Assembly (NCBI GenBank): GCA_964454005.1 | Contig: CAYVQE010000005.1 | Coordinates: forward strand, 4,404 to 68,403 | Origin: an uncultured Myxococcales bacterium | Lineage (GTDB): Bacteria > Myxococcota > B64-G9 | Reading direction: 5' to 3' | Length of the DNA: 64,000 nt | Shown: one piece after another, positions 1 through 64,000 of the stretch | Layout: every line of letters starts with the position of its first letter | Numbering within the stretch: position 1 is the stretch's first letter | The notes under the pieces: generated by a model | Database searches by the model: none | Told to the model about the DNA's origin: nothing | Seen by the model: the letters and a program-made list of their open reading frames with translations, nothing else | Made by a program: the position numbers and the translations under genes

Positions 1-840
1 GAGCCAGACGACCCGGGCCTCGGGCTGGGTCGCGAGCAGCGCGTCCAGGTGCGTCAGGTGCTCGGGCGCCTTGAGCGCCAGGCGACGGGCCGGGCGCTGG
101 GCGAGCAGCAGCCGGAGCTGATCCGCATAGTGGGCGTAGGTGTCGGTGTAGTCCTGATCGCGCGACCAATCCAGATAGCCGCGCACGTCTCCCAACAGTA
201 CGTAGAACTGTTCGCACATAAAGGTGCGCGCCAGCAGGAAGATACACTCCTCGGTGCTGTCGTGCCGGGAGGGGTGTATCTTGTCGAGCTGGTCCACCCA
301 CCAGCGCATCGCGGCGATGGTGTTCTTGGCCGCCAGCTTGCGCATCCGCGGGTAGCGCTTGAAGTGAATCGGATCCAGGACCGGATAGTACATCTCCCAC
401 AACTGCGGCGCGCGGGCGTCGGGGTCCTGGGCCAGCAAGCGATGCAGCAGCGTGGTCCCGGTGCGGGGCAGCCCGATCACGACCAGGGTGTCCGGCAGGC
501 GGGTGGCGCCGATCTCCGGATTGGCCCGCAGGGCCTGATCCACCTGGATGCGGGTGGCCAACTGCATCAGCAGCATGTTGCGGGCACCGCGGCGCCCAAG
601 GGTGTTGAGGCGGGCGTCGGTCTCTAGCGAATCCACCAGGACGGACAGCGGTTCCCGGATGTCGGCCGGGAGGGGTGCGTTGTGGGTCTTGGCCAGGCGG
701 CAGGCCATGGACCAGAGGCTGTCGACTTCGAGATCGGCCCGCTTGTCGAACAGCGTCAGCAGGCCCTTGGCGAAACGAAGGCGGATCGGGCGCCTCTTCT
801 CGAACATGGTCGGCTCGTGGTCGGATGGACCGGCGGACAT
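1..840 (-). CDS. Sulfotransferase family protein (3' end runs off the window)
   Basis: This gene is absent from the ORF track because it is open to the window edge. The reverse frame from the ATG (complement of 838-840) is stop-free where I translated it (positions 31-60 and 421-480) and by eye across the rest, and it contains VIGLPRTGTTLLHRLLAQDP. That sequence matches the 5'-phosphosulfate-binding loop of bacterial sulfotransferases. Listed + ORF 49..627 is its antisense shadow. Confidence 0.7.
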   Translation of the reverse strand, partial: MSAGPSDHEPTMFEKRRPIRLRFAKGLLTLFDKRADLEVDSLWSMACRLAKTHNAPLPADIREPLSVLVDSLETDARLNTLGRRGARNMLLMQLATRIQVDQALRANPEIGATRLPDTLVVIGLPRTGTTLLHRLLAQDPDARAPQLWEMYYPVLDPIHFKRYPRMRKLAAKNTIAAMRWWVDQLDKIHPSRHDSTEECIFLLARTFMCEQFYVLLGDVRGYLDWSRDQDYTDTYAHYADQLRLLLAQRPARRLALKAPEHLTHLDALLATQPEARVVWL

Positions 841-1032
841 CTGCGGTCTGGCTCCCTTCTCTCGATCCAGGGCGTCGTTTTCAGGGCCATTGTAGTCCGC
901 TCTGACTCGGGCAGGCAAGGCCGCTGCGCGCGACCAGAATTTCCCACCACCGATGGGGCTGTCCTGAATCCGAATGCCTCGCTCCTCCCGTTCCGTGTTT
1001 TTTGCGGTGTGAGGTGATAGACTCGCGATAAG

Positions 1033-1743
1033 ATGGCCTTGAGCAACGAAAGCCAGCCTGCCAGCGCGGTCGAGACCATCCCCCGATCCGCATTGTTTCC
1101 GATCGAACCGGCTGCGCTAGCAAGCGCCATGGGCGGGCAGGGCGCTTCATTGCCGCCGCGCCTGCGGCGGCGGGCCGAGCAAGCGGCGGCCGTGGTGGAG
1201 CGGGCCAGCCGGCCGCGGCTCTGTCGGCGCCGCCTGTCTCTGAGCCGTGGGCAGGCGGGTTTTCTCCTGGACGGGCGAGGACCGTTCAAAAGCGCCAACC
1301 TGGACCGCATGCTGGCGGTCTGCAGCCACGTCTACGCCTTCCTGGTCACTCTGGGCCCCGAGTTGGATCGCCGCCTGCAGGCTGCCCAGGGGGCCGGAAT
1401 GGCCGAGGCCTACGTGCTGGACGCGATCGCCGCGCAGCTCACCGAGGCCGCCGCGGCTTACGCCGAAGAGCGGATCCGGCAACAGCTGGCCCCGGGCGAG
1501 GAGGCGACCATGCGCATCAGTCCGGGATACTGCGATTGGCCTGTCAGCCAGCAGGCCCTGTTGTTCTCGCTGCTCGATGGAGCGACCGCCGGGGTCTCGT
1601 TGACCGAGGGGGGCATGATGCAGCCGCGCAAGAGCATCTCCAGCATCCTGGGGGTCGGGCCCCGCGAGCGCGTGCTGCCGGTGCGCAATGCCTGCCTGTT
1701 CTGTGGGCAGCGGGATTGCCCCTACCGGAGGGAGGCGAGATGA
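1033..1743 (+). CDS. Stand-alone cobalamin-dependent methionine synthase activation-domain-like protein
   Basis: The C-terminal half (MRISPGYCDWPVSQQALLFSLLD...SLTEGGMMQPRKSISSILGVG) resembles the MetH reactivation domain, which occurs as separate proteins in corrinoid methyltransferase operons. Its stop overlaps the next start (ATGA at 1740-1743). Confidence 0.6.
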   Translation: MALSNESQPASAVETIPRSALFPIEPAALASAMGGQGASLPPRLRRRAEQAAAVVERASRPRLCRRRLSLSRGQAGFLLDGRGPFKSANLDRMLAVCSHVYAFLVTLGPELDRRLQAAQGAGMAEAYVLDAIAAQLTEAAAAYAEERIRQQLAPGEEATMRISPGYCDWPVSQQALLFSLLDGATAGVSLTEGGMMQPRKSISSILGVGPRERVLPVRNACLFCGQRDCPYRREAR

Positions 1744-2768
1744 AGGCACTACAGATTGCGGAACGCGGCAAGCCCTTGGCGCAGAGGCAAGTCGACCAGC
1801 CGGGTCCCGGTCCGGGCGAGGTCTTGGTCAAGGTGGCCGCCGCCGGCATCTGCCGCTCCGACGTGCACTACCGCTCGGGTACCGCCCCGACCGGACCGCT
1901 GCCGCTGACGCCCGGCCACGAGATCGCCGGGGTGATCGAAGCCGTCGGCCCACAGGTCGCCGAGCGCAGGGTGGGCCAACGGGTCTGTCTGCACTACCTG
2001 GTTACCTGCGGCCATTGCCACTACTGCGCGCTGGGCAGCGAGCAGTTCTGCACCAGCGGCGCCATGCTCGGCAAACACATCGACGGCGGCTACGCCGAGT
2101 ACATCGCGGTGCCGGAGAAGAACGCGGTGCCGCTGCCGGACTCGATCTCGTTCGAACAGGGCGCCATCATCGGCTGCTCGGCGGTGACCTGCCTGCACGC
2201 CATCCGCAAGAGCCGCCTGGCGGCTGGTGAGACCGTGGCCGTGTTCGGCGTGGGCGGGCTGGGGCTTTCGGCCATCCAGCTGGCCCGGGCTTTCGGCGCC
2301 CTGGACGTCTACGCGATCGACATCGCGGCGGAGAAGCTGAAGATGGCGGCTGCGCTGGGAGCGTTGCCGATCGACGCTGGCGCCGGCGATCCGGTCGCCG
2401 CCATCATGCAGCATACCGGCGGTCGCGGCGTGGACGTGGCCCTGGAGGTGATCGGACTGCCGGCGACGCTGCAGCAGGCGGTCAAGAGCCTGTCCATTTT
2501 CGGCCGGGCCATGGTCGTCGGCATCACCGACCAGCCGATGCAAATTCTGCCCTACTCGGACCTGCTGATGAAAGAAGCCGAGCTGATGGGCGCCGCCGAT
2601 CATCTCCTGACCGAGATGCCCTTGTTGCTCGAGATGGTCCGCCGCGGTGTGCTGCAGCTCGGCGACGTGGTGGCCAAACGCCTGCCGCTCGAGGCCGATG
2701 CCGTCAACGCCGAGCTCGATGCCATCGAGCGTTTCGACAGCGAAGGCCGGGCGGTGATCATCCCCTGA
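1740..2768 (+). CDS. Zinc-dependent alcohol dehydrogenase family oxidoreductase
   Basis: ATG 1740 lies inside listed ORF 1536..2768. Motifs seen are the GHEIAGVIEAVG zinc-ADH signature, the structural-zinc Cys cluster CGHCHYCALGSEQFC and the Rossmann motif GVGGLG. Confidence 0.85.
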   Translation: MKALQIAERGKPLAQRQVDQPGPGPGEVLVKVAAAGICRSDVHYRSGTAPTGPLPLTPGHEIAGVIEAVGPQVAERRVGQRVCLHYLVTCGHCHYCALGSEQFCTSGAMLGKHIDGGYAEYIAVPEKNAVPLPDSISFEQGAIIGCSAVTCLHAIRKSRLAAGETVAVFGVGGLGLSAIQLARAFGALDVYAIDIAAEKLKMAAALGALPIDAGAGDPVAAIMQHTGGRGVDVALEVIGLPATLQQAVKSLSIFGRAMVVGITDQPMQILPYSDLLMKEAELMGAADHLLTEMPLLLEMVRRGVLQLGDVVAKRLPLEADAVNAELDAIERFDSEGRAVIIP

Positions 2769-2800
2769 GCGCATGGCCGAGCGAGGAGCGAGGACGCACC

Positions 2801-3601
2801 ATGATCCTGATCGGAGAGCTGCTCAACACCTCACGCCGGTCGATCGCCGGGGCGGTCGAGCGGCGCGACACCGAGGCCATCGCCGCCGTCGCCCGGCGCC
2901 AGGCCGAAGCCGGTGCCGACTACATCGACGTCAACGCCGGGACCTTCGCCGCCCGCGAGAGCGAGTGTCTGTGCTGGTTGGTCGAGACGGTGCAGGCGGC
3001 GGTCGATCGACCGCTGTGCATCGACAGCCCCAGCCCCGATGCCATGCGCGCGGCGCTCGAACGCCACCGCGGCACAGCGCTGGTCAACTCGATTTCAATG
3101 GAGCCGCAGCGCTGGCGCGGTATGCTCGAGGTGGTGGCGGAGTGGCCCTGCCGGGTGATCGCCCTGTGCATGACCTCGGCCGCCATGCCGCAAGGGGCCG
3201 GTGAGCGGGTCGACGCCGGCACGGCCATCGTCGATGAGCTCGAGCGCGCCGGGGTGGCGCGGGAGCGGATCCTGCTCGATCCGCTATTGCAGCCGGTGTC
3301 GATCGACGTGCGCCAGGGAAGGGGGTTTCTCAAAGCCCTGCGCCGACTGACCGCCGCGCTGCCCGAGGTCGAGACCGTCTGCGGCCTGTCGAACGTGTCC
3401 TTCGGCCTGCCGCGGCGCTCGCTGGTCAATCGGACCTTTCTGTCACTGGCCCTGCAGGCCGGCCTGGGCGCCGCAATCTGTGACGCGACCGACCGGCGGC
3501 TGCTGGCCGCGCTGCGGGCGGCCGAGATGCTGCTGGGCCGGGACGAGTACTGCGAAGCCTTCATCGACGCCCACCAGTCCGGTGCGCTCGACGAGGATTG
3601 A
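2801..3601 (+). CDS. Methyltetrahydrofolate:corrinoid methyltransferase (pterin-binding domain protein)
   Basis: The pterin-binding TIM-barrel motifs ADYIDVNAG, LCIDS, LVNSIS and GLSNVSFGLP match the MetH/AcsE type. A GAGGAG ribosome-binding site (RBS) precedes the ATG. Confidence 0.8.
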   Translation: MILIGELLNTSRRSIAGAVERRDTEAIAAVARRQAEAGADYIDVNAGTFAARESECLCWLVETVQAAVDRPLCIDSPSPDAMRAALERHRGTALVNSISMEPQRWRGMLEVVAEWPCRVIALCMTSAAMPQGAGERVDAGTAIVDELERAGVARERILLDPLLQPVSIDVRQGRGFLKALRRLTAALPEVETVCGLSNVSFGLPRRSLVNRTFLSLALQAGLGAAICDATDRRLLAALRAAEMLLGRDEYCEAFIDAHQSGALDED

Positions 3602-3645
3602 CCCGAACAGCCCCGAGCACGGATCGGAGAACGGAGCGAGTGACG

Positions 3646-4299
3646 ATGGCGCCCGAAGCAGATCAGCAGAGACTGGAATCCCTCAACGCTGCCGTCATCG
3701 GGGCTGAGGCCGACGAGGCCCAGGCGCTGACCCGCCAGGCCCTGGAGGCCGGCATGCCCGCCCAGCGCATTATCGACGACGGGCTGATCGCGGCGCTGGA
3801 CGAGGTGGGTGAGCGCTATGCCAAGGGGCTGCTGTTCGTGCCCCAGATGCTGCGTTCGGCCAACACCATGCGCAAATGCGTGGATCTGCTCAAGCCGCAC
3901 CTAGGCGGCCAGGAGTTCAAGCCCAAGGGCAAGATCGTGATCGGCACGGTCAAAGGTGACCTGCACGACATCGGCAAGAACCTGGTGGCCATGATGCTGG
4001 AAGGCGCCGGCTTCCATGTCGCCGACCTGGGGGTCGACGTGGCCCCGGAGCAGTTCGTCCAGGCGCTCAAGGTCGAGGGCGCCGACATCCTGGCCATGTC
4101 GGCCTTGCTGTCGACGACCATGCTGGCCATGCCCGAGACCATCGCGGCGCTGCGGGCCGACGAGGTGGGGGCGCGGGTCAAGGTGTTGGTCGGCGGGGCC
4201 CCGGTGACTGAGGCCTACGCCGAGGAGATCGGAGCCGATGGCTATGGTCCAGATGCGGCCTCGGCGGCCGGGCTGGCCAAGAAGCTGATCGGCGATTGA
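3646..4299 (+). CDS. Corrinoid (B12-binding) methyl-carrier protein
   Basis: It has a B12-binding helical cap plus a Rossmann domain carrying DxHxxG (GDLHDIGKN), SxL (SALLSTT) and GG (VGGAP). ATG 3646 is preferred over TTG 3598 of the listed ORF. Confidence 0.9.
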   Translation: MAPEADQQRLESLNAAVIGAEADEAQALTRQALEAGMPAQRIIDDGLIAALDEVGERYAKGLLFVPQMLRSANTMRKCVDLLKPHLGGQEFKPKGKIVIGTVKGDLHDIGKNLVAMMLEGAGFHVADLGVDVAPEQFVQALKVEGADILAMSALLSTTMLAMPETIAALRADEVGARVKVLVGGAPVTEAYAEEIGADGYGPDAASAAGLAKKLIGD

Positions 4300-4326
4300 A
4301 GCACGACACGGCGGAAGGGCGAGCGG

Positions 4327-5742
4327 ATGGTTTTTCTTTCCAGTGCGGACATCGACGCCATCGACTACAGCGCGCGCGACCTGCTGTGGCGGGTAGGGGT
4401 GCGGATCGACGATCCTGCGACCTTGGATGCGCTGGAGCGGGACGGGGCGGCAGTCGACCGGGAGACCGGCCGGTCCCGCCTGACCCGGTCGTGGCTGGAC
4501 GACCGACTGGGCAAGGCCCCGGAGCGTTTCGTACTGCACGGTCGCGATCGGACACACGATCTACAGCTCGGCCAGGGCCGGGTGCACTTCGGCAACGGCG
4601 GCCGGGTGTTCCGGGTGCGTGACATCGACAGCGGCGAGTTCCGCCCCACCGGCATGCGCGACCTGGCGGCCATCGCCAGCCTGGTCGAGCATTTGGAGCA
4701 GATCGACTTCTTCATCATCCCCTGCCAGGCTGAAGACCTGGCGGCCGAGCAATACCACGCCAACGAGTTCTGGCTGGCCTGCAACCACACCGCCAAGCAC
4801 GTGATGGGCGGCTGCGGCGATCTGCGCGGTGTCGAGCAGATATGGCGACTGGGCGGCTTGTTGGCCGGCTCTGCGGAAGCCTTCGCCGCGGCGCCCTTCC
4901 TGTCGGTGATCACCAACACCGTCAGCCCGCTGATCTTCAACGCCGATGTGCTGCGCATCATGCGCTTCTGCTGCCAGAACGGCCTGCCGCTGACCTGTGC
5001 CCCGGCTCCGATCGCCGGGGCCACCGCCCCGGCCACATTGGCCGGAGCCCTGACGCAGCAGCACGCCGAATCGCTGGCCGCGGTGGCCATCGCCCAGGTC
5101 TTCCAGCCGGGCGCCCGCATCCTGTACGGCGCCGTGCTGTCGAGCATGGACCTGCGGCACATGGATTTCTGCCTGGGTGCGGCCGAGATGGCCATCATGA
5201 ACGCGGCCGCGGTGCAGCTGGCCAAACACAGCCGCCTGCCGATCTACGCCAGCGCCGGGGTGACCGACGCCAAGACTCCGGACGTGCAGGCCGGCATGGA
5301 AAAGGCCCTGTCGCAGCTGTTGGTGGCCCAGGCCGGCGGCGACGCCATCCACCTGGCGGCCGGAATGCTGGATTCCGGCAACAGCGTGGCCTACGAGCAG
5401 TACCTGATCGACGACGAGCTGATCGGCATGGTGCGGCGGTGTTTGGCCGGCGTGCGGGTCGACGAGCAGACGCTGGCCCAGGAGGTGATCGCCCGGGTCG
5501 GTCCGGGTGGCAACTACGTCACCGAGGACCACACGGTGGATCACATGTTCGATGAGTTCTTCTTCCCCCGGCTGGCGGTGCGCAGCAACTTCGACGTCTG
5601 GAACACGGGCGGCCGGCAGGGGATGGGAGACCGGGCCCGGCAGGTGGCCAGCGAGTTGCTCGAGCAGCACGCGGCGACGCTGCTGGCGGCCGAGCGACGC
5701 GCCGCGGTGGAGGCGGCTTTTCCGGGAATCGTCACCCTGTGA
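4327..5742 (+). CDS. MttB-superfamily substrate:corrinoid methyltransferase (non-pyrrolysine type)
   Basis: The 471-aa length and overall pattern fit the trimethylamine methyltransferase family, including the C-terminal VGPGGNYVTEDHT motif. The frame is uninterrupted, with no in-frame TAG. Confidence 0.8.
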   Translation: MVFLSSADIDAIDYSARDLLWRVGVRIDDPATLDALERDGAAVDRETGRSRLTRSWLDDRLGKAPERFVLHGRDRTHDLQLGQGRVHFGNGGRVFRVRDIDSGEFRPTGMRDLAAIASLVEHLEQIDFFIIPCQAEDLAAEQYHANEFWLACNHTAKHVMGGCGDLRGVEQIWRLGGLLAGSAEAFAAAPFLSVITNTVSPLIFNADVLRIMRFCCQNGLPLTCAPAPIAGATAPATLAGALTQQHAESLAAVAIAQVFQPGARILYGAVLSSMDLRHMDFCLGAAEMAIMNAAAVQLAKHSRLPIYASAGVTDAKTPDVQAGMEKALSQLLVAQAGGDAIHLAAGMLDSGNSVAYEQYLIDDELIGMVRRCLAGVRVDEQTLAQEVIARVGPGGNYVTEDHTVDHMFDEFFFPRLAVRSNFDVWNTGGRQGMGDRARQVASELLEQHAATLLAAERRAAVEAAFPGIVTL

Positions 5743-5767
5743 CGGCCCGGCGAGGGGTGCGCGAGCC

Positions 5768-6379
5768 ATGCCGGTCGAGCCCGAGCAACCGGAGTGCCGG
5801 CGGCTGATCGCCTGCGGGGTGTTCGTCCCGGCCCTGGAGAACCTGGGGCTCGACCGGCGCTGGCCCGGGCTGGAGCTGAAAGTGATGCCGGCCAGCCTGC
5901 ACATCCAGCCGACCCGCCTCTACGAGATGCTGGCCCAGGAATTGGCGCGCAGCGACTGCCCGCGGCCCCGGACCGGCCTGCTCTATGGCAGCTGCTTCCC
6001 CGGCATCGATGACTTCTGCCGCAAGCAGGGTTTGCGGCGGGTCAGCGGAGCCCACTGCTACGAGATGCTGCTCGGGCCACGGCGCTTTACCCGGCTGATG
6101 GACGAGACCGCCGGGACCTTTTTCGCCGAACGGGTGTTGCTGCAGAACTTCGAGCAGCACTGCGTCGAACCGTTGGAGCTCGACGATGCCGAGGTGCGCG
6201 CGGCCACCTTCGCCCACTACCGGCGCCTGATCTACATCCGCCAGCCGGACGACCCCGACCTCGGCCCCCGGGCCGCTGCGGTCGCTGATTTTCTGGGCTT
6301 GAGCCTCGGAGTGCTGGATGCGGATTACACCTACTTCGAGCACCTGGTCGACGACCTGGTGCGGGGAGGTGGAGGCTGA
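5768..6379 (+). CDS. DUF1638 domain protein
   Basis: ATG 5768 lies inside listed ORF 5507..6379. The pattern LIACGVF..LENL...LH..P..L...LLYGSC...HCYEMLLG is typical of DUF1638 proteins, which accompany corrinoid methyltransferase genes. Confidence 0.65.
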   Translation: MPVEPEQPECRRLIACGVFVPALENLGLDRRWPGLELKVMPASLHIQPTRLYEMLAQELARSDCPRPRTGLLYGSCFPGIDDFCRKQGLRRVSGAHCYEMLLGPRRFTRLMDETAGTFFAERVLLQNFEQHCVEPLELDDAEVRAATFAHYRRLIYIRQPDDPDLGPRAAAVADFLGLSLGVLDADYTYFEHLVDDLVRGGGG

Positions 6380-8316
6380 TGGCCCGACCCGAACGACCGA
6401 CTGCATTGGGGCTGCCGCGCTATGCGCCCGGGCCGCCGGCCGCCCGGCGGCCGCGCGATCGAACCGTGCTGGTCAATGTGCTGCCGGACGACATCTGGCT
6501 CGAGGCCCGGCGCGGGGACAACCTGCTCGACGTTTTGAAGAAGGGTGATGTGGACATCGATGCCGAATGCGGCGGCTTGGGCCAGTGCGGCAAGTGCAAG
6601 GTACGCATTCTGAGCTCCATCGACCTGCCGCCGGAGCAGTCGCGCGAGCACCTGAGCCGAAAGGAGATCGGCCAGGGCATCCGGCTGGCTTGCCACACCG
6701 TGCTGCAGGACGATCTGATCGTGTGGACCGGCGACCGCGAGCCCGAGTCGGAGTACGTCCAGATCCTGCAGACCGGGGCCCGGCCGCTGTTCCAGCTCGA
6801 GCCGCTGGTCGATCGCAAGCTGATCAACCTGCGGGTCGACTCGGCCGGCGGCGAACTGTCCTACATGGAACAGGTGCGCCTGGCCATGGGGCCGGTCGGC
6901 CGCCGGCTCGAGCCCTCGCTGTGGTGCCTGCGGTCGATCGTCGAGCGCATGCAGCAGGCGGAGTTTCGCGGCGCAGCGGTCTACCACGCGGATCGCTTGA
7001 TCGCCTGGCAGGCCTGGGAGGATCTGGAGCGCTACTACGGGCTGACTCTGGACCTGGGCACCAGCACGTTGGTGGGCAAGCTGGTCAACCTGCTCGACGG
7101 CACCGTGGTGGCCGCCATCTCGCGGCTGAACGGCCAGCTCCAGTACGGCGCGGACGTGATCAGCAGGCTGAAGTACATCAAGGAGAATTCCGACGGCCTG
7201 GAGCGGCTGCACACCATCATGCTGCGCGACATCAACCGCATCGTCCAGCGCCTGCTGGAGGTCGAGCATATCGACGCCGGGGATGTCTACGCAGCCGTGG
7301 TCGCCGGCAACACCACCATGCAGCACATCTTTCTGCGGGTCGATCCGACCAGCATCGCCGAGGTGCCCTTCGTGCCGGTGGTCAAGGAGGGGGTGATCGC
7401 CAGGGCGTCCGAGCTGGATCTGGGGGTGCACCCGGAGGCGCCGTGCCACGTGGTGCCGTCGCGCAGCGGCTACATCGGCGGCGACCTGATCGCCGTCATC
7501 CTGGCCTCTGGCGCAGCCGAGCAGAACGACGAGTTGGTGCTGGGGCTCGATCTGGGCACCAACGGTGAAATTTTTCTGGGCAACGCCGATCGCATCCTGA
7601 CCTGTTCGGCCGCCGCCGGGCCGGCCTTCGAGGGCGCCAACATCTCCCACGGGATGATCGCCCGCGGCGGCGCCATCGAGGCGGTGCTGAGCAGCGAGCA
7701 CAAGAGCACCTTCGTCTACCGCATCGTCGGCAACATCGAACCGCGCGGCCTGTGCGGCAGCGGCCTGGTGGATCTGGTCGCTTTGCTGCTGCACTGCGGT
7801 ATCATCGACCCCGAAGGCCTGATCGGCCATGTCGGCGACGAACGGCTGGCCGACCTCGACGCCCGGGTGGTCGAGCGCGCAGGCGCCCACGCCTTCATGG
7901 TGGCCCCGCCGGAAGAGGCCCACGGCGGCCGGGCCATCTTCTTGACCCAGCGCGACGTGCGCGAGCTGCAGCTGGCCAAGGCGGCCATCGCCGCCGGGGT
8001 GGAGTCGCTGCTGGAGGAGCTGGGCGTCGGCCCCGGCGACATCGACAAGGTCCTGCTGACCGGGGCCTTCGGCAACTACATCAACGCCCACAGCGCGCTG
8101 CGCATCGGGCTGCTGCCGGCGTTCGACCCGGGGGTCATCACCACCCTGGGCAACGCGGCCAGCACCGGGGCCAACATGATGCTGCTGTCCAAGATGCACT
8201 GGCGGCGGGCTGAGGAGCTGAGCGAGCGGATCGAGTACATCGCGCTCAGCGCGCGTCCGACCTTCATGCAGCGCTTCGTCGAACAGATGGACTTTCCGGA
8301 GGACAACCTGTGGTGA
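6379..8316 (+). CDS. Reductive activator of corrinoid protein (RACo/RamA-like; 2Fe-2S ferredoxin + ASKHA ATPase)
   Basis: The N-terminus has a plant-type ferredoxin motif (CGGLGQCGKCKV...ACHT). A large ASKHA-like body follows (LDLGTSTLVG, LDLGTNGEIF, AGPAFEG). The ATG overlaps the upstream stop (TGATG). Confidence 0.8.
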   Translation: MARPERPTALGLPRYAPGPPAARRPRDRTVLVNVLPDDIWLEARRGDNLLDVLKKGDVDIDAECGGLGQCGKCKVRILSSIDLPPEQSREHLSRKEIGQGIRLACHTVLQDDLIVWTGDREPESEYVQILQTGARPLFQLEPLVDRKLINLRVDSAGGELSYMEQVRLAMGPVGRRLEPSLWCLRSIVERMQQAEFRGAAVYHADRLIAWQAWEDLERYYGLTLDLGTSTLVGKLVNLLDGTVVAAISRLNGQLQYGADVISRLKYIKENSDGLERLHTIMLRDINRIVQRLLEVEHIDAGDVYAAVVAGNTTMQHIFLRVDPTSIAEVPFVPVVKEGVIARASELDLGVHPEAPCHVVPSRSGYIGGDLIAVILASGAAEQNDELVLGLDLGTNGEIFLGNADRILTCSAAAGPAFEGANISHGMIARGGAIEAVLSSEHKSTFVYRIVGNIEPRGLCGSGLVDLVALLLHCGIIDPEGLIGHVGDERLADLDARVVERAGAHAFMVAPPEEAHGGRAIFLTQRDVRELQLAKAAIAAGVESLLEELGVGPGDIDKVLLTGAFGNYINAHSALRIGLLPAFDPGVITTLGNAASTGANMMLLSKMHWRRAEELSERIEYIALSARPTFMQRFVEQMDFPEDNLW

Positions 8317-9941
8317 GCCGAGGACGGGACTGGGACGCCACCGTCGACCTGGTGGTGGTGGGTCTCGGCGCCGCCGGTACCTGCGCCGCCATCGAGGCGG
8401 CTGCGGCCGGGGCGCAGGTGTTGGCGGTGGATCGCTTCGACGGCGGCGGTGCGACCCGCCGCTCGGGCGGCGTCATCTATGCTGGGGGCGGCACCCGCTT
8501 GCAGCGCCGTCACGGCTTCGAAGACGACGTGCAGCGGATGCTGACCTACATCGAGGCCGAAGCCGGCGGCGTGGTCGACCGGGTGGTGCTGCGGGCCTTT
8601 TGCGAACGCAGCTGCGAGAACATCGATTGGCTAGAACGGCACGGGGTCGAGTTCGGCGAGGCATTCTATCCCGGAAAGGCCACCGAGCCGCCGGCCGGCG
8701 TGGGCCTGTACTACTCGGGCAACGAGTGGCAGCTCGAGCGCGACCGGCCGCCGCCGCGGGGACACGTGCCCGACGGGGGCGGACGCAACGGTCGGGTACT
8801 CTACGAGGCACTCAGCCGGGCCGCGACCGCGGCCGGGGTACGGATCCAGCGCTGGACGCGGGCGGTCGAGCTGGTGACCGATGAGAGCGGCGCTGTGGTC
8901 GGCGCCGTGCTCGAGGCCCAGCGGCCAAATCCGTTGCTGCGTGCAGCGCAGCGCGGTTTGTTGGCGGCAGCCGGCCTGCAGCGACGCCTGGGCCCGGCGC
9001 TGGCGCGGCTGGAGCGAAGCGGCGGGCGTCGCCAGCGGGTGCGCGCGCGCGGTGGGGTGGTGCTGGCCAGCGGCGGCTTCGTGTACTCGGCCGGGCGCAT
9101 GCGCCGGCGGGCGCCGGCCTTTGCCGGCTGCATGCCCCTGGGCACCCCGGGGGACGACGGCGCGGCCCTGCGGTTGGGCGCGGCGGTGGGCGCAGCCAAC
9201 GGCGAGCTGGACGCCTGCGCCGCGCTGCGTTTCATCAGCCCGCCCGAAGCATTCAGCCACGGGCTGTTGGTCGACTCCAGCGGCCGGCGTTTCTGCGACG
9301 AGAGCCGCTACGGCGCCAGCCTGGGCCGGGCCATCGCCGGGCGGCCCGGCGGTCGGGCCTGGCTGATCATCGACGCCGGGTTGCGGCGCCGGGTGCTGGA
9401 CGAGTTGGCCGCCGCCGCCAAGCCCTGGCGCCAATCGCCGACGGCCCTGCTCAGCGGCCGTAGCAACGCCCTGCTGTTCCTGCACCTGACCGGCCGCACC
9501 CAGCTGCATCTCAACCGGGTGCGGGCGCCGCATCCGGAGCGGCTGGCTCGCAAGCTGGGCCTGACGGCTGCGGCGCTGGCGCGAACCATCGAGCAGCACA
9601 ACCGGGCGCTGGCCGCCGGCCGGCCCGATGAGCGGGGCAAGCCCGATCGCTTCCGGGCGCCGATCACCGAGCCGCCCTTCGAGGCGTTGGCCTGCCACCT
9701 GGACCATCCGCTGCTGTTGACCCCGTGCTTCACGCTGGGCGGCCTGCGCACCGATCCGTTGACCGGGCGGGTGTTGGGCCGCCGCGATGGCCGGCCCATC
9801 GCCGGGCTCTACGGCGCTGGCCGGGCCGCGGTGGGGGTCTGCTCGCGCTCCTACGTCAGCGGCCTGTCGCTGGCCGACTGCGTGTTCAGCGGCCGCAACG
9901 CCGGCCGCCACGCAGCCGAGCGGGCCGCGTCCGGTCGCTGA
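8310..9941 (+). CDS. FAD-binding dehydrogenase (fumarate reductase/KstD-like flavoprotein family)
   Basis: The N-terminal dinucleotide fold reads DLVVVGLGAAGTCAAIEAAAAGAQVLAVDR. A GTG start overlaps the RACo stop. The C-terminus has GLYGAGR. Confidence 0.75.
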   Translation: MVSRGRDWDATVDLVVVGLGAAGTCAAIEAAAAGAQVLAVDRFDGGGATRRSGGVIYAGGGTRLQRRHGFEDDVQRMLTYIEAEAGGVVDRVVLRAFCERSCENIDWLERHGVEFGEAFYPGKATEPPAGVGLYYSGNEWQLERDRPPPRGHVPDGGGRNGRVLYEALSRAATAAGVRIQRWTRAVELVTDESGAVVGAVLEAQRPNPLLRAAQRGLLAAAGLQRRLGPALARLERSGGRRQRVRARGGVVLASGGFVYSAGRMRRRAPAFAGCMPLGTPGDDGAALRLGAAVGAANGELDACAALRFISPPEAFSHGLLVDSSGRRFCDESRYGASLGRAIAGRPGGRAWLIIDAGLRRRVLDELAAAAKPWRQSPTALLSGRSNALLFLHLTGRTQLHLNRVRAPHPERLARKLGLTAAALARTIEQHNRALAAGRPDERGKPDRFRAPITEPPFEALACHLDHPLLLTPCFTLGGLRTDPLTGRVLGRRDGRPIAGLYGAGRAAVGVCSRSYVSGLSLADCVFSGRNAGRHAAERAASGR

Positions 9942-10040
9942 CCTTCGTTCTTGCCGCCCGAAGAGCGGGGGGCCACGAGCCAATTGGCCGGCGCCGGCGT
10001 GGTCGACATGCAAAAAATTCCGGTGCAACTCCGGGCCAGA

Positions 10041-10074
10041 GGCCGCTCGGGGCAAAGCGGCCGATTTCTTTTTT
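10041..10074 (+). terminator. Intrinsic terminator of the corrinoid operon
   Basis: A GGCCGCT-cggggcaa-AGCGGCC hairpin is followed by gaTTTCTTTTTT, 100 nt after the stop at 9941. Confidence 0.6.
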
Positions 10075-10220
10075 CCGCCCGGGGACCTGTAGTATACCTG
10101 GATGGCGCTGATCGGGGGGAAGACCAGAAATTCCCGCCCGCCGGGCGGGGATGAAAACCGAGCTGGAAGCTCCTGTGGCGGATCGTCCGTCGAGGAGCTT
10201 CGGGAGAGAGAGGACGGTAC

Positions 10221-11768
10221 ATGGCAGGCACGGACTTCGGTTATGCGCTCTCCAACCCGCTCGCCAAGCTGCTCGACAAGCCGCGCCAGGACTTCACCCG
10301 GCGCGACCTGATGCAGCTGATCGCGCAGCAGGGCATCGAGCGTTTCGGCTTCCACTACACCGCGCTCGACGGCAAGCTCAAGGAACTCAAGATCCCGATC
10401 ACCTCGCGCTCCGGCGCCGAGCTGATCCTGGCAGAGGGGGAGCGGGTCGACGGCTCGTCGCTGTTCAAGGGCATGGTCGACGCCGCCCTGTCTGACCTGT
10501 ACGTGGTCCCGCTCTACCGCAGCGCCTTTTTGAACCCCTTCGAGGGCAAGAGCCTGGACTTCATCTGCCGCTACGTCACCAAGGACGGCGAGCTGGCACC
10601 CTTCGCCCCGGACACCATCCTGATCAACGCCAGCCGGCGTTTCCGCGAGCGCACCGGGCTCGATCTCTACACCCTGGGCGAGCTCGAGTTCTTCCTCATC
10701 GGCGAGGACCCCAAGGGCATCTTCACCGCCCAGAAGCAGCACGGCTACCACGCCGCCTCGCCCTTCATCAAGAGCGGCCCCATCCTCAACGAGATGATCC
10801 ACCACATCACCCAGATCAGCGGCGACGTGAAGTACGCCCACAGCGAGGTGGGCTACATCGACGCCATCCGTAGCAACCTGCCCGAGATCGAGGGCAAGTG
10901 CGGCGAGCAGCTCGAGATCGAGTACCTGCCGCGGCCCATCGAGGAGGCGGCCGACAACCTGGTGCTGGGCCGCTGGTTGATCCGCAACATCGCCTACCGC
11001 AACGGCTGCGTGGCCACCTTCGCGCCCAAGATCGAAGAGGGCGTGGCCGGCAATGGCATGCACGTGCACATCGCCGCCATGCGCGACGGCCAGAACGCGA
11101 TGACCGACGAATCGGGCGAGCTGTCGGCCGCCGCCCGCAAGCTGATCGGCGGGTTGTGCCGCTACGCCGGCTCGCTGACCGCCTTCGGCAACACGGTCTC
11201 GTCGGCCTACCTGCGGCTGGTGCCCAACCAGGAGGCGCCGACGCGCGTTTGCTGGAGCGATCTGAACCGCAGCGCCATGATCCGGGTGCCGCTGGGCTGG
11301 GCGCGGGTATCCAACCTGGCCCGGCTGGTCAACCCCCAGGAGACCGAGCAGGTGGAGCGGACCGGCGAACGCCAGACGGTGGAGCTGCGCAGCCCGGACG
11401 GCAGCGCGGTGGTGCATTTGCTGCTGGCCGGCATCGCCATGGCCGCCGAGTGGGGCTCGGCCGAGACCGAGGCCGATGCGCTGACCGAAAAGCTCTACGT
11501 CCAGGGCAACATCTTCGAGGATCAGGCCTTGTTGGATCGGCTGCCCAAGCTGCCCGGCTCCTGCGAGGCCTCCGGCTGGAACCTGGACGAGCAGCGCGAA
11601 CTCTATCAGCGCGGCGGGATCTTTCCGCCCAGCGTCATCGACTGGATGGTCGGCCGGCTGACCGGCCAGGCCGACGCCGAGATGAACCGGCGCCTGGCCG
11701 ACATGCCGGCCGAGGATAGACTGCACGAGACGCGGCGCATCATGCACCGCTGCCTGCACGAGCAGTGA
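10221..11768 (+). CDS. Glutamine synthetase family protein (GS catalytic domain)
   Basis: GS-type motifs seen are GELEFFL, HSEVG...QLEIEY, KIEEGVAGNGMHVH, YLRLVPNQEAP and NRSAMIRVP. Confidence 0.8.
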   Translation: MAGTDFGYALSNPLAKLLDKPRQDFTRRDLMQLIAQQGIERFGFHYTALDGKLKELKIPITSRSGAELILAEGERVDGSSLFKGMVDAALSDLYVVPLYRSAFLNPFEGKSLDFICRYVTKDGELAPFAPDTILINASRRFRERTGLDLYTLGELEFFLIGEDPKGIFTAQKQHGYHAASPFIKSGPILNEMIHHITQISGDVKYAHSEVGYIDAIRSNLPEIEGKCGEQLEIEYLPRPIEEAADNLVLGRWLIRNIAYRNGCVATFAPKIEEGVAGNGMHVHIAAMRDGQNAMTDESGELSAAARKLIGGLCRYAGSLTAFGNTVSSAYLRLVPNQEAPTRVCWSDLNRSAMIRVPLGWARVSNLARLVNPQETEQVERTGERQTVELRSPDGSAVVHLLLAGIAMAAEWGSAETEADALTEKLYVQGNIFEDQALLDRLPKLPGSCEASGWNLDEQRELYQRGGIFPPSVIDWMVGRLTGQADAEMNRRLADMPAEDRLHETRRIMHRCLHEQ

Positions 11769-11786
11769 GCCGGCTCGCCCCCGTCT

Positions 11787-12650
11787 TCAGCGCACCAGCA
11801 GGATGGCGCCGTCGATCAGTTCTTCCAGGCAGGGAGGGCGGGGGGCGTTGAGCAGCGGCAGGTCGGCCGGCAGACACCACAGCGCGCCGGGCAACTCGGC
11901 GGCCAGCGCCCGGATGCGACCGATGGCGGTGATGCGCGGCGTGGCACCCAGATCCTCGGCCCGGCCGCGCACATCCAGCCGGTGGCGCGCCGCGCGCGAC
12001 TCGGCGGCCGCCAGCAGCTGCCGGGCGCGAGCCGCATCGGCCCCCAGCGCCTGGATCACCAGCGGCCGCTGAATGCGCTCGGCCAGCTCGGCACAGAACC
12101 CGAGGGCGCGCTCGGACAAGGGGGTATCGGCCAGGGTGACCACCACCGGGCCCAGCGGCTCGACTCCAGGCCGCAGCAGCAGCACCGGCCGGCCGGCCCG
12201 GGCGGCGGCTTCCAGCGCCGCGGCCGCCACGCATTGCGGTCGGGCCAGCGGCCGGGCAGCGGTCAGCGCCACCAGCAGATCGATGTCGCCGGCGGCCGCC
12301 GCCACCGCGGCCCGCTTGCGCCCGCGCACCACCCGGAAGCGCCAGCTCACCCGCGCCCGGCCGACCGTCTGCGCCAGGGCCCGCTGGGCGTCGGCGGCCA
12401 GCGCCCGCAGCGTGCGGCGCAGGGCGCGGGCCTCGATCGGGGCGGCGGTGGCGGTGCGCAGGTTGATCTCGCGCAAAAAGGAGAGTTCGGCGGTGCGCAG
12501 CAGATCGTCGTCCTCGATGAACAGGGCGTCGACCTCGGCCCGCAGGTGCGCGGCCAGATCGGCGACCAGCTGCAGCTGCACCGGGTCACAGCGGGCCGCA
12601 TCCAGCGCCAGCAGGATGCGCTGGCCGGCGGTCGCCACAGCCGCGCTCAT
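11787..12650 (-). CDS. Hypothetical protein (possibly tandem USP-like fold)
   Basis: This 287-aa ORF has an ATG that overlaps the Lon-like stop (ATGA at 12647-12650). The RILLALD and PVLLL strand-like repeats only weakly suggest a universal-stress-protein-like fold. Confidence 0.5.
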   Translation of the reverse strand: MSAAVATAGQRILLALDAARCDPVQLQLVADLAAHLRAEVDALFIEDDDLLRTAELSFLREINLRTATAAPIEARALRRTLRALAADAQRALAQTVGRARVSWRFRVVRGRKRAAVAAAAGDIDLLVALTAARPLARPQCVAAAALEAAARAGRPVLLLRPGVEPLGPVVVTLADTPLSERALGFCAELAERIQRPLVIQALGADAARARQLLAAAESRAARHRLDVRGRAEDLGATPRITAIGRIRALAAELPGALWCLPADLPLLNAPRPPCLEELIDGAILLVR

Positions 12651-15082
12651 GGGCTGGGCTCCGCTTCGCGGGCCGCGGCGGCGTAACGGCGGGCGCGGTC
12701 GGCCATCTGGTCGAGGCGCCGCTGGACGCGGGCGTTGATGCTGTCGGCCGGCCAGCCGCCGCCGGCCTGGCGGTCGCCGGCCGCCACCCCGGTGAGCAGC
12801 TCGATGCCCTGGTCGATGGTCCCGACCGGGATGATCGAGAACCGGCCGGCCGCCACCGCCTGGCGCACGTCGCGGCGCAGCATCAGGTGAATGGTGTTGC
12901 TGGCCGGGATCAGAACCCCCTGATCGCCGGACAGACCGGCGGCGCGGCAGACGTCGAAGAAGCCCTCGATCTTCTCGTTCACCCCGCCGATGGCCTGTAT
13001 CCGCCCGTGCTGATCGACCGAGCCGGTAACCGCCAGGCCCTGGCGCAGCGGGGTGTCGGCCAGGGCCGACAGCAGCGCGTAGAGCTCGGCCGACGATGCG
13101 CTGTCGCCGTCGACCCCGCCGTAGGACTGCTCGAACACCAGGCTGGCCGACAGGGCGAATGGCCGGTCGCCGGCGAAGCGCGCGCCCAGAAAGCCCGCCA
13201 GGATCAGCACCCCCTTGGAATGCAGCGGGCCGCCGAGGGCCACCTCGCGCTCGATGTCGGTCACCTCGCCCTTGCCCAGGCGCACCCGGGCGGTGATCCG
13301 ATTGGGCTGGCCGAAGGCGAAGCCGCCGAGCTGCAGCACCGATAGGCCGTTGATCTGCCCGATGCGTTCGCCGCTGGTGGCGATGCGGACCGTGCCGCGG
13401 GCGATCTGCTCCTGGGAGCGCTCGCGCACGCGATCGGCACGGTGGATCTGGGCGGCCACAGCGCGCTCGACGTCGTCATCGGTGACCGTGTCGCGCTCGG
13501 CCTGGGCGGCCCAGTGGTCGGCCTCGCACAGCAGGTCGACCAGGTCGCCCATGCGGATCGAGAGCCGCTCGGCATCGGCCACCAGCCGCGAGGAGCGTTC
13601 GATGATCCGCGCCACCGCCTCCGGGGTGAACGGCAGCAGCTGGTGGCGCCGGGCCAGGGTGGCCACCAGGCGGGCGTAGAGCTGGTCGTTCTCGGGCTTG
13701 CGCGGCATGCGATCGTCGAAGTCGACCTGAACCTTGAACAGATCGGGAAAGTCGGGGTCGAGCTGCGACAGCAGATAGTAGATCATCCGCTCGCCGACCA
13801 GCACCACCTTGGCCTCGAGCGGGATGGCCTCTGGCTCCAGGGTGATGGTGCTGATCAGGCTCAGCTGCTGGCCGACCGACTCGATGCGGACCTGTCCGGC
13901 GCGCAGGGTGCGCTTGAGGTTGTCCCACGCCAACGGCTGGGTCAGCAGCTTGTTGGCGTCCAGGATCAGGGTGCCGCCGTTGGCCCGGTGCAGGGCGCCG
14001 GCCCGGATAAGCCGATGGTCGGTCACCAGGGCGCCGAACTCGGTGCGGTGCTCGACCCGCCCGAGCAGGTTCTGCAGGCTGGGGTGATCCTCGTAGATCA
14101 CCGGGGCGCCCTCGGTCTCGGCGTTGTCGACCAGCAGGTTGACCCGGTAGCGATCGAGCGGATCCGACTTCTGCATTCCGGGCGGCAGCGCGACCCCCGG
14201 TGGCGCGGCCGGTTGCTGCTTCTGCTCCTTGCTGGGCAGAAAGTCCTCGGCCCGGTCGACCACGTCGGCGGCCAGGGCTTCGAGGTAGGTGGTGACCGGT
14301 TCCAGATCGGCGTAGGCTTGCTTCAGTTCGGCCAGCAGCTTGTCGACGGCGAAGGAGACCACCTCGCGGTTCAACTCGCGTACCTTCTCGCGCTGCTCCT
14401 TCTCCCAGGCCGGCAGCCGGCCGGCGATGTCGCGCACTTCCTTCTCGAGTTCTTCGATGTCGCGCTTGATGCGTTCCTGCTCTTCCTCCGGCAGCTTGCG
14501 GAACTCCTCGGGCGGCAGCACCTCGCCGTCGCGTACCGGGGCCAGGGCCATGCCGTTGGGGGTGTTGACCGGCGCGATGTCCTTTTCCTTGGCCCGCTGC
14601 TGGATGTCCTCGAAGTCCTGCTGGTGCTTGTCCTTGAACTCCTGCTCCAGCGCCTGGCGCCGGTTGCGGTAGTCGTCGGACTCGAACGCGGCCGGTATGG
14701 CCGCGCCCAGCTCGTCGATCAGCTCTTCCATCTGGTGCTGGAAGGCGGCGCCGCGGCCGGCCGGCAGCTGCAGCGCCCGGGGCCGGTTGGCGTCCTTGAA
14801 GTCGCGCACGTAGCACCAGTCGTCCGGTCGCGGCCGGTCGGCCGAGACCCGCTCCAGGTACTGGCGCACCACGCTGTGCTTGCCGGTTCCGGGCGGGCCG
14901 AGCACGAACAGGTTGTAGCCCTGGTGGCGGATGCCGATGCCGAAGGCGATCGCATCGACGGCGCGTTGCTGGCCGATAACCTGCTCCAGATCCTCCAGCT
15001 CCGCGGTCGAGTCGAAGTCGAACTGCGCCGGATCGCAGGCGCGGTAGAGGACATCGGCGGGTAGGGGAGCGGGTCGGGCCAT
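12647..15082 (-). CDS. Lon-related AAA+ ATP-dependent protease
   Basis: The start MARPAPLP (ATG complement of 15080-15082) lies inside listed ORF 12647..15589. Motifs seen are Walker A GPPGTGKH and a C-terminal S16 Lon protease domain with GVDGDSASSAE (Ser) and GGVNEKIEGFF (Lys). Confidence 0.85.
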   Translation of the reverse strand: MARPAPLPADVLYRACDPAQFDFDSTAELEDLEQVIGQQRAVDAIAFGIGIRHQGYNLFVLGPPGTGKHSVVRQYLERVSADRPRPDDWCYVRDFKDANRPRALQLPAGRGAAFQHQMEELIDELGAAIPAAFESDDYRNRRQALEQEFKDKHQQDFEDIQQRAKEKDIAPVNTPNGMALAPVRDGEVLPPEEFRKLPEEEQERIKRDIEELEKEVRDIAGRLPAWEKEQREKVRELNREVVSFAVDKLLAELKQAYADLEPVTTYLEALAADVVDRAEDFLPSKEQKQQPAAPPGVALPPGMQKSDPLDRYRVNLLVDNAETEGAPVIYEDHPSLQNLLGRVEHRTEFGALVTDHRLIRAGALHRANGGTLILDANKLLTQPLAWDNLKRTLRAGQVRIESVGQQLSLISTITLEPEAIPLEAKVVLVGERMIYYLLSQLDPDFPDLFKVQVDFDDRMPRKPENDQLYARLVATLARRHQLLPFTPEAVARIIERSSRLVADAERLSIRMGDLVDLLCEADHWAAQAERDTVTDDDVERAVAAQIHRADRVRERSQEQIARGTVRIATSGERIGQINGLSVLQLGGFAFGQPNRITARVRLGKGEVTDIEREVALGGPLHSKGVLILAGFLGARFAGDRPFALSASLVFEQSYGGVDGDSASSAELYALLSALADTPLRQGLAVTGSVDQHGRIQAIGGVNEKIEGFFDVCRAAGLSGDQGVLIPASNTIHLMLRRDVRQAVAAGRFSIIPVGTIDQGIELLTGVAAGDRQAGGGWPADSINARVQRRLDQMADRARRYAAAAREAEPSP

Positions 15083-15120
15083 GCGATCGCCTCCAGCGGA
15101 CGGTTTTCGACGCCGCCCGA

Positions 15121-15399
15121 TCAGCGTTTGATGGTGTCGGGTCCCCGGCCGGCCGTCTTGCGGTAAACACCGGGTTTGTCCTTGCGGTATTGGGTGAAGC
15201 CCTTGGCGGACAGGTTCTGCTCCGACAGCACATCCCGCGGCCGGGTCGAGACATTGGGCGCCGAGATCAGCCGCCGGCAGCTGGCGCCGCATTCCGGGCA
15301 GCGCTCGAGCGGGGCGTCGTCGAAGGACTGCAACAGCTCGAATCCGCCGCGACAGTGGGCACAGCCTCGTTCCAGCGTCTCGTATTCGTAGAGCGGCAT
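15121..15399 (-). CDS. FmdB-family zinc-ribbon putative regulatory protein
   Basis: The sequence MPLYEYETLERGCAHC...CPECG shows the characteristic YEY start and two CxxC pairs. Confidence 0.8.
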   Translation of the reverse strand: MPLYEYETLERGCAHCRGGFELLQSFDDAPLERCPECGASCRRLISAPNVSTRPRDVLSEQNLSAKGFTQYRKDKPGVYRKTAGRGPDTIKR

Positions 15400-15592
15400 G
15401 ATGTCCTTCCAGCCGCCGTCGGCCCGGGCGGCTGAGTCCGAATGTAGGCCAGCCCCGGCGGTGTGTAAACCCGGCAGGACACGAGCGGGGCGCTGTGGAC
15501 AGCCGCAGCGGCCGGCGCCTCGACCTGCCGCCGCTGCCCGAAATCCTGCCGCCCTGAAAAAGCGTTGTTCGACAGCAGCTTGGGCCCAAAAG

Positions 15593-16204
15593 TTAAAAAG
15601 TTGAAACCGTCCCCGAGGGGAAGCGGGCGTCGGTCTCGAGGGCGGTGGCCAGGCGGCGCTGGTACTCGGGGCGGGGGATCTCCTCGACGCCGAACTGGCG
15701 GAAGTGATCGTTGACGATGTACTGGATGTCGAACAGGACGAAGCCGCCGGCGCGCAGCAGCTCGACCAGGTGCACCAGGGCCACCTTGCTGGCGTCGCGC
15801 ATGCGGTGGAACATGCTCTCGCCGGCGAATAGGCCGCGGACGGCCACGCCGTAGGTGCCGCCGACCAGCTCGCCGGCGTGCCAGCACTCGACGGAGTGGG
15901 CTGCGCCCAGCCGGTGCAGCAGGGTGAAGGCGTCGATCAGCTCCGCTGAGATCCAGGTCTGCTCGCGTCCCGGCGCCGGTGCGGCGCAGGCCTGCATCAC
16001 CTCGCGGAAGGCGGTGTCGAGGCGCAGCTCGAAACGGCCCTCGCGAACCGTGCGCGCCAACCGCCGCGGCACGTGGAAGCGTTCGTCCAGCGGCAGCACC
16101 GCCCGCGGATCGCATTCGTACAGATCCACCCGGCCGGCCTCGTCGGCCATCGGAAACGCGCCCTGGCAGTAGGCGGCGATCAGGGTTTGCGGATCGAGTC
16201 TCAT
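15593..16204 (-). CDS. aat: Leucyl/phenylalanyl-tRNA--protein transferase
   Basis: Motifs seen are AYCQGAFPMA, WISAELIDAF, HSVECW, GESMFH and FVLFDIQ. ATG 16204 is preferred over the longer listed ORF. Confidence 0.9.
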   Translation of the reverse strand: MRLDPQTLIAAYCQGAFPMADEAGRVDLYECDPRAVLPLDERFHVPRRLARTVREGRFELRLDTAFREVMQACAAPAPGREQTWISAELIDAFTLLHRLGAAHSVECWHAGELVGGTYGVAVRGLFAGESMFHRMRDASKVALVHLVELLRAGGFVLFDIQYIVNDHFRQFGVEEIPRPEYQRRLATALETDARFPSGTVSTF

Positions 16205-16304
16205 TACCCAAGGCTCCACTGGGGCCCATTTAGCATGTGCCCCTGGGGCGGGTCGAGCGAAAGGGCAGGGTGGCCACAACGGAAGTTCCCAGGGGAACTT
16301 CCGT

Positions 16305-17636
16305 CTACAGGAGCCGGTAGCGGCGCAGCTTGCGGTGCAGGGTGGAGCGGTGGATGCCGAGCTCGGCGGCGGCCTTGGTGCGGTTGCCGGCGTGGCGTTC
16401 GAGCGCCTGGCGGATGGCCTCGGCCTCCATCTTCTCGAGCTCGCCCTGGGGCCCGCTGCCCTCGTCGGGCCGCGGCGCCTGGGCGATGACGTGTGGCGGC
16501 AGATCGCCGGTGGAGATCTCTTCGCCCTTGCACAGGATGAAGGCCCGCTCGATGATGTTCTCGAGTTCGCGGATGTTGCCCGGAAAGGAGTACGCCAGCA
16601 GCGCCGACAGCGCGTCGGTGGTGATGCCGGTGATCGGCCGGCCGGTGGTCAACCGGGTGCGGTCGATGAAGTGGCGCACCAGCAGCGGGATGTCCTCGCT
16701 GCGCTGGCGCAGCGGCGGCAGGCCGATCTGCAGCACGTTGAGCCGGTAGTACAGGTCCTCGCGGAACTCGCCGCGCTCGACCAGCGGTTCCAGAGGCTGG
16801 TTGGTGGCGGCCACGATGCGCACATCGGCCTGCACCGGCTCGTTGGAGCCGAGCGGCTCGTACTCGCGATCCTGCAGAAAGCGCAGCAGCTTGACCTGCA
16901 GCGACCTGGGCAGGTCGGCCACCTCGTCGATGAACAGGGTGCCGCCCTCGGCCTGGGCGATGCGACCCGGTTTGTCGCTGCGGGCGTCGGTGAACGCGCC
17001 GCGGCGGTAACCGAACAGCTCGGACTCCAGCAGGGTCTCGGGCAGGGCGGCGCAGTTGACCGGCACGAGGCGGCTGCGCCGCCGCGGGCCATGGTTGTGG
17101 ATGGCCTTGGCCACCAGCTCCTTGCCGGTGCCCGACGGACCGGTGATCAGCACCGAGCTGTCGGACTCGGCCGCCAGCGGCAAGATGTCGAAGATGCGGT
17201 GCATCTCGACGTTCTTGCTGATGATGTCGTCGAAGCGGTAGCTGCCTTCGAGCCGGCGGCGCAGGTGTTGCACCGAGGACAGATCGCTGAACACCTCGAC
17301 GCCGCCGAGCAGCTTGCCGCTCTTGGTCTCCAGCGGCGCGGTCGAGACCGAGATGGCCAGGTTGCGGCCCTCGCGGGTATGGATGGTCACCTCGCGCGAA
17401 TGCACCGCATCGCGCGAGTGGATGCTGCTCTTGAGCGGGCAATCGCTCTGGCACAGCTCGGTCTGGAAGATGTCCTGGCAGCGGCAGCCGAGCACCTCGG
17501 ACTCGCGGTAGCCGGTGATCTCCTCGGCGGCGCGGTTGAACGAGGTGATGCAGCCGGCCGGGTCCACGGTGAAGATGCCGTGGTTGACCACATCGAGCAC
17601 CAGCGGCAGAAAGCGGCTGTCCAGCCGTTGTCTCAT
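16305..17636 (-). CDS. Sigma-54-dependent transcriptional activator with N-terminal PAS domain
   Basis: A PAS domain (GIFTVD...[14 protein letters not shown]) is followed by an AAA+ domain with [21 protein letters not shown] (a GAFTGA variant) and NIRELEN. A Fis-type HTH ([18 protein letters not shown]) closes the protein. The listed ORF starts at TTG 17753; ATG 17636 is chosen here, and the start remains uncertain. Confidence 0.9.
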
Positions 17637-17790
17637 GGGGGCCAGTTTACCAGGCTGCCGCTCTGCCGGCCAGTGCGCGCCGGCGGTGGTCTGCGCATCG
17701 GCGCCGCCAGCGGCGGCGCCCGGATCGGCCTGTAGCTGCTCGTCGAACTCCAAGGGTCAGTCCTTCCCGGGCCGGCTGCCGGGCCCGTGC

Positions 17791-18348
17791 TCAGCCGACG
17801 TGGCGCATGCCCGCCGAATCGGCCAGCGAGGGAGCGCCCAGCGCTTCGTCCAGCCGGGCCGCCTCGGCCAGCAGCTGGTCGCAGGTCTCGAACTCGCCGC
17901 GCTCTTCGTAGCAGTCGATCATGTCCATCAGGATGTCGCGCCGGCTGCCCGCGTCATCGAGCCCCTCGGCCAGCTCCAGGCTGCGGCGGTAGTGGGCCAG
18001 CGCCCTGTCTTGCTTGCCCCAGGCGTAGTAGAGCTCGCCCAGCGCCGACTCGGCGATCAGCTCGCCGCGGGTGAAACCGCACTGCCGGGCCAGTTCACGG
18101 CCGTCGCGGAAGAACTTCAAGGCCACGTCCCAGATCCAGTTGCGGTAGACCTTGCCGATGTGGATCAGCACGAAGGCCTCGCGCTGCGGTGAACCCTCGT
18201 CGCGGGACGCGCGCAGCATCTGCCACAGCACCTCGAGCGCCTGGCCGTAGCGCTTCTGCCGGCACAGGTTGCGCGCCTCGAGCGCTTTGGGCATCAAGGC
18301 CCGCGGATCGGGCGCGATCGCCTCCGAAAGCTGTCGTTCCCAGTTCAT
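17791..18348 (-). CDS. TPR-like repeat protein
   Basis: The start MNWERQ (ATG 18348) is preceded by GAGGAGG. Helical repeats such as GELYYAWGKQDRALAHYRRSLELAE are present. Confidence 0.6.
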   Translation of the reverse strand: MNWERQLSEAIAPDPRALMPKALEARNLCRQKRYGQALEVLWQMLRASRDEGSPQREAFVLIHIGKVYRNWIWDVALKFFRDGRELARQCGFTRGELIAESALGELYYAWGKQDRALAHYRRSLELAEGLDDAGSRRDILMDMIDCYEERGEFETCDQLLAEAARLDEALGAPSLADSAGMRHVG

Positions 18349-18404
18349 CTCAACCTCCTCGGTCCCTTCGCCGTGCGGGATCGAATTGACCCAAGATCCG
18401 CGGC

Positions 18405-18722
18405 TCAGACGCAGCCCTGGGCCTTGCCCAGCCCGGCCAGTTTGGCCGCTCGTTTGCCAGGCTGTTTTTGGAACAGCGCGTGCAACTCGCGGAAGCTCTT
18501 GTTGCACTCGCGCGTCAGGATGTGGGCCATGGGCGGCACCTTGAACTTGTCGTAGTAGGCGCGGATGGTGCGCAGCACCGCCAAGTGCTCCTCGGTCAGC
18601 TCACCGATGCCATCGCGGTCGGCCAGGGCCTGGGCCACCTCGGGGCTCCACTGGGAGTAGTCGGCCAGGTGGCCGTCCTCGTCCAGCTCGACCTGGCGGT
18701 CGCCTACGGTCAGGGTCTCCAT
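18405..18722 (-). CDS. TusE/DsrC-family sulfur-relay protein (single C-terminal Cys)
   Basis: The 105-aa protein contains ELTEEHLAVLRTIRAYY and ends ...AAKLAGLGKAQGCV, with the conserved penultimate Cys. Confidence 0.85.
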   Translation of the reverse strand: METLTVGDRQVELDEDGHLADYSQWSPEVAQALADRDGIGELTEEHLAVLRTIRAYYDKFKVPPMAHILTRECNKSFRELHALFQKQPGKRAAKLAGLGKAQGCV

Positions 18723-18737
18723 GCTCCACCTCCCCCG

Positions 18738-19970
18738 TCAATCGAGAACCAGGGCGTTGGCCAGCAGCGCCCACAGGTGAGTCGGCTTCCAGTCCCGTTT
18801 GTACTCGGTGGCCAGGCCCTCGACAGCGTCGTGGCAGTTGACGCACGGGGTGCACACCAGCGCGGCGCCGGTGCGGTCGATCTGGTCGACCTTGACCTGG
18901 CCGTAGTAGTTGCGGGCTTGCTTGAAGCCCGAGATCAACGCTCCGCCGCCGCCGGCGCAGCAGTAGTTGTACTCGCGGTTGGGCCACATCTCGACGAAGT
19001 TCTCGCAGACCCGGCTGAGCACGTAGCGGCTGTCGTCCATGATATCGGCGAAGCCGTCCATGATCGCCTTGCGGCTGGCGTTGCACGGATCGTGCAGCGT
19101 AACCGGCTGCGGGTTGCGCGACGGGTCGACCTTGAGCCGGCCCTCGCGCAGCCACTTGGCGTAGAGGTTGACCTTGTGGACGACGTCGAACTTCGGCTCG
19201 ATGCCGAACTTCTTGTAGCCGGCCAGGGTGGCGTAGTAGCCATGGCCGCATTCGGTGTAGGCCATGGTCTTGATGCCCAGCTCCTCGACCCGGGCCACCT
19301 GCTGGCGCAGGGTGTACTCCCAGGTGTCCAGGTCGCCTGCGAACATGGCGTAGTTGGTGCCCTCCCACCAGATGCTGGGCATGGTCCAGCTGACCCCGGC
19401 GGCGTGGAAGACCTTGTAGATGCACTGTAGATCCAGCGGGTAGTACTGCGGCAGCTTGGAGTTGATGGTGATGAAGTAGTCGGCCCCCTGCTTGTCGATC
19501 GGGAAATCCAGATCCGGGATGTCGTCCTGGACCTCCTCCTTCATCCAATCCACCGTCTCCAGCCAGTCCTCGGTGCTCAGCTCCATATTGTTGCCCACGC
19601 TGCGGTGCAGATCGGCCGTCTTCTGGCTGCCGCCGGGCACCTGGTCGCGCGGCCGCATCGAGCGGGCGCGGGTGATCAGCGAGCCGATGCGCACGCCCAT
19701 GGGGCAGATGTAGGAGCAGCGGTCGCAGCCGGTGCACTGGTAGATGGCGTCGGCGTCGATCAGCTCCTGCTCGCGGCCGAACAGCACCAGCCGCACCGCC
19801 CGGCGCGGATCGAAATCCGAGTAGCCGTGCAGCGGGCAGACGCTCAGGCACTTGCCGCAGGTCAGGCAGACGTCCAGATCGGCTTTCCAGGCCGACTCCT
19901 CCAGCAACGCCTTGCGCAGCGGCAGATCGCGGTTTTGCTCCAGCTGAATGGCCTCTGCTGTCTCAGCCAT
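18738..19970 (-). CDS. HdrD/DsrK-like heterodisulfide-reductase-type Fe-S protein (2x[4Fe-4S] + CCG domains)
   Basis: It carries the ferredoxin motifs CLTCGKCLSVCP and CTGCDRCSYICP. Cys-rich CCG-type segments follow (HDPCNASR, NYCCAGGGG, CTPCVNCH). No obvious TM helices are present. Confidence 0.8.
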   Translation of the reverse strand: MAETAEAIQLEQNRDLPLRKALLEESAWKADLDVCLTCGKCLSVCPLHGYSDFDPRRAVRLVLFGREQELIDADAIYQCTGCDRCSYICPMGVRIGSLITRARSMRPRDQVPGGSQKTADLHRSVGNNMELSTEDWLETVDWMKEEVQDDIPDLDFPIDKQGADYFITINSKLPQYYPLDLQCIYKVFHAAGVSWTMPSIWWEGTNYAMFAGDLDTWEYTLRQQVARVEELGIKTMAYTECGHGYYATLAGYKKFGIEPKFDVVHKVNLYAKWLREGRLKVDPSRNPQPVTLHDPCNASRKAIMDGFADIMDDSRYVLSRVCENFVEMWPNREYNYCCAGGGGALISGFKQARNYYGQVKVDQIDRTGAALVCTPCVNCHDAVEGLATEYKRDWKPTHLWALLANALVLD

Positions 19971-21978
19971 TGCTCGCCTCCTGCCGGGCGCCTTGGCCGG
20001 CGCCCTGCTCGATGGTGCCTTCGGGGAAGGCCGCCACCGCTTTTTCGAGTAGGTGGACCAGCCGGTGCGGCTCGTTGGCCGCCAGGCTGTGGAAACAGAT
20101 GCGCTGGCCGCCCAGGCCGCTCGCCTCGAGCCACTCGTGCAGCATGCCGACCCGCCGCCGGGTGATGTCCGAACCCCACAGCGAGCGACAGTTGTCGTGA
20201 TGGCAGCCCAGCACCACCGCGCCGCGGGCGCCCTGCTCGATGGCGTCGAGCAGGATGCGGTCGCTGATCAGACCGGCGCAGGGCACGTCGATCAGCAGCA
20301 GATCGCGGGGCAGCGAAAGGCCCTGGCGCATCGCGCTGTCGGCCGCGGCCACCGCCGATTGGTGGCAGGCGAAGCCGATGATGGGTGCCCGGCCCGCCAG
20401 GGTGCGGGTGGCCTCGGCCAACACGGCGTGCATCTGGCCGAAGCGCATGCTGCCGTGCTCCAGCGCCAGGCCGGGGCAGACGGAGGTGCAGATGCCGCAC
20501 TGCCAGCAGGCGGAGTCGAGCACCTGCATGCGGTGCTGGGTGTCCTCGATGGGCTCGATGGCGCCGTGGGGGCAGACCCGCACGCAGTTGAGACAGGCCG
20601 CGCAGTGGCCCTTGTCGTAGGCCACCTTCTCCAGCGGGAGCCGCAGGGGAGCATCGGGCAGCTGGGCGGCCAGCTCGGCCACCACGGCCTGGGCTTCCAG
20701 CCGCGCCTCGGCCGGATCGCATTCGTCGTGGCAGCCGCCGACGAAGAACACGCCCCGGCGCGCCGAGCCGACCGGACGGTGGCGCACGTTGCCGCTCTGC
20801 AAAAAGCCCTGTCGGTCCAGCGGCTGCTGCAGCAGGTGGGCCAGCTGGCGGTGGGCCGCCGAGGGCCGCACCGGCTCGGGCAGCACCAGCAGATCGGCAG
20901 CGATTTCGATGGGCTTGTCCGGCAGCACGCTGTCGGTGACCCGCACCAGCAGGCTCCGTCCGCCGACCTCCACCTCGGGTTGCTGCGTGGTGCGCAGAAA
21001 GGTCACCCCGGCCAGCCGGGCCTCGTCGTAGCGCAGCTGGCCCTGCTCGCCGTAGACCGGCATCTGGCGGGCCAGCACGTAGACCGGGCTGCCCCGGCGC
21101 GCCTGATGGAGGGCCAGCTCGACCGCCGCCAAGCCGGCACAACGCCGGTCGTGGTTCTGGTGATCGAGCCAGATCACCACCGGCCCATCGGGCGCGTCAC
21201 CGCTGTTCAGCCGATCGCTGTAGCTGCGCAGAGTGATGACCTTGCCGCTGTCGGCCAGCTCGGGCGCCAGATGCAGCGGCAGACTCTCGGCGTCGACCGC
21301 CACGACCAACGCCCCGGCGCACAGCACGTGCCGGCCGGCCTCGTCCGCGGTCCACAGCTTGAAGTTGCCCAGCCCGCCCTCGACGCGATCGATGCGCGCG
21401 TCGTCGATCACGGTGATGGCCGGGTGATCGAGCACCGGCTTCAGCTCGTCCTCCCCCAGCTCGTAGTAACAGCCGCTGGGCGGCGCGGTACGCAACAGGG
21501 TGACCGGATGGCCGGCGGCGGCCAGGGCGCGGGCGCTGGCCATGGCACCGTGGTTGCCGCCCAGCACCACCACCCGCCGCTCGGCAGCCACCTCGCCGAT
21601 TTGCAGCGGTGCGGCTTGCCGGGCCCGGGCCACGGCCATTCGAACCAGGCGCGCGGCGTGGGCGGATCCGTCTTCGTCCACCGACCGTATGGTGGCGCAG
21701 GTGATGGGCACGGCAGCATCGCCGTTGTCGCCACCCACCCATTCGGGCAAACGGTCGGCCGATCGGGCCGAGGCGCAGACGACAACCCGCGACAGCGATT
21801 GCTCGCGACACAGTTCGCCGATGCGGCTGGCCGCCGAGGCGTCGCTCCAGCTCGGTGCGCTGAACAGCTGCAGGTCTTCGGCGCCATTCAGCTCCGCCGC
21901 CAGCGACTCCTCGCTCAGCAGTTCGGCCAGAACCGCATCGCCGGTCTCCAAAAAAACGCCGATCTTCTCTCCACTCAT
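19963..21978 (-). CDS. QmoB-like HdrA-type flavoprotein fused to ferredoxin and MvhD domains
   Basis: A dinucleotide fold (RRVVVLGGNHGAMASA) is followed by CAACLNCVRVCP and CWQCGICTSVCP. The C-terminal MvhD/FlpD-like domain reads IGFACHQSA...VPCAG...LGCHHDNC. Confidence 0.8.
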   Translation of the reverse strand: MSGEKIGVFLETGDAVLAELLSEESLAAELNGAEDLQLFSAPSWSDASAASRIGELCREQSLSRVVVCASARSADRLPEWVGGDNGDAAVPITCATIRSVDEDGSAHAARLVRMAVARARQAAPLQIGEVAAERRVVVLGGNHGAMASARALAAAGHPVTLLRTAPPSGCYYELGEDELKPVLDHPAITVIDDARIDRVEGGLGNFKLWTADEAGRHVLCAGALVVAVDAESLPLHLAPELADSGKVITLRSYSDRLNSGDAPDGPVVIWLDHQNHDRRCAGLAAVELALHQARRGSPVYVLARQMPVYGEQGQLRYDEARLAGVTFLRTTQQPEVEVGGRSLLVRVTDSVLPDKPIEIAADLLVLPEPVRPSAAHRQLAHLLQQPLDRQGFLQSGNVRHRPVGSARRGVFFVGGCHDECDPAEARLEAQAVVAELAAQLPDAPLRLPLEKVAYDKGHCAACLNCVRVCPHGAIEPIEDTQHRMQVLDSACWQCGICTSVCPGLALEHGSMRFGQMHAVLAEATRTLAGRAPIIGFACHQSAVAAADSAMRQGLSLPRDLLLIDVPCAGLISDRILLDAIEQGARGAVVLGCHHDNCRSLWGSDITRRRVGMLHEWLEASGLGGQRICFHSLAANEPHRLVHLLEKAVAAFPEGTIEQGAGQGARQEASNG

Positions 21979-21982
21979 GGCT

Positions 21983-23140
21983 TTATGCTCCCGCGGCGGT
22001 CCGCTGGCTGGACTCGGTCCGTTGTGAGGGTCCGCGTTCGGCCTCGTCGCGGTTCAGGTGACCGGCGGCCATGGCGGCCGCCGCCAGGCCCGTGCGCCGC
22101 GAGCCCTGGATGTCGGTCGGGCCGGCGCAGGCGCCGGCCATGAACAAGCCGGGCTGCTCGGTCATGGTGGCCCCGTCCGGACTGTGGGCCAGAAAGCCGA
22201 ATTCGTTCTGCGCCAGCCCGAAGCGTTCGGCCAACTCGCCCTGCGCCGCACCGGGGGCCAATCCGGTGGCCAGCACGATGCGGTCGAAGGCGAAGGCCTC
22301 GGCCTTTTCGGCCCCCTGGCGGATGGCGTGCACCACCGCCTTGTCCGCCAGCTCCTCGGTGCCGTAGCACACCTCGGCCGGTACGCCCTGGATGAACTCG
22401 ACCCGATCGCGCGCCTGGCGGTAGAAGGTCTCGAACTCCTTGCTCATGATCTGCAGGTCGATGTAGAAGACCGTCACCTCGGTCTCGGGGCGCAGATGCA
22501 GCAGCCGGTTGACCAGCCGGATGGTGGCCCGGCAGCAGAACTGCGAGCAGTACTCGCGGCCCAGCTGGCGGTCGCGCGAACCCACGCACTGGATGAAGGC
22601 CAGCCGCGGCTTCTCGATGGCGGCGGGGAGGAACACCTCCAGGTCATCCTGGGCCAGGGCGTGATCCAGCTCGCGGATGGTGCGGACCTGATCGAAGCGA
22701 CCGTAGCCCAACAGCAGATCCGCGGACGGATCGTAGACCGAGAACCCGGTGGCCAGAACGGTGGCCGCGGCCCGTAGCTGGCGGGGTGCGTCCAGCCCGG
22801 GGGCCGCCGCGTCATCTTCGTTCTGCGCTTCGTCCGCGACCGGCTCCAGCGCCAGGGTGCGGCCCGCGGCATCGACGTCCACCTGCGCCACCTGGGCGTT
22901 GGCCAGTACCTCGATGTGCGGATGCGCCAGGGTGCGCCGGATCAGATCCTGGACCATGCAGGCCGAGCAGCGGGCGCACTCGTCGGTGGCCATGCAGGCC
23001 CACTCTGCCGCGTGGCCTCCCAGGCGGCGCGAGCGCTCGATGAGGGTGACGTCGATTCCCCGGTCGGCCAGGGCGGTGGCGGCGGTCAGCCCGGCCACTC
23101 CGCCGCCGACGATCGCGACGTGCTTGTGGCTATCCTCCAT
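21983..23140 (-). CDS. QmoA/HdrA-like FAD- and Fe-S-containing oxidoreductase
   Basis: Motifs seen are the FAD fold VAIVGGGVAGLTAA, the HdrA-type cluster signature CVGSRDRQLGREYCSQFCC and the N-terminal Cys motif CMATDECARCSAC. Confidence 0.8.
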   Translation of the reverse strand: MEDSHKHVAIVGGGVAGLTAATALADRGIDVTLIERSRRLGGHAAEWACMATDECARCSACMVQDLIRRTLAHPHIEVLANAQVAQVDVDAAGRTLALEPVADEAQNEDDAAAPGLDAPRQLRAAATVLATGFSVYDPSADLLLGYGRFDQVRTIRELDHALAQDDLEVFLPAAIEKPRLAFIQCVGSRDRQLGREYCSQFCCRATIRLVNRLLHLRPETEVTVFYIDLQIMSKEFETFYRQARDRVEFIQGVPAEVCYGTEELADKAVVHAIRQGAEKAEAFAFDRIVLATGLAPGAAQGELAERFGLAQNEFGFLAHSPDGATMTEQPGLFMAGACAGPTDIQGSRRTGLAAAAMAAGHLNRDEAERGPSQRTESSQRTAAGA

Positions 23141-23147
23141 CTCGAAC

Positions 23148-23567
23148 TCACCTCTCCCTTTCCGGGCTCGATCCGGGATCGGCCCAGCGTCGGTAGTATT
23201 CGCAATCCTCGCAGCGCCCGCGCGGAGCGCTGGCGTCCGGGCGCATGCCCATCAGCTTGAAGCAGTCGCGCACGCCCAGGTACTTCACCAGGCAGCCCGC
23301 GCAGGCGGCCGGCGGCTGGCCGTCGGCCCCGGCGTGGAACTGCCAGCACATCGGGCGCACATCGGCCGGGTCGACCAGCAGGTCGGTGTTCATGCCCTGG
23401 GCGTGCATGAAGGAGCGCAGATCGCGGCGCAGGATGCGGTACTGGCCGCCGGCGGTGCGTTGCGCGGGCAGCCGACCGGCCTTGATCCAGTTGACGATGG
23501 TGTCCGCGGTCACCAGGCAGCAGCGGGCGGCCTGGCCGGTGGTCATGGCCAGTCGCTGGTCAGTCAT
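23148..23567 (-). CDS. Excisionase/MerR-type HTH DNA-binding protein with Cys-rich C-terminal domain
   Basis: The start MTDQRL (ATG 23567) lies inside listed ORF 23148..23792. The HTH reads TTGQAARCCLVTADTIVNWIKAGRLPAQRTAGGQYRI. The C-terminus carries Cys residues in the pattern CW...CAGC...C...CEDC. Confidence 0.65.
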   Translation of the reverse strand: MTDQRLAMTTGQAARCCLVTADTIVNWIKAGRLPAQRTAGGQYRILRRDLRSFMHAQGMNTDLLVDPADVRPMCWQFHAGADGQPPAACAGCLVKYLGVRDCFKLMGMRPDASAPRGRCEDCEYYRRWADPGSSPERER

Positions 23568-23651
23568 GATCGACCGGGCTGGCGCTTGCTTCGCGCTTTT
23601 TTCGATTTTTCCACATTCCGTGCATTCGCCCTTTTCCGGAAATCCATACAG

Positions 23652-23666
23652 GCAAGGCCTGTGCCC
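23652..23666 (-). promoter_or_regulatory. Predicted sigma-54 (-24/-12) promoter of the HTH-Hdr/Qmo-like operon
   Basis: The reverse strand reads GGGCAC-AGGCC-TTGC. This matches GGCAC-N5-TTGC with correct GG/GC spacing, and it lies about 85 nt upstream of ATG 23567. Confidence 0.5.
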
Positions 23667-23756
23667 AGTGGCCAGATCGGCCTGGAGACAGCATAACGTT
23701 CTGAAATAAAGATAAATTAACCTTTGAGCGGACATCGGACAATGTGGCGCAAGTGT

Positions 23757-23790
23757 CGCAACAGTCCTCACTGTTGCGCTACAGTGTAGC
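23757..23790. promoter_or_regulatory. Adjacent perfect palindromes (candidate activator binding sites or terminator hairpin)
   Basis: CGCAACAGT-cctc-ACTGTTGCG (23757-23778) abuts GCTACA-G-TGTAGC (23778-23790). They sit about 100 bp upstream of the sigma-54 element and about 80-110 bp downstream of the convergently oriented... same-strand gene ending at 23869. Confidence 0.4.
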
Positions 23791-23868
23791 ACAACAAGAC
23801 ACTCAGGATAGGCAAAATCCGGAAAAAATGGGTCTATAATTAGGACTGCGCGATCGGGGGCAGCGGCT

Positions 23869-25212
23869 TCAGATCAGCAGCCGACAGGCCCAGACCGCGG
23901 CCAGGACGCCGGTCAGATCGGCGATCAGGCAGGCCGGCACCGTGTGGCGGGTACGGCGGATGCCGATCACGCCGAAGTAGAGCGCCAGCACGTAGAAGGT
24001 GGTCTCGGTCGAGCCCTGCATGGTGCTGACGATCTGGCCGATCAACGAATCGGGCCCGTGGACCTGCATGATCTCGGCAGCCATGCCGAAGGCGCCCTTG
24101 CCGGACAGCGGTCGCATCAGGGCCATCGGCAGGGTCTCGGCCGGCATGCCCACCAGGCTGGTGGCCGGCTGCAGGCCGTCGACCAGCAGTCCGAGGGCGC
24201 CCGAGGCGCGCAGCATACCGATGCCCACCATCAGCACGATGAAGTAGGGCACGAAGCGCACCACGAACTGGAAGGCCTCGCGGCCGCCCTCGACCACCGC
24301 GTCGAAGACCTTGACGCCGCGGATCAAGCCGTAGAGCACGAAGCCGGCGATCAGCAACGCCAGCGGCCACTGGGTGATGGCCGTGCCCAGGGCCTCGGCC
24401 CAGCCCTGGTCCTGGCCGCCGGGGCCGGGCCGGCCGGCCTGGAGGAACAGGGCATAGCCGATGGCGGCCACCGCGCCGATCGCCAGCAGCCAGCCGGCCA
24501 GCCGCACCCAGGTCGATGGCCGCTCCGGCTGGGCGTCGAACAGCGCCTGGGCCTCGCTGATGTCGAGCCCGTCGTCGGCCGCGGCCTCGGCCGCGCCCTC
24601 GGCCGGGGTGTTCTCGGCGGCCTCCTTGATGCGAAACACGGGCAGGCGTTGCAGCAGCTTGGCCGTCAGGATGGCGACACAGGTCGACAGTCCGGTGCTT
24701 ACGATCGAGGCCAGGATGAACGAGCCCGGCTCCTCGGAGCCGAGCGAGGAGCGCAGCGCGATCATGCCGGTGGGCAGCAGGGCCAGGTTGGAGGTGTTGA
24801 TGGCCAGAAACAGCACCATCGAGTTGCTGGCCACCCCCTTGTGCCGGTTGAGCTTGTCCAGCTCGACCATGGCCTTGAGGCCGAAGGGGGTAGCCGCGTT
24901 GCCCAGCCCCAGCATGTTGGCCACGATGTTCATGATCATCATGCTCATGGCCGGGTGCTCCGGGGGCACGTCCGGGAACAGGCGCCGGGTCAGCGGGCGC
25001 AGCAGCCGGGCGAAACGATTGAGCAATCCGCCGCGCTGCAGCACCCGCATCAGGCCCAGCCAGAAGGCCATCACCCCCACCAGGCCCACCACCAGCATGA
25101 CCGCCGTCTTGGCCGCCTCGGTCGAGGCGGTCGAGACCTCCCCGAGCCGGCCGGTCAGCGCCCCGCAGATCAGGGCGCCGACGATCATCAGGATCCAGAT
25201 GGCGTTGAGCAT
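23869..25212 (-). CDS. Nucleoside-recognition (Gate) domain membrane protein, SpmA/SpmB-like fusion
   Basis: The start MLNAIWILMIVGALI (ATG 25212) matches a SpmA-type N-terminus. The protein is polytopic and hydrophobic, and its second half is SpmB-like (RPLSGKGAFGM...TTFYVLALYFG). Confidence 0.75.
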   Translation of the reverse strand: MLNAIWILMIVGALICGALTGRLGEVSTASTEAAKTAVMLVVGLVGVMAFWLGLMRVLQRGGLLNRFARLLRPLTRRLFPDVPPEHPAMSMMIMNIVANMLGLGNAATPFGLKAMVELDKLNRHKGVASNSMVLFLAINTSNLALLPTGMIALRSSLGSEEPGSFILASIVSTGLSTCVAILTAKLLQRLPVFRIKEAAENTPAEGAAEAAADDGLDISEAQALFDAQPERPSTWVRLAGWLLAIGAVAAIGYALFLQAGRPGPGGQDQGWAEALGTAITQWPLALLIAGFVLYGLIRGVKVFDAVVEGGREAFQFVVRFVPYFIVLMVGIGMLRASGALGLLVDGLQPATSLVGMPAETLPMALMRPLSGKGAFGMAAEIMQVHGPDSLIGQIVSTMQGSTETTFYVLALYFGVIGIRRTRHTVPACLIADLTGVLAAVWACRLLI

Positions 25213-25379
25213 ATGCGCTGCCGTCCCCACCGCCGCCTCGCCGGCGGCGGCCATGGGCCATGAATGCCCCTGGGTGGCACATCGTGCCCGCCAAGTCAAG
25301 AATTCGCGGCGTGTTTTGGTTCTCCGGGGCCTGGATTTGAATCCGCGGCCGCGAAGCGGTAGCCTGACCGGGGGTGACG

Positions 25380-25721
25380 ATGCACCGCGTCTATCTGATT
25401 CCGGGCTTCTTCGGGTTCGCCAATCTCGGTTATTCTCACTATTTCAACCACTTGTACGATCTGCTGGCCTCGTTGTTCACCGGCCTGCAGGGCCAGAACC
25501 TGCTGCGGCTGCTGTCGCTGGCCACCCTGTACATGCTGCGCTTCGGCCAGCTGCCGCTCGGCGCGGCCGAGGCCGATCACCTGGACGTGATCGGCCACTT
25601 CGGCGACGGCGGCCACACCCCGCAGCACGTCGATTGGTTGGCCTCGGGCAGCGCGTTCGACCACCGGCGGTTCGAAGGTCTGTGGGACGAGGCGGTGGAT
25701 TTCATGTTGAACGCAGAGTGA
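25380..25721 (+). pseudogene. Possible remnant of a lipase-like alpha/beta hydrolase (internal deletion)
   Basis: The N-terminus VYLIPGFFGFANLG..YF and the C-terminus ADHLDVIGHF...DWLASGSAF resemble the two ends of PGAP1/lipase-like hydrolases. The roughly 200-aa core with the GxSxG nucleophile is absent from this 113-aa ORF. Confidence 0.35.
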
Positions 25722-25770
25722 GTCGCTGGCAAGCTGCGGGTCTTTGACGTGCGGCATCGCGAACGGGAGC

Positions 25771-26327
25771 ATGGATTTGGCAGAAGACGAGAACGGCAAG
25801 CGCACCGAGCACGAGCAAGAGCGGATCCAGGTCCGCGAGATGGAGATCGACGATCTGGCCGGGGTGTTCCACCTGGGCGAGCAGCTGTTCACCGCCGGCG
25901 ACGTGCCGGTGCTCTACCGCACCTGGGACGAGTTCGAGGTGACCTCGATCTACCAGAACGATTCGGAGGTGGGCCTGGTGGCCAACCGCGGGCCGGACGG
26001 GGAACTGATCGGTTTCGCCCTGGGCACCACCATCACCAAGCGGGGCTCGGCCTGGAAGTACGGCCACTTGATCTGGCTGGGCGTGCGCCCCGACCAGCAG
26101 CGCCACCGGGTCGGTGAGCGGCTGCTCGAGGCCTTCATCGAGCGGATGCTGGAGATGGGCGTGCGCCTGCTGCTGGTCGACACCGAGGCCGACAACCTGC
26201 CGGCGTTGGACTTTTTCGACAAGCACGGCTTCGGCCGGCCGCAAAACCACGTCTACCTGTCGTTGAACCTCGACGATCGCCGCCGCGGCGAGGCCGCGGT
26301 GCCCGCTCCGGGCGCCGGAGGCAGCTG

Positions 26328-26328
<1 letters not shown>
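25771..26328 (+). CDS. GNAT family N-acetyltransferase
   Basis: Acetyl-CoA motif A is present (LIWLGVRPDQQRHRVGERLLEAF), followed by ...ADNLPALDFFDKHGF. ATG 25771 is preferred over TTG 25744. Confidence 0.8.
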
Positions 26329-28885
<2,557 letters not shown>

Positions 28886-28913
28886 CTCACAGCGCGGCTC
28901 ATCAGCCGCAACC

Positions 28914-28977
28914 AAAAAACCGCGCAGTACTACTGAGAATCTTTGCGGGACGCGAAGATTCTCGCGGTTAGTAGTAC
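28914..28977 (-). terminator. Long bulged hairpin plus T-run (minus-strand intrinsic terminator between convergent genes)
   Basis: Positions 28927-28947 pair with 28951-28977 as 13 bp plus 8 bp around a 6-nt bulge. On the minus strand the hairpin is followed by gcgcggTTTTTTgg. It overlaps the last codons of the minus gene. Confidence 0.5.
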
Positions 28978-29597
28978 AGCAGGGTGCAGCCGACTACCCC
29001 GGCCACGGTCAGCAGCACGCCCGGAAAGCCGACGCCGCCCATGGCGTCGGTCTCGATTCCGATCCAGAACCGCCGCCGGGGCGTGTGCCAGGTCATGCCC
29101 AGTCCCCCCAGCCAGGACAGCCGGCTGCGGCCGTCGAAGTTTTCGACGCGCACCAGGATGTCCGGCGCCGACCACTGCACGCCGATGCCGCCGCGGGCGA
29201 ACAGATCGAAGCGCTCCAGCGTCCAGCCCAGACGCAGGCCGCCGTGCAGGGCATGGGTGGTAAAGGCGCCGGCGGCCGGCGGATGCGGCTGATCGGTCTC
29301 GTGGAAACCGGCCCGGTAAGCGGCCTCGATGGCCAGGAAATCCCACAGCTCCCAGCCGGCGGCGAAGGTGAAGGCCAGCCCCGGCCGGCTATCGGCGCCC
29401 ACCGCGCCGAGCCAGACCGCCGGGCCCAGGGCCGAGCGCAGGGTCAGCCCGCGGGGCACGCGGTCGGCGGGATCGGGGCAGTCGGCCGGAGCGGTGGCAT
29501 CCTGACCGGCGGACGGTGCCTCGGCGGCGGGTTCCGCCCGGGCGCTGACGGCCGGCGCCGCCATGACGAGCAGCAGGCTGGTCAGCACAGCCCGCAT
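28968..29597 (-). CDS. Outer-membrane beta-barrel-like protein
   Basis: The start MRAVLTSLLLVMAAPAVSARA gives a signal peptide. Alternating amphipathic strands follow, and the C-terminus is aromatic (...LLYY). Confidence 0.6.
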   Translation of the reverse strand: MRAVLTSLLLVMAAPAVSARAEPAAEAPSAGQDATAPADCPDPADRVPRGLTLRSALGPAVWLGAVGADSRPGLAFTFAAGWELWDFLAIEAAYRAGFHETDQPHPPAAGAFTTHALHGGLRLGWTLERFDLFARGGIGVQWSAPDILVRVENFDGRSRLSWLGGLGMTWHTPRRRFWIGIETDAMGGVGFPGVLLTVAGVVGCTLLYY

Positions 29598-29599
29598 GG

Positions 29600-30244
29600 T
29601 CAATCCCCCGGCCGGACGCGCACGGTGACTTCGATGGCCACCGCGGCTTCGGTCGCTTCGTCCAGGCTGACGCCCAGCAGCCAACCCAGCGGTGCCGGGC
29701 TGCCGTCCGGCTCGGTCTCGCACTGCGGGTAGCGGCTCTGGGCGAAGACCAGGTCGGCCTGCTGCAGCTCGGGCTCGCTGAAGGCGTCATCGGTGATCTC
29801 GCCCGGGCCCAGCCGGTGCAGGTGCTCGGCCAGCGGCTCGATGCGCGGCAGGTCGGGCAGCAGGTCCGGCGGCTCGGCGCCGTCGGCCGCGGTCACCCCC
29901 AGCCACACCGTGGCGTTGACCGCCTCGCCCGAGAGGTGGCGCAGCCGGTAGTCGACACGCACCTCCTGCTCGCCGACGGTCAGCACCCGGTAGTCGCAGC
30001 GGCACGGCACCTCGCGCTCGGCTTGGTTCTCGCGGCAGTACTCCAGGTTGTCGTGCTCGCGCTGATCGCTGCGGTCGAGCGGCAGCTCGAAGGTGCGGTA
30101 GGCCGAGCGCTCCTGGATGGCGGTGGGCACTTCCAGGGCGTAGGGCCCGAAGTAGCGTTCGGGCTGACAGCCGCCGGCGACCGCCAGCAGCAAGATGGCG
30201 GCGGCCGGACGGGCGGTGCCGCGGCTGGCTCGAGCGACGCTCAT
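29600..30244 (-). CDS. Lipoprotein, unknown function (position equivalent to GltH/NfsH)
   Basis: The start MSVARAS... precedes the lipobox LLAVAGGC. The gene is coupled by ATGA to the upstream gene and lies 2 nt before the next gene. Confidence 0.5.
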   Translation of the reverse strand: MSVARASRGTARPAAAILLLAVAGGCQPERYFGPYALEVPTAIQERSAYRTFELPLDRSDQREHDNLEYCRENQAEREVPCRCDYRVLTVGEQEVRVDYRLRHLSGEAVNATVWLGVTAADGAEPPDLLPDLPRIEPLAEHLHRLGPGEITDDAFSEPELQQADLVFAQSRYPQCETEPDGSPAPLGWLLGVSLDEATEAAVAIEVTVRVRPGD

Positions 30245-31638
30245 CGGCTGCGTCCGAAGGTGAAGGGGTAGATCACGCGCACCTTGCCTCCCTCGGGGCT
30301 CGGAAACGTCCAGCGCTTGATGAAGCGGATCAGACACGAGGCCACCGCGCGGCCGGCGGCCCGGGGCCGCAGCTTGTTCTGGCCGATCTTGACCGTGCGC
30401 ACCGAACCGTCGGGCTCGATGATGAAATCGACCACCACCTTGCCCTGCAGGGTGGGATAGCGGGTCAGCTTGGACTCGTAGCAGTAGCGGATGGCGCCCT
30501 TGTTGGACTGGACCACCTTGGCGATGGCCGCCTTGGACAGCCGGCCGCCGGTGACCCGGGCCGCGGCGGCCGGCAGCCGCAGCTCGATCGCGGCCGGCTG
30601 GCGGCCGGCCAGCCGGCTGCGCCGGGCCGCCCGGCGGCCGGTGCGGCCGGTGCGCGGCCCGCGGTCGGCCTGGTCGCGGCCGACCGAATCGCCGGCGCGC
30701 CGGGCGCTGACCAGCGGATCGGCGCTGGCGCTGTCGCCGCCCTTGGCGCCGATCACCCGTGCCCGGGCGTTGCGGTCGAGCTGGGCCAGCGCATCGCCGA
30801 GATCCAGGTCGAGCCCGCTCTCGTCGAGCACCTGGGCCAGGGCGCGATCGCGCTTGCGGGCCCGGCCGATGGCGCCGACCACGCCCTTGCGCGCCACCTT
30901 GTCGCGGATGCGGCGCAGCTCGCGCTGATCGGGGGATTCGGCCGCCGCTACCCGCTTGCGCCGCGGTTCGTCCCGCTCGGCCGGCTTGTCCTCGGGCTGC
31001 TGCTTCTGGCGCTCGGCCTTCTTTTCCCGCCGGCGCTCGAGCTCGCGGCGCAGCGCCTTGGCCGATTCGGCGTCGTCGGTGACGAAGGAGACGAAGCGAT
31101 CCGGCAGCTGCTCGATGGTGAACTCGCCCGGCGGCGTGGCGAACAAACGCGAGACCAAAGCCAGCAAGGCGATCACCAGCACGCCGCCGCCGAACAGCTT
31201 GTTGATGTTGGGATCGGCGTCCAACAGCTGGCCCAGCCGCGCCGGCGGCAGCGGCCGCGGCGGGTCGACGAAGTCGAAGGCCAGCCCGGCGTCGCCGAAG
31301 ACCAGCACCCCGCCGTCGCCCGGCGCCAGCCGGTACTCCACCGCGTCGCCGCGCCGGCTGGCCAGGCCGCGGTGGTCGTTGGCCAGATCGGCCACCTCCA
31401 CCGGCCGGCCGCCGATCTGCACCCGGCCAAGCATGCCCGGCACCAGCCGCAGGGTGGCCCCGTCGGCGTCCGGACGCAGCACGGTCAGGCTGCGGCCCGT
31501 CCCGGCCGCCGGCAGGGTGAACGCGGCTCGATGCGACGCGCCCACCGTCACCCGCTCGCCGGGGGCGAACACGCGCTCGTCGAGCAGGGTGTGCTCCCAG
31601 ACCACAGCGCAGCGCAGGTATTTCGCTCGTTCGGCCAT
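30241..31638 (-). CDS. GltG/GltJ-type protein: FHA-like N-domain, one TM helix, charged linker, AgmX/PglI (TonB-C-like) C-terminal domain
   Basis: The start is MAERAKYLRC (ATG 31638). The TM helix is LFGGGVLVIALLALVSRLF. The C-terminus reads GRLSKAAIAKVVQSNKGAIRYCYESKLTRYPTLQGKVVVDFIIEPDGSV, typical of the AgmX/PglI domain. Confidence 0.75.
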   Translation of the reverse strand: MAERAKYLRCAVVWEHTLLDERVFAPGERVTVGASHRAAFTLPAAGTGRSLTVLRPDADGATLRLVPGMLGRVQIGGRPVEVADLANDHRGLASRRGDAVEYRLAPGDGGVLVFGDAGLAFDFVDPPRPLPPARLGQLLDADPNINKLFGGGVLVIALLALVSRLFATPPGEFTIEQLPDRFVSFVTDDAESAKALRRELERRREKKAERQKQQPEDKPAERDEPRRKRVAAAESPDQRELRRIRDKVARKGVVGAIGRARKRDRALAQVLDESGLDLDLGDALAQLDRNARARVIGAKGGDSASADPLVSARRAGDSVGRDQADRGPRTGRTGRRAARRSRLAGRQPAAIELRLPAAAARVTGGRLSKAAIAKVVQSNKGAIRYCYESKLTRYPTLQGKVVVDFIIEPDGSVRTVKIGQNKLRPRAAGRAVASCLIRFIKRWTFPSPEGGKVRVIYPFTFGRSR

Positions 31639-31826
31639 TACAGTCCGCCGCGATTCTCCGCCACCACTGTCAGACGTGTCAAGCGGGCGCCCGGTTCCCT
31701 GATTTCCCACCTCGGCCGCGATCTCTGCGGACCGAAAACCGCATTTCTAACGGGTGTTTTGCATCGTAAGCAATCATGAATTACCATGTCGGGCTGGATG
31801 TGCAACCGCAAATCCGAAGGTGTTGA

Positions 31827-34379
31827 ATGAAGCTCTCGCAGAATTGGTTGACGGTCGTGGCGGGCGTGGCGCTGCTCTGGTTGCCCGCGTGTGGTGGAGA
31901 TTCGGCCTCGCGGACCGACGCGGGGGTCGATGCCGGCATCGATGCCGGAGGCGACGGCGGGCAGGAGCAACCGCCGCTCGAAATCAGGGTTGCCCTGGAC
32001 GAGAGTGTCCAGCCGGAGAGAGAGCTGGTCGAAGGGCCGGAAGAGTGGGGGCCGCGCCAGCTGGCGGCGGTGGCCGACGACGAGGGCGCCGTCTCCAGCT
32101 TCGTGGTCGACGAGCTGGTGCTGGTGTACGAGGAAGCCGGTGAGCTGGATGCGTTCGTCTCCCGCACCGGGGGCACCGTGCTGTTCCAGGTGGAGCCGGA
32201 CGCGGAGGGTGCGGAGGCGCCGGGCATGGCCCTGGTGCGGGTCACCACCGCAGAGCAGGACATCTCCGCCCTGGAAGACGACCTGGTGGCGGTCAACCGC
32301 GCCGCGGGCGTCTTCGGCCAGGCGGAGCTGCGGGTGTCGTCGGCCGACGGCATGCGGCTGGTGGCCCTGGCCAGCTCCGAGGCGCGCTCGGGCGCCGGGG
32401 TGGGCATCAACTTCGTCATGTCGCCTGACGCCATCCCGGGCTCCGCCGAGGAGGCGCCGGTACCGAACACCACCGACGTCTACCACGATGTCTACGAATG
32501 GGACCGCTGGACCCGGGACGGCCCGCTGGCCATCGGGGTGCCCGAGGCCTGGGATCTGCTGTACTACGCGGGCAAGTTGCACAACACGGTGCGGGTGGCG
32601 GTCATGGATCAGGGCTTCACCGCGAACGACGATTTCCAGCGGTGGTCGTCGACCCACGTCTACGGTGGAAGCGGCATGGAGCAGTCTGGAAGCGGAGACA
32701 GCCCCTGGCACGGCACCTGGGTGGCCAGCATCCTCATGGCCCGGCTCGACAACCACTTCGGCTGGGCCGGGGTGGCGGGCCCGGTGAGCCACGGGGTGTT
32801 CATCCACACCCCCTACGACGCGGCCACAGCCAACCTGGCGCTCTACAAGGCCTCGTCGCGCAACGCCCGGATCATCAACATGAGCTTCAGCGGGCGGGTG
32901 CACCACACCCTGAAGTGGGCCCTGCGCTACTATCGGGACAACACCGATCGCCTGCGCAACCGCGGCATCCTGCTGTTCGCCTCGGCCGGCAACGATGGGC
33001 GCAACGTGGATTACGAGAAATGTCTCCAGGGAACCAACTGGTGCTGGGAGACGCATTTCTACTTCCCGTGCGAGAACCCCGGCGTGTACTGCGTGGGCGG
33101 TACGAATGCCTCCGGCGGCAGGCACCAGAGCTCCAACCACGGCAGCCAGAGCGTGGACATCTGGGCGCCGTACGAGGTCTACGTCGGGCCCGATGCCGAC
33201 GACGGGGACGCGAACATTCGCAGGGAGGTCATGGGAACCTCGTTTTCGTCGCCGTTCGTGGCGGGGGTCGCCGCCCTGGTCTGGGCGGCCGATCCTTCTC
33301 TCAGCCGCAGCCAGGTGGCCGAGCTGCTGCTGTCCACCGCCCATCCCCACGGGTACTACAACCGGATCAACGCCTACGACGCCGTGCTGCAGGCGATGGG
33401 GGCGGGGTTCACCGGCCGGATCACCAGCCCCTACGACGGGGCCCGGCTGACGGCCGGCATCCCGGTGACGCTGATGTCCGGGCTCACCGCGGTGGGTGCC
33501 CCGGGAAGCTCCGCGGTGCCGGTGGCGGTGGAGTGGTACACCAGCCCCGGTGGGCTGCTGCACGAGGAGCAGGTGACCATTCCGTTGACCGAAGAAAGCG
33601 GTTACAACACGGCCCAGTCCTCCTGGACCGGAACCCTTGCCGACGACGTTTACGCCATCACCCTGATCACCCGCGCCGACGTGACCCCAGATGGCTGGGG
33701 CGGCCAGGAGATGATCGTGGATCAGGACATGGTGGCGGTCGAGGTGGTCAACCCGCCTCCCGAGGTGAACATCCTCCGGCCCGAACCGGGCTCGTACTGC
33801 CAGGGACAGGTCATCACCTTCCGGGGTAGCGCACAGGACCCGAACGAGACCCTGCCCGACGACGCTTTTTTGTGGATCCTGAACTCGATGAGCAACGCCT
33901 GGTTCCTGCGCATCCTGGGCGAGGCGCCCACCGTGACCGCCGGGAATTTCACGCCCGACGATTACCAGGTGCGCCTGCAGGTGACCGATTCCCGTGGCGC
34001 GATGGGAGAAGACGTACACCAGTTCACCATCCTTTCTTCCTCCCACCCGGACTGCTCGGACCTGCCGCCCCAGGCCACCATCATCCATCCCGGCCAGGGT
34101 GACCGTTTCCAGGTGGACGGGTACGACGCGGACGGCAACTACAAGGATCTCATCCTGCAGGCCACAGCCACCGATCCCGAGGATGACGACGCCACCTTGC
34201 TGCTGGAGTGGTTCTCGGACACCGACGGCAAGCTGGGTGAGGGCGAAAACCTGGACGCGCGCATCCACATGACCGAGCAGTGCGCCCAGGACATCACCGT
34301 CCGCCTGGAGGTCACCGACTCGGATCAGAACATGACCCACGACGAGGTGACCATCAACCTGTGGTACGTGTGCAAATAG
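31827..34379 (+). CDS. S8 (subtilisin-like) serine peptidase lipoprotein with C-terminal PKD/Ig-like repeats
   Basis: The lipobox is LWLPACGG. The catalytic residues are D in VAVMDQGF, H in HGTWVASI, N in SAGNDG and S in GTSFSSPFVAG. About three beta-sandwich repeats follow. Confidence 0.85.
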   Translation: MKLSQNWLTVVAGVALLWLPACGGDSASRTDAGVDAGIDAGGDGGQEQPPLEIRVALDESVQPERELVEGPEEWGPRQLAAVADDEGAVSSFVVDELVLVYEEAGELDAFVSRTGGTVLFQVEPDAEGAEAPGMALVRVTTAEQDISALEDDLVAVNRAAGVFGQAELRVSSADGMRLVALASSEARSGAGVGINFVMSPDAIPGSAEEAPVPNTTDVYHDVYEWDRWTRDGPLAIGVPEAWDLLYYAGKLHNTVRVAVMDQGFTANDDFQRWSSTHVYGGSGMEQSGSGDSPWHGTWVASILMARLDNHFGWAGVAGPVSHGVFIHTPYDAATANLALYKASSRNARIINMSFSGRVHHTLKWALRYYRDNTDRLRNRGILLFASAGNDGRNVDYEKCLQGTNWCWETHFYFPCENPGVYCVGGTNASGGRHQSSNHGSQSVDIWAPYEVYVGPDADDGDANIRREVMGTSFSSPFVAGVAALVWAADPSLSRSQVAELLLSTAHPHGYYNRINAYDAVLQAMGAGFTGRITSPYDGARLTAGIPVTLMSGLTAVGAPGSSAVPVAVEWYTSPGGLLHEEQVTIPLTEESGYNTAQSSWTGTLADDVYAITLITRADVTPDGWGGQEMIVDQDMVAVEVVNPPPEVNILRPEPGSYCQGQVITFRGSAQDPNETLPDDAFLWILNSMSNAWFLRILGEAPTVTAGNFTPDDYQVRLQVTDSRGAMGEDVHQFTILSSSHPDCSDLPPQATIIHPGQGDRFQVDGYDADGNYKDLILQATATDPEDDDATLLLEWFSDTDGKLGEGENLDARIHMTEQCAQDITVRLEVTDSDQNMTHDEVTINLWYVCK

Positions 34380-34512
34380 AGCAGGGAGGTCGACATCGAC
34401 CGTTGCTCGTAACCGCGACGCCTGGATAAGTCGGCAAAACGAAATCAGGTCAAAAATTCCTATAGGACTTATTGCGCAGAGGACCATGGCATATCGCAAA
34501 GGAGGGTGCGAA

Positions 34513-35223
34513 ATGCAGACAGCAAGTCACAAGAGTTGGCTCGCCTTGATCCTGGCGATGGCGCTGGCCGGTACCGGCTGCGACAAGAAAGACAAGGAGC
34601 CCGCCACCGATCCCGGCCCCGCCGGCGAACCGTCCGGGAAAAGAGCAGATGCCCCCGGGGGTAGCGGTCCGTTCGCAGGCTTCGACCTGGGTGCCATCAA
34701 GACCAGGCTGGAGGGTGCCTGGGTGCTGGGCGGCTCCTCTCTCGGCAAGAAGGAAGCCTGGCAGGTCAGCGGCTCGGAGGTGACCGTCTACGACGGAAAG
34801 TCCGAGAAGAAACACGAACTCTCGCTGGTGGCCCCGTGCTACGGAAAGCTCACCTGCGAGGAAGGCGGGGGCACCACCAGCAACTACTTCACATTCGCCT
34901 TCGACGGCGACACCCTCTACAAGGGGCTGGGCCAGGCCGGCCTCAAGAAGGGTGACACGATCGTGGCGTGCATCTCGGGCGAGATCTTCACCTTGCAGGA
35001 CGGCAAGTGCCAGAAGTGGAAGGAATCCATGTTCGGCGACAAGCTCAAGAGTGCGGACGCCGAATGCGCGCTGGAAGGCGATGTCTTCAAGGCCAAGACC
35101 CGCAGCGGCGAAAGCGAACTCGAGATCGAGGGTACAGTGCTGCTCAACCAGCAGATGGCAAAAAACCAGGCCGTCAAGACCACCGACTTCGCCGAAGCCA
35201 AGTCCAAGATCGATGCCGAATAG
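34513..35223 (+). CDS. Lipoprotein, unknown function
   Basis: The RBS AAAGGAGGG precedes MQTASHKSWLALILAMALAGTGC (lipobox). The protein is Lys-rich and the gene is visibly less GC-rich than its surroundings. Confidence 0.6.
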   Translation: MQTASHKSWLALILAMALAGTGCDKKDKEPATDPGPAGEPSGKRADAPGGSGPFAGFDLGAIKTRLEGAWVLGGSSLGKKEAWQVSGSEVTVYDGKSEKKHELSLVAPCYGKLTCEEGGGTTSNYFTFAFDGDTLYKGLGQAGLKKGDTIVACISGEIFTLQDGKCQKWKESMFGDKLKSADAECALEGDVFKAKTRSGESELEIEGTVLLNQQMAKNQAVKTTDFAEAKSKIDAE

Positions 35224-35358
35224 ACATGCTGGAACTGGATACCGGGCCGGTCACCTTGAGTCGTCTTACGTCCTTCCACTCGAAGAAGGCCCTGGGTCCC
35301 ATGGAAAAGACCAGTGTGAGCCCTTCCTGCGACAACCCGAACCCGGCTGCCACAGTGC

Positions 35359-36810
35359 TCACGGCGACGGGAAAACCCGGAAAAACATTTTCGGCTCGTT
35401 CGAACGCCTGGGGGGCTCTGGACGTACCACCTGCCGGACCAGCAAGACGGGACGCTCGGTATCGCTGTCGATTCCGAACAGGAGGTCCAGGATGTGTACG
35501 CCTTGTCCGGGGACAGAGGGGGGACATCGCAGCCGGTATGCGCATGCCTTCGAATACCGGCTCTCGATCCGCTTGACATAGGCGACGAGAGTCTCGTTGT
35601 TCCTGAGATGTTCCGGCACACGGTCTGCAAAGCGAAGGAAGTCGTGGTCGATCGTCTCCGATTTTACCACCGTACAACCGTTCTCGAGGATGTTCTTGTA
35701 GGCTTTCGCCAGCCGACGTCCGTATTTCGTTCCTGATTCAACGAGATGTTCCACAATCGACTTCTCTTCCTTGTCGGCCTCTTTCAATCCGGCCTTCACG
35801 GCGCGTCGTTGCCGAGGTGGGCCCATTCCCTTGCATGACGAAAGACACGATTCGATGACACCGATTTTGGTCTCGAACAGCTCGGCATACGCCTCCCCGT
35901 TCCCCTCCTGCGAGGCTTGGTGCGCCAGCTCATACCATCTGCCTGCAGGCGTCTCTCCCAGCTCCGGATGTGCGGGCTCGAATTGCTCGAGATACCCGGC
36001 CGCGTTTTCGTTCCCCAACTCCCGGGCCCACTCCAGGGCGGTTTTTCCTCTTTTGTCCATGGTGTTTGGATCGGCGCCGTGATCGACCAGGAGCTTGCAT
36101 ATGTCGGCATAGTCGTGCCAGGCAGCTGCGATCAGCGGCGTCTGTCCCCCGGAGTCCTTGCTGTCGACGGTCGCGCCCTTTTCCAGAAGCAGCCTGACCG
36201 CCTCCAGGTTCCCGGACCCCGCCGCTCTGTGCAGGGGCGTGTCCTCGGTCAAGTCCTTTTCGTTCACATCCATGCCGTTATCGATCAGCACCCCGCAAAT
36301 CTCCGTACTGCCGTGTTCCGCAGCCATGTGAAGCGTTCCCTTGAACACATCGTTCTTCGGGTCTGCGCCCCGTTCGATGAAGAACTTGCAGATCGTGACG
36401 TGTCCGTACTTCGCGGCAAAATGCAAAGGAGTGTCTCCTCTCTTGTCGCGCAGGTCCATCCTGGCCCCGTGTTGCACCAGCAGTTCGACGGCATCGCTGT
36501 ACTCGGCATAGCACAAAGCCGTCTCGTGAAGGGGGGTTCGGCCTTGCTTGTTGGTCGCGTCCACGTTGGCGCCATGTTCCAGCAGGAATCTGCACACCTC
36601 GGTCTTTTTGCTCCGGGCGGCGTAGTGGAGGGGGGTGTTGCCGGAATCGTCTTTTGCGTTCACCAGGGAAGGGTTTTCCTCGACGAGCTTTCTGGCCTCG
36701 TCCAGGTCAGGCTTCTGCGCGGCGATGTGGATCCGGCCGGCAACCACGACCGCGGGCAATGACCACAACGACAGACCGAGCACCAACAACAGCAACCTGC
36801 GTACTTGCAT
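35359..36810 (-). CDS. Secreted ankyrin-repeat protein with unknown C-terminal domain
   Basis: The start MQVRRLLLLVLGLSLWSLPAVVVAG gives a signal peptide. About 7 ANK repeats follow (GNTPLHYAA, GRTPLHETA, GDTPLHFAA, GTLHMAAEHG, DTPLHRAA, GQTPLIAAA, GKTALEWA). The gene has low GC. Confidence 0.85.
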   Translation of the reverse strand: MQVRRLLLLVLGLSLWSLPAVVVAGRIHIAAQKPDLDEARKLVEENPSLVNAKDDSGNTPLHYAARSKKTEVCRFLLEHGANVDATNKQGRTPLHETALCYAEYSDAVELLVQHGARMDLRDKRGDTPLHFAAKYGHVTICKFFIERGADPKNDVFKGTLHMAAEHGSTEICGVLIDNGMDVNEKDLTEDTPLHRAAGSGNLEAVRLLLEKGATVDSKDSGGQTPLIAAAWHDYADICKLLVDHGADPNTMDKRGKTALEWARELGNENAAGYLEQFEPAHPELGETPAGRWYELAHQASQEGNGEAYAELFETKIGVIESCLSSCKGMGPPRQRRAVKAGLKEADKEEKSIVEHLVESGTKYGRRLAKAYKNILENGCTVVKSETIDHDFLRFADRVPEHLRNNETLVAYVKRIESRYSKACAYRLRCPPSVPGQGVHILDLLFGIDSDTERPVLLVRQVVRPEPPRRSNEPKMFFRVFPSP

Positions 36811-37044
36811 GACGTTCTCCATGGGACTGGATTGCGGTTCTTCCATGTTTTCGCAATCATTCATACCGTCCGTGCGATTCGATCGTCAACCGAGAGCAAG
36901 GGTCCATACGAGTAGTTGCCGGTGGGCCGTCGAGATCATTTGCCGGTGCATAGACTCCAACGCTGCCCGACCTTTTTGGTTGCGGCGGCGGTTCTCGCCG
37001 TGCCATGCAGAGGGGCGATTCCACGAACCGAGGAGGCCGACAGC

Positions 37045-39399
37045 ATGGCAGCCAAAACGGTGTTTGTGTTGTTCCATGTCGCCTTCGCTGCTGCGGTCTG
37101 GTCGGTCGCCGGGCCGGCGGCGGCCGGTGGCCTGGGCAGGGGTGGAGAAGCGGAGCGGGCAGAGGCGGGTGGCTCGGAAGAAAACGCGGAGGAGGAAGGC
37201 GGCGAAAGGAGCGGCGGGGACGAGGCCGAAAAGGCCGAAAAGGCCGAGGAGTCCGATGAGGCCGAGGCGGCAGAGGGGGTCGAAGGGGCCGAAGGGGGCG
37301 AAGGGACGCGGTCCGGGCCTGGGGCGGCGGCCGAGACGGTGGTGATCACGGCCAGCCGGGGCGAGCAGAAACGCTTTTCCGCGCGGCGGTCCATCGCGGT
37401 GGTCGAGCGGCGCGAGCTGGATCGGCGCCAGGTGCGCTCGGCGCCCGCGGCGCTGGCCGAGGTGCCGGGGGTATTTCTGCAGCAGACCAACCGCGGCGCC
37501 GGGGCGCCCTTCATCCGCGGTCTGGTGGGACCGCAGAACCTGATCCTGATCGACGGCATCCGCTTCAACACCGCCAGCCACCGCACCGGGCCCAACCAGT
37601 ACCTGGCCCTGATCGGGCCCTTCGGCTTGCAGCGGCTGGAGGTCGTGCGCGGGCCCTCGTCGGTGCTCTACGGCAACGGGGCCATGGGCGGCGTGATCCA
37701 GGCCATGACCCGCCGGCCGCCGGTGCACCGCGGCGGCTGGCGGTTTGGCGGCCGTGCCCAGGGCACCTTCTCCAGCGCCGATCGCACCACCGGCGGGGGC
37801 TTCGAGGCCTGGGCCAGCGGCGGCGGTCTGGCGCTGCAGGCCGGCCTGGAGGTCCACTCCTTCGGTGAGCTGCGCGCCGGCGGCGGCGCCGAGCAACCGG
37901 TGTCGGACTACCTGGCCAGCTACGGCCGGCTGAAGCTGATCTACGCCCCCCAGCCTGGCTGGTCGGCCAGCGCCAGCCTGCTGGTGGCCGGCTTGCGCGA
38001 TGCCGGCCGGGCCGATCAGCTCGGCCGCGGCGATCTGCGCTTCTACGACAACGACGACGTGTTGGCCGCGGTGGTGCTGCGCCACCGCGGTGGCGATCTG
38101 TTCAAGCGCATGCGCCTGAGCCTGTCCTTCCAGCGCCTGGCCGAGCGGGTCGACCGCTACAGCTGCGCCGTGGGCCCCGAGGGCACCCTGCGCGATCGAG
38201 CGGCCTGTCTGGCGCTGGCGGCCGAGACGATCACCCGCCGCCGGCGCTACGCCGACGCGGTCGACGTGATCGGAGCCGACGGCAATCTGGGCCTCGACCT
38301 GTGGCAGGGCCGGCTGCGGCTGGATGCCGGCGGCGAGTTCTACCAGGACCTGGTGACCTCGACCCTCGAGCAGGCCACGGCCGAAGACGACTTCGTCTTC
38401 GAAGATCGGCCGCGGGGCAACTACAGCGACGGCTCGACCTACTCCTCGTTGGGGCTGTATCTGCACGCCGCCGCCGATCTGCTCGAGCTGGGCCGAGACA
38501 ACTGGTTGGTGGCCTCGGCCGGGCTACGGTACTCGCACTTCGGCGCCGGCGCCGAGCAGGTGCCCGAGCTGGGCAACGTCGACTACGACCACGACGGGCT
38601 GGTCGGCTCGGCCGGGCTGCAGCTGCTGCGGCCGGGGCGCTACAACGTCTACTTCACCTTCGTCCAGGGCTTCCGGGCGCCCAACCTGCAGGAGACCACC
38701 GTGTTGGGCGACACCGGCGACCGCTTCGAGATCCCCAACCCGGAGCTGGGACCCGAGCTGTCGAACACCCTGGAGCTGGGTGCGCGGTTGAACATCGAGC
38801 CGGCCTGGCTGGAAGCGGCTTACTTCTACAGCTTCCTGGAGGACGCCATCACCCAGCAGCCCACCAGCTACGAGGGCCGTACGACGGTGGACGGCAAGCC
38901 GGTCACCCGGCTGGTCAACGGCGACCACGGCGCCATTCAGGGCGCCGAGTTCAGCCTGGGCCTGCGCTGGTGGCGGCTGGAGGCCCGGGCCCAGGCGACC
39001 TGGACCGAGGGCCAGGTGACCACCGAGCGCGGCACCTTCCCGGCGCGGCGCATCCCGCCGCTGTTCGGCCGGGTAGGGCTGCGCACCCGCCAGCCCGACC
39101 AGCCCTGGTTCGTCGAGCTGTTCGTGCGCTGGGCGCTGCGCCAGGATCGGCTGCACCCGGCGGACGCGGCCGATGTGCGCATCTGCGAGACCGCTCCCTA
39201 CAGCGGGCTGCTGCGCGATCCCTGCGACGGCACCGCCGGCTGGTGGACCCTGAACCTGCGCGCCGGGCTGCGGCTCGACGAGCGCTTCCGGCTCGATCTG
39301 CAGCTGGCCAACATGACCGACACCCGCTACCGGTTGCACGGCTCCGGCTTCGACGCCCCCGGCTTCGACCTACGCTTCTCGCTCACTGCGAAGCTGTGA
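37045..39399 (+). CDS. TonB-dependent receptor
   Basis: A GAGGAGG RBS precedes a signal peptide and an acidic linker. The plug domain reads VVITASRGEQKRF...EVPGVFLQQTNRGAGAPFIRGL...LILIDGIRFN, followed by a long beta-barrel. Confidence 0.85.
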   Translation: MAAKTVFVLFHVAFAAAVWSVAGPAAAGGLGRGGEAERAEAGGSEENAEEEGGERSGGDEAEKAEKAEESDEAEAAEGVEGAEGGEGTRSGPGAAAETVVITASRGEQKRFSARRSIAVVERRELDRRQVRSAPAALAEVPGVFLQQTNRGAGAPFIRGLVGPQNLILIDGIRFNTASHRTGPNQYLALIGPFGLQRLEVVRGPSSVLYGNGAMGGVIQAMTRRPPVHRGGWRFGGRAQGTFSSADRTTGGGFEAWASGGGLALQAGLEVHSFGELRAGGGAEQPVSDYLASYGRLKLIYAPQPGWSASASLLVAGLRDAGRADQLGRGDLRFYDNDDVLAAVVLRHRGGDLFKRMRLSLSFQRLAERVDRYSCAVGPEGTLRDRAACLALAAETITRRRRYADAVDVIGADGNLGLDLWQGRLRLDAGGEFYQDLVTSTLEQATAEDDFVFEDRPRGNYSDGSTYSSLGLYLHAAADLLELGRDNWLVASAGLRYSHFGAGAEQVPELGNVDYDHDGLVGSAGLQLLRPGRYNVYFTFVQGFRAPNLQETTVLGDTGDRFEIPNPELGPELSNTLELGARLNIEPAWLEAAYFYSFLEDAITQQPTSYEGRTTVDGKPVTRLVNGDHGAIQGAEFSLGLRWWRLEARAQATWTEGQVTTERGTFPARRIPPLFGRVGLRTRQPDQPWFVELFVRWALRQDRLHPADAADVRICETAPYSGLLRDPCDGTAGWWTLNLRAGLRLDERFRLDLQLANMTDTRYRLHGSGFDAPGFDLRFSLTAKL

Positions 39400-39526
39400 G
39401 CGAATCCTCTCGGAAACCGGCTTTCTCGTCCCAGCCGCACGGGCGGGCATGAAGCCCGCCTGCGTCCCGAAGGGTCTTGAGCGGGAACCGTTTGCCGACA
39501 TGGCCTTCGGTCGCAGAGGCTTCACC

Positions 39527-39811
39527 TCACAAGAAATCGGCCTCGCGGGTCTCCAGGGTCTTGCGGCTGAAGTTCTGCTCGGGCAGGCGGAAGGAGCGGA
39601 ACTTGGCGCGGATGCGTTTGAGGAAGAACATCAGCTGCGGCGCCTTGACCCGACCCTCGACGTCCAGATCGTCGAAGCGGTAGACGCGCACCGAGCCGGC
39701 GCGCTGTCGCGGTCCGGCGGCGGTGGCGGCGCCGGCGGCCAGCAGTCCGGCCAGCAGTCCGGCCAGCAGCCCGGCCATCCAGGGGCGCCGGCGGGGACGC
39801 GTTCGGTTCAC
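39527..39811 (-). CDS. Small membrane-anchored protein (GltF/NfsF-like by size and position)
   Basis: The 94-aa ORF has a GTG start overlapping the upstream stop (GTGA). It has an Arg-rich N-terminus and a (LAGL)3 hydrophobic segment. There is no motif-level identification. Confidence 0.45.
   Translation of the reverse strand: MNRTRPRRRPWMAGLLAGLLAGLLAAGAATAAGPRQRAGSVRVYRFDDLDVEGRVKAPQLMFFLKRIRAKFRSFRLPEQNFSRKTLETREADFL
39739..39774 (-). repeat. 3 x 12-nt tandem repeat inside the CDS (encodes LAGLLAGLLAGL)
   Basis: The sequence ccagcagtccgg ccagcagtccgg ccagcagcccgg is read directly from the window. Confidence 0.9.
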
Positions 39812-40971
39812 GGCTCACCTCCCGCCTTTTCGGGACAGGCCTCGGGATGGGACAGGCGCAGGTCTTCCAGGCGGCCGCGGGCACGCTCGGCCAGCTTCTC
39901 GCTGGCGCGGCCCGAGCCGAGGAAGCGCTGGAATGCCTCGCAGGCCCAGCCCGGCTTGTCGCGGTGGTTCATGTACAGCAGGCCCAGGTTGAACAGGGTC
40001 TCGGGGTGGCTGGCGTCCAGGCCCAGGATCTGCTGGTAGGCCTTCTCGGCCCGCTTGTGGTGGCCCAGGCCGCGCTCGGCCACCGCCGCGCCGACCAGTG
40101 CCGGCAGGGTGCCTGGCACCCGTTGGGCCACCTGGCGGTAGAGCCGCGCCGCCCGGCGGTAGTCGCCGTTGTCCATGTAGACGCCGGCCGCGTTCAGCCC
40201 CGCCTCGAGCAGCGGCGGTTCGGCGCGCCAGGCCTGCTCGAACATCTCCAGCGCCCGCTGCACCTCGCCCGATTTCAATCGCGCCAGGCCCAGGTTGTTG
40301 AGCACCCGCGGGTCGTCCGGCTCGAGTTCCAGCGCCCGGCGGAACAGATCGGCGGCCATGGCGTGCTTGCCCTGCTCGGAGAAGGTGGTGGCCAAGTTGT
40401 TGTAGGCCAGCACCTGCTCGGGATCGCGGTCCAGCACGTAGCGCGCCTGCTCGATGGCCTTTTCGTAGGCGCCTCGCATCCGGTAGAGCACGGCCAGGTT
40501 GTTGCGCGCGGCCAGATCCTCGGTGTGCAGCTCGACGAAGCCCTCGAGCAGGTCGACCGCGTCGACCAGCCGATCGTGGCGGCGGTAGAGGGCGGCCAGG
40601 TTGAACAGGGTGCGCCGATGCTGGGGCCGCACCTCCAGCGCCGCGCGGTAGGCCGCCTCGGCGCGCTGTGGATCGTTGCCGCGGGTGAACAGCACGCCCA
40701 GGTTGTAGTGGGCGGTGAAGAAGTCCGGCTTCAGCTCCACCGCCCGCTCCAGCGCGGCCACCGCTTGGTGGTAATCGGCCTTGCGCCCCGAGAGCAAGGC
40801 CACCCCGCGGTTGAAGGTCTGCACCGCCTCGCGCTCGCGGGCGACGGTCGCGCGGTCGGGCGACTTGACCACCTCGCGCTTGGCCGGACAACCGGCGGCG
40901 GCTAGGCCCAGCAGGGCCGCCAGCCACATCGCGGGCGGCCAGCAGCCGCGGCTTCGGCCGCAGGGGTTCAT
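39808..40971 (-). CDS. TPR lipoprotein (GltE/NfsE-like)
   Basis: The start is MNPCGR... and the lipobox is LGLAAAGCPAKREV. About 8 TPR units follow (AHYNLGVLF, FNLAALY, NNLAVLY, YNNLATTF, LNNLGLA, LFNLGLLY). The gene is coupled by ATGA to the upstream gene. It is a paralog of the 63457.. gene. Confidence 0.7.
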   Translation of the reverse strand: MNPCGRSRGCWPPAMWLAALLGLAAAGCPAKREVVKSPDRATVAREREAVQTFNRGVALLSGRKADYHQAVAALERAVELKPDFFTAHYNLGVLFTRGNDPQRAEAAYRAALEVRPQHRRTLFNLAALYRRHDRLVDAVDLLEGFVELHTEDLAARNNLAVLYRMRGAYEKAIEQARYVLDRDPEQVLAYNNLATTFSEQGKHAMAADLFRRALELEPDDPRVLNNLGLARLKSGEVQRALEMFEQAWRAEPPLLEAGLNAAGVYMDNGDYRRAARLYRQVAQRVPGTLPALVGAAVAERGLGHHKRAEKAYQQILGLDASHPETLFNLGLLYMNHRDKPGWACEAFQRFLGSGRASEKLAERARGRLEDLRLSHPEACPEKAGGEP

Positions 40972-43900
40972 TCGGCCTCCTCGGCGGCGCCGGCCGGCGG
41001 CAACGGCGGCGGCTCGCGCCGCTCGAGCGCCAGGCCGAAATCGGTAAACGAATCGGCCCAGCGGGGGTTCGGGCGCACCTCGGGCTCGGGCGGGAAACGG
41101 GCCGGATCCAGCTGGCGCAACCGCTCGACGGTGCGGCGGGTCCAGACGCTGTAGTAGGCGTGCTTCAGCGCCACCCGGTGGCTGACGGTGAAGGCATTGA
41201 GGGCCTTGTCCTCGATGGGGAAGGCCAGCGATTGCAGTTCCTGGCGGTAGACCTCGAGTTCGCGCGGGCTGAGCCCTTCGGGCATGGGCGCGTTGTAGAT
41301 GGCCTTGGCGAACGCGGCGTACATGTCGCCGATGCGGAACAGCGCCGCCGAGGCCCACTCGGGGTGGCCCGCCTGGATCACGCGGGTGAACAGCGCCTCG
41401 GCCCGCTTGAGCCGGGCCGCCTTCTGGCTCAGCAGGCGGGTCAGACGTTTCATCGGCGGCCGCAGCGCGATGCGCTGGTAGGCGTCGAACTCCAGCTCGC
41501 CGAGCTGAAAGCGGCAGTGGGCGGCGGCCGCCAACTCGCCGCCTTCGGGCGCCCGCCGTGGCCGGAAGGCGGCACAGCGCTCGAACTGGCGCTCGGCCTG
41601 GCGGCGTTTGCTCTGGGCCACCAGCGCCAGGCCCAGCTGCAGGGTGGCCTCGCGCACCCGGCCCTGGCGGCGGGCGTGGCGGCGCAGGTAGTCGCGCAAC
41701 ACCCGCTCGGCCGCGCCGTGGTCGCCGGCGCGCACCAGCGCCTCGGCCTGGCGGAACCGGGCGGAGGGTGCCTTGGGGTGGTCGCCGAAACGGCGGCCGA
41801 ACGCGGCCAGCGCGGCCGCTTCGCGCTCGGGCGCCTTGCGGGCGCGGTGCAGCAGCGAGGCCTGCAGCAGGCATTCGGCCGCCCGCCGGTCGTCGCTGAA
41901 GCGCTCGGCGAAGCGCTCGTAGGCCTCGGCCGCAGCGGCATAGTCGTACTGCTTCTCGTAAACGCCGGCGATGACGTACAGGGCATCGGCCGCGCGGGCC
42001 GGGTAGCGTTTGATCACCCGCTGGTAGCGCTCGATGGCGGCGCGCTTCTCGCCGGCCCGCTCCAGGTTGACCGCGGCGTTGAACAGCGCCTTGGGCGCCA
42101 GCTCGCTGTCCGGATAGTCGGCGACCAGTCGCTCGTACTCGCGGGCGGCCTTGACCAAGCGCTCCCGCTCGACCAGGGCGGCGGCCTGCTGGAAGATGGC
42201 CCCGGCTGCGAACCCCGGCAGCTGCTCGCCCAGCTCGCTGGAGGCGAACCAACCCTCGTCGATGAAGCGGCGCGCCCAGCGCTCGAGCTCCCCCCACTGC
42301 CGGTTGCGGCTGAAGCAATCCAGCGCCAGGTCGGCGGCCGGCGCGGCGAACTCGTCCGCGGGCCGCCGGCGCACCAGCGCCAGCAGGGTCTCGGCGGCCC
42401 GGTCGAAATGCCCGCGGTCGTAGTAGGTGCGGCCCAGCTCGAAGCGCAGCTGCGCCAGCTTGGGATCGTCGGCGGCGATGGCGGCATAAGCCTCGACCGC
42501 CGCCACGAAGCCGCGCTCGGCTCGATCGAGCGGCTGGGCCTCGGCCGGCGGCTCGTCGGGCCGCTCGTCCTGGCGCCGCAGCCGGTCCCAGCTCAGCACC
42601 GCGGCATAGGCCGCATCGCGGCGCTCCTTCGGCTCCGCCAAGGTCTCCGCCGCCTGGCGGTAGTGGCCGGCCGCGCCGGCGTAGTCGCCCAGCTCGAACA
42701 GCACCTCGCCCAGGTAGTAGCGGATGCGCGGCGCCTCGTCGGTGTCGGCGAAGCGATCCAGGTAGGCCCCGTAGGCTGCCCGGGCCTTGCGGTAGGCCTT
42801 TTCGTCCCGGCGCTGCTGGGCTTGCTTGTGGCGCGTCAGGGCGGCGAAGCGCAGCGCCTGCTCGGCGAGCTCCAGGGCCCGATCGCGCACCGGTGGGTTC
42901 TCGGTGTGATGCTGGGCGAAGGAGGAGCCCGGCCCGTAGCGCTCGGCCAGCCGTCGGCGCTCGGCCAGGGAGCGCTCCATCTCGCCCTGGCGCTCGTAGG
43001 CCAGCGCGATGCGCAGCTGGTGCTCGGGGCTGTCCTCGGCCAGCGGAAACCGCTCGACCAGCAGCCGGTAGGAGTCGATGGCCTGGTCGTAGCGCGCCTG
43101 GCGGAAGAAGACCTGGCCCAGCCGTTCCAGCACCCGGATCGAGTACTCTTCACCGCCGACCTGGGCCATGAAGCGGTAGGCCTCGGCGGCGCCGCCGTAT
43201 TCCGAAAAGGTGAAGGCCAAATCCTCCAGCGCCTCGCGTTCCAGATCGGCAGATGGGGTGGGCAGCCGCTCATCCGGCTGCTGGCGCTTGCGCTGGCGGG
43301 CCCGGGCCAGCACCCGCTTGAAGTACTCGGCCGCCTGCGCGGCGCGGTCGCGCTTGAAGTGGCACCAGGCGGTCTTGTACAGCGCCAGGTCGTACAGCGG
43401 TGAGTCGACGTGCTCGAGTACCTTGGCGTACGCCTTGAGCGCGGCGGCGAAGCGACCCTTGGCGAAGTAGTGCTCGCCGATGGCCAGGTGGGCGTCGGGC
43501 ACGAAGGACGACTGCGGGAAGCGCTTCAGCAGCGAGCGGAAGATACCCAGCGCGGCCGCCTCGTCGCCCTGCTCATTGAGGGCGAAGCCGTACAGGTAGA
43601 GCACCGTGTCGCTGCGCTCGAAGTCGGGATGCTGGCGCAGGATCTCCTCGTAGACATCGAGCGAGGCGCCCAGGTCGATGCGCGGCTCGGGCGGCCGCGT
43701 CGCGCTCTGGCCCGCGCGAAAGGCGTCCAGCTCGGCCTCATAGCGGCGCATGCGTTCGAGCAGTTGGGCCTCGGCCCGCTCCCACTGCAGCTCGGCCAGG
43801 CGGAACAGGGCGTCGGCCCGTTGCAGCGCGTCCGGGTGGCGTTCGAGAAAGGCCTCGATCAGCGCGATGGCCCGATCGCGCTGGCGAGCGAGCTCGGCCT

Positions 43901-44060
43901 CGCGCCGCTGCATCTGCTGCTCCAGCCAGCCGGGCTGTCCGGGCTGCAGCGGGCAGCGCCCCGGCGGCTGCGGCCCGGCGGGATCGGCCTGACCGACGGC
44001 GGCCAGCGACAAGGCGAGCGCGGTGACGATGGCGCGCAGCGCTGTGCTACTCGTACTCAT
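40968..44060 (-). CDS. Large TPR scaffold protein (GltD/AgmU/NfsD-like)
   Basis: The 1030-aa protein has a signal peptide. It is clearly a paralog of 59848..63444, sharing blocks such as SFVPDAHLAIGEHYF / RFVPDAYLAMGEHYF, ALYKTAWCH / ALYKLGWCD and WASAALFRIGDMY / WSIAALVRVAQIN. Confidence 0.75.
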   Translation of the reverse strand: MSTSSTALRAIVTALALSLAAVGQADPAGPQPPGRCPLQPGQPGWLEQQMQRREAELARQRDRAIALIEAFLERHPDALQRADALFRLAELQWERAEAQLLERMRRYEAELDAFRAGQSATRPPEPRIDLGASLDVYEEILRQHPDFERSDTVLYLYGFALNEQGDEAAALGIFRSLLKRFPQSSFVPDAHLAIGEHYFAKGRFAAALKAYAKVLEHVDSPLYDLALYKTAWCHFKRDRAAQAAEYFKRVLARARQRKRQQPDERLPTPSADLEREALEDLAFTFSEYGGAAEAYRFMAQVGGEEYSIRVLERLGQVFFRQARYDQAIDSYRLLVERFPLAEDSPEHQLRIALAYERQGEMERSLAERRRLAERYGPGSSFAQHHTENPPVRDRALELAEQALRFAALTRHKQAQQRRDEKAYRKARAAYGAYLDRFADTDEAPRIRYYLGEVLFELGDYAGAAGHYRQAAETLAEPKERRDAAYAAVLSWDRLRRQDERPDEPPAEAQPLDRAERGFVAAVEAYAAIAADDPKLAQLRFELGRTYYDRGHFDRAAETLLALVRRRPADEFAAPAADLALDCFSRNRQWGELERWARRFIDEGWFASSELGEQLPGFAAGAIFQQAAALVERERLVKAAREYERLVADYPDSELAPKALFNAAVNLERAGEKRAAIERYQRVIKRYPARAADALYVIAGVYEKQYDYAAAAEAYERFAERFSDDRRAAECLLQASLLHRARKAPEREAAALAAFGRRFGDHPKAPSARFRQAEALVRAGDHGAAERVLRDYLRRHARRQGRVREATLQLGLALVAQSKRRQAERQFERCAAFRPRRAPEGGELAAAAHCRFQLGELEFDAYQRIALRPPMKRLTRLLSQKAARLKRAEALFTRVIQAGHPEWASAALFRIGDMYAAFAKAIYNAPMPEGLSPRELEVYRQELQSLAFPIEDKALNAFTVSHRVALKHAYYSVWTRRTVERLRQLDPARFPPEPEVRPNPRWADSFTDFGLALERREPPPLPPAGAAEEAE

Positions 44061-45924
44061 CCGGCCACAGCTCTCCGTCGTAGGGCCAGTACTCGCTCTG
44101 GTCGTCGAGCAGGCCCGCCTCGGCCAGCTCGCGCAACAGGCTCAGCGGGTAGCGGCCGAGCGCCAGGTTCTGCACCTCGGTCTCGAGCGCCTGCTTGCGC
44201 GCGGTGACCGTATCGATCCGGCCCAGGGCCGAGCGCCGGGCCCAGCCAGCCACCCGCCGCGCGCATCGCCGCCGGCGGTCTTCGGCCGTCTGCACCAGCA
44301 AACGCCCGGCCCGGGTGCGCAGGCCGACCAGCGTCCGGATCGACCGGTCGAGCCAGGCCCGCTCGGCCTTCAGGTAGCCCACCGGAACCGACCCGCCGGC
44401 GGCGGCGGTCACCGGCCCCGCGGGCGGCCGGCCGCCGAGCACCGCCGCCAGGGCGCGGTCGGCCCGGGCGGCGGCCTGCTGCACCTCGGCCTGCAGCCGG
44501 TGCAGCGCCTCGAGCTTGGACTGCTCGTTTTCGGCCCGGCCCAGCCGGGCGCGCAGATCGGCCAGGCGTTGTTCGAGGCCGCGGGCCCGGGAGCGGGTAC
44601 GCCGCAGCCGGTCGGCCAGCGCCGCGGCCGGCCGCGGCCGTTGCCGGCGCGGCATGCCCGAACCGACCCGGGCCAGCTCGGCCCGCAGCCAGCGGCTGCG
44701 GCCCAGGCTCTCGGCCAGCCCTGCCCACAGCCGCTGCGTCCGCGCCTCGGCGCGGCTGGGCGGCACCCAGGCGCGGACTTGCCGCGGCAGCCGCTGGGTG
44801 CCGGCCGGGTCGGCCACTGCGGCTGCCAGGGATGTCTGGCGCTGCTCGATGCGCTCGAACAGCGCCTGGGCCTGGTCGAACAGGCAGTCGCCCAGCAGGG
44901 CGTAGCCGAGCAGCAGCCGCGCCATAGGCGCCTCGGCCAGCCCGGGGGCGGTGAGCAGCAGCCGGCGCAGTTGGTGGCGGGACCGGCCCAGCGCATCCAG
45001 CCGGTAGAGCGACCAGGCCTTCTCGTAGCGCGCCCGTTCGACCGCCCGCGCATCGCCCGCCACCTGGTCGTAGGTGGCGATGGCCCGGGCGTGGTCGCCG
45101 CGGTCGTGGCGCAGCCGGGCCAGCGCCAGCCAGGCGTGGGCCACCACCCGCTCGGCGTCGGCCGACAGATAGAAGGTGGTCTGCCGGCGGCCGCCGCCGC
45201 GCACCAGCGCGCAGAAATCTTCCTCGGCCCGTTCGCGCTCGCCGTGGGCCAGGGCGTCGAGCCCGGCCAGGTAGCGGGCCGCGGCGAACAACCGGCTGGA
45301 ACGGCCGACCTCGTCGAGCGCCGCTCGGGCCTGCTCGCGGTGGCCCAGCTGCACCAGGGCCTTGCCCCGCAGGTAGGCCAGCTCATCGGCCTCGGCCGGT
45401 TCGGGTTCGAAGCCCAGCTGGCGCAGCGCTTCCAGGGTTTGCGGGATCCGATCGGCGCGCAGCGACAGGTCGACCAGCTTGCGAAAGGCCGGCGCGCGAA
45501 AGTGCGACGGGGGCCGGCGGCGGATCAGCTCCAGCAGCAGGCCGCGGGCGCTGGCCAGGGCGGATTGGCGTTCGAGGGCTCCGGCCAAATGGTAGCGCAG
45601 GTTGTCGTGGGCCGGGCTGCCGGCCAGCGGGCGGAAGGCCGGATCGAGCAGTACCGCACCGAAGCGGGCGGCCGTGGAGCGGGCGCCGCCGTCGAGGTAG
45701 ACCGCCTCGCCGGCGCGCAGCACCGCCTGCAGCCGCTCGGCGCCGGCCGGCGGGCCGATGCGGTCGTTCTGGCGCAGCCAGGTCAACAGGGCCGCGCCCG
45801 GGTCGGCTCCGGGCGACGGCAACGGCGCCGGGCCGGCGACCGCCGGTGCCGCCGGGCCGAGCAAGGTGCAGGCGGCCAGCAGCCCGGCCAGGCGCCGCCG
45901 TCGGATGGGCCGCACGCAGCTCAA
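44047..45924 (-). CDS. TPR/helical-repeat secreted protein (GltC/NfsC-like)
   Basis: The 625-aa protein has a TTG (or GTG 45915) start overlapping the upstream stop. Its C-terminal tail SEYWPYDGELWPDEYE parallels ETYNYWKFVKEYWRDELGYY in 58216..59811. Confidence 0.6.
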   Translation of the reverse strand: MSCVRPIRRRRLAGLLAACTLLGPAAPAVAGPAPLPSPGADPGAALLTWLRQNDRIGPPAGAERLQAVLRAGEAVYLDGGARSTAARFGAVLLDPAFRPLAGSPAHDNLRYHLAGALERQSALASARGLLLELIRRRPPSHFRAPAFRKLVDLSLRADRIPQTLEALRQLGFEPEPAEADELAYLRGKALVQLGHREQARAALDEVGRSSRLFAAARYLAGLDALAHGERERAEEDFCALVRGGGRRQTTFYLSADAERVVAHAWLALARLRHDRGDHARAIATYDQVAGDARAVERARYEKAWSLYRLDALGRSRHQLRRLLLTAPGLAEAPMARLLLGYALLGDCLFDQAQALFERIEQRQTSLAAAVADPAGTQRLPRQVRAWVPPSRAEARTQRLWAGLAESLGRSRWLRAELARVGSGMPRRQRPRPAAALADRLRRTRSRARGLEQRLADLRARLGRAENEQSKLEALHRLQAEVQQAAARADRALAAVLGGRPPAGPVTAAAGGSVPVGYLKAERAWLDRSIRTLVGLRTRAGRLLVQTAEDRRRRCARRVAGWARRSALGRIDTVTARKQALETEVQNLALGRYPLSLLRELAEAGLLDDQSEYWPYDGELWPDEYE

Positions 45925-46559
45925 TCCACCGGCTCCGTCTCGCTCTGGGCGTGGAATTCCACCTCCCAGGCGACCTCGGGCCGGTCGCCGCGCAGCGCCT
46001 CGGCGTCCGGCGCCTCGCCGTCCTGCTCGGCCTCGAACTCCACCCGGGTCACGGCCTGGGCGCGCAGGTGGACGGCCAACCCGGCCGCCGCGGTATAGGC
46101 CGGCACGGTCGCCGGCGTACCGTCCGGCCCGCGGGCCCAGAGCCGCACCTCGACCACGTGGCGGCCCGGCGGCAGGTGGCCGTCGAACAGCGCCAGCGCC
46201 TGGGCGCTGGGCGCCTGCTCGAACTCGCGCCGGTGGGCCAGCTCGCCGTCGAGGCGCATCTCCACCGCGGCCAGCCGAAAGGGCGACTCCAACTCACCGC
46301 GGTAGCGCACCTCGAGCCGGGCGTCGTAGAGCTTCTCGGCCAGCAGCGCCAGCCGGGACTCGGCCGCCAACAGCGCGTCGCGGGCCCGGGAGTGCTCGAG
46401 TTCGAGCTCGGCCAGAGCGCGGGCGTCGAGTTCAGGTGCGGCCGGCTCCGATTCGGCCGGCGGCGCGTCGTCGGGCCCGGCGATCGTGCGGCCAGCGGTC
46501 AGCGCCAGCAGCGCCCCGGTGCCCAGCAGCAATCCCATCGACCAGGTTCTCGTGCGCAT
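45921..46559 (-). CDS. Secreted protein, unknown function
   Basis: The 212-aa protein has the signal peptide MRTRTWSMGLLLGTGALLALTAG. A coiled-coil-like segment and then a beta-rich segment follow. I recognise no family. Confidence 0.5.
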   Translation of the reverse strand: MRTRTWSMGLLLGTGALLALTAGRTIAGPDDAPPAESEPAAPELDARALAELELEHSRARDALLAAESRLALLAEKLYDARLEVRYRGELESPFRLAAVEMRLDGELAHRREFEQAPSAQALALFDGHLPPGRHVVEVRLWARGPDGTPATVPAYTAAAGLAVHLRAQAVTRVEFEAEQDGEAPDAEALRGDRPEVAWEVEFHAQSETEPVD

Positions 46560-46592
46560 GTCGTTCTCCGTCGTCGCCTGCGGCGGTCGGCC

Positions 46593-47960
46593 CTAGAAGC
46601 CGGCCGTCAGGCCGAGCCAGCCGCCGTAGTGCCAGCCGCCGGCGAAGGCCAGCCGGCCGCCGGCCGCGCCCGGTGCGGCATAGCGGGTGAAGCCGTTGTC
46701 GCCGGCCAGGCCCTCGAAGTTGAAGTCCTCGCGCAACAGCCGCGCCACCAAGCGCAGCTCCAGATGGCGCAGGAATCCCAGCAGCCGGCCGCGCTCGGGC
46801 AGCAGGCGCAGCCGCAACCCGATCCGGGCCCACCAGCTCAGGCAGGCAGCCAGGCTGCGATCGGCTGTCCAGTAGGCGCCGGCAGGACCGCCGGGGTAGT
46901 CGTCGCGGTAGAAGTTGGCCCGGATGCGGTGGGCCGCGCCGCCGTGAAGCTCGAGCGTCAGCCGGCGGCCCAGCCGCTGCAGCCAACCCAGCTGGGCCTG
47001 GCTATGCTCGACCCGCCAAGAACCGGTGCCCCAGCCGGCCCCCAGCTCGGCGGCCGCGCTCCAGGTCGGGATGGCGAAGCGCGCCCGCAGCAGCGCGCCC
47101 CAGCGCATCCGCGCCGGCGGGTGCTGTTCCGGCCGCGCGCGCGGGACGGTGGCCGGGGCCGGGCCGTCCACCGCCGGCCAGTGGCTCCACAGGGTGACCC
47201 AGCGGTAGGGGCTCTGCATGAAGCCCTCCTCGAGCAGGCCGGCCAACTCCAGGCGCAGGTTGATGCCCGGCAAGAAGCCCTGCTCGACGGCGGCCACGAT
47301 GCGATCGCTGGTCCGTTCGGCGGCGACCGCTTCCAGGGCCGGGCCCTGGCCGGCCGCCAGCCGCAGCCGCTGCATGGTTCGGCGGTAGGCCAGCTCGACC
47401 ACGGTGTCGCTGCCCAGCACCAGGGTGCGGGCGCTGATGGCCGGTGCGTGGACGTCGCCGTCGAAAGCGGTGCGGTAGCGGTAGCCGGCCCGCAGTACGC
47501 TGGTGCCGTCGTCGTAGACCAGCGCGGCCACCGGCCCGTGGGCCAGCCGGTCGAGTTGCAGCCGCCCGCGGAAGCCGTCGAAGCGGAAGATCCGCCGCCG
47601 CTCGAGGCTCTGGGTATAGCCGGCCTCCAGGCCGAAGCCGGCCGCCAGCTCGACCGCCGCCCGGGCCTCGGTGTCGAACCACAGGCCGTCGGCCTGGGCG
47701 CCGGGCTCGGCTGCGGTGCGCACCCGCAGCCGGGCGGTGTCGGTCGGCAGCGGGCGCAGGTCGGGCTCCGGCGGCGCGCTCGGCGCGTGCACCGGGCGGC
47801 CCGGCTCGAAGCGCATCAGCGGATCGGCCAGCACCTCGCGCGCCACCAACCGCTCGGCGCTGCAGCCGGCGGTGGCCAGCGCGACCAGGCCGGCCAGACC
47901 GACCACTCCGATCAACCCGCCGGCCGGGCGCCGGCCGCGGCGGCGGCCGGGCGGCTTCAG
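46593..47960 (-). CDS. Predicted outer-membrane beta-barrel lipoprotein, unknown family (start uncertain)
   Basis: The lipobox is VALATAGC and the C-terminus is aromatic (...LGLTAGF). The listed ORF 46593..48674 overlaps the whole upstream gene. Plausible starts are CTG 47960, TTG 47915 or GTG 47906. Confidence 0.5.
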   Translation of the reverse strand: MKPPGRRRGRRPAGGLIGVVGLAGLVALATAGCSAERLVAREVLADPLMRFEPGRPVHAPSAPPEPDLRPLPTDTARLRVRTAAEPGAQADGLWFDTEARAAVELAAGFGLEAGYTQSLERRRIFRFDGFRGRLQLDRLAHGPVAALVYDDGTSVLRAGYRYRTAFDGDVHAPAISARTLVLGSDTVVELAYRRTMQRLRLAAGQGPALEAVAAERTSDRIVAAVEQGFLPGINLRLELAGLLEEGFMQSPYRWVTLWSHWPAVDGPAPATVPRARPEQHPPARMRWGALLRARFAIPTWSAAAELGAGWGTGSWRVEHSQAQLGWLQRLGRRLTLELHGGAAHRIRANFYRDDYPGGPAGAYWTADRSLAACLSWWARIGLRLRLLPERGRLLGFLRHLELRLVARLLREDFNFEGLAGDNGFTRYAAPGAAGGRLAFAGGWHYGGWLGLTAGF

Positions 47961-48661
47961 CTGGAGTCCAGCGGCAGCCAAAAACCGACCCCCAGGCTGA
48001 GCACCAGGTTGTTGGTCACGGCGTCGGAGCCGAGCAGCTCCTGGACGGTGATCTGATCGCGCAGATCCAGCCGCAGCGACAACCAGCTGGTGGTGAAGAT
48101 CTTGATCCCGGCGCCGAAGCTGTAGGTCAGCCCCTTGGCGGTGCGGCTGTCGGTCACCCCGGCGCCGGCGGTGAGGTAGATGTCGAAATGGGGGATCAGC
48201 GTGCGGAACAGCATGAACTTGCCGTGGATCGGGTGCCAGACCAGGTTGCCGCTGTAGATGCGCGCCGTATGATCCGCCAGCACCCGGTAGCCGCTGACCC
48301 GCTCGACCGGCCGCCGGACCTTGGACGACAGCCAGGTCATGCCGAAGCGCGCCTCGATGGCGAAGCTCTCGTCGATGTGGAAGGTATAGTTGATGCCCGC
48401 CAGCGGCGCCGCCCCCATCACGTCGCTGGCGTAGACCCCGCCCGCCAGACCGATCTCGTGGCGCAGGCTCTTGATGAAGTTGCGCCGGGCCAACCCCTTG
48501 CGACCGCCCTGGTCGGTCTCGGGCGGCTCCGGGCAGCGGGACCGGCCGGCCGCCGGGACCAGGCAGAGCGCGAGAAACAGACCGAGCAGGCCGAACGCCG
48601 GCCAACGCCGGCGGTGGATGGCGGCGTGTTCGGCAGGGCTGATCGGGTGGTGGCGGTTCAT
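47957..48661 (-). CDS. GltA/GltB-type outer-membrane beta-barrel protein
   Basis: It shares blocks with the 56622 and 57392 genes: HFDIYLTAGAGV versus FHFYLVAGAGV and VDFYLTAGGGV, and WLSLRLDLRDQ versus WSLRIEIRDH and WFAIRLEIRDY. Confidence 0.65.
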   Translation of the reverse strand: MNRHHPISPAEHAAIHRRRWPAFGLLGLFLALCLVPAAGRSRCPEPPETDQGGRKGLARRNFIKSLRHEIGLAGGVYASDVMGAAPLAGINYTFHIDESFAIEARFGMTWLSSKVRRPVERVSGYRVLADHTARIYSGNLVWHPIHGKFMLFRTLIPHFDIYLTAGAGVTDSRTAKGLTYSFGAGIKIFTTSWLSLRLDLRDQITVQELLGSDAVTNNLVLSLGVGFWLPLDSS

Positions 48662-48692
48662 CGGCGGCTCGCATCCCTTCCGGCGTCCGGTA

Positions 48693-49469
48693 TCAAAACG
48701 ACAGCATCAGCCCCGCGCTGAAGCTGAACACGCCGACCAGCTCCTCGGCGTCGAAGGCCAGCAGCTGCCGGGCATCGAGCCGCAGGCCGAAGCCGCCGCG
48801 CAGCGCCAGCAGCAGGCCACCGCCGGCGCTGACCAGCGGGCGGGTGCTGGCGGCGAACAGGGCGTTGCCGCGGTGGGGCAGGGTGGTCGCCGCCCCGCCG
48901 CCGACGGCGATGAACGGCACCAGGCAACGCCAGGGACCCACCGCCACCAGCAGCTCGGCGCCGTAGATCAGCACGCTGCCCAGGTGGCCGGCCGACTGGC
49001 CCAGCACGGCCTCGATCATCCAGTGCCGGCTCGGCTGGTAGCCGAGCCGCAGGCTGAACAGGCCGTCGCGATCGAGCACGCCGCCGGCCAGGGTGGCGCT
49101 GAGCGCGCCGCCGGCCAGCTGCTCGGTGGCCAACAGGTGCTCGAACAGCCAGCGCTCGACCGCGCCCGGACCGGTCGGATCGGCCACCTCGAAGGGCCAC
49201 ACCAGCTCGGCCAGCACCCAACCGCTGATGCCCCGGGCCAGCCGGATTCGGTACCAGTCGCCATCCGGGGCCCGATCGAGGGCCTCGAAGACCTGGCCGC
49301 GACCCACCCGGCCGACCTCGCGGAAGCTGCCGCCGGGGCCGGCGCGCACCGGCACGCTGGGGGCCATGGCCCGCAGATGTACATCACGGCCGGCCAGATC
49401 GGCCGCCCAGCCGGCGGCCGCCTGGACGAGCAGCCCGAGTAGAACGATCGGGACGGCGATCGGCCTCAT
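48693..49469 (-). CDS. SH3b-domain protein fused to a GltA/B-type beta-barrel
   Basis: After the signal peptide comes an SH3_3-like segment (VPVRAGPGGSFREVGRVGRGQVFEALDRAPDGDWYRIRLARGISGWV). Barrel blocks follow (FIAVGGGAAT, GFGLRLDARQL), ending in ...LMLSF. Confidence 0.6.
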   Translation of the reverse strand: MRPIAVPIVLLGLLVQAAAGWAADLAGRDVHLRAMAPSVPVRAGPGGSFREVGRVGRGQVFEALDRAPDGDWYRIRLARGISGWVLAELVWPFEVADPTGPGAVERWLFEHLLATEQLAGGALSATLAGGVLDRDGLFSLRLGYQPSRHWMIEAVLGQSAGHLGSVLIYGAELLVAVGPWRCLVPFIAVGGGAATTLPHRGNALFAASTRPLVSAGGGLLLALRGGFGLRLDARQLLAFDAEELVGVFSFSAGLMLSF

Positions 49470-49960
49470 CGGTCACCACCGGCATCGCGCAGCCAGTCCA
49501 GGATGGCGACCAGTTGTTCGTCGCCGAGCGCATCGCCGCCCGGGTGGGCGGGCTGCTCGCCGCCGCCCCACAGCAGCAGCGGGCTGAGTTCGGGGCGGTC
49601 CAGCAGGCAGTAGCCGAGCACCGTGTAATAGCCGCTACGGAAGGGCTCTTCCAGCTCCCCGGGGTGGGCCACCACGGTGTCGGGCGGCAGCGCCTGGGCG
49701 GCCGCGACGAGCTGCAGCCCGCCCGGCCGGCCGTGGCAGGCGGCGGTGGCGCAGCCGTCGGCCAGGGCGGGGTGGATGTGCAGCGCGTAGCTGCGGGCGT
49801 CGGGCAGCTGCTTCGACGCCGCCAGGCTCGAACGGCCCGGATCGACCGGTCCGCAGCCCGCTGCCGCGGCCAACCCGGCCAGCAGCAGCGTCCAGGCCGC
49901 AGCCACCGGGCGCCGGTGCGCCGGGCTCGTGGAACCACTGTGGGCGTCGCATGGCGGCAA
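49466..49960 (-). CDS. Lipoprotein, first gene of the minus-strand Glt/Nfs-like operon
   Basis: The gene has a TTG start with an AAGGTG RBS and the lipobox LAAAAGC. It contains the motif IHPALADGCATAACHG and is coupled by ATGA to the next gene. Confidence 0.5.
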   Translation of the reverse strand: MPPCDAHSGSTSPAHRRPVAAAWTLLLAGLAAAAGCGPVDPGRSSLAASKQLPDARSYALHIHPALADGCATAACHGRPGGLQLVAAAQALPPDTVVAHPGELEEPFRSGYYTVLGYCLLDRPELSPLLLWGGGEQPAHPGGDALGDEQLVAILDWLRDAGGDR

Positions 49961-49974
49961 GCAGCTTCACCTTT

Positions 49975-49998
49975 CCGCTGTTTCGTCCGCTGTTTCGT
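49975..49998. repeat. Perfect 2 x 12-nt tandem direct repeat in a divergent promoter region
   Basis: CCGCTGTTTCGT CCGCTGTTTCGT lies 15-38 nt upstream of the TTG start at 49960. Confidence 0.9.
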
Positions 49999-50011
49999 CT
50001 GATGGTCCTCT

Positions 50012-50039
50012 TTTATGCTTTGGCAGTGGGCTTTGTCAA
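50012..50039 (-). promoter_or_regulatory. Sigma-70-like promoter for the minus-strand cluster
   Basis: The reverse strand reads TTGACA-N16-CATAAA, with a perfect -35 and a 4/6 match at -10. Confidence 0.45.
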
Positions 50040-50103
50040 TCCTGCTTTCCGGGCTCGACAGGGCCGCCACCGACGCTAACTTGTTGATTTTACTGGGTTG
50101 GAC

Positions 50104-50132
50104 TTGACAGGTCGACCCGGCTCGGCTATATT
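50104..50132 (+). promoter_or_regulatory. Near-consensus sigma-70 promoter
   Basis: The sequence is TTGACA (50104-50109), a 17-nt spacer, then TATATT (50127-50132). Confidence 0.6.
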
Positions 50133-50212
50133 GAGCGCTCGTTCGTGAACCGGGGGGGGCCACGGGCGTTCCAAGGGGGTGTGCGCGTTCGCGCGACAAG
50201 GAGGTTTTGCGG

Positions 50213-50374
50213 ATGGCCGAGGCGAAGGAAGGCAAGCGCGGAACGGCTGGTCGGGACAAGGCCAAGGCTGAAGGCGGCAAGCGCCGGGCGAGCCAGTCGC
50301 AGACGCAAACCAAGAAGGTACCCTCCAAGGCGGCGCTGAAGCAGTTGGCCAAGGACTGGGACCAGGTCACCTGA
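50213..50374 (+). CDS. Small basic protein (53 aa), not in the ORF track
   Basis: AAGGAGG lies 8 nt before the ATG. The ORF reads MAEAKEGKRGTAGRDKAKAEGGKRRASQSQTQTKKVPSKAALKQLAKDWDQVT. Third codon positions are mostly G/C, as in neighbouring genes, and the ORF lies downstream of the promoter at 50104. Confidence 0.5.
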   Translation: MAEAKEGKRGTAGRDKAKAEGGKRRASQSQTQTKKVPSKAALKQLAKDWDQVT

Positions 50375-50476
50375 CCGCCAGGCGCCCGGGCGGTCGCCGC
50401 GGCGGCCGCCACCCCGAGCGATTCGCGTTCCAGCATCGAGGCCGCAAACGGCCGCCGAGTATGCAACCCTGAACGG

Positions 50477-51394
50477 CTACGGCACGTCTTGTTCTTTCTT
50501 GGGCTGGCGTTTCTTGATGGCATCGGCCCGGGTGCGCTCGAACTGGTCGCGGCTCTGATCGAACCGTTCCCAGTCGGCGCGCTTGCGGTAGTCCTGGTAG
50601 AACGACCACCCGATCCACACTCCGGCGCCCAACAGGATCAGCAACAGCAGCAGCAGCACGTCGCGCAGACTGGGTTGGAACCAACGCCGCACCACCCGCT
50701 GTGAGCCGGCCATGCGCATCGGTCCCCGGCGCAGCAGCGCCGAGTCCGACTGCCCGCCGCGCCGTTTGCCCCCGGGCGCCGGAGAGGGCTCGAACTGCGT
50801 CCCATCCAGCGGCAGGCCGCCGGTGGTGCCGGCGGCGAATCGCGGCCTGGGCTCGGGATCCGATGGCGGCGGGGCGCTTTCGAGGCTGGCCGGAGAGTCG
50901 AACCCCCGCTCGTGCACCGGTGGCCGGTCGTGGATGCCGGAGACGTCTTCGAACAGCTCATCGCCCGCCGGTGGGCTGTCGTCGGCCGCTGGTGGCGGGC
51001 CGAGCAGGCTGCTGAGGTCCGGCGGGCCGGCCGCCGGCGCGTCATTCGTCTCGGGCAGCGGCGGCGGTGGCGGTTCGGTGCCGGGCCGATCGGAGGGCAG
51101 AAAAACGGGCAGCACCTGTTCGTTCGAGGCCCGCGGCAGGGGCAGTTCGTCGGGCGCGGCCTCGTCCGACTGGGCGCCGCAGGCGGTGGCCGCAATCTCG
51201 GTCACCTCCTCGGTGATCTCGCTGTCGTCGTCGAACAGGTCGGCCACCGGCCGCTGCTGGGGGGCGACCCGGGTCAGATCGGTCTCGACGTCGATATCGA
51301 GCTCGAACTCGTCGTGGGCGTGGATGCGCGGCCGAGCCTGCTGGCCATCCCCGCTGTCGCCGTCACCGGCGCCGGATCGATCGTCGTCGTCCAT
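50477..51394 (-). CDS. Acidic, proline-rich membrane-anchored protein
   Basis: The start MDDDDRSG (ATG 51394) lies inside listed ORF 50477..53248. The protein has one C-terminal TM helix (VLLLLLLILLGAGVWIGW) and a basic tail. Confidence 0.55.
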   Translation of the reverse strand: MDDDDRSGAGDGDSGDGQQARPRIHAHDEFELDIDVETDLTRVAPQQRPVADLFDDDSEITEEVTEIAATACGAQSDEAAPDELPLPRASNEQVLPVFLPSDRPGTEPPPPPLPETNDAPAAGPPDLSSLLGPPPAADDSPPAGDELFEDVSGIHDRPPVHERGFDSPASLESAPPPSDPEPRPRFAAGTTGGLPLDGTQFEPSPAPGGKRRGGQSDSALLRRGPMRMAGSQRVVRRWFQPSLRDVLLLLLLILLGAGVWIGWSFYQDYRKRADWERFDQSRDQFERTRADAIKKRQPKKEQDVP

Positions 51395-51553
51395 GGTTAC
51401 TCCGCTTCTGCTATCCTGGATGATAGGACCAAGCCGCCGCCGGGCGCAAGCTCGCGTCAGCAGCCGGCCGGCTGCTTGACACCCCGGTCGAACTCTTGCT
51501 ATTTTCGTCAGCCGCCCGGTAGGTTGCGCCGATTCGAGGAGAACCGCACACCC

Positions 51554-53113
<1,560 letters not shown>

Positions 53114-53135
53114 CGGGAGCGGGAGGACGGTCTCG

Positions 53136-53957
53136 ATGGCAACCAAGCTCGAAAAGGCCCAGTATCGATACGAGGCCCTGCTGCGCGATTTGGGCGAGAA
53201 GGCCGAGATGGTCGGCGAACTCGAACGGGCGGCCCCTGGCGTGCTCAAGAGCTACCGCCGCGCCAAGGACAACCTGTCCGACCGCAAGCTCGAACTCGAG
53301 TTCATCGAGAGCGAGATCGAGGGGCTGCAGGCCGAGCAGGGCCAGGCCGACGAGCAGGCCGAGGCGCGCTACGAGGAAGTCAAGGCCGAGATCGCCGACC
53401 TGGAGGAGCTGGTCGATATCAAGTACGGCAAGTCGAACCCGATCAAGAAGAAGCTGGCCGGGGCGCAGTACGACTTCAAGTTCGTCGAGAAATCGCTGGC
53501 CGACGAGCAGAACAAGGTCAAGGAGAAGAAGCGCCGCGAGGAGATGAAGGCCGCCCGCGAGCACGAGGACAACGTCAAGAAGCTCAAGATCGAGATCCTC
53601 AAGCGGCGCAAGGCCATCGTGGACATGAAACGCGAGATCAAGGAACTCGAGGGCCCGGCCAAAAAGATGGAGAAGGAACTCGAGGAACTCAAGGTGGAGG
53701 CCGGCGAACTCGAGCAGCAGCTGGAATCCGACCGCGCGGAAAACGACCAGAGCGACCTGTTGGCCGAGCTCGAGCGCCAGAAGGCGGCCAAGGAAAAAGA
53801 GGTCCAGCGGGCCGGGCAGCACCTCAAGGACGTGTTGGCCGACGTCGGCGAGGACCTCTACGAGCGGCGCAAGAACCACACCGTGCTCAACAAGTACTAC
53901 GCCGACCTGGACGCGGTGGCCGAGATGATCGATAAGCTCCAGGGGCAGGCGGGATGA
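53136..53957 (+). CDS. Coiled-coil protein
   Basis: The 273-aa protein is E/K/L-rich with heptad character throughout. A GGGAGG RBS is present. Confidence 0.6.
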   Translation: MATKLEKAQYRYEALLRDLGEKAEMVGELERAAPGVLKSYRRAKDNLSDRKLELEFIESEIEGLQAEQGQADEQAEARYEEVKAEIADLEELVDIKYGKSNPIKKKLAGAQYDFKFVEKSLADEQNKVKEKKRREEMKAAREHEDNVKKLKIEILKRRKAIVDMKREIKELEGPAKKMEKELEELKVEAGELEQQLESDRAENDQSDLLAELERQKAAKEKEVQRAGQHLKDVLADVGEDLYERRKNHTVLNKYYADLDAVAEMIDKLQGQAG

Positions 53958-53979
53958 GCCGATCGCGAGGACATCCGGC

Positions 53980-55575
53980 ATGAGGCGCCGGTCCATTCCG
54001 CTGGTGGCGCTGCTGGTACCGCTGGCCGCCGCGGCCGGCTGCACCGAGCCCGGTCCCAGCGAGAAAAAGCCCTGGGTGCTGGTGCTGGCCGAGAAGCCGA
54101 CCCACCGAGCGGCCGCTCGGGCGGCCGAGCGGCTGGTCGAGCAGGATCCGGCTTTCGAGGGCAGCAGCGCCCTGTCGCTGCGCGCGGCCAACGGCGGGCG
54201 GCGCCACCTGTTGGTCTCGGCGCCGCGGGCCGCCCGCGCCGGGCTGGACGCGTTGGCCGACCAGCTGCCCGGGGCGGCCGGGCGGCGGCTGGAGCGGCTG
54301 GACGTGCGCCGGGTCGAGCGGCTCGATCCCGAGCGGCTGGCCATCATCTCGCCGCCCGAGGACTGCGAGACCATCGAGCGGCTGGCCCGCATGCTGCCGC
54401 GGCCGGTCGACGAGCGGCTGGTGTCGTTTCTGATCCGCGCCGAGACCGACGGCGACAGCGGGCCCGGGGCACTGGCCCGCTCGGCCGCAGCGGGTTTTTC
54501 CCAGGCCTTCGGTGAGCTGGGTTGGCGGGCCACCGCCGAGGCGACCTACCGTGCCGCCGGCGGCGAGGGGCGCTGCCATGTGTTCATCGGTTGGTTGGCC
54601 GCCGGCGGCGACGCCGAGGCGGCCCTGCGCGCCAGCTACAACTTCCTGCTGGCCCGGGTGCATCCGGAGCCGGCGGCCGCAGCGGCCGAAGCGGGGGCCG
54701 AGCCGGCCAAGCGCCAGCGGCGGCGCAAACGCCGGCGCCGCCAGCGGCCGGAGCCCGAGTCGGCGGAGCCCTTGCCGCTGGTGCCGGTACAGCAACCCCT
54801 GCCCGAGCGGGTGGCGGGCCGCATGCCTTGGGGAGAGACCGAGCTGATCGCGCTCGAACGGGTGGGGTTGCGCGTTTTGCCGCCGGCCGGCCGCCTGCGC
54901 CGCCAGCGGCTGGCCGCGACGCCACCGCCCTGGCGGGCCCGGCTGGCCGCGGCCCCGGGGGGCCGGGCGGTGGTGCTGCTGCTGAGCGACGATGCGCAGC
55001 TGGCCGATCGCTTGTCGCGACCCGGCGGCCTGGGCGAGTCGACCGGATTAGCCCACTCCAGTTGGCTGCAGGCCATCTGGGCCGCCCTGCCCGAGGTGGC
55101 CATCCCGGGCGATCGCTTCGCCTATGCCGCTATGCAACGGCTCGATAGCTGGCTGCCGGCCAGGATGCGCCGCCGCTTGAAGCTGGCCGCGGCGGCCGGC
55201 CGGCCGGTGCTGCAGGCCGGCTACCGGGCCGAGAAGGGCCGGGCCGGTTGGCAGCTCAACTGGTTCCGCACCGCCGACGCGGCCACCGCCGGCCGGTTGT
55301 TCGAGCAAGCGCTGGTGGCGCCGCGCCAGGCCCTGATCAAGCGGGTGATGGAGGCCGAACGGGTGGTGCGCTACGAGGTCGGCCTGAACCTGCGCGAGAC
55401 CGGCGACGTCCAGGCCTGGCACCTGATGGGTGCGCGGCGCGGCCGGCTGCAGGAGCTGTACTTCCAGCGCGGCCGGGAGGTGTGGCTGATCCGGGCCCGG
55501 ACCGAATCCAGCGGTGGCCTGCCGGCCGGCGATCTGCTCGGCCGCGTCGAGATGCTGGCCATCTGGGACCGCTGA
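53980..55575 (+). CDS. Lipoprotein, unknown function
   Basis: The lipobox is PLAAAAGC. The 531-aa protein has an internal poly-Arg/Lys patch (KRQRRRKRRRRQR). Confidence 0.55.
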   Translation: MRRRSIPLVALLVPLAAAAGCTEPGPSEKKPWVLVLAEKPTHRAAARAAERLVEQDPAFEGSSALSLRAANGGRRHLLVSAPRAARAGLDALADQLPGAAGRRLERLDVRRVERLDPERLAIISPPEDCETIERLARMLPRPVDERLVSFLIRAETDGDSGPGALARSAAAGFSQAFGELGWRATAEATYRAAGGEGRCHVFIGWLAAGGDAEAALRASYNFLLARVHPEPAAAAAEAGAEPAKRQRRRKRRRRQRPEPESAEPLPLVPVQQPLPERVAGRMPWGETELIALERVGLRVLPPAGRLRRQRLAATPPPWRARLAAAPGGRAVVLLLSDDAQLADRLSRPGGLGESTGLAHSSWLQAIWAALPEVAIPGDRFAYAAMQRLDSWLPARMRRRLKLAAAAGRPVLQAGYRAEKGRAGWQLNWFRTADAATAGRLFEQALVAPRQALIKRVMEAERVVRYEVGLNLRETGDVQAWHLMGARRGRLQELYFQRGREVWLIRARTESSGGLPAGDLLGRVEMLAIWDR

Positions 55576-55583
55576 AAAAATCC

Positions 55584-55611
55584 TTGCCTTCGATCGATTT
55601 CCGAGTATAAT
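55584..55611 (+). promoter_or_regulatory. Sigma-70-like promoter of rplC
   Basis: The sequence is TTGCCT, a 16-nt spacer, then TATAAT (a perfect -10), about 60 nt upstream of ATG 55672. Confidence 0.55.
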
Positions 55612-55671
55612 CCGCCCCTCTCGATCCGCCGTGGTGCGGATTGGCGCGCAATACTCGAGGAGTGTGAGATC

Positions 55672-56328
55672 ATGTCGACAGCCATCTTGGGAAAGAAGCT
55701 CGGGATGACCCGGATCTTCGACGAGACCGGCAACCAGATCCCCGTCACCGTCGTCCAGGCCGGGCCGTGCCCGGTGGTGCAGAAGCGCACCCCGGCCAAG
55801 CACAAGTACAGCGCCATTCAGATCGGCTTCGAGACCGTGCCCGGCCGCAAGCTCAACAAGCCCGGCCGGGGCGTGTTCGAGAAGGCCGACATGAAGCCCC
55901 TGCGCCACCTGCGCGAGGTGCGCATGAGCCCCGAAGATGTCGATGGCTACAAGGTGGGCGACAGCATCGACGTGTCGGTCTTCGCCGCCGGCGATCGGGT
56001 CGACGTCATCGGCACATCCAAGGGCCGCGGCTTCCAGGGCGTGGTCAAGCGCTTCGGCTTCGGCGGCAACACCAAGACCCGCGGCACCCACGAGCACCGC
56101 CGGCATCCGGGCTCCATCGGCAACTGCGAGTTCCCCGGCCGGGTGTTCAGGGGCCGCCGGCTGCCGGGGCAGATGGGCGACAAGCGGGTGACCACCCAGA
56201 ACCTGACCGTGGTCGACGTCGACGCCGGCGACAACCTGCTGATGCTGCGCGGGGCGGTGCCCGGCGCCCGCGGCGGGTTGGTCATGGTCCGCAAGGCCGT
56301 CAAGCGGCGCGGTCCCGCGCCGAGCTGA
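55672..56328 (+). CDS. rplC: 50S ribosomal protein L3 (isolated from the S10 operon)
   Basis: L3 motifs seen are ILGKKLGMTRIF, GTSKGRGFQGVVKR, HPGSIG and GQMGDKRVTTQNL. A GAGGAG RBS is present. Confidence 0.93.
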   Translation: MSTAILGKKLGMTRIFDETGNQIPVTVVQAGPCPVVQKRTPAKHKYSAIQIGFETVPGRKLNKPGRGVFEKADMKPLRHLREVRMSPEDVDGYKVGDSIDVSVFAAGDRVDVIGTSKGRGFQGVVKRFGFGGNTKTRGTHEHRRHPGSIGNCEFPGRVFRGRRLPGQMGDKRVTTQNLTVVDVDAGDNLLMLRGAVPGARGGLVMVRKAVKRRGPAPS

Positions 56329-56621
56329 GTCGTCTTCTCTCCGCTGCGAACCCGCAGCGCTCCCGCTGGCGCTAGACCGATCGGTCGATTTAGCCCGCGG
56401 CGCTGAGACCGCCAGGCCGCAATTGGTGGGCGTGATCTGCATCACGCCGCCGGCGGGGTCCAGCGGGCACCCGTTGTAGCGAGATGTGGTAGCAAGTGCG
56501 AAGTGTAAGGGATCGTGGAGCAAATTCAAAAAAACCTTGCGTTCCCCTGCGACTCGTACTACACCCTTCGCAATCATGCGGATGCACGATCAATCCCCTG
56601 CGCAGCGGAGAGTCCAAGACC

Positions 56622-57368
56622 ATGCGTAATCGCCGAAGACTACTCGTGTTCGTGGGAGTCTGTTGCCTGTTGCTGGGCAGCGTTCCGAACTCCTTGCTGG
56701 CGGCCGAACCGGCGGTGGCCAAACGCCTCTACGATCTGGGCGGACGTCTGGAGCTGTCGCTGGCCCCGGCCTTCTCCATCTTCGACAAGTACACGCAGCA
56801 CGTCGGAGCCTCGGTGGGGCTGGCCTACTACTTCAACGATTACATCGGGCTCGAGGTCGAGGGGGGCTACGCCTTCCTGTCCGGCGACGTGAGCCTGCTC
56901 GACGAGATCCTCGAGGTGGGCGTGGACAACATCTCGGGCATCGAGCGGCTGCCGCTGACCGACCTGAAGTACACCACCTGGTGGGCCACCGGCGGGCTGG
57001 TATTCAGTCCGCTGTACGGCAAGCTCAACCTGTCGGCCGAACTCGATTTCAACTTCCACTTCTACCTGGTGGCCGGGGCCGGGGTGGCGGGCTACAAGTA
57101 CTCGCAGCTGCGGTGGCCCACCGACACCGAGTTCCGCAAGGTCGAGAAGGACGTGGGCGCCCAGCCCACCTTTTACGTCGGCGGCGGCCTGCGCATGCAC
57201 TTCACCCAGAGTTGGAGCCTGCGCATCGAGATCCGCGATCACTTCTACTACGACGAGTACGAGGCCCAGACCAAGTCGGCCGGCGGCAGCACGCCCGATC
57301 CGAAGAAGATCGAGGACTTCGTACACATCACGCTGATGCGGCTCGGCGTGTGCTACTCCTTCTTCTGA
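56622..57368 (+). CDS. GltA/NfsA-type outer-membrane beta-barrel protein
   Basis: The start MRNRRRLLVFVGVCCLLLG gives a signal peptide. Barrel blocks LVFSPLYGKLNL, FHFYLVAGAGVAGY and WSLRIEIRDHFYY are present, and the protein ends ...VCYSFF. Confidence 0.7.
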   Translation: MRNRRRLLVFVGVCCLLLGSVPNSLLAAEPAVAKRLYDLGGRLELSLAPAFSIFDKYTQHVGASVGLAYYFNDYIGLEVEGGYAFLSGDVSLLDEILEVGVDNISGIERLPLTDLKYTTWWATGGLVFSPLYGKLNLSAELDFNFHFYLVAGAGVAGYKYSQLRWPTDTEFRKVEKDVGAQPTFYVGGGLRMHFTQSWSLRIEIRDHFYYDEYEAQTKSAGGSTPDPKKIEDFVHITLMRLGVCYSFF

Positions 57369-57391
57369 TATCCGAGGCGAGGGAAAAGACC

Positions 57392-58177
57392 ATGAAGGCA
57401 AAAGCCCTGTTCGCGGCCGCTGCGGTGCTCCTGGCAGGCGCCATCGCGCGCGCCGAGAGCCCCAACGAGCGCATCCACGTGCTGCAGAAGCGCGACTACT
57501 CGGTGAAGAACAAGCTCGAGGTCAGCGTGTTCAGCGGCCCCTCGGTCGGTGACGTGTTCACCCAGCAGGTCGGGTTGGGACTGGCGCTGGACTACCACTT
57601 CGACGAAGCCTTCGCCATCGAGCTGTCCTGGCTGACCTGCAAGGTGCCGTTCTACGACGGTGACCAGGCCCAGCCGGGCCAGTACGAAGGCGACGACCTG
57701 CGCTGGGGCGCCTGGTACACCGACGCCTACGACGAGGTCAAGAACGACGCCCAGCTCAGCCCGTCGAACGCCGACCTGGCCATGATCACCAACTACATCG
57801 GTCTGAACGTGCTGTTCAGCCCGCTGTACGGCAAGTGGACGCTGTTCAATCGCGGCCTGGGCCACGTCGACTTCTACCTGACCGCCGGCGGCGGGGTGGC
57901 CGGAACCGAGTTCCGCAACTCGCGCAAGCTGTGGCAGGACACCGGCACCTACTTCGTCGGCAACTTCGGCCTCGGCCTGCGCGTCTATCTGGCCCGCTGG
58001 TTCGCCATCCGGCTCGAGATTCGCGACTACGCCTTCGCCGCTCGGGTCAAGGAGGCCGACCAGACCGGCTCGACCGGCGAGGTCTCGACCAAGATCCGCA
58101 ACAGCCTGTTCGTCACCCTGGGTCTGAGCTTCCTGTTCCTCGGCGAGGAACCGGTCCAGATCTGGAGCCCGTACTGA
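57392..58177 (+). CDS. GltB/NfsB-type outer-membrane beta-barrel protein
   Basis: After the signal peptide MKAKALFAAAAVLLAGAIARA come the blocks VLFSPLYGKWTL, VDFYLTAGGGVAG and WFAIRLEIRDYAF. It is a paralog of the preceding gene. Confidence 0.7.
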   Translation: MKAKALFAAAAVLLAGAIARAESPNERIHVLQKRDYSVKNKLEVSVFSGPSVGDVFTQQVGLGLALDYHFDEAFAIELSWLTCKVPFYDGDQAQPGQYEGDDLRWGAWYTDAYDEVKNDAQLSPSNADLAMITNYIGLNVLFSPLYGKWTLFNRGLGHVDFYLTAGGGVAGTEFRNSRKLWQDTGTYFVGNFGLGLRVYLARWFAIRLEIRDYAFAARVKEADQTGSTGEVSTKIRNSLFVTLGLSFLFLGEEPVQIWSPY

Positions 58178-58215
58178 GGTCCGGGCGCGGACCCCGAGGG
58201 AGGTCGACGATTCCC

Positions 58216-59811
58216 ATGAGAACCTGCACCGCCCTGTTCGTCAGCCTGCTGGTGTCGCTGGGCGCCTTCGCCGTCCAGGCCCAGCCGGCCAGCCCGCTCA
58301 ACGAAGCCGTGGAGGCCTACAACGCCAACGATCTGCCCCGGGCCGCCGAGCTGTTCTACGAGGCCCGGATGACCGATACGGTGGTGGCCAATCGCGCCAA
58401 GGCCGAGTACTACCTGGGCCACAGCCTGTACAAGATGGGCCTGTACCAGTCGGCGTTGGCCTATTACAACGCGGTGTTCGTCCAGGGCCCGGCCCACCCG
58501 TACTACCTCAAGGGGGCCGAGGGTCTGATCAACGTGGCCGCCGAGCTGCGCGACGACACCCTGATCCCGTCGCAGATCAACAAGTTCTATAACCCGCAGG
58601 CCTTCGCCGGCATGGATCCGATGGCCCTGAGCCGGATCAACTTCCACGTCGGCCTGCTGCTCTACCGGCAGGAGAAGTACGACCAGTCGCTGGCCTTCCT
58701 GCAGGCGGTCGAGCAGGAGTCCAGCGTCTTCGCCAAGTCGCTCTTCCTGCAGGCCATCATCCATACCCGGCTGGGAGTGCGCTACGCCCGGGCCGGTGAC
58801 GAGGCCCGCACCCAGGCCGAGTACGACAAGGCGATCGCCCTGTTCGAGCAGATCGTCGGGCTGTCGGAGCGCACCGAGGAGGGTGCCCGGCGGGCCATGC
58901 AGCTCTACGAGGACGTGCACCGGTTGTGGCAGCTGTGCACGCTCAACCTGGCCCGCTCGTACTACGGCAAGGGCGACTTCGCCCGGGCCGTCCAGTATTA
59001 CAGCCGCATCCCGCGTTTCTCGCAGGACTGGGCCGCGGCCTTGTTCGAGATCGGTTGGGCCTTCTACATGCGCCAGGAGTACGGCCGGGCGCTGGGCGCG
59101 CTGCACACCCTGCACTCGCCCCACTTCGAGAACCTGTTCCACCCCGAGTCGTGGATCCTCAAGGCCACCATCTACTACCAGGTGTGCCTGTACGACGAGT
59201 CCATGGCCATGCTGGAGCACTTCCAAGAGAACTACGCCGCGATGATGCCCCTGATCAAGGAGCTGACCGAGGGCCCGCTGCCGAACGAGGCCTTTTCCGC
59301 GCTGCTGCTCAAGGACGAGCTTTCGGCCGACGACCCGCTGGCCGAGCTGCCGGAGTCGATCAAGCAGTACATCCTGAGCAACCCGCGGGTGGAGAACTTC
59401 CGCCACTTCCTGCGCAGCCTCGAGGCCGAGGCGGTGGCCATCCGCGAGCAGGACGAGTGGAAGGGCGAGCGCTTGGCCGAAGAGCTGCTGGGCGTGGTCA
59501 ACGTGCAGCGCAACCTGCTGCAGAAGACGGCCGGCGGCTTCGTCAAGGCCAAGCTGAAGCAGGCCTACCTCAACATCAGCAGCTACGTCAGCCACGCCAA
59601 GATGGTGGAGTTGGAGATCACCACCCGCCGGCGCAAGCTGGTGGCCGCCGGACACTCCGTCAGGGCCGAGCTGCGCGGCAAGCTGGCGCCTCGGCCGCGG
59701 GTGCCCGACGAGACCTACAACTACTGGAAGTTCGTCAAGGAGTACTGGCGGGACGAGCTGGGCTACTACGTCTACACCGTCCGCCGGGCCTGCCCCAAGC
59801 AGGCCCGGTAA
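58216..59811 (+). CDS. TPR/helical-repeat secreted protein (GltC/NfsC-like)
   Basis: The protein has a signal peptide and TPR-like helices (AEYYLGHSLYKMGLYQSALAYY). It is a positional and C-terminal-tail paralog of 44047..45924. Confidence 0.65.
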   Translation: MRTCTALFVSLLVSLGAFAVQAQPASPLNEAVEAYNANDLPRAAELFYEARMTDTVVANRAKAEYYLGHSLYKMGLYQSALAYYNAVFVQGPAHPYYLKGAEGLINVAAELRDDTLIPSQINKFYNPQAFAGMDPMALSRINFHVGLLLYRQEKYDQSLAFLQAVEQESSVFAKSLFLQAIIHTRLGVRYARAGDEARTQAEYDKAIALFEQIVGLSERTEEGARRAMQLYEDVHRLWQLCTLNLARSYYGKGDFARAVQYYSRIPRFSQDWAAALFEIGWAFYMRQEYGRALGALHTLHSPHFENLFHPESWILKATIYYQVCLYDESMAMLEHFQENYAAMMPLIKELTEGPLPNEAFSALLLKDELSADDPLAELPESIKQYILSNPRVENFRHFLRSLEAEAVAIREQDEWKGERLAEELLGVVNVQRNLLQKTAGGFVKAKLKQAYLNISSYVSHAKMVELEITTRRRKLVAAGHSVRAELRGKLAPRPRVPDETYNYWKFVKEYWRDELGYYVYTVRRACPKQAR

Positions 59812-59847
59812 CGAACACCAGTCACCGGGAGCGTGCGGAGGACATCC

Positions 59848-62800
59848 ATGCGCCTGATTTTTTCGATGAGTTGGTTCGTGCTGCTGTTGGCTCTGATCTT
59901 CGGTCTGGACGGCCTGACCTTGCCCGAAGCCCGGGCGGCCGCGGCGGCTGAATCGCAGCTGTTGGCCGGCGACGGGGAGTTGGTGGCCAAGGCCCGGCGC
60001 AAGAAGCGCAAGCGGAAACGGCGCAAGGGCAAGAAAAAAAGTGGTCGCAAGCACGAGTTCTCCGAGGTGCCCGACTTCGGCGACGACAAGAAGAAGGAGA
60101 AAGAGGAGCCGGAGGAGGAGGAGCCCAGCGGACCGGCCAAGATCAAGCTGCCCATGGTGGAGCAGAAGCGGGCCGAGGGGGCCACGCTCGAAGAGAAGCT
60201 GCTGGAGCAGGAGATCAAGCAGCTCAAGGAGATCATCCGCGAGACGCCGGATGGCCCGGCCAAGTGCGATCTCTACTTCCGGCTGGCCGAGCGCTACTAC
60301 GAGAAGGCGCGGGCGATCTACTATGCCGAGATGCAGGCCTACGACAAGAAGATCGAGGCCTGGATGACGGCCCGCGAAACCGACCCGGACGCGACCGAGC
60401 CCAAGCTCGACAACCGCAAGAGCCAGGTCTACACCGACCAGGCCATGGCCATCTACAAGACCATCCTGAAGAAGTGCAAGAACTACCACCGGCGTGACGA
60501 AGTGCTGTTCACCATGGGCTACAACCTGTACGAGAGCGGCGAGAAGTCGGAAGGCGTCAAGATGTACTGGGAGCTGATCAAGAGCTTCCCCGAGAGCCGC
60601 TTCGTGCCGGACGCCTACCTGGCCATGGGCGAGCACTACTTCAACAACAACGACGTCAGCAACGCCAAGAAGGCTTACGACCGGGCGTTGGAGTTCAAGG
60701 ACTCCAAGGTCTACACCTTCGCCCTCTACAAGCTGGGTTGGTGCGACTACAACCTGGGCGAGTACGAGAAGGCGATCGACAAGTTCCAGCAGGTGGTCGA
60801 GCTGGCCCAGCGCGAGGCGCAGAAGGCCGGCGGCGACAAGAACAAGATCCAGCTGCGGCGCGAGGCGCTGCAGGACATGGTGCTGTCCTATGCCCAGATC
60901 GACGCGCTGGACTCGGCCGAGCGCTACTACCTGTCACAGGTAGGCAAGCAGGGCGCGCTGGAGTACCTGACGCGGCTGGCCAAGACCTACGAGAAGCAGG
61001 GCAAGGCCGAGATGACGTTGAAGTCCTTCCGGCGGCTGCTCAACGAGTACCCCAACAATCCGGACTGCCCGTCGTTTCACAACTCGGTCGTGATGGCCTA
61101 CCGCAAGATGAACCAGCGCAACAAGGTCAAACGCGAGATCAACCGCCTGATCGACCAGTACAAGCCCGGCTCGACCTGGGCCGAGGTCAACAAGAGCAAC
61201 AAGACGGCCATCAAGAAGGCCAACGCGCTGGTGGAGGCCTCGCTGCGCGATCTGGTCACCTCCTACCACAAGGAGGCCCAGCAGACCAAGGATTGGGACA
61301 CCTACAACCTGGCCCGCTCGATCTACAAGAAGTACCTCGATACCTTCCCCGACAGCGAGTACGCCTACAAGCTGCGCTGGTACTACTCCGACATCCTGTA
61401 CAAGATGCGCAACTTCTACGTGGCCGCGATCCAGTACTCGACCATGGTCGACAACAAGCCCGAGGGGGTCTACTCCTCCGAGGCGGCCTACAACGCGGTG
61501 CTGTGCTGGGAGAAGTGCCTGCAGCTGCGCGACTCCGAGGGCAAGGATTGCCGCAAGTGGGATCCCAAGTCGCGCAGCGGACGCAAGCTGGAGAAAGAGG
61601 CATCCAAGGAGATCAAGAAGAAGAAGATCGACTTCACCGAGAACGTGACCAAGGAGATGCTGGTCAAAAAGGAGATCCCCTTCTTCGAGCAGAAGTTCCT
61701 GGCCGCGGCCGACGCTTACTCCGAGGTGGCGCCGGATCACGACATGTACATCCCGATCCGTTTCAAGAGCGCTTTCATCTTCTACAAGTACCGCCACTTC
61801 GGTGAGATGGCCAAGCGCTTCGGCGAGATCATCGAGCGCCACCCGCGCAACCAGTACGCGCTCAAGGCGGCCCGGCTGTCGCTGAACACCCTGTACATGA
61901 AGGCCAAGAACAAGGACGCCAGCGAGGCCGAGCGCAACGAGGCCTGGCAGGCCGTCAACCACTGGGCCAAGACCTTCAAAAAGAACGAGGTGCTGGCGCG
62001 CTCCAAGGTGGCCCGCAAGGCCAAGTTCGCCAAGGAAATGCAGAGCCTGATCGAGGAGTCGGGCTACAACCTGGCGCTGGCCTTGCGCGACAAGGATCCG
62101 CTGGCGGCGGCCAAGCGCTTCGACGCCTTCGTCGACAACTACCCCAAGAGCAAGTACGCCCACCGGGCGCAGTACGCGGCCATAGTCATCTACGACGAGG
62201 CTGACCAACTCGACCTGGCCATCCGGGCGGGCAAGCGGCTGCTTGAGGATTACCCGGACTCGGACCGCTACAACCAGACCATCGGCTTTTTGGCCACCTT
62301 CCACGATCGGGTGGCCGATTTCGCCACCTCGGCCCGCTACAACGAGATGTACTTCGAGAAGTGGCTCGAGCAGGAGGGCAAGAAGAAGAAGAAGAAACGG
62401 CGCCGGCGGCGCCGGCGGCGCAAGAAGGCCGAGGAGAAAAAGGACGTCATCTTGATCACCGACAAGGAAGCCTCGGACGCGCTCTACAACGCCGCGCTGC
62501 TGCGCGAGTCGATGGGCCAGTACCCCAAGGCCATCGCGCTCTACTCGCGCTACATCAAGAATTTCCCCGACAACAAGGACACCCACGATCTGTTCTACCG
62601 CATCGGCGAGATCTACGCCCGGCAGGATAACTGGCGCAAGGCGGACATCATCTACGAGGGCTACCTCGACAAGTACGCCGACCGTTCCAATCCGGGGCGC
62701 ATGTTGGCGGTAACCTACAAGCACGCCATGGCGCTGCGCAAGATGAAGAAGGTGGCTGAATCCGACAAGCTGCTGGACAAGATCATCGAACGCTACCACA

Positions 62801-63444
62801 AGCTGGACGAGAAGGCGCGCACGGCCGAAGCCCGACAGGCGGTGGCCCACGCCCGCTTTCTGCAGGTGGACAAGGAGTTCGGCGAGTACATGGCGCTGAA
62901 GCTGGTGCTGCCGCCGCGGACGCTCAAGCGCAACCTGTTCAAGAAGATCGAGTTGCGACCCAAGCTGCAGGAGAAGTACCAGGAGATCGTATCCTACAAG
63001 GATCCCGACTGGTCGATCGCCGCCCTGGTGCGGGTGGCCCAGATCAACCAGGATCTGGCCGACGCAATGCTCGAGGCGCCGGTGCCGGCCGGGCTGACCC
63101 CCGAGCAGGCCGACATCTACATCCAGGAGCTGCAGAAGCAGGCTTTGCCGTTGGAGGAGACGGCCCTGAACTTCTACCGCAAGGCCATCGCGGTCTCGTC
63201 GAACAAGGGCCTGTACAACGAGTGGACGATCAAGGCGCAGGAGCTGCTGCGCAAGTACGAACCCAGCAAGTACCCCGAGCCCTACGTCGCCAGCCAGGTC
63301 TCGACCGAGTTCTTCTACGAAGGCGAGCCGCGGTTCGAGCGGGTCGAGGTGCCGCCGCAGCCCGAGCCGGCCCCGACACCGCCCGCTGCCGGCACGGCCG
63401 GGGGCGAGCCGAAGGCGGCCAGCGCCGCCCGGCCCTCGATGTAG
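59848..63444 (+). CDS. Large TPR scaffold protein (GltD/AgmU/NfsD-like)
   Basis: ATG 59848 lies 6 nt after GGAGG (the listed ORF starts at GTG 59833). The protein has a signal peptide and about 1200 aa of TPR-like repeats. It is a paralog of 40968..44060. Confidence 0.75.
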   Translation: MRLIFSMSWFVLLLALIFGLDGLTLPEARAAAAAESQLLAGDGELVAKARRKKRKRKRRKGKKKSGRKHEFSEVPDFGDDKKKEKEEPEEEEPSGPAKIKLPMVEQKRAEGATLEEKLLEQEIKQLKEIIRETPDGPAKCDLYFRLAERYYEKARAIYYAEMQAYDKKIEAWMTARETDPDATEPKLDNRKSQVYTDQAMAIYKTILKKCKNYHRRDEVLFTMGYNLYESGEKSEGVKMYWELIKSFPESRFVPDAYLAMGEHYFNNNDVSNAKKAYDRALEFKDSKVYTFALYKLGWCDYNLGEYEKAIDKFQQVVELAQREAQKAGGDKNKIQLRREALQDMVLSYAQIDALDSAERYYLSQVGKQGALEYLTRLAKTYEKQGKAEMTLKSFRRLLNEYPNNPDCPSFHNSVVMAYRKMNQRNKVKREINRLIDQYKPGSTWAEVNKSNKTAIKKANALVEASLRDLVTSYHKEAQQTKDWDTYNLARSIYKKYLDTFPDSEYAYKLRWYYSDILYKMRNFYVAAIQYSTMVDNKPEGVYSSEAAYNAVLCWEKCLQLRDSEGKDCRKWDPKSRSGRKLEKEASKEIKKKKIDFTENVTKEMLVKKEIPFFEQKFLAAADAYSEVAPDHDMYIPIRFKSAFIFYKYRHFGEMAKRFGEIIERHPRNQYALKAARLSLNTLYMKAKNKDASEAERNEAWQAVNHWAKTFKKNEVLARSKVARKAKFAKEMQSLIEESGYNLALALRDKDPLAAAKRFDAFVDNYPKSKYAHRAQYAAIVIYDEADQLDLAIRAGKRLLEDYPDSDRYNQTIGFLATFHDRVADFATSARYNEMYFEKWLEQEGKKKKKKRRRRRRRRKKAEEKKDVILITDKEASDALYNAALLRESMGQYPKAIALYSRYIKNFPDNKDTHDLFYRIGEIYARQDNWRKADIIYEGYLDKYADRSNPGRMLAVTYKHAMALRKMKKVAESDKLLDKIIERYHKLDEKARTAEARQAVAHARFLQVDKEFGEYMALKLVLPPRTLKRNLFKKIELRPKLQEKYQEIVSYKDPDWSIAALVRVAQINQDLADAMLEAPVPAGLTPEQADIYIQELQKQALPLEETALNFYRKAIAVSSNKGLYNEWTIKAQELLRKYEPSKYPEPYVASQVSTEFFYEGEPRFERVEVPPQPEPAPTPPAAGTAGGEPKAASAARPSM

Positions 63445-63456
63445 CGGGGGCGCGGC

Positions 63457-64000
63457 ATGAGCCAGCCACGACTGCGAGGGATGCGAACCATGCGTAGCCA
63501 GGTCACCGTATCGCTGTTGCTGGGCACCGCCCTGATTCTCACCGGCTGCCCCGAGAAGAAGGTGGTCAAGCCGACTGAGAAGAAGGTGGTGCGGATCATC
63601 TTCCCTGAAGAGCTGTACAACCGGGGTATCGATGCGCTGGAGCAGGGCAAGCCCGAGCGGGCGCTGGACCTGCTGCAGAAGGCCATCGCCAAGAACGAGA
63701 AGCGGCCCGAGCCGGCCCCGATGGTCGATGCCCACTACAACCTGGGTCTGCTCCAGCTGCGCCGGGGCGATCTCGAGGCCGCCGAGCTGGCCTTCAAGAC
63801 GACCCTGCAGAAGGAGCCCGAGCACCGCGACGCTCTGTTGAACCTGGGGGTGGTCTACAAACGGCAGCAGGAGTACGACCAGGCCATCGAGCACTACCGC
63901 CAGGCGCTGGAGAAGGTGCCGCGCGACCCGGAGATCATGAACAACCTGATCGTGGTCTACCGGCTGGCGAAGAAGTACGAGCAGGCCGAGAAGACCGGTC
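63457..64000 (+). CDS. TPR lipoprotein (GltE/NfsE-like), 3' end off the window
   Basis: The lipobox is LILTGCPEKKVV (compare AAAGCPAKREVV in 39808..40971). TPR units AHYNLGLLQ, LLNLGVVY and MNNLIVVY are present. Alternative ATG starts are at 63481 and 63490. Confidence 0.65.
   Translation, partial: MSQPRLRGMRTMRSQVTVSLLLGTALILTGCPEKKVVKPTEKKVVRIIFPEELYNRGIDALEQGKPERALDLLQKAIAKNEKRPEPAPMVDAHYNLGLLQLRRGDLEAAELAFKTTLQKEPEHRDALLNLGVVYKRQQEYDQAIEHYRQALEKVPRDPEIMNNLIVVYRLAKKYEQAEKTG

Follow-up and report, generated by a model that had tools for sequence, protein, structure and literature searches.

Gene organization of the locus

The window analyzed here, a stretch of 64,000 nucleotides from an uncultured Myxococcales bacterium, carries eight genes between positions 1033 and 9941, all on the + strand and separated by at most 44 nt or joined by overlapping stop and start codons. 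The first, g1 (1033-1743), codes for a 236-residue stand-alone protein resembling the MetH activation domain (Pfam Met_synt_B12) and is followed by g2 (1740-2768), coding for a Zn-dependent medium-chain alcohol dehydrogenase of 342 residues (ADH_N and ADH_zinc_N). Next come g3 (2801-3601; 266 residues), a methyl-corrinoid:tetrahydrofolate methyltransferase (MT2) of the MtgA/AcsE type, g4 (3646-4299; 217 residues), a corrinoid protein, and g5 (4327-5742; 471 residues), a non-pyrrolysine substrate:corrinoid methyltransferase (MT1) of the MttB superfamily. The last three are g6 (5768-6379; 203 residues), a DUF1638 protein, g7 (6379-8316; 645 residues), an ATP-dependent reductive activator of corrinoid proteins of the RACo/RamA type, and g8 (8310-9941; 543 residues), an FAD-dependent oxidoreductase of the KstD/fumarate reductase flavoprotein type. 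All eight genes lie where the preliminary description placed them, and searches with Pfam and NCBIfam models agree with its naming of the MttB, corrinoid, pterin-binding, RACo, DUF1638 and Met_synt_B12 proteins, and of the Zn-dependent alcohol dehydrogenase and FAD dehydrogenase that accompany them.

At the g1/g2 junction the sequence reads ATGA, g6 and g7 overlap by one base (TGATG), and g7 and g8 overlap by 4-7 nt; the other gaps measure 32 nt (g2/g3), 44 nt (g3/g4), 27 nt (g4/g5) and 25 nt (g5/g6). A GGAG-like stretch lies 5' of seven of the eight starts, g1 being the exception, and for g4 an upstream TTG at 3598 is a possible alternative to the ATG at 3646. The operon is closed, as had been proposed, by a terminator-like hairpin with a T-rich tail (10041-10072, + strand), the stem of which (10041-10062) has seven pairs, six of them G-C; the same scan found nine weaker terminator-like matches within genes, against 3.1 expected from shuffled sequences. 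The spacing of the genes and the terminator fit a single transcription unit, within which MT1, the corrinoid protein, MT2 and the activase are all found.

The methyl-transfer components

The g5 product matches the Pfam MTTB family (PF06253) with 326.8 bits (cut-off 25) over residues 3-462, and its AlphaFold model (pTM 0.83, mean pLDDT 75) superimposes in Foldseek with TM scores of 0.82-0.83 on MttB (7XCL), on MtgB (2QNE and 9YCE) and on the S. meliloti homologue (4YYC). Both the family HMM and the predicted TIM-barrel fold thus assign g5 to the MttB superfamily. Its best-scoring solved relative is the pyrrolysine-containing MttB of the Methanosarcina barkeri MttB/MttC/RamA system (7XCL; 209 bits), followed by the MtgB of Desulfitobacterium hafniense (194 bits) and 4YYC, the weakest (151 bits). 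We rejected g5 as a pyrrolysine-dependent MttB: the frame is uninterrupted, with no in-frame amber codon and with Val312 where 7XCL has pyrrolysine, and the score against NCBIfam TIGR02369 (378.6 bits) falls under the cut-off of 525. The two systems also differ in the methyl acceptor, which is coenzyme M in M. barkeri and would be folate in the window operon.

The other two components carry the expected domains. In g3, Pterin_bind scores 90.3 bits and PRK07535 297.3 bits, above its NCBIfam cut-off of 259. In g4, B12-binding (100.4 bits) and B12-binding_2 (72.1 bits) are accompanied by a DxHxxG motif (D105, H107 and G110).

The D. hafniense MtgB/MtgC/MtgA system (2QNE, 9YCE; PMC13080624), which passes methyl groups from glycine betaine to THF, works by the same logic of three components, with an MT1 of the same fold; aligned by fold, g5 and that MtgB are identical at about 25-26% of positions. 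According to the published description, the carboxylate of glycine betaine is contacted in MtgB by R312 and H348, and Y97 and F356 make cation-pi contacts (PMC13080624). None of these four contacts is kept in g5, where the HMMER alignment to 9YCE, with the contacts mapped by hand and the numbering of the paper taken as chain numbering plus 2, places G92 (for Y97), Y307 (R312), L343 (H348) and G351 (F356); H342 adjoins L343. Arg312 is reported there to be conserved in every characterized member (PMC13080624), and its absence from g5, together with that of the other contacts, makes extrapolation from the characterized enzymes weaker than usual. The g5 protein lies outside all characterized MttB specificity groups.

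Related loci

The order of the core genes, g3-g4-g5-g6-g7, matches that of 78 related loci, which belong to a module with two MttB paralogs that recurs in Desulfobacterota, Dehalococcoidia and Nitrospirota (for example in Desulfoferrobacter suflitae DRH4, locus L023). Among related loci with enough flanking sequence, g3 was counted in 54 of 55, g4 in 59 of 60, g7 in 64 of 65 and g6 in 71 of 74, the DUF1638 gene being located after the MttB gene. The g5 product shares 52-58% identity with its counterparts there, and the products of the remaining core genes share 40-61% (g3, 49-59%). Unlike the window operon, in which g4 and g5 are 27 nt apart and g1, g2 and g8 are extra, the related module always has a second MttB paralog: of 71 loci flanked by enough sequence, 68 carry it directly upstream, no farther than 400 nt away, and the other three at a distance of up to about 2 kb. 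No second paralog was found in the window operon or in L006, and g5 may need a partner to make a full MT1. The only families present in at least 59 of 79 loci around the related module are the five of the core, with no conserved transporter among them, and no transporter or binding protein was found within or beside the window operon.

In the tree, the window MttB is sister to the two-paralog clade, on a long branch (stem 0.65), and judged by its sequences the core is a divergent sister of this uncharacterized module. Among 301 genomes sampled from the phylum, G000 counted, two have an ortholog, which speaks against a common, already characterized locus of the lineage, although operons of this kind abound in other phyla. 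An ancient horizontal transfer most likely brought the core into a family of Myxococcota that are anaerobic and bear CODH/ACS.

The two oxidoreductases

Pfam assigns ADH_N (115.6 bits) and ADH_zinc_N (91.5 bits) to g2, the NCBIfam matches of which are all under their cut-offs and the best PDB match of which is 1RJW (187 bits). The g8 protein scores 130.7 bits against FAD_binding_2 and 569.6 bits against NF005511 (NCBIfam cut-off 466), has a GxGxxG motif at residues 18-23 and is closest in the PDB to 3-ketosteroid delta4-(5alpha)-dehydrogenase (4AT0, 226 bits). We infer that the two enzymes process either the methyl donor or what remains of it after demethylation. In favor of this reading, the best solved relative of g8 is a ketosteroid dehydrogenase, and a 3beta-HSD-like dehydrogenase adjoins the g8 homologue in 10 of 27 loci.

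That they are instead co-transcribed metabolic passengers, unrelated to the methyl donor, is a possibility that we take seriously without favoring it. Homologues of g2 and g8 were found in none of the 78 related loci; g1, g2 and g8 are additions of the present lineage to the core. Elsewhere, g8 homologues stand beside corrinoid genes in 0 of 27 loci and have no adjoining alcohol dehydrogenase homologue in any of them. Against the passenger reading, however, g2 overlaps the stop codon of g1 and g8 that of g7, which couples the translation of both to that of methyl-transfer genes. The arrangement is also kept in a second genome of the genus, and only there, which says little at 91-93% identity.

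Host genome and corrinoid repair

The host genome has a cluster for CODH/ACS, CFeSP and AcsE on contig C177, an FTHFS (743 bits), FolD and five matches to MTHFR. It also has two cobalamin riboswitches, one of which precedes the operon of a TonB-dependent receptor, and neither CbiD nor CobS was found in it. The preliminary description had suggested looking for cobalamin biosynthesis or uptake and for a tetrahydrofolate C1 pathway; the host looks like a B12-scavenging anaerobe able to feed methyl-tetrahydrofolate into the Wood-Ljungdahl pathway. The genome has a second MttB locus, on C47, with an OpuAC/ABC transporter.

Three genes of the operon belong to corrinoid repair families. The g1 protein matches Met_synt_B12 (PF02965) with 40.2 bits (cut-off 25), over profile positions 122-251 of 273 only, and finds its best PDB sequence match in a stand-alone Thermotoga maritima protein (1J6R, 37 bits). 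It carries R161-I-S-P-G-Y166, an instance of RxxxGY, which we take to be the S-adenosylmethionine motif of the MetH activation domain; the HMM and this putative motif make g1 a predicted member of the activation-domain family. Cys97, Cys167 and the C221-x2-C224-x4-C229 cluster are invariant in six of six relatives, and g1-like genes lie beside MttB systems in 4 of the 78 related loci. DUF1638 scores 83.7 bits in g6 and is fused to MttB in P0033 and P0095. In g7, Fer2 (35.7 bits), Raco_middle (173.4 bits) and RACo_C_ter (261.9 bits) were found, with Cys64, Cys70, Cys73 and Cys105 in the ferredoxin domain; scores below the NCBIfam cut-offs for AcsV (415 bits, cut-off 800) and for RamA indicate a RACo/RamA family member that is an ortholog of neither. 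The pairing with g6 has precedent in two reports: reactivation of B12 in P. inhibens genetically requires both a RamA-like protein and DUF1638 (PMC5764234), and in R. pomeroyi both are induced along with MtgBCD (PMC12478193).

The main value of the operon could lie in a repair hub, with g1, g6 and g7 reactivating all corrinoid enzymes of the cell, including MetH and the C47 MttB, a proposal that we regard as rather unlikely. It would account for the fact that g1 is the sole PF02965 match in the genome, the MetH encoded on C79, an open frame of 883 residues, having modules for homocysteine, pterin and B12 and no activation domain; for g6 being the only DUF1638 copy found by tblastn; and for the C47 locus, at which we found no RACo or DUF1638. 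However, two further RACo paralogs (31% identity) are encoded on C63 and C25, and the repair genes share their operon with a complete set of MT1, corrinoid protein and MT2, as in the 78 related loci. Any service to other systems would hence be additional to the main role of these genes.

Substrate of the MttB-family enzyme

All characterized non-pyrrolysine members are reported to act on acidic quaternary amines (PMC13080624), and those of Eubacterium limosum (MtpB, MtcB, MtyB and MthB) are described as using proline betaine, carnitine, gamma-butyrobetaine and phosphocholine, respectively, and as passing the methyl group to THF in a Wood-Ljungdahl host (PMC13080624; PMC12155760). The set differs from g5, which has Tyr where those authors report a conserved Arg312, a comparison made by description only (PMC13080624).

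With Tyr at the carboxylate-binding site, as in M. barkeri MttB, g5 might instead take a methylammonium compound that is not acidic, for example trimethylamine, tetramethylammonium, choline or dimethylethanolamine, with the alcohol dehydrogenase acting on an amino alcohol. A primary amine might be handled by the product of a divergent glutamine synthetase-like gene 280 nt downstream. We think this unlikely. The closer match to MttB among solved structures is in its favor, as are the Zn-dependent dehydrogenase in the operon and the lack of a conserved transporter around the related module, which suits a permeant substrate. Tyr or Trp, however, is found at the Arg312 site in all environmental MttB clades that we aligned, one of them near a betaine-type transporter, so that the residue at this site is not diagnostic. 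Moreover, the glutamine synthetase-like gene lies behind the terminator, and MthB is described as using phosphocholine with a kinase (PMC12155760), whereas the window operon has no MthK-like kinase.

Operons with a non-pyrrolysine MttB are most often read as plain glycine betaine:tetrahydrofolate systems (MtgB/MtgC/MtgA with an activase), but for the window operon this is less probable still. In its favor, both the aerobic system (PMC12478193) and the member characterized first (PMC13080624) are described as using glycine betaine, g4 matches the glycine betaine corrinoid protein MtgC_2 best among the NCBIfam models, and the C47 paralog also lacks the Arg beside its OpuAC transporter, so that the residue test leaves betaines possible. 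However, the MtgC_2 score (199.8 bits) is far under the cut-off of 370, g5 scores slightly better against the pyrrolysine MttB than against MtgB and keeps none of the MtgB contacts, and the C47 paralog, with 251 bits against MtgB and its transporter, is the better betaine candidate.

Proposed methyl relay and its place among known systems

The operon probably codes for a corrinoid methyl relay of three components and for the proteins that repair it, and very probably uses B12 to move a methyl group from a methylated amine to folate. In this relay g5 would demethylate an N-methylated substrate, which is most likely a quaternary ammonium compound, and load the methyl group onto the Co(I) corrinoid of g4, from which g3 would pass it to tetrahydrofolate. 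Corrinoid that had slipped to Co(II) would be reduced, at the cost of ATP, by g7, with its [2Fe-2S] center and ASKHA ATPase, together with g6; g1 would probably provide a second route, a reductive remethylation that depends on S-adenosylmethionine. The methyl-tetrahydrofolate would enter the Wood-Ljungdahl pathway of the host, where either MTHFR, FolD and FTHFS would oxidize it or CODH/ACS would combine its methyl group with CO into acetyl-CoA. For their part, g2 and g8 would oxidize a hydroxyl group, either of the donor or of what is left after demethylation, to a carbonyl before introducing a double bond beside it. The sequences themselves establish what the genes are, how tightly they are packed, which cofactor motifs they carry and which pathways the host has; the direction in which the methyl group flows, the class of substrate and the parts played by g1, g2, g6 and g8 are proposals.

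The preliminary description regarded such modules as established in methanogens, acetogens and some strict anaerobes; they do occur there, but are no longer confined to these organisms, an aerobic MtgBCD/RamA/DUF1638 system having been published in 2025 (PMC12478193). The MtgBCD(E) systems of Ruegeria pomeroyi and Phaeobacter inhibens have the same list of parts, including the RamA-like and DUF1638 pair, but their genes are often scattered (PMC12478193; PMC5764234), whereas those of the window form one operon. The window host is, unlike these aerobes, an anaerobe with CODH/ACS. Thus, the operon is not a new kind of system; the kind is well known, and the present operon is a divergent, rarely seen version with three extra genes.

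Corrinoid-dependent demethylation of quaternary amines controls the turnover of osmolytes such as betaines in anoxic sediments and guts. To our knowledge, six substrate specificities and no more are known in the very large MttB superfamily, and we know of no usual association of CODH/ACS physiology with myxobacteria. At its most speculative, and we hold this to be improbable, the MttB clade sister to g5, with Tyr for Arg and no conserved transporter, demethylates a non-acidic methylammonium compound without pyrrolysine, and the myxobacterial operon joins the relay to a pair of enzymes that oxidize an alcohol to a ketone and on to an enone. If true, this would be an undescribed anaerobic route that demethylates and oxidizes a hydroxylated N-methyl compound, an amino alcohol or an alicyclic N-methyl alcohol being candidate donors, and feeds the Wood-Ljungdahl pathway. 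In any event, the operon places an MttB-type system in a Myxococcota family carrying CODH/ACS, has the relay co-transcribed with corrinoid-repair proteins of three different types and with two oxidoreductases, an alcohol dehydrogenase and a ketosteroid dehydrogenase-like flavoprotein, and offers a set of proteins with which to probe the functions of DUF1638 and of the stand-alone MetH-activation-like protein, as well as the substrate of the clade.

Results

The operon consists of eight genes on the + strand, spanning 1033–9941 of the window and coding, in order, for a MetH-activation-like protein (g1), a zinc-dependent alcohol dehydrogenase (Zn-ADH; g2), a pterin methyltransferase (g3), a corrinoid protein (g4), an MttB-family methyltransferase (g5), a DUF1638 protein (g6), a RACo protein (g7) and a flavoprotein (g8). 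Intergenic gaps do not exceed 44 nt, the genes overlap at g1/g2, g6/g7 and g7/g8, and g8 is followed by a hairpin and its T-rich tail at 10041–10062; the eight-gene corrinoid methyl-transfer operon of the preliminary description is thus borne out, and its domain assignments are backed by Pfam and NCBIfam matches for all eight genes. In Pfam, g1 (1033–1743) matches Met_synt_B12 (40.2 bits), g2 matches ADH_N and ADH_zinc_N (115.6 and 91.5 bits), g3 matches Pterin_bind (90.3 bits), g4 matches B12-binding and B12-binding_2 (100.4 and 72.1 bits), g5 matches MTTB (326.8 bits), g6 matches DUF1638 (83.7 bits), g7 matches Fer2, Raco_middle (173.4 bits) and RACo_C_ter (261.9 bits), and g8 matches FAD_binding_2. 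Among NCBIfam models, PRK07535 exceeds its cut-off for g3 (297.3 bits; cut-off 259), as does NF005511 for g8 (569.6 bits; cut-off 466). For g2, g4 and g6, the likely starts (1740, 3646 and 5768) were chosen because of the onset of the domain match and a GGAG-like stretch upstream. Expected motifs are also in place: RxxxGY in g1, GxGxxG in both g2 and g8, a Zn-ligand Cys cluster in g2, the cofactor motif DxHxxG in g4 and the four Cys of the ferredoxin domain of g7.

Upstream of the operon, on the opposite strand, lies a sulfotransferase gene (1–918). Beyond the terminator, a divergent glutamine-synthetase-like gene (10221–11768, +; 515 aa) is followed by a gene for a LonC/LonB-like AAA protease (12647–15589, −; 980 aa; AAA_32, LonC_helical and Lon_C domains). 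The glutamine-synthetase-like product scores about 115 bits against true glutamine synthetase structures and 178.5 bits against GlnA (cut-off 429); the gene, which is kept in a genome of the same genus, could encode an amine-glutamate ligase. The G+C content of the operon (0.68–0.73) is the same as that of the flanking DNA. No sigma-70-like promoter was found ahead of g1 (+ strand, upstream of 1033), and a search of 1–12000 for RNA families, at E up to 1, returned no riboswitch upstream of or within the operon, only a sub-threshold PYLIS_3 match in g5 and two meaningless IRES matches.

The AlphaFold model of g5 (pTM 0.83, mean pLDDT 75.4) superimposes in a fold search on MttB, MtgB and a Sinorhizobium meliloti homologue with TM scores of 0.82–0.83. 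The only reference enzymes for g5 are solved structures, compared by score and alignment: 209 bits for the pyrrolysine-containing trimethylamine enzyme of M. barkeri (Pyl-MttB), 194 bits for the glycine betaine methyltransferase MtgB of D. hafniense and 151 bits for the S. meliloti homologue. In MtgB, according to a 2026 study, Y97 and F356 bind the quaternary nitrogen and R312 and H348 the carboxylate; the same study states that R312 is conserved in every MttB-family member of known function and that these members all act on acidic quaternary amines (PMC13080624). We mapped these residues by hand onto g5 in a HMMER alignment to 9YCE, the MtgB structure, whose chain numbering equals that of the paper minus 2, an offset that the residue identities at chain positions 95, 310, 346 and 354 confirm. 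At the sites of Y97, R312, H348 and F356, g5 has G92, Y307, L343 (with H342 adjoining) and G351, which rules out its assignment as MtgB; G92, Y307, H342 and L343 are invariant across a 21-sequence alignment of the g5 clade. The model falls below a pLDDT of 50 in loops 85–93, 311–322 and 341–352, where the pocket residues sit.

Assignment as Pyl-MttB is excluded as well, the TIGR02369 score of g5 (378.6 bits) being below the cut-off of 525 and Val312 occupying the pyrrolysine position of MttB. The PYLIS_3 match of Rfam (5260–5359, +; 31.9 bits, gathering score 38; E 0.0017) has its first base at codon 312 of g5, and since g5 has no amber codon, it most likely reflects homology of the coding sequence rather than a functional insertion element.

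When g5 was searched against 5.8 billion proteins, its own protein was returned and then, among the 120 matches listed, only proteins of 53–60% identity, the named sources among them being Desulfobacterales, Desulfomonilaceae, Desulfoferrobacter suflitae and Chloroflexota. The matches listed include two natural MttB–DUF1638 fusions, P0033 (689 aa) and P0095 (682 aa), which speak for a direct physical connection between MttB and DUF1638. Related loci, sought in one genome for each species, number 79. Of these, locus L006 belongs to an “uncultured Myxococcales bacterium” of the same genus; it is 93% identical and carries all nine genes in identical order. The other 78 are 52–58% identical and come from Desulfobacterota, Dehalococcoidia/Chloroflexota, Nitrospirota and one bin labelled Promethearchaeota. 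Counting only those of the 78 with enough flank, the core is nearly constant, g3 being found in 54/55, g4 in 59/60, g6 in 71/74 and g7 in 64/65. On the same count, the g5 ortholog is preceded in 68 of 71 loci, at a distance of no more than 400 nt, by another MttB paralog, about 29% identical to g5; in the remaining three this paralog is within about 2 kb. Genes similar to g1 occur in four of the 78 (L016, L024, L042 and L070); homologues of g2, g8 and the glutamine-synthetase-like gene occur in none. Flanking genes outside the core differ between loci; the commonest extra family is an asparagine-synthase-like gene (17/79 loci), followed by a 2-oxoacid:ferredoxin oxidoreductase pair (7–8 loci), AhcY (S-adenosylhomocysteine hydrolase; four loci) and MetK (SAM synthetase; four loci); L009, L056, L058 and L073 are among the loci whose flanks carry such extra genes.

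In a 93-row tree (quick search, LG+G4, SH-aLRT support only), built from environmental sequences and the host's own paralog, the window and its Myxococcales twin share a long stem (0.65) and form the sister of all the 79 remaining orthologs, themselves grouped at 98. The tree program flagged long-branch joins, and atypical composition for both myxobacterial rows, and the one point that we take from the tree is that this pair sits inside none of the sampled clades. Other rows labelled “Myxococcota” are records titled “Deltaproteobacteria bacterium” and are not to be read as myxobacteria. In a phylum sample of 301 genomes, including the host genome (G000), six have any g5 match at E ≤1e-30; the ortholog is found only in G000 and G057, which belong to one genus, and the rest are paralogs 28–39% identical.

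The three genes added to the core were compared with their own relatives. The g1 protein resembles a stand-alone protein of T. maritima (1J6R). Cys97, Cys167 and a C221-x2-C224-x4-C229 tail are invariant in all six aligned members of the g1 subfamily, four of them relatives from MttB loci, and the alignment places a Gly of 1J6R at Cys167; the cysteines may form a metal or iron-sulfur site. Among solved structures, the best match to g8 is a 3-ketosteroid delta4-(5alpha)-dehydrogenase (226 bits). We examined 27 loci with g8 homologues (33–55% identity), 25 from metagenomes and two from genomes of the family. None of the 27 has a homologue of g1–g7, corrinoid genes and ADH homologues included; a gene of the 3beta-hydroxysteroid-dehydrogenase family adjoins it in 10 (L101, L119–L121, L124, L125, L130, L133, L136 and L137), and a short-chain dehydrogenase is near it in eight. 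Several of the loci with such neighbours are near-copies that share one layout and do not count as independent. The NF005511 family carries no function name, and the 3beta-hydroxysteroid-dehydrogenase-like neighbours provide a lead to its function.

The host assembly comprises 321 contigs, with its completeness put at 100% and its contamination at 5%. Contig C47 carries, at 1943–12503 (−; locus L004), two more MttB-family genes together with an MtgA-like gene, a corrinoid protein, an ABC ATPase, an OpuAC-type binding protein and a DUF362/ferredoxin gene; an ORF at 6612–8810 is in fact two genes, and neither RACo nor DUF1638 was found at this locus. The C47 MttB scores 251 bits against MtgB and clusters in the tree with Chloroflexota paralogs that adjoin g1-like genes. 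In the genome as a whole, tblastn found no DUF1638 gene other than g6, g1 is the only match to PF02965, and two more RACo paralogs are present at 31% identity. MetH, encoded on contig C79 (19663–22041, +), has homocysteine, pterin and B12 modules and no activation domain.

The H4folate C1 pathway is present in the genome, as the preliminary description had proposed to check: FTHFS (743 bits), FolD and four further MTHFR matches were found, in addition to a cluster on contig C177 (1403–11118; locus L114) with CODH, ACS, the large CFeSP subunit, an AcsE-like gene and DUF3786, and an MTHFR fragment at the contig end; the window's own contig has no MTHFR match. ACS is characteristic of the family: 13 of its 17 other genomes have it, 12 of them with a score above the cut-off, as against one of the 283 genomes in the phylum sample that lie outside the family. 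Searches of G000 for CbiD and CobS found neither. Contig C33 (7486–12924; locus L113) carries a divergent pair of cobalamin riboswitches (88.1 and 81.7 bits), one of them ahead of an operon with a TonB-dependent receptor. The cell probably imports its corrinoid.

Discussion

The operon is a variant within an already known class of corrinoid methyl-transfer systems. It is a three-component corrinoid system of the MttB superfamily, and falls outside MtgB and Pyl-MttB. In its working it resembles the MtgBCA and the MtpB, MtcB, MtyB and MthB systems of anaerobic Firmicutes, and with the aerobic MtgBCD system it shares a repair pair, a RamA-like protein with DUF1638. In contrast to its nearest relatives, the two-paralog modules of Desulfobacterota, Dehalococcoidia and Nitrospirota, it lacks the second MttB paralog that defines them. 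The simplest reading of its distribution would be an old horizontal transfer from a donor outside the sample. We found no report of an MttB operon, or of a CODH/ACS-bearing family, in Myxococcota in the literature covered, which includes few subscription journals.

As regards the methyl donor, an argument from the Arg-to-Tyr change to a class of substrate was dropped; Pyl-MttB likewise has Tyr at the R312 site, and Tyr or Trp is found there in the C47 paralog, which adjoins an OpuAC transporter, and in all other environmental clades aligned, so that Y307 was not used to exclude betaines. Glycine betaine appears a poor candidate and a non-acidic methylammonium compound an unlikely one, the remainder of the probability going to other betaine-like or hydroxylated N-methyl substrates. 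The flavoprotein family of g8 would, from its gene neighbourhoods, tend to act behind an NAD-dependent alcohol dehydrogenase, and in the window the only candidate for such a partner is g2. On this basis, g2 and g8 may form an alcohol-to-ketone-to-enone pair.

In the mechanism that we propose, g5 would move a methyl group from an N-methyl donor onto the Co(I) form of g4, and g3 would hand it from g4 to H4folate. Oxidised corrinoid would be reactivated by g7 with g6, driven by ATP, and g1 may supply an additional, SAM-dependent repair route. For the RamA-like and DUF1638 pair, two reports describe genetic support for a role in corrinoid repair in P. inhibens (PMC5764234) and induction together with MtgBCD in R. 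pomeroyi (PMC12478193). The methyl-H4folate formed would then be oxidised, or made into acetyl-CoA, by the Wood-Ljungdahl enzymes of the host.

Follow-up and report, generated by a model that had tools for sequence, protein, structure and literature searches.

The window analysed here, a stretch of 64,000 nucleotides from an uncultured Myxococcales bacterium, carries between positions 16305 and 23567 a block of seven minus-strand ORFs that, judged by its sequences, is a repackaged variant of the bacterial Hdr-MvhD complex, resembling the Qmo complex of sulfate reducers in layout. We put at roughly 55% the probability that these genes form a sigma-54-dependent operon encoding a soluble Hdr-type iron-sulfur flavoprotein complex, i.e., a bacterial HdrABC-MvhD in three polypeptides, with a DsrC-like protein as its substrate. 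The seven same-strand genes reported in the first-pass annotation are all present at their coordinates, and Pfam and NCBIfam profile searches confirmed each of its domain calls, including HdrA, MvhD, and CCG; of its overall interpretation, the domains, the soluble HdrCB-type protein, and the sigma-54 control stood, whereas the likeness to Qmo was narrowed to architecture and the DsrC-family substrate to forms that need a single cysteine. Six of the seven ORFs have a GC3 of 0.83 to 0.93; the HTH ORF, first extended to 23792, failed this filter and is supported by a conserved start (M76, at 23567). Because the QmoA-QmoB-HdrD gene order recurs in all of the approximately 35 related loci that were fetched (some of them duplicates and mostly from uncultured Myxococcota), the module is no chance arrangement. 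These three genes form the core of the family, joined in most lineages by an adjoining DsrC-like gene, with a PAS/sigma-54 activator nearby. A sequence scan found no transmembrane-like segment in the four core proteins, which are predicted to be soluble.

The QmoA-like subunit (385 aa; 21983..23140, minus strand) is an HdrA-core flavoprotein without a ferredoxin insert. It contains the FAD motif GGGVAG and two four-Cys motifs (WACMATxxCxxCSAC and CVGSRD...YCSQFCC), which are invariant or near-invariant among 114 homologues. It matches the methanogen HdrA cores in the PDB (E = 1e-46) and, over its full length, the Hyphomicrobium sHdrA (6tjr; E = 2.6e-33), and it aligns with the first half of the 1,015-aa HdrA of two related loci (L024 and L022). 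The QmoB-like subunit (671 aa; 19963..21978, minus strand) combines a degenerate HdrA-like half with a 2x[4Fe-4S] ferredoxin domain (C459-C469 and C491-C501) and an MvhD/FlpD-like domain (C538, C567, C592, and C597; E = 8e-29), and it aligns with residues 464 to 1001 of the long L024 HdrA, plus MvhD. Together, the two subunits are colinear with the two halves of the 1,015-aa bacterial HdrA plus MvhD, and they correspond to a long HdrA that has been split, with MvhD fused on. In the degenerate half, a conserved GGNHAA takes the place of GGGVAG, the CNCG and CVGSR...CSxxCC motifs are missing, and new invariant cysteines are present (C170, C280, C416, and C420). With the FAD and HdrA iron-sulfur motifs lost from this subunit, two flavins are therefore unlikely. 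The QmoA-like subunit retains an intact HdrA-type flavoprotein, as flavin-based bifurcation requires, in keeping with the earlier suggestion that the module is possibly bifurcating. The proposed resemblance of the pair to QmoAB holds for the architecture but not for the sequences, whose relatives, by source names and Hdr identities, are bacterial Hdr proteins: for those of the QmoA-like subunit, the names given at source are HdrA or HdrA2 and in no case QmoA, and one family member carries the JGI name QmoB.

The HdrD-like subunit (410 aa; 18738..19970, minus strand), which shows the highest conservation in the family (72 to 81% identity), fuses an HdrC with two CxxCxxCxxxCP motifs to a single-CCG HdrB (C296-x40-CC-x34-CxxC), whose CCG domain is the predicted thiol/disulfide-active site. 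Its two parts are 56 and 69% identical to HdrC and HdrB, respectively, of the hdrCBA-mvhD-metVF operon of L024, and the N-terminal half of the subunit shares 59% identity with a Flx-Hdr-type HdrC (P0134, from locus L027). HmcF, TmcB, and DsrK are its best NCBIfam matches, yet all lie far under their cutoffs. The domain profiles and the absence of a transmembrane-like segment bear out the earlier view that a soluble HdrCB-type protein replaces QmoC.

The DsrC/TusE-family protein (105 aa; 18405..18722, minus strand; PF04358, E = 1e-27; TIGR03342, 90 bits against a cutoff of 53.5) retains the flexible C-terminal arm, ...AGL(P/G)KxxGC(V/T/A), with the penultimate Cys104 (CysA). A residue-level alignment with DsrC chains 2xsj_C, 2v4j_C, 1sau_A, 1yx3_A, and 3or1_C, all of which have CysB, places Ala93 at the CysB position; this residue is Ala or Gly in 11 of 11 aligned family members, among which the arm and Cys104 are invariant and Cys73 is variable. 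Identity as a bona fide DsrC was accordingly rejected, and, as only the penultimate cysteine remains, classical DsrC trisulfide chemistry is excluded. The earlier proposal that this protein is the substrate of the CCG protein thus cannot hold in the classical disulfide or trisulfide form; Cys104 might instead carry a persulfide or a mixed disulfide. The substrate of the module is likely a thiol or persulfide. Against the DsrC-like protein in this role, we know of no established redox cycle between a single-Cys DsrC and a CCG protein. The gene directly follows that for the HdrD-like subunit in all fetched loci save a distant clade (L003 and L014 to L017), in which the core presumably works without a DsrC-like protein or uses one encoded elsewhere.

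Control of the operon by sigma-54, predicted in the first-pass annotation, is well supported by promoter and activator sequences. A -24/-12 element, GGGCAC-N5-TTGCC (23651..23666, minus strand), precedes the start of the HTH gene by 84 nt; that of L004 is identical, and L013, L037, and L039 have CGGCAC-N5-TTGC(T) or ATGCT 102 to 108 nt upstream of the HTH gene. In L001, L003, L005, L007, L008, L009, L014, and L017, an equivalent site precedes the gene that opens the operon. Of 12 independent loci, no fewer than 10 have one, against a background of 1.4e-4 sites per nt (P of about 1.6e-13). A cluster of inverted repeats (23739..23796, I1 to I3 and I5; e.g., CGCAACAGT/ACTGTTGCG with a 4-nt spacer), 73 to 130 nt upstream of the -24 element, has counterparts in the TGT(C/T)GC...GCGACA palindromes found at a matching relative position in L004, L013, L037, and L039; these repeats are candidate activator-binding sites. 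The sigma-54 enhancer-binding protein (16305..17753, minus strand; true start probably the ATG at 17636) consists of a PAS domain, an AAA+ Sigma54_activat domain (E = 6e-66) with a GAFTDA loop, and a Fis-type HTH (HTH_8). The PAS domain has a conserved C-x8-C-x3-C (C92, C101, and C105, kept in 16 of 16 aligned activators), and orthologous activators adjoin the core in nearly all related loci. Two further genes occur only in an HTH/TPR sub-type made up of the window, L004, L013, L037, and L039. The first gene of the operon encodes an HTH_17/excisionase-type DNA-binding protein (139 aa; 23148..23567, minus strand; E = 8e-10), a candidate metal- or redox-sensing local regulator, with a Cys-rich C terminus containing six conserved cysteines; its start and the equivalents of C149, C164, C167, C177, C194, and C197 are shared with L013. 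The other encodes a TPR protein (TPR_12, E = 4e-12; 185 aa from a conserved start, M54, 17791..18348, minus strand, within an ORF spanning 17791 to 18507), possibly a modulator of the activator, whose start and sequence are conserved in L004 and L013.

In 13 related loci, metV-(mvhD)-metF lies directly 3' of the DsrC-like gene, and MetV bears an NGPCGG motif; a neighbor-joining tree places these loci as a derived clade. Four or five lineages keep the HTH/TPR sub-type with no metVF inside 8 to 10 kb, and neither metF nor metV was found in the entire 64-kb window. Given this absence and the derived position of the MetVF clade, the MetFV link may not apply to the window. Among roughly 55 window ORFs scanned, none had apr, sat, or dsrAB domains, and no aprBA, sat, or dsr gene was found in any Pfam-annotated related locus, consistent with the lack of such neighbors noted earlier. 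C1 metabolism, not sulfate reduction, is the strongest functional lead. A methyl-corrinoid/methyl-tetrahydrofolate (THF) system at 1033 to 8316 comprises a pterin methyltransferase (297 bits against a cutoff of 259), an MttB-family protein, a B12-binding protein, and RACo. As for the module being uncharacterised and in a non-classical host, Wood-Ljungdahl and sulfate-reduction genes have already been reported in anaerobic Myxococcota (bioRxiv 10.1101/2021.07.06.451402), and comparative genomics has noted QmoAB-HdrD arrangements and Qmo-like genes without Apr/Dsr (PMC10504309); what is new is the variant of Hdr-MvhD complexes.

We propose that the three core proteins would form a complex in which the QmoA-like subunit, the HdrA core with FAD and two iron-sulfur motifs, provides the sole candidate bifurcating flavin. 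The ferredoxin domain and the MvhD-like [2Fe-2S] domain of the QmoB-like subunit would act as wires to ferredoxin and a partner enzyme, and the single-CCG HdrB part of the HdrD-like subunit would be the thiol/disulfide-active site. The DsrC-like protein is most likely a dedicated protein substrate: the CCG cluster would reduce or form a persulfide or a mixed disulfide at Cys104 of its flexible arm. If the module works as Mvh-Hdr and Flx-Hdr do, its flavin would link this thiol couple both to ferredoxin and, via the MvhD-like domain, to a two-electron couple of mid potential. In the derived clade, the mid-potential partner would be the operon-encoded MetV-(MvhD)-MetF (methylene-/methyl-THF); in the sub-type of the window, the redox partner would be encoded outside the operon. 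The PAS(Cys)-sigma-54 activator would switch on expression at the -24/-12 promoter, with the Cys-rich HTH and TPR proteins as accessory regulators.

A more specific version of this explanation, which we regard as possible but rather doubtful, is that in this organism as well the module supplies the Hdr component of an Hdr-MvhD-dependent methylene-THF reductase, with metVF elsewhere in the genome; it would oxidise methyl-THF from the nearby methyltransferase system or, as a step of a Wood-Ljungdahl pathway, reduce methylene-THF. The 13 metVF-linked loci, the HdrC and HdrB identities to the classical acs-hdrCBA-mvhD-metVF operon, and the methyl-corrinoid/methyl-THF system in the window favor it. 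However, 64 kb contain no MetF or MetV, the sub-type without metVF is conserved in several lineages, the MetVF linkage appears derived, Flx-type complexes too draw on this HdrCB lineage, and the methyltransferase cluster is on the opposite strand, 8 kb from the nearest module gene, with housekeeping genes between. It is improbable that the module instead functions like Qmo, as an analogue of the QmoAB-HdrD type, passing electrons to an APS reductase encoded elsewhere in dissimilatory sulfate reduction or sulfur oxidation. Qmo is said to have been described with two FAD (Pires and coworkers, 2003), unlike the QmoB-like subunit, which lacks FAD motifs. The source names cited above likewise speak against Qmo, as do the closest HdrD relatives, which are HdrCB of MetFV- and Flx-type complexes, and the absence of adjacent aprBA/sat in the window and the Pfam-annotated related loci. 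The Qmo-like architecture, the JGI name, and the position of L001 and L008 near Hmc-like and DsrMK-like genes agree with it, as do a Myxococcota genome reported to hold the complete sat/apr/qmo/dsr set (bioRxiv 10.1101/2021.07.06.451402) and putative sulfate reducers with QmoAB-HdrD arrangements, although these are described together with AprAB (PMC10504309).

The remaining two alternatives turn on the DsrC-like protein. TusE is an established persulfide carrier, and one-cysteine members of the DsrC/TusE family are typically such carriers; in an sHdr-like oxidative system, the protein would hand persulfide-bound sulfane sulfur over to the CCG site for oxidation, and the flavin would take up the electrons. 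The full-length match to the short sHdrA fits this scheme, which we nevertheless judge very unlikely: a domain scan of the window found no second HdrC2B2 pair, Hyp subunit, lipoate-binding protein, or lipoate-maturation genes, the hallmarks of sHdr; methanogen HdrA is a better match than sHdrA; and the HdrD-like subunit is closest to reductive bacterial HdrCB proteins. Less credible still is that the DsrC-like protein is no substrate at all, being regulatory or a passenger for TusE-type sulfur relay (e.g., tRNA thiolation), with the CCG site acting on a low-molecular-weight disulfide. The distant clade with the three-gene core and no adjacent DsrC-like gene would suit this, as would the TusE-like cysteine pattern, but the slot after the HdrD-like gene is conserved over about 17 distinct lineages (a span of roughly 50% identity), the score under the TusE equivalog model, 57 bits, falls short of the cutoff of 191, no tusBCD or mnmA domains were found in the window, and the five best-matching solved DsrC chains (E = 2e-20 to 1e-15) are closer than 7syb (E = 1e-11), a single chain deposited as "sulfurtransferase."

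Set against known systems, the DsrC-like protein has the fold family, C-terminal arm, and penultimate CysA of the DsrC/TusE family (PF04358 and TIGR03342) but differs from DsrC in lacking CysB and from TusE in falling under the equivalog cutoff, with no Tus partners nearby. QmoABC and its QmoAB-HdrD/HdrBC variants share with the window two HdrA-related subunits, the second with ferredoxin and MvhD-like domains, and the variants likewise have a soluble HdrD or HdrBC in place of QmoC (PMC10504309). Unlike QmoABC, the window module has no heme b membrane subunit, aprBA/sat linkage occurs in no locus examined, and the closest relatives, by identities and source names, are Hdr; the FAD motifs of its QmoB-like subunit are degenerate, and a DsrC-like gene and a sigma-54 activator belong to the unit. 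FlxABCD-HdrABC of Desulfovibrio vulgaris (Ramos et al. 2015 and Ferreira et al. 2023, as cited in PMC10553843) pairs a soluble HdrABC with the MvhD-like FlxD; in the same paper, it is proposed to reduce DsrC through flavin-based bifurcation, and a direct interaction with this proposed substrate is reported. The HdrC of a Flx-Hdr-type cluster (L027) resembles the N-terminal half of the HdrD-like subunit, but the window has no FlxA, FlxB, or FlxC gene, its subunit fusions and splits differ, and its DsrC partner, an operon-encoded protein, has a single cysteine, not two. The cofactor modules of the window (an HdrA-type flavoprotein, HdrC, a CCG-containing HdrB, and MvhD) match those of the "6S type" MetFV-HdrABC-MvhD of Moorella thermoacetica (Mock et al. 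2014), as described in PMC5861303 and PMC8515935, where its second electron acceptor is given as unidentified. L024, on a metagenome contig and not from Moorella, has this layout. Relative to the Moorella system, the window splits the long HdrA, fuses MvhD to the QmoB-like subunit and HdrC to HdrB, has no FAD motifs in the second HdrA half, adds a dedicated single-Cys DsrC-like gene, and, in its sub-type, has no metVF in the operon or in 64 kb; the likeness extends to the 13 related loci that hold MetV and MetF in the same operon.

The block consists of seven genes on the minus strand, and the domain assignments proposed for all of them in the first-pass annotation were confirmed by Pfam and NCBIfam models. 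From the upstream end, they encode an HTH_17 protein whose tail is rich in Cys (23148-23567), a QmoA-like HdrA-core flavoprotein of 385 aa (21983-23140), a QmoB-like fusion of HdrA-like, ferredoxin, and MvhD domains (19963-21978), an HdrD-like protein in which two [4Fe-4S] motifs are combined with a single CCG domain (18738-19970), a DsrC/TusE-family protein (18405-18722; TIGR03342, 90 bits), a TPR protein (17791-18348, taking the conserved start codon), and a PAS/sigma-54 activator (16305-17753; Pfam Sigma54_activat, E = 6e-66). From the HTH gene through the DsrC-like gene, each gene touches or overlaps the next, and none of the four core proteins (QmoA-like, QmoB-like, HdrD-like, and DsrC-like) has a membrane-like segment. 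In this window of ~69% GC, a GC3-based ORF filter recovered six of the seven genes with GC3 values of 0.83-0.93; the HTH ORF, when extended to 23792, failed the filter, and its support comes from a conserved start codon, which coincides with the end coordinate of 23567 originally assigned to the block.

The joint presence of the activator domain and a conserved -24/-12 element bears out the earlier prediction of sigma-54 control. The element (GGGCAC-N5-TTGCC, 23651-23666) lies 84 nt ahead of the start of the HTH gene, and at least 10 of 12 independent loci have an equivalent element in front of their first operon gene (P ~1.6e-13; background rate, 1.4e-4 sites per nucleotide). In the five loci of the HTH/TPR sub-type to which the window belongs, it is positioned 84-108 nt before the HTH gene and is preceded by palindromes of the form TGT(C/T)GC...GCGACA (23739-23796 in the window). 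The activator carries a GAFTDA loop, and the enhancer-binding protein, GAFTGA-type loop, and promoter that define a sigma-54-dependent operon are all found here, with rpoN itself being absent from the 64-kb window. The PAS domain of the activator contains three cysteines in a C-x8-C-x3-C arrangement (C92, C101, and C105) in 16 of 16 aligned sequences (that of the window and 15 from related loci, L001-L021), which would fit a metal-, Fe-S-, or redox-sensing role. A scan of positions 15500-24200 for sigma-70 promoters and terminators returned nothing exceeding shuffled expectation. Directly upstream of the operon, a minus-strand gene (23869-25299) codes for a membrane protein that bears two Gate (nucleoside-recognition) domains and is conserved only in L004, the closest relative of the window; because the sigma-54 promoter sits between this gene and the operon, it probably does not belong to the unit.

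The QmoA-like protein retains the motifs GGGxAG (GGGVAG in the protein of the window, which also carries CVGSRDRQLGREYCSQFCC), WACMATxxCxxCSAC, and CVGSRD...YCSQFCC, which are invariant or nearly so in 114 homologs. It has both the FAD motif and the CxGxRD...CSxxCC Fe-S motif of HdrA and, as in the QmoA architecture, the ferredoxin insert is absent. Its matches to HdrA cores of methanogens in the PDB (E = 1e-46) are stronger than that to sHdrA (E = 2.6e-33), and its homologs are named HdrA or HdrA2, never QmoA, in their source records; the PDB copy searched with the QmoA-like and QmoB-like proteins contained no Qmo structure. The protein aligns to the first half of a 1015-aa HdrA encoded in an hdrCBA-mvhD-metVF operon on a metagenome contig (L024), minus the ferredoxin insert, and the QmoB-like protein aligns to the second half of the same HdrA plus MvhD. 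As the two proteins match the halves of a long HdrA and MvhD, the module, judged by these alignments, is a repackaged bacterial HdrABC-MvhD.

The QmoB-like protein holds a 2x[4Fe-4S] ferredoxin and a C-terminal FlpD/MvhD domain (FlpD, E = 8e-29; PDB MvhD, E = 8e-13), the latter supplying the MvhD-like [2Fe-2S] component of bacterial HdrABC-MvhD. It is devoid of the N-terminal CNCG motif and of the CSxxCC cluster motif and, throughout the family, GGNHAA (residues 139-145) stands in place of the GGGVAG of HdrA and GGCHDECDP in place of the GD-type motif. With its FAD motifs degenerate to this extent, a second flavin in the QmoB-like protein appears unlikely. Four invariant cysteines (C170, C280, C416, and C420) occupy FAD-binding positions of HdrA and may constitute a new metal-binding site where the flavin pocket used to be. 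Two related observations concern other loci. The MvhD gene of L024 (14464-14928) has an in-frame TGA exactly at the position of a cluster-ligand cysteine in its relatives (VAG*LEGECHF versus VAGCNLGDCHF), a probable selenocysteine codon. The 5.98-Mb Myxococcota chromosome that carries L015, one of the distant members of the family, also encodes a second, different soluble module (L025, 10001-13738), in which an 839-aa HdrA-ferredoxin-MvhD fusion precedes an HdrD-like protein of 401 aa; therefore, several Hdr-like modules are present in these genomes.

Along its length, the HdrD-like protein matches two neighboring proteins of L024, with residues 30-240 corresponding to HdrC (56% identity) and residues 263-410 to the 151-aa single-CCG HdrB (69% identity), and so it presents the HdrC (2x[4Fe-4S]) and HdrB (CCG) components of bacterial HdrABC-MvhD as a fusion. 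L024 is a classical Wood-Ljungdahl operon of the Moorella-type organization (folD, acsD, cooS, acsB, acsC, acsE, hdrC, hdrB, hdrA, mvhD, metV, and metF). The split HdrC from a Flx-Hdr-type cluster (HdrA, MvhD, two ferredoxin-like proteins, an NAD-binding FlxA-like protein, HdrC, and HdrB) is 59% identical to the HdrD-like protein, and firmicute HdrD proteins show only ~39% identity. This subunit is the best-conserved member of the family (72-81% identity versus ~50% for the flavoproteins). Assignments of the CCG protein as DsrK (151 bits versus a cutoff of 400), HmcF (267 versus 750), or TmcB (228 versus 735) were rejected, and genes for DsrM, Hmc, or Tmc are absent from the operon. With a maximum KD of 0.97, the third subunit is predicted to be soluble, in keeping with the initial suggestion of a soluble HdrCB-type protein in place of QmoC; the qmoC model itself reached 37 bits, over the ferredoxin part only, against a cutoff of 300. 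At a further locus (L023, 7137-11227), an HdrD-like protein 60% identical to that of the window follows genes for two FAD proteins, of the DAO and FAD_binding_2 families, which replace the HdrA-like genes; therefore, the CCG subunit is reused with other flavoproteins.

In the DsrC-like protein, the penultimate CysA (Cys104) and the C-terminal arm are retained, whereas a residue-level alignment places Ala93 at the CysB position, which is Cys in 2xsj_C, 2v4j_C, 1sau_A, 1yx3_A, and 3or1_C. All 11 aligned family members likewise keep CysA and are missing CysB, i.e., they do not have the CysB-x10-CysA pair of bona fide DsrC. The missing CysB excludes the trisulfide or intramolecular disulfide chemistry of classical DsrC; a persulfide, mixed disulfide, or intermolecular disulfide may still form at Cys104. 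The protein could not be assigned to TusE (NF008562, 57 bits versus an equivalog cutoff of 191), the window scans recovered no DsrE/F/H-type domains, and the 64-kb window contains no dsrAB.

By combining one-genome-per-species scans, JGI metagenomes, and contig look-ups of individual homologs, we assembled ~35 loci (some duplicates), all with the order QmoA-like, QmoB-like, and HdrD-like and nearly all with the PAS/sigma-54 activator adjoining this core. They are mostly from Myxococcota, with a few labeled Planctomycetota or 'Nealsonbacteria', and an exhaustive HMMER search found the full QmoB-like architecture in only ~15-20 representative clusters at 50% identity. L004 (contig CAZWFN010000076.1), from an 'uncultured Myxococcales' MAG, shows 93% protein identity and full synteny with the window; the other relatives have at most 56% identity in the flavoproteins. 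In 13 distinct loci (L001, L005, L007, L008, L010, L018, L021, L030, L031, L032, L038, L042, and L043), the DsrC-like gene is directly followed by metV (PF12225, NGPCGG) and metF, in some cases with a separate mvhD between the two. In a neighbor-joining tree of the QmoB-like and HdrD-like proteins, which is midpoint rooted and only indicative, these MetVF-linked loci form one derived clade. A second conserved sub-type, with the order HTH, core, DsrC-like, TPR, and activator and with metVF absent, comprises the window, L004, L013, L037, and L039, and in a distant clade (L003 and L014-L017) neither DsrC nor MetVF adjoins the core. A conserved gene pair, one member encoding a Cys-rich DUF1847 protein (~300 aa) and the other a 175-aa protein that carries no annotation, accompanies the MetVF-linked sub-type, lying between the activator and the qmoA-like gene in L005, L007, L009, L020, L031-L033, and L040; L021 and L030 have only one of the two.

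Neither metF nor metV is encoded in the 64-kb window, and Pfam scans detected no module for electron input or output (MetVF or FlxABC) there. A scan of the neighbors of the MetVF-less loci L012 and L013 likewise found no shared partner; these neighbors encode histidine kinases, ParA/NBP35-type proteins, an aldehyde:ferredoxin oxidoreductase, and an Fdh-like fusion. Elsewhere in the window, a plus-strand C1/methyl-corrinoid/methyl-THF cluster (1033-8316) encodes a protein with a Met_synt_B12-like activation domain, a zinc alcohol dehydrogenase, a B12-binding corrinoid protein, DUF1638, the reductive activator RACo, a methyl-THF:corrinoid methyltransferase (297 bits versus a cutoff of 259), and an MttB-family methyltransferase. 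The last of these scores under the trimethylamine equivalog cutoff and so is probably a non-pyrrolysine quaternary-amine enzyme; the cluster should yield methyl-THF. Directly after it, a FAD_binding_2 protein (8310-9941) considered as an AprA candidate belongs to the PRK07121 type of FAD proteins (570 bits) and is not an APS reductase. The region 34000-36900, where the local GC content dips to 0.60 versus ~0.69 elsewhere and which contains the gene for a 501-aa ankyrin-repeat protein (35359-36864, minus strand), may be horizontally acquired.

One way to read the module is as a Qmo-type system serving APS reductase. The resemblance to QmoAB pointed out in the first-pass annotation stands as far as architecture is concerned (the QmoA type, and the ferredoxin and MvhD on the QmoB-like protein); however, the closest relatives by sequence are Hdr proteins and, as had also been noted, APS reductase, ATP sulfurylase, and sulfite reductase domains are absent from the ~55 window ORFs scanned. 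We consider such a role unlikely. These genes also pose an annotation trap: a QmoB name, which one homolog bears, could be misread as evidence of sulfate reduction in Myxococcota MAGs.

We favor instead a soluble Hdr-type complex whose CCG site would act on a dedicated one-cysteine DsrC-like protein, with the HdrA-core flavin coupling the DsrC-like thiol pair both with ferredoxin and with a partner bound at the MvhD-like domain. That partner would be MetFV in the derived clade, with none assigned for the sub-type of the window. This proposal, in which we infer complex formation, substrate identity, bifurcation, and direction alike, follows the logic of Mvh-Hdr and Flx-Hdr and fits MetFV-HdrABC-MvhD still being without an identified second acceptor. 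A stronger version, which we regard as doubtful (perhaps one chance in five), would make the one-Cys DsrC-like protein the physiological thiol/persulfide co-substrate of an Hdr-MvhD bifurcating complex in which the four-Cys site of the QmoB-like protein is a new Fe-S site replacing FAD. Were it true, the DsrC-like protein of the MetVF-linked relatives would be the 'second' redox partner that has long been sought for Hdr-dependent methylene-THF reductases, and C1 (methyl-THF) metabolism would be tied to protein-bound sulfur redox chemistry beyond the classical sulfate reducers. Bacterial HdrABC-type complexes are widespread in anaerobes and, to our knowledge, their physiological disulfide substrate is mostly unknown; a dedicated DsrC-family gene beside the CCG subunit, in many members right before MetVF, thus offers a concrete, testable candidate for the missing partner, and the family provides a compact four-protein system for biochemistry.

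Among known systems, QmoABC has a membrane dihaem-b QmoC with an HdrC-like domain, where the block has a soluble third subunit, and is linked to aprBA (and sat), domains of which are found neither in the window nor in the Pfam-annotated loci L001, L003, and L019-L021. The sHdr system has the organization hdrC1B1A-hyp-hdrC2B2 with a lipoate-binding protein; in contrast, the block has a single HdrCB equivalent, the window scans recovered no LbpA/GcvH-like or lipoate-maturation domains, and the likeness is confined to the short HdrA architecture shared by the QmoA-like protein and sHdrA. Bacterial HdrABC-MvhD (MetFV- or Flx-associated) is matched in HdrA, HdrC, HdrB, and MvhD, with the adjacent MetVF or FlxABC missing in the window. 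For Flx-Hdr, DsrC has been proposed as the substrate and is reported to interact with the complex (PMC10553843), and for the Moorella-type MetFV-HdrABC-MvhD, the second electron acceptor has been unidentified since 2014 (PMC5861303; PMC8515935). A comparative-genomics study mentions QmoAB-HdrD arrangements and Qmo-like genes in organisms without Apr or Dsr but assigns them no function (PMC10504309). Anaerobic Myxococcota that have Wood-Ljungdahl and sulfate-reduction genes are also known (bioRxiv 10.1101/2021.07.06.451402). We found no description in the literature of the QmoAB, HdrD, DsrC, and MetVF arrangement or of the family; the undescribed combination is that of a split/fused Hdr set, a FAD-less second half, a single-Cys DsrC-like protein, a sigma-54 regulon, and the linkage to MetVF.

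Follow-up and report, generated by a model that had tools for sequence, protein, structure and literature searches.

We asked whether two runs of genes in a 64,000-nucleotide stretch of DNA (the window) belong to one envelope-spanning machine of the Agl-Glt/Nfs family and, if so, how that machine relates to those already described in Myxococcus xanthus. Nine co-directional, translationally coupled minus-strand genes (g1 to g9) extend from 49960 to 39527, with a GC content at codon position 3 (GC3) of 0.84 to 0.94 and successive junctions of -4, +31, -25, +33, -4, -14, -4, and -4 nt. Three further minus-strand genes (g10 to g12; junctions of -4 and +2 nt) occupy 31638 to 28968, and the spacing between g9 and g10 is 7,888 nt. 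The genes and their immediate neighbors are as follows.

51554..53113, plus strand: Ser/Thr kinase with a C-terminal PEGA domain (Pkinase, 2.9e-33; PEGA, 3.6e-10)
50477..51391, minus strand: g0, conserved upstream gene, ∼304 aa; acidic, rich in Pro, TM helix at the C terminus (translation, GC3)
49466..49960, minus strand: g1, small clade-specific lipoprotein, 146 to 164 aa, putatively cytochrome-c-like (lipobox; CX4CH and HPGG motifs)
48693..49469, minus strand: g2, secreted SH3b domain plus C-terminal GltA/B-type outer-membrane barrel, 258 aa (SH3_3, 4.8e-10; OMP_myx_plus, 1.7e-05 over the C terminus)
47957..48661, minus strand: g3, GltA/B-type outer-membrane beta-barrel, 234 aa (TIGR04565 OMP_myx_plus, 1.7e-35, 122 bits; cutoff, 60)
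46593..47981, minus strand: g4, large beta-barrel lipoprotein of the DUF3570 family, 462 aa (PF12094; lipobox)
45921..46559, minus strand: g5, secreted 212-aa protein, long helix plus beta-rich domain (clade HMM, AF2 model)
44047..45924, minus strand: g6, GltC-like secreted TPR protein, 625 aa (NCBIfam GltC, 5.3e-16, 58 bits; cutoff, 450)
40968..44060, minus strand: g7, GltD/AgmU-like periplasmic TPR protein, 1030 aa (full-length homology to the GltD type)
39808..40971, minus strand: g8, GltE-like TPR lipoprotein, 387 aa (NCBIfam GltE, 1.7e-36, 126 bits; cutoff, 225; lipobox)
39527..39811, minus strand: g9, GltF-like small secreted protein, 94 aa (signal peptide, clade HMM)
30241..31638, minus strand: g10, GltG-like bitopic inner-membrane protein, 465 aa (NF033768, 96 bits; cutoff, 40; GltG model, 7e-39)
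29600..30244, minus strand: g11, lipoprotein specific to the clade, 214 aa; CXC and other Cys/His conserved (alignment)
28968..29597, minus strand: g12, small CglE/GltH-like outer-membrane beta-barrel, 209 aa (NCBIfam CglE, 7.4e-13, 48.7 bits; cutoff, 70)

Both runs had been predicted from the sequence, and the ORF list, GC3, translations, and junctions bear them out. All cluster ORFs are intact with strong GC3, and comparison with a relative of 92% nucleotide identity gave dN/dS values of 0.15 to 0.43 for 12/12 genes, confirming that g1 to g12 are real and under purifying selection. The start of g4 is most likely the TTG at 47981, a context shared by two relatives' gene calls, and not 47960, which is a CTG codon. 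The barrel lipoprotein originally described as 455 aa long is thus most likely 462 aa long; it belongs to the DUF3570 family. For g1, the start may be 49906 instead of 49960. The g0 gene, ∼0.5 kb from g1 and overlooked earlier, also precedes g1 in five relatives (L001, L002, L006, L014, and L017) and is a possible thirteenth component. The kinase-PEGA gene, divergent from the cluster, is likewise a neighbor in L001, L002, L006, and L027, and also lies beside the sister-clade cluster L024.

We then looked into the DNA that divides the two runs, using Pfam, NCBIfam, and the synteny of relatives.

31684..39402: insert dividing the operon, four genes
36916-39399, plus strand: TonB-dependent receptor (Pfam/NCBIfam)
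35359-36864, minus strand: ankyrin-repeat protein (Pfam/NCBIfam)
34486-35223, plus strand: hypothetical protein
31827-34379, plus strand: S8 peptidase (Pfam/NCBIfam)

GC drops to 0.60 in the insert, of which a low-GC block of 5.6 kb (31684-37303) is specific to the window; the 92%-nucleotide relative carries the receptor as its sole insert. Four related uncultured Myxococcota (L001/L012, L010, L013, and L016) have no insert and all 12 genes contiguous, with g10 beginning 33 to 92 nt past g9. Genes g1 to g9 are invariant across 13 species-level loci, inserts at the g9/g10 junction differ among genomes (one carries an IS3-type transposase), and g10 to g12, wherever found, are co-directional and followed by enolase. 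Hence g1 to g12 are one conserved locus, probably a single operon, interrupted here by inserted foreign genes. The two halves do belong together, as was predicted; the split does not characterize the system but stems from an insertion, particular to this lineage, into a junction that varies among genomes. The receptor probably entered at this junction first and the 5.6-kb block second; both operon halves remain intact and under purifying selection.

Evaluation of the encoded proteins placed the cluster in the Glt/Nfs family of envelope-spanning systems, as proposed, through profile matches to GltC, GltE, GltG, AgmX/PglI, OMP_myx_plus, and CglE and through HMMs built from the clade. The gene order, (K-position lipoprotein)-barrel-barrel-...-C-D-E-F-G-...-barrel, is also Glt/Nfs-like, and most of the original domain calls (SH3b, GltA/B barrel, GltC, GltE, and the AgmX/PglI C-terminal domain) hold by profile matching. 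The D, E, and G candidates resemble their Glt counterparts, with full-length GltD homology for g7 and the model matches listed above for g8 and g10, but every Glt equivalog score lies far below its NCBIfam cutoff. In the G4 cluster of Hyalangium, the sister loci L024 and L018, the Nfs-type loci L021 to L023, and the gammaproteobacterial core locus L026, the clade HMMs recover C, D, E, F, and G genes arranged as in the window cluster. Among these, the g6 HMM recognizes C homologues in the sister cluster (9e-70) as well as in G4, Nfs-type, and gammaproteobacterial clusters, and the g9 HMM recognizes the F-position gene (G4, 3e-9; sister clusters, 1e-13; Nfs-type, 6e-4), g9 itself having a strongly conserved core, VRVYRFD..LD.EG..K.P, in the alignment. 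The GltE match of g8 spans model positions 64 to 353 of 411, and g7 contains many YbgF-like repeats (TIGR02795, 4e-52).

In g10, a TM helix and a linker connect a cytoplasmic domain of predicted FHA fold with a periplasmic domain that is TonB-C-like (AgmX/PglI). The protein aligns to positions 206 to 647 of the GltG model, and its N terminus aligns to NfsG residues 229 to 370, outside the canonical FHA domain of NfsG. In the AF2 model, residues 1 to 125 form a beta-sandwich (pLDDT, 85 to 93), and residues 143 to 166 a TM helix, while pLDDT is ∼90 in the C-terminal domain; the top Foldseek matches were TonB C-terminal domains and FHA domains, each weak and none with an E value of ≤1e-3. The Pfam FHA model matched 0/37 g10 homologues. 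The cytoplasmic domain is thus predicted to be a degenerate FHA fold, and of the earlier label "TonB-C FHA-like protein" the TonB-C part stands outright, the FHA part at the level of predicted fold only.

The outer-membrane and lipoprotein parts are more unusual. The HMM of g3 matches the two barrels encoded in the sister cluster and also those encoded in the Nfs-type clusters. The composition of the module as a whole is not mappable onto GltABHK. The SH3b domain of g2 is of the peptidoglycan-binding type and its barrel match is weak; g2 occurs in all clade loci, and none of the sister, G4, or Nfs-type clusters compared has such an SH3 fusion. PF12094 is matched by 9/10 g4 orthologues (best, 9.6e-14; the window copy reaches only 0.012); the lipobox Cys is invariant across the orthologues, and the flavinylation motif [S/T]GA[S/T] is absent from 14/14 of them. 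The 212-aa gene g5 had been listed as additional; its HMM instead shows it to be common to G4-type and sister clusters, matching, in Hyalangium G4 (1.2e-6), L018 (6e-9), and L024 (3e-16), the gene that immediately precedes the GltC homologue, with no match in Nfs-type or gammaproteobacterial core clusters. Its single-sequence AF2 model is of low confidence (pLDDT, 59.5).

No Pfam or NCBIfam family matched g1, for which the best cytochrome Pfam model gave a nonsignificant 0.13. Its CX4CH motif is kept in 14/14 orthologues, with HPGG also conserved. The g1 family has 25 representatives only among 1.84 billion, with CX4CH in every member covering that region, and its two most distant relatives have a canonical CXXCH at this position and match PSCyt1 (1.2e-18) or Cytochrome_CBB3/PccH. 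These motifs suggest that g1 is cytochrome-c-like and a putative heme binder. The g11 lipoprotein, always located between g10 and g12, had no family match and shows the conserved motifs ERYFGPY, PCxCDY, and AEHxH; 4/6 g12 orthologues match OMP_b-brl (best, 1.7e-8). Comparison by clade HMM found no equivalent of g1, the g2 SH3 fusion, g11, or g12 in characterized systems. The clade-specific parts are a putatively cytochrome-c-like lipoprotein (g1), an SH3b-barrel fusion (g2), a CXC lipoprotein (g11), and a CglE-like barrel (g12).

The window also contains a second cluster, missed by the original prediction, 6.6 kb from the 12-gene cluster.

56622..64000, plus strand: canonical Glt/Nfs-type cluster, continuing past the window end (OMP_myx_plus, 4e-27; GltC, 1.8e-70, 238 bits)
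56622-57368 and 57389-58177, plus strand: barrels
58216-59811, plus strand: GltC-like
59848-63444, plus strand: GltD-like
63490 to the window end, plus strand: GltE-like

In a relative with 95% identity this cluster goes on with E, F, G (659 aa), and H, and its A-H order with an upstream L3-like gene is that of the nfs-type locus of M. stipitatus. Because a canonical nfsA-H-type cluster sits in the same window, the 12-gene cluster is a true extra paralogue. Its g7 is collinear with the second GltD homologue over the full length, non-TPR regions included, at 26% identity (4e-113). In the tree of GltD homologues, g7 and its orthologues form their own clade (100% bootstrap), outside both the Glt/Nfs clade (98%) and the G4 group (100%), in agreement with the proposal that the cluster is distinct from Glt and Nfs. 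Sequence phylogeny thus indicates a separate lineage that is neither a Glt/Nfs orthologue nor of the mglBA-linked G4 type. Order and content are conserved at 45 to 70% protein identity across 13 species-level genomes; the carriers are all uncultured MAGs, and the lineage is confined to uncultured Myxococcota. Calling it a third variant was nevertheless a miscount, as Luciano et al. (2011) had already catalogued the M. xanthus paralogous clusters G4, G5, and M2, of unknown function, and, for other Myxococcales and for Bdellovibrio, several such clusters per genome (PMC3169522).

Pfam scans of the 44 called genes found no MotA/ExbB/TolQ or ExbD/TolR in the 64 kb, a jackhmmer search of all six-frame window ORFs seeded with AglR/ExbD homologues gave no match, and in the relatives the only motor-type gene lying up to 10 kb from the cluster was one odd MotA-like gene in L016. 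The reported lack of motor genes is therefore correct, but it does not mark a variant, because in M. xanthus the glt clusters G1 and G2 and the aglRQS motor genes (cluster M1) occupy different loci (PMC3169522), and because the AglRQS motor also powers the Nfs complex (PMC12288465).

We consider it probable that the 12 genes form one conserved operon for a paralogue of the Agl-Glt/Nfs trans-envelope complexes. In such a machine, g10 would be the inner-membrane anchor, with its TonB-C-like periplasmic and degenerate FHA-fold cytoplasmic domains; g6, g7, and g8 would form a periplasmic TPR scaffold together with g9 and g5; and the barrels g2, g3, g4, and g12 would constitute, with the CX4CH lipoprotein g1 and the CXC lipoprotein g11, an enlarged outer-membrane module. 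Since motor genes were found neither in the window nor, the L016 gene aside, nearby in relatives, it is purely by homology that we infer energization of g10 by a proton-driven TolQR/ExbBD-type stator encoded elsewhere. By the same homology, force would pass from g10 through the scaffold to the outer-membrane module and so move or position surface-exposed cargo.

Several other readings were weighed. The halves might be independent loci that happen to share a strand, with g10 to g12 serving, for example, the adjacent TonB-dependent receptor: a 7.9-kb gap with four unrelated genes separates them, a promoter-like site lies 15 nt upstream of g10 (a single match in 11.5 kb versus 0.9 expected by chance), and g10 to g12 were not found within the fetched flank in L014, L017, and L019. 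The four insertless relatives, the constant g10-g12-enolase arrangement, and the canonical C-D-E-F-G order in every related cluster type largely refute this reading by synteny, leaving it very improbable. Less credible still is a decaying, nonfunctional duplicate of the neighboring canonical cluster. Mobile or foreign DNA does split the operon and scores against all Glt equivalog models are low, but the intact ORFs, the dN/dS of every gene, the order and content kept among 13 species, and a D protein whose divergence and separate clade exclude recent duplication contradict it.

A redox-active or redox-sensing envelope machine, in which DUF3570/DUF4266/thioredoxin extracytosolic electron-transfer parts (g1, g4, and g11) were grafted onto a Glt core, is unlikely, though the least so of these readings. 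It would account for the invariant CX4CH of g1 and its cytochrome-matching CXXCH relatives, for the CXC of g11, and for the membership of g4 in DUF3570, which ApbE is proven to flavinylate in redox clusters (PMC8238504), and the host genome has anaerobe-type redox genes; against this, no g4 orthologue has the flavinylation motif, ApbE, DsbD, and thioredoxin genes were not found in the window, and the g1 cytochrome match is not significant. A Tol-Pal/TonB-like uptake or envelope-integrity system, with g10 as a TonB paralogue energizing the receptor and TPR proteins like YbgF/CpoB, is improbable: most relatives have no receptor, g7 resembles GltD beyond its repeats, the C-D-E-F-G genes and OMP_myx_plus barrels are diagnostic of the Glt family, and the cluster has no TolB or Pal gene. 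What speaks for it are the YbgF-like repeats of g7, the TonB_C-like domain of g10, and a receptor divergent beside g10 in the window, L002, and the more distant L007 (52% identical receptors).

We finally compared the proposed Glt/Nfs paralogue with known systems. With the flavinylated DUF3570 proteins of ApbE/DsbD redox clusters (Meheust et al. 2021, PMC8238504) it shares PF12094 matches of the g4 orthologues, which differ in lacking [S/T]GA[S/T]; ApbE, DUF4266, or thioredoxin neighbors were not found in the window. The core complex of Gammaproteobacteria, whose single operon combines gltCDEG with aglRQS, has homologous C, D, E, and G (PMC3169522). Its operon includes the MotA/ExbD motor genes and encodes no outer-membrane barrels, the reverse of the window cluster. 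M. xanthus Nfs (NfsA-H) and Agl-Glt (GltA-K) have C, D, E, F, and G homologues in the same order, OMP_myx_plus barrels before and a small barrel after this core, an inner-membrane G protein with a TonB-C-like (AgmX/PglI) domain, and no linked motor genes (PMC3169522). The window cluster differs in its D protein, placed outside their clade, in equivalog scores all far below cutoff, in a G protein without the canonical N-terminal FHA domain, in the extra g1, g4, g5, and g11 and the SH3b fusion on g2, in showing no GltI or GltJ homologue, and in coexisting with a true Nfs-type cluster. Two further relatives, G4 (the MXAN_1922 region beside mglBA) and G5, are M. xanthus paralogues of unknown function (Luciano et al. 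2011, PMC3169522). The Hyalangium G4 orthologue (L004) shares a g5-like gene immediately before the one for the GltC homologue, the C-D-E-F-G core, and a short G protein (∼450 aa) without a canonical FHA domain, whereas G4 is mglBA-linked, lacks barrels, a DUF3570 protein, and lipoproteins in the 10 kb covered on either side, and has D proteins only ∼31% identical to g7, in their own separate group. The sister clade (including Haliangium ochraceum P0044 and MAG locus L024) is without g1, the SH3b fusion, g11, and g12, has a 108-aa gene after G instead, and keeps its DUF3570 gene outside the operon, but it contains the nearest relatives of g7 (31 to 35% identity; joint clade, 62% bootstrap) and has two barrels and a g5-like gene followed by C-D-E-F-G, with a PEGA-domain Ser/Thr kinase and the DUF3570 gene nearby.

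We examined the genes of cluster I, which comprises nine minus-strand genes (g1 to g9) and three more on the same strand (g10 to g12). The window has a GC content of ~70%, and GC at codon position 3 reaches 0.84 to 0.94 in the minus-strand genes listed in the original prediction, which marks them out and, together with their translations, supports the predicted set of nine plus three genes. The junctions between consecutive genes are -4, +31, -25, +33, -4, -14, -4, and -4 nt from g1 to g9 and -4 and +2 nt from g10 to g12. The gene g4, predicted to encode 455 aa, was upheld with a different start: position 47960 is a CTG, and the most likely start is the TTG at 47981 (462 aa), whose context agrees with that of the starts called in two relatives. 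The main features of the region are as follows.

49960-39527, minus strand: g1 to g9 of cluster I
7,888 nt between g9 and g10: four genes, for an S8 peptidase, a hypothetical protein, an ankyrin-repeat protein, and a TonB-dependent receptor
31638-28968, minus strand: g10 to g12 of cluster I
51554-56328, plus strand: intervening module, encoding a Ser/Thr kinase with a PEGA domain, a 273-aa coiled-coil protein, a 531-aa protein of no family, and a 218-aa ribosomal-L3-like protein
56622-64000, plus strand, continuing past the window end: second cluster, encoding two OMP_myx_plus-type barrels, GltC-like and GltD-like proteins, and the start of a GltE-like lipoprotein

Upstream of g1, a conserved gene termed g0 (50477-51391, minus strand) encodes an acidic, Pro-rich protein of ~304 aa with one C-terminal transmembrane helix, and may represent a thirteenth component of cluster I.

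We then analyzed the relationship of cluster I to the Glt/Nfs family. The proteins g6, g8, and g10 matched the NCBIfam models for GltC (5e-16, 58.5 bits; cutoff, 450), GltE (1.7e-36, 126.1 bits; cutoff, 225), and GltG (7e-39, 133.8 bits; cutoff, 650), and g10 also matched the AgmX/PglI C-terminal domain (NF033768) with 96.1 bits, above the cutoff of 40. No dedicated curated model covers g7, which is collinear over ~1000 aa with GltD-type proteins and aligned with the second copy in the window at 4e-113. HMMs built from 13 orthologous loci showed that g6, g7, g8, g9, and g10 match the C, D, E, F, and G genes, with their order kept, in four other cluster types, namely, the Hyalangium G4 orthologue, the sister clade, the Nfs-type clusters, and the gammaproteobacterial core complex; the cross-matches of the g7 HMM ranged from 1e-125 to 1e-202. 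These ordered matches establish that the assignment to the Glt/Nfs family was correct, and the curated profiles agree. Cluster I accordingly has the features of the family: a GltD-like TPR protein, a GltG-like bitopic protein, the C-D-E-F-G order, and OMP_myx_plus barrels. The agreement is at the family level only, since the matches to GltC, GltE, GltG, and CglE are all below the curated NCBIfam cutoffs and cluster I contains no equivalog of a Glt protein.

The 212-aa protein g5 had been regarded as an extra component, a view that its HMM contradicts by matching the gene located directly upstream of C in the G4 and sister clusters. The same HMM found no match in Nfs-type clusters, so a g5-like protein is a common hallmark of the non-Glt/Nfs paralogues. 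The gammaproteobacterial core complex includes an "additional gene," and we asked whether g5 is its counterpart, but the HMM gave no match there. A single-sequence AF2 model of g5 had a pLDDT of 59.5, too low for a fold search, and searches of PDB sequences with g10, g4, and g5 returned nothing meaningful.

The description of g10 as FHA-like holds for its predicted fold and not for its sequence. An AF2 model based on an alignment of 27 sequences (mean pLDDT, 70.9) contains a confident beta-sandwich at residues 1 to 125, a transmembrane helix at 143 to 166, and a confident C-terminal domain. The PDB structures ranked highest by Foldseek for this model were FHA domains and C-terminal domains of TonB, none of which reached an E value of ≤1e-3, and the N terminus of g10 aligned to residues 229 to 370 of an Nfs-type G protein. 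Pfam FHA matched neither g10 nor any of 37 homologues, and the canonical G-R and S-x-x-H positions, judged by eye in an alignment for the Arg, Ser, and His residues that bind phosphothreonine, are not conserved. Hence, g10 is devoid of a canonical FHA domain, and its likeness to FHA lies at the level of the modeled fold.

We next evaluated whether g1 to g9 and g10 to g12, which the original prediction described as a cluster split in two, belong to one locus. A scan of species-representative genomes yielded 16 loci, all from metagenome-assembled genomes of uncultured Myxococcota or "Deltaproteobacteria," and g1 to g9 were contiguous and in constant order across these loci. In L001/L012, L010, L013, and L016, g10 to g12 start only 33 to 92 nt after g9, and an enolase gene is located downstream of g12 in these loci as in the window. 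Elsewhere, the junction between g9 and g10 carries an insert of variable content. L002 (the relative with 92% nucleotide identity) has only a TonB-dependent receptor there, L007 has a receptor and one more gene, L008 has 1.7 kb, and L011 has 7 kb that include an IS3-type transposase. The inserts are larger in L014, L017, and L019, where g10 to g12 were not found within the fetched flank. Part of the insert in the window drops to a GC content of 0.60. Compared with L002, the window carries an additional, window-specific block of 5.6 kb with low GC (31684-37303), which encodes the S8 peptidase, the 245-aa hypothetical protein, and the ankyrin-repeat protein and replaced the 5' end of the receptor gene; it looks like a recent horizontal insertion. 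Against the same relative, dN/dS was 0.15 to 0.43 for all 12 genes. Given the synteny in relatives and these dN/dS values, the split, which is present in the window, reflects an insertion, specific to this lineage, into a single operon at a junction that varies among genomes. The condition that the original prediction named as refuting it, independent halves in relatives, therefore does not hold. With its inner-membrane, periplasmic, and outer-membrane modules all in a single operon, the complete and uninterrupted set of 12 genes in relatives establishes which components form a unit.

Several observations concern the surroundings of the junction. The TonB-dependent receptor gene (36916-39399, plus strand), partly similar to the heme/hemoglobin-receptor subfamily, is divergent from and beside the gene for the TonB-C-like g10 in three genomes (the window; L002, 14654-16954; and L007, 16873-19173), one of which is distant, with receptors that are 52% identical; this adjacency may be a coincidence or a functional link. 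A sigma-70-like site (31653-31682, minus strand; TTGACA-18 nt-GAGAAT) ends 15 nt upstream of g10, where the insertion borders the operon. No other such site occurs in 11.5 kb, but one is no more than chance would give, and promoter and terminator counts over the split region were likewise not above chance. Beyond g12, L002 contains a gene for a MASE11-HisKA histidine kinase (21396-22907) between the enolase and an M20 peptidase, which is missing from the window at ~27444-27454.

The original prediction noticed a single Glt/Nfs-like cluster and overlooked a canonical one starting at ~56.6 kb. The GltC homologue of this second cluster scores 238 bits on the GltC model, versus 58 for g6, and its GltD homologue has 1198 aa. 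In a relative with 95% identity, further genes of the second cluster encode E, F, G (659 aa), and the barrel H, which corresponds to the nfsA-H layout, and the G protein of a relative with 63% identity has a canonical FHA domain. The Myxococcus stipitatus locus with the nearest cultured homologue shows the identical A-H order and also has a ribosomal-L3-like gene immediately upstream. The two clusters are divergent around the intervening module, and their linkage is kept in a relative with just 55% GltD identity. A kinase with a PEGA domain also adjoins the sister-clade cluster L024. The kinase-PEGA module may constitute a regulatory link, and this conserved divergent super-locus, with a kinase in between, offers a natural pair for comparing the specialization of such machines.

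The outer-membrane module of cluster I includes several barrels. The protein g3 matched OMP_myx_plus (TIGR04565), the GltA/B-type barrel model, with 122.4 bits (cutoff, 60), and g2 combines an SH3_3 match with a weak barrel match to OMP_myx_plus (24.9 bits, below the cutoff). The score of g12 on NCBIfam CglE was 48.7 bits (cutoff, 70), and its orthologues match generic outer-membrane barrel models. The protein g4 is a member of DUF3570 (PF12094): 9 of 10 orthologues match the family (best, 9.6e-14), the copy in the window scores 0.012, and the clade HMM matches an annotated DUF3570 protein at 3.6e-15. The DUF3570 family is a known substrate of ApbE flavinylation (PMC8238504). Flavinylated DUF3570 redox proteins (Meheust 2021) have two [S/T]GA[S/T] motifs and an adjoining ApbE, and g4 differs on both counts: the motif occurs in 0 of 14 orthologues, and the window genes covered by Pfam scans include no ApbE, so we rejected g4 as a flavinylated redox protein of this kind.

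Two lipoproteins complete this module. The protein g1 (49466-49960, minus strand) belongs to a family with merely 25 representatives among 1.84 billion. A CX4CH motif (residues ~52 to 58 of the 146-aa form) is present in every family member that covers the region, and an HPGG motif downstream of it is likewise invariant. CXXCH takes the place of CX4CH in the two relatives that are most distant, which match either PSCyt1 (1.2e-18) or Cytochrome_CBB3/PccH; the best Pfam match of g1 itself is Cytochrome_CBB3, at 0.13. As CX4CH is invariant and the distant CXXCH relatives match cytochrome c families, g1 probably derives from a mono-heme cytochrome c. The clade-specific lipoprotein g11 (29600-30244, minus strand) has a conserved CXC motif, within P-C-x-C-D-Y, as well as two more conserved cysteines and an AEHxH motif. 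Judging from their sequence, the conserved motifs of g11 suggest a redox or metal site. The cytochrome-like g1 and the DUF3570 protein g4 hint that the cargo or signal has no known counterpart in the Glt/Nfs family.

To our knowledge, Glt and Nfs are the sole characterized motor-driven complexes that move along the bacterial envelope. The predicted absence of motor genes was confirmed: Pfam scans and jackhmmer found no MotA/ExbB/TolQ or ExbD/TolR gene in the 64-kb window, and the only hit within 10 kb of cluster I in relatives was a single atypical ORF of L016. This lone ORF (21034-21846, minus strand; 270 aa) combines an N-terminal membrane region like that of MotA/ExbB with a C-terminal tail like that of ExbD; we rejected it as a linked motor, as it is atypical and isolated, 2.6 kb past the enolase gene with a transposase-like gene in between. 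The absence is not diagnostic. The glt clusters of M. xanthus are apart from the one that carries the aglRQS motor genes (PMC3169522), and this AglRQS motor also powers the Nfs complex (PMC12288465). Since motors are unlinked in M. xanthus too, the lack of a linked motor does not exclude cluster I from the family.

For cluster I, our analysis establishes the list of parts, their predicted locations, and their homology. In the mechanism that we propose, an unlinked proton-driven stator would energize g10, which would pass force along the TPR scaffold of g6, g7, and g8, with g9 and g5, to the enlarged outer-membrane module of g2, g3, g4, g12, g1, and g11. The adjoining canonical Nfs-type cluster argues that cluster I has another role. 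One candidate is a functionally distinct fourth class of Agl/Glt-type machines, in which a conserved C-D-E-F-G core would have gained its own outer-membrane module (the 460-aa DUF3570-type barrel, the cytochrome-c-like CX4CH lipoprotein, the CXC lipoprotein, the barrel that SH3b would anchor to peptidoglycan, and the CglE-like barrel). In uncultured Myxococcota with an anaerobic lifestyle, such a machine would couple motor-driven envelope transport to a surface component that is redox active or senses redox state. Its role would be neither gliding nor the spore coat, which would be left to the second cluster. Taken as a whole, we consider this combination unlikely and put it forward as a speculation. 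Genes of the anaerobe type are found elsewhere in the window, namely, a set for an MttB-family methyltransferase, a corrinoid protein, and a RACo activase (2801-9941, plus strand) and an HdrA/FlpD-like, CCG-domain, and DsrC-like set (18405-23140, minus strand), and the gene content suggests that the host Myxococcota lineage is anaerobic or facultative.

Finally, we compared cluster I with the known cluster types. In a bootstrapped neighbor-joining tree of 58 GltD-type proteins, built with simple distance methods, the g7 clade and a sister clade containing Haliangium ochraceum were each recovered at 100%, and their grouping, a deep node that is not resolved, at 62%. The sister cluster of H. ochraceum, which is cultured, provides an experimental entry point. 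Luciano et al. (2011) already catalogued G4 (MXAN_1922), G5, and M2 as M. xanthus paralogues of unknown function (PMC3169522), so the count of a "third variant" was overstated. The literature searched contained no functional characterization under the G4/G5 locus tags or for Glt paralogues, and no description of the cluster I architecture. The locus of Hyalangium has the order mglB-mglA-308aa-C-D-E-F-G, and since MglA is MXAN_1925 (PMC4316618), it is the counterpart of G4. Cluster I resembles the G4 type in having a g5-like gene upstream of C (the Hyalangium 308-aa gene matches the g5 HMM at 1.2e-6) and a short G protein without a canonical FHA domain (447 and 465 aa). It differs in that g7 falls outside the G4 group (bootstrap, 100%) and that cluster I is not adjacent to mglBA; no Robl_LC7 or Arf-like gene was found near it in the window or in relatives. 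Nor is it an Nfs orthologue, as the A-H and L3-like layout belongs to the second cluster and the Glt/Nfs clade, which includes the second copy in the window and the M. stipitatus protein, leaves out g7 with 98% bootstrap. The distinction from Glt and Nfs made in the original prediction is thus borne out by the tree, and the cluster I clade is distinct.
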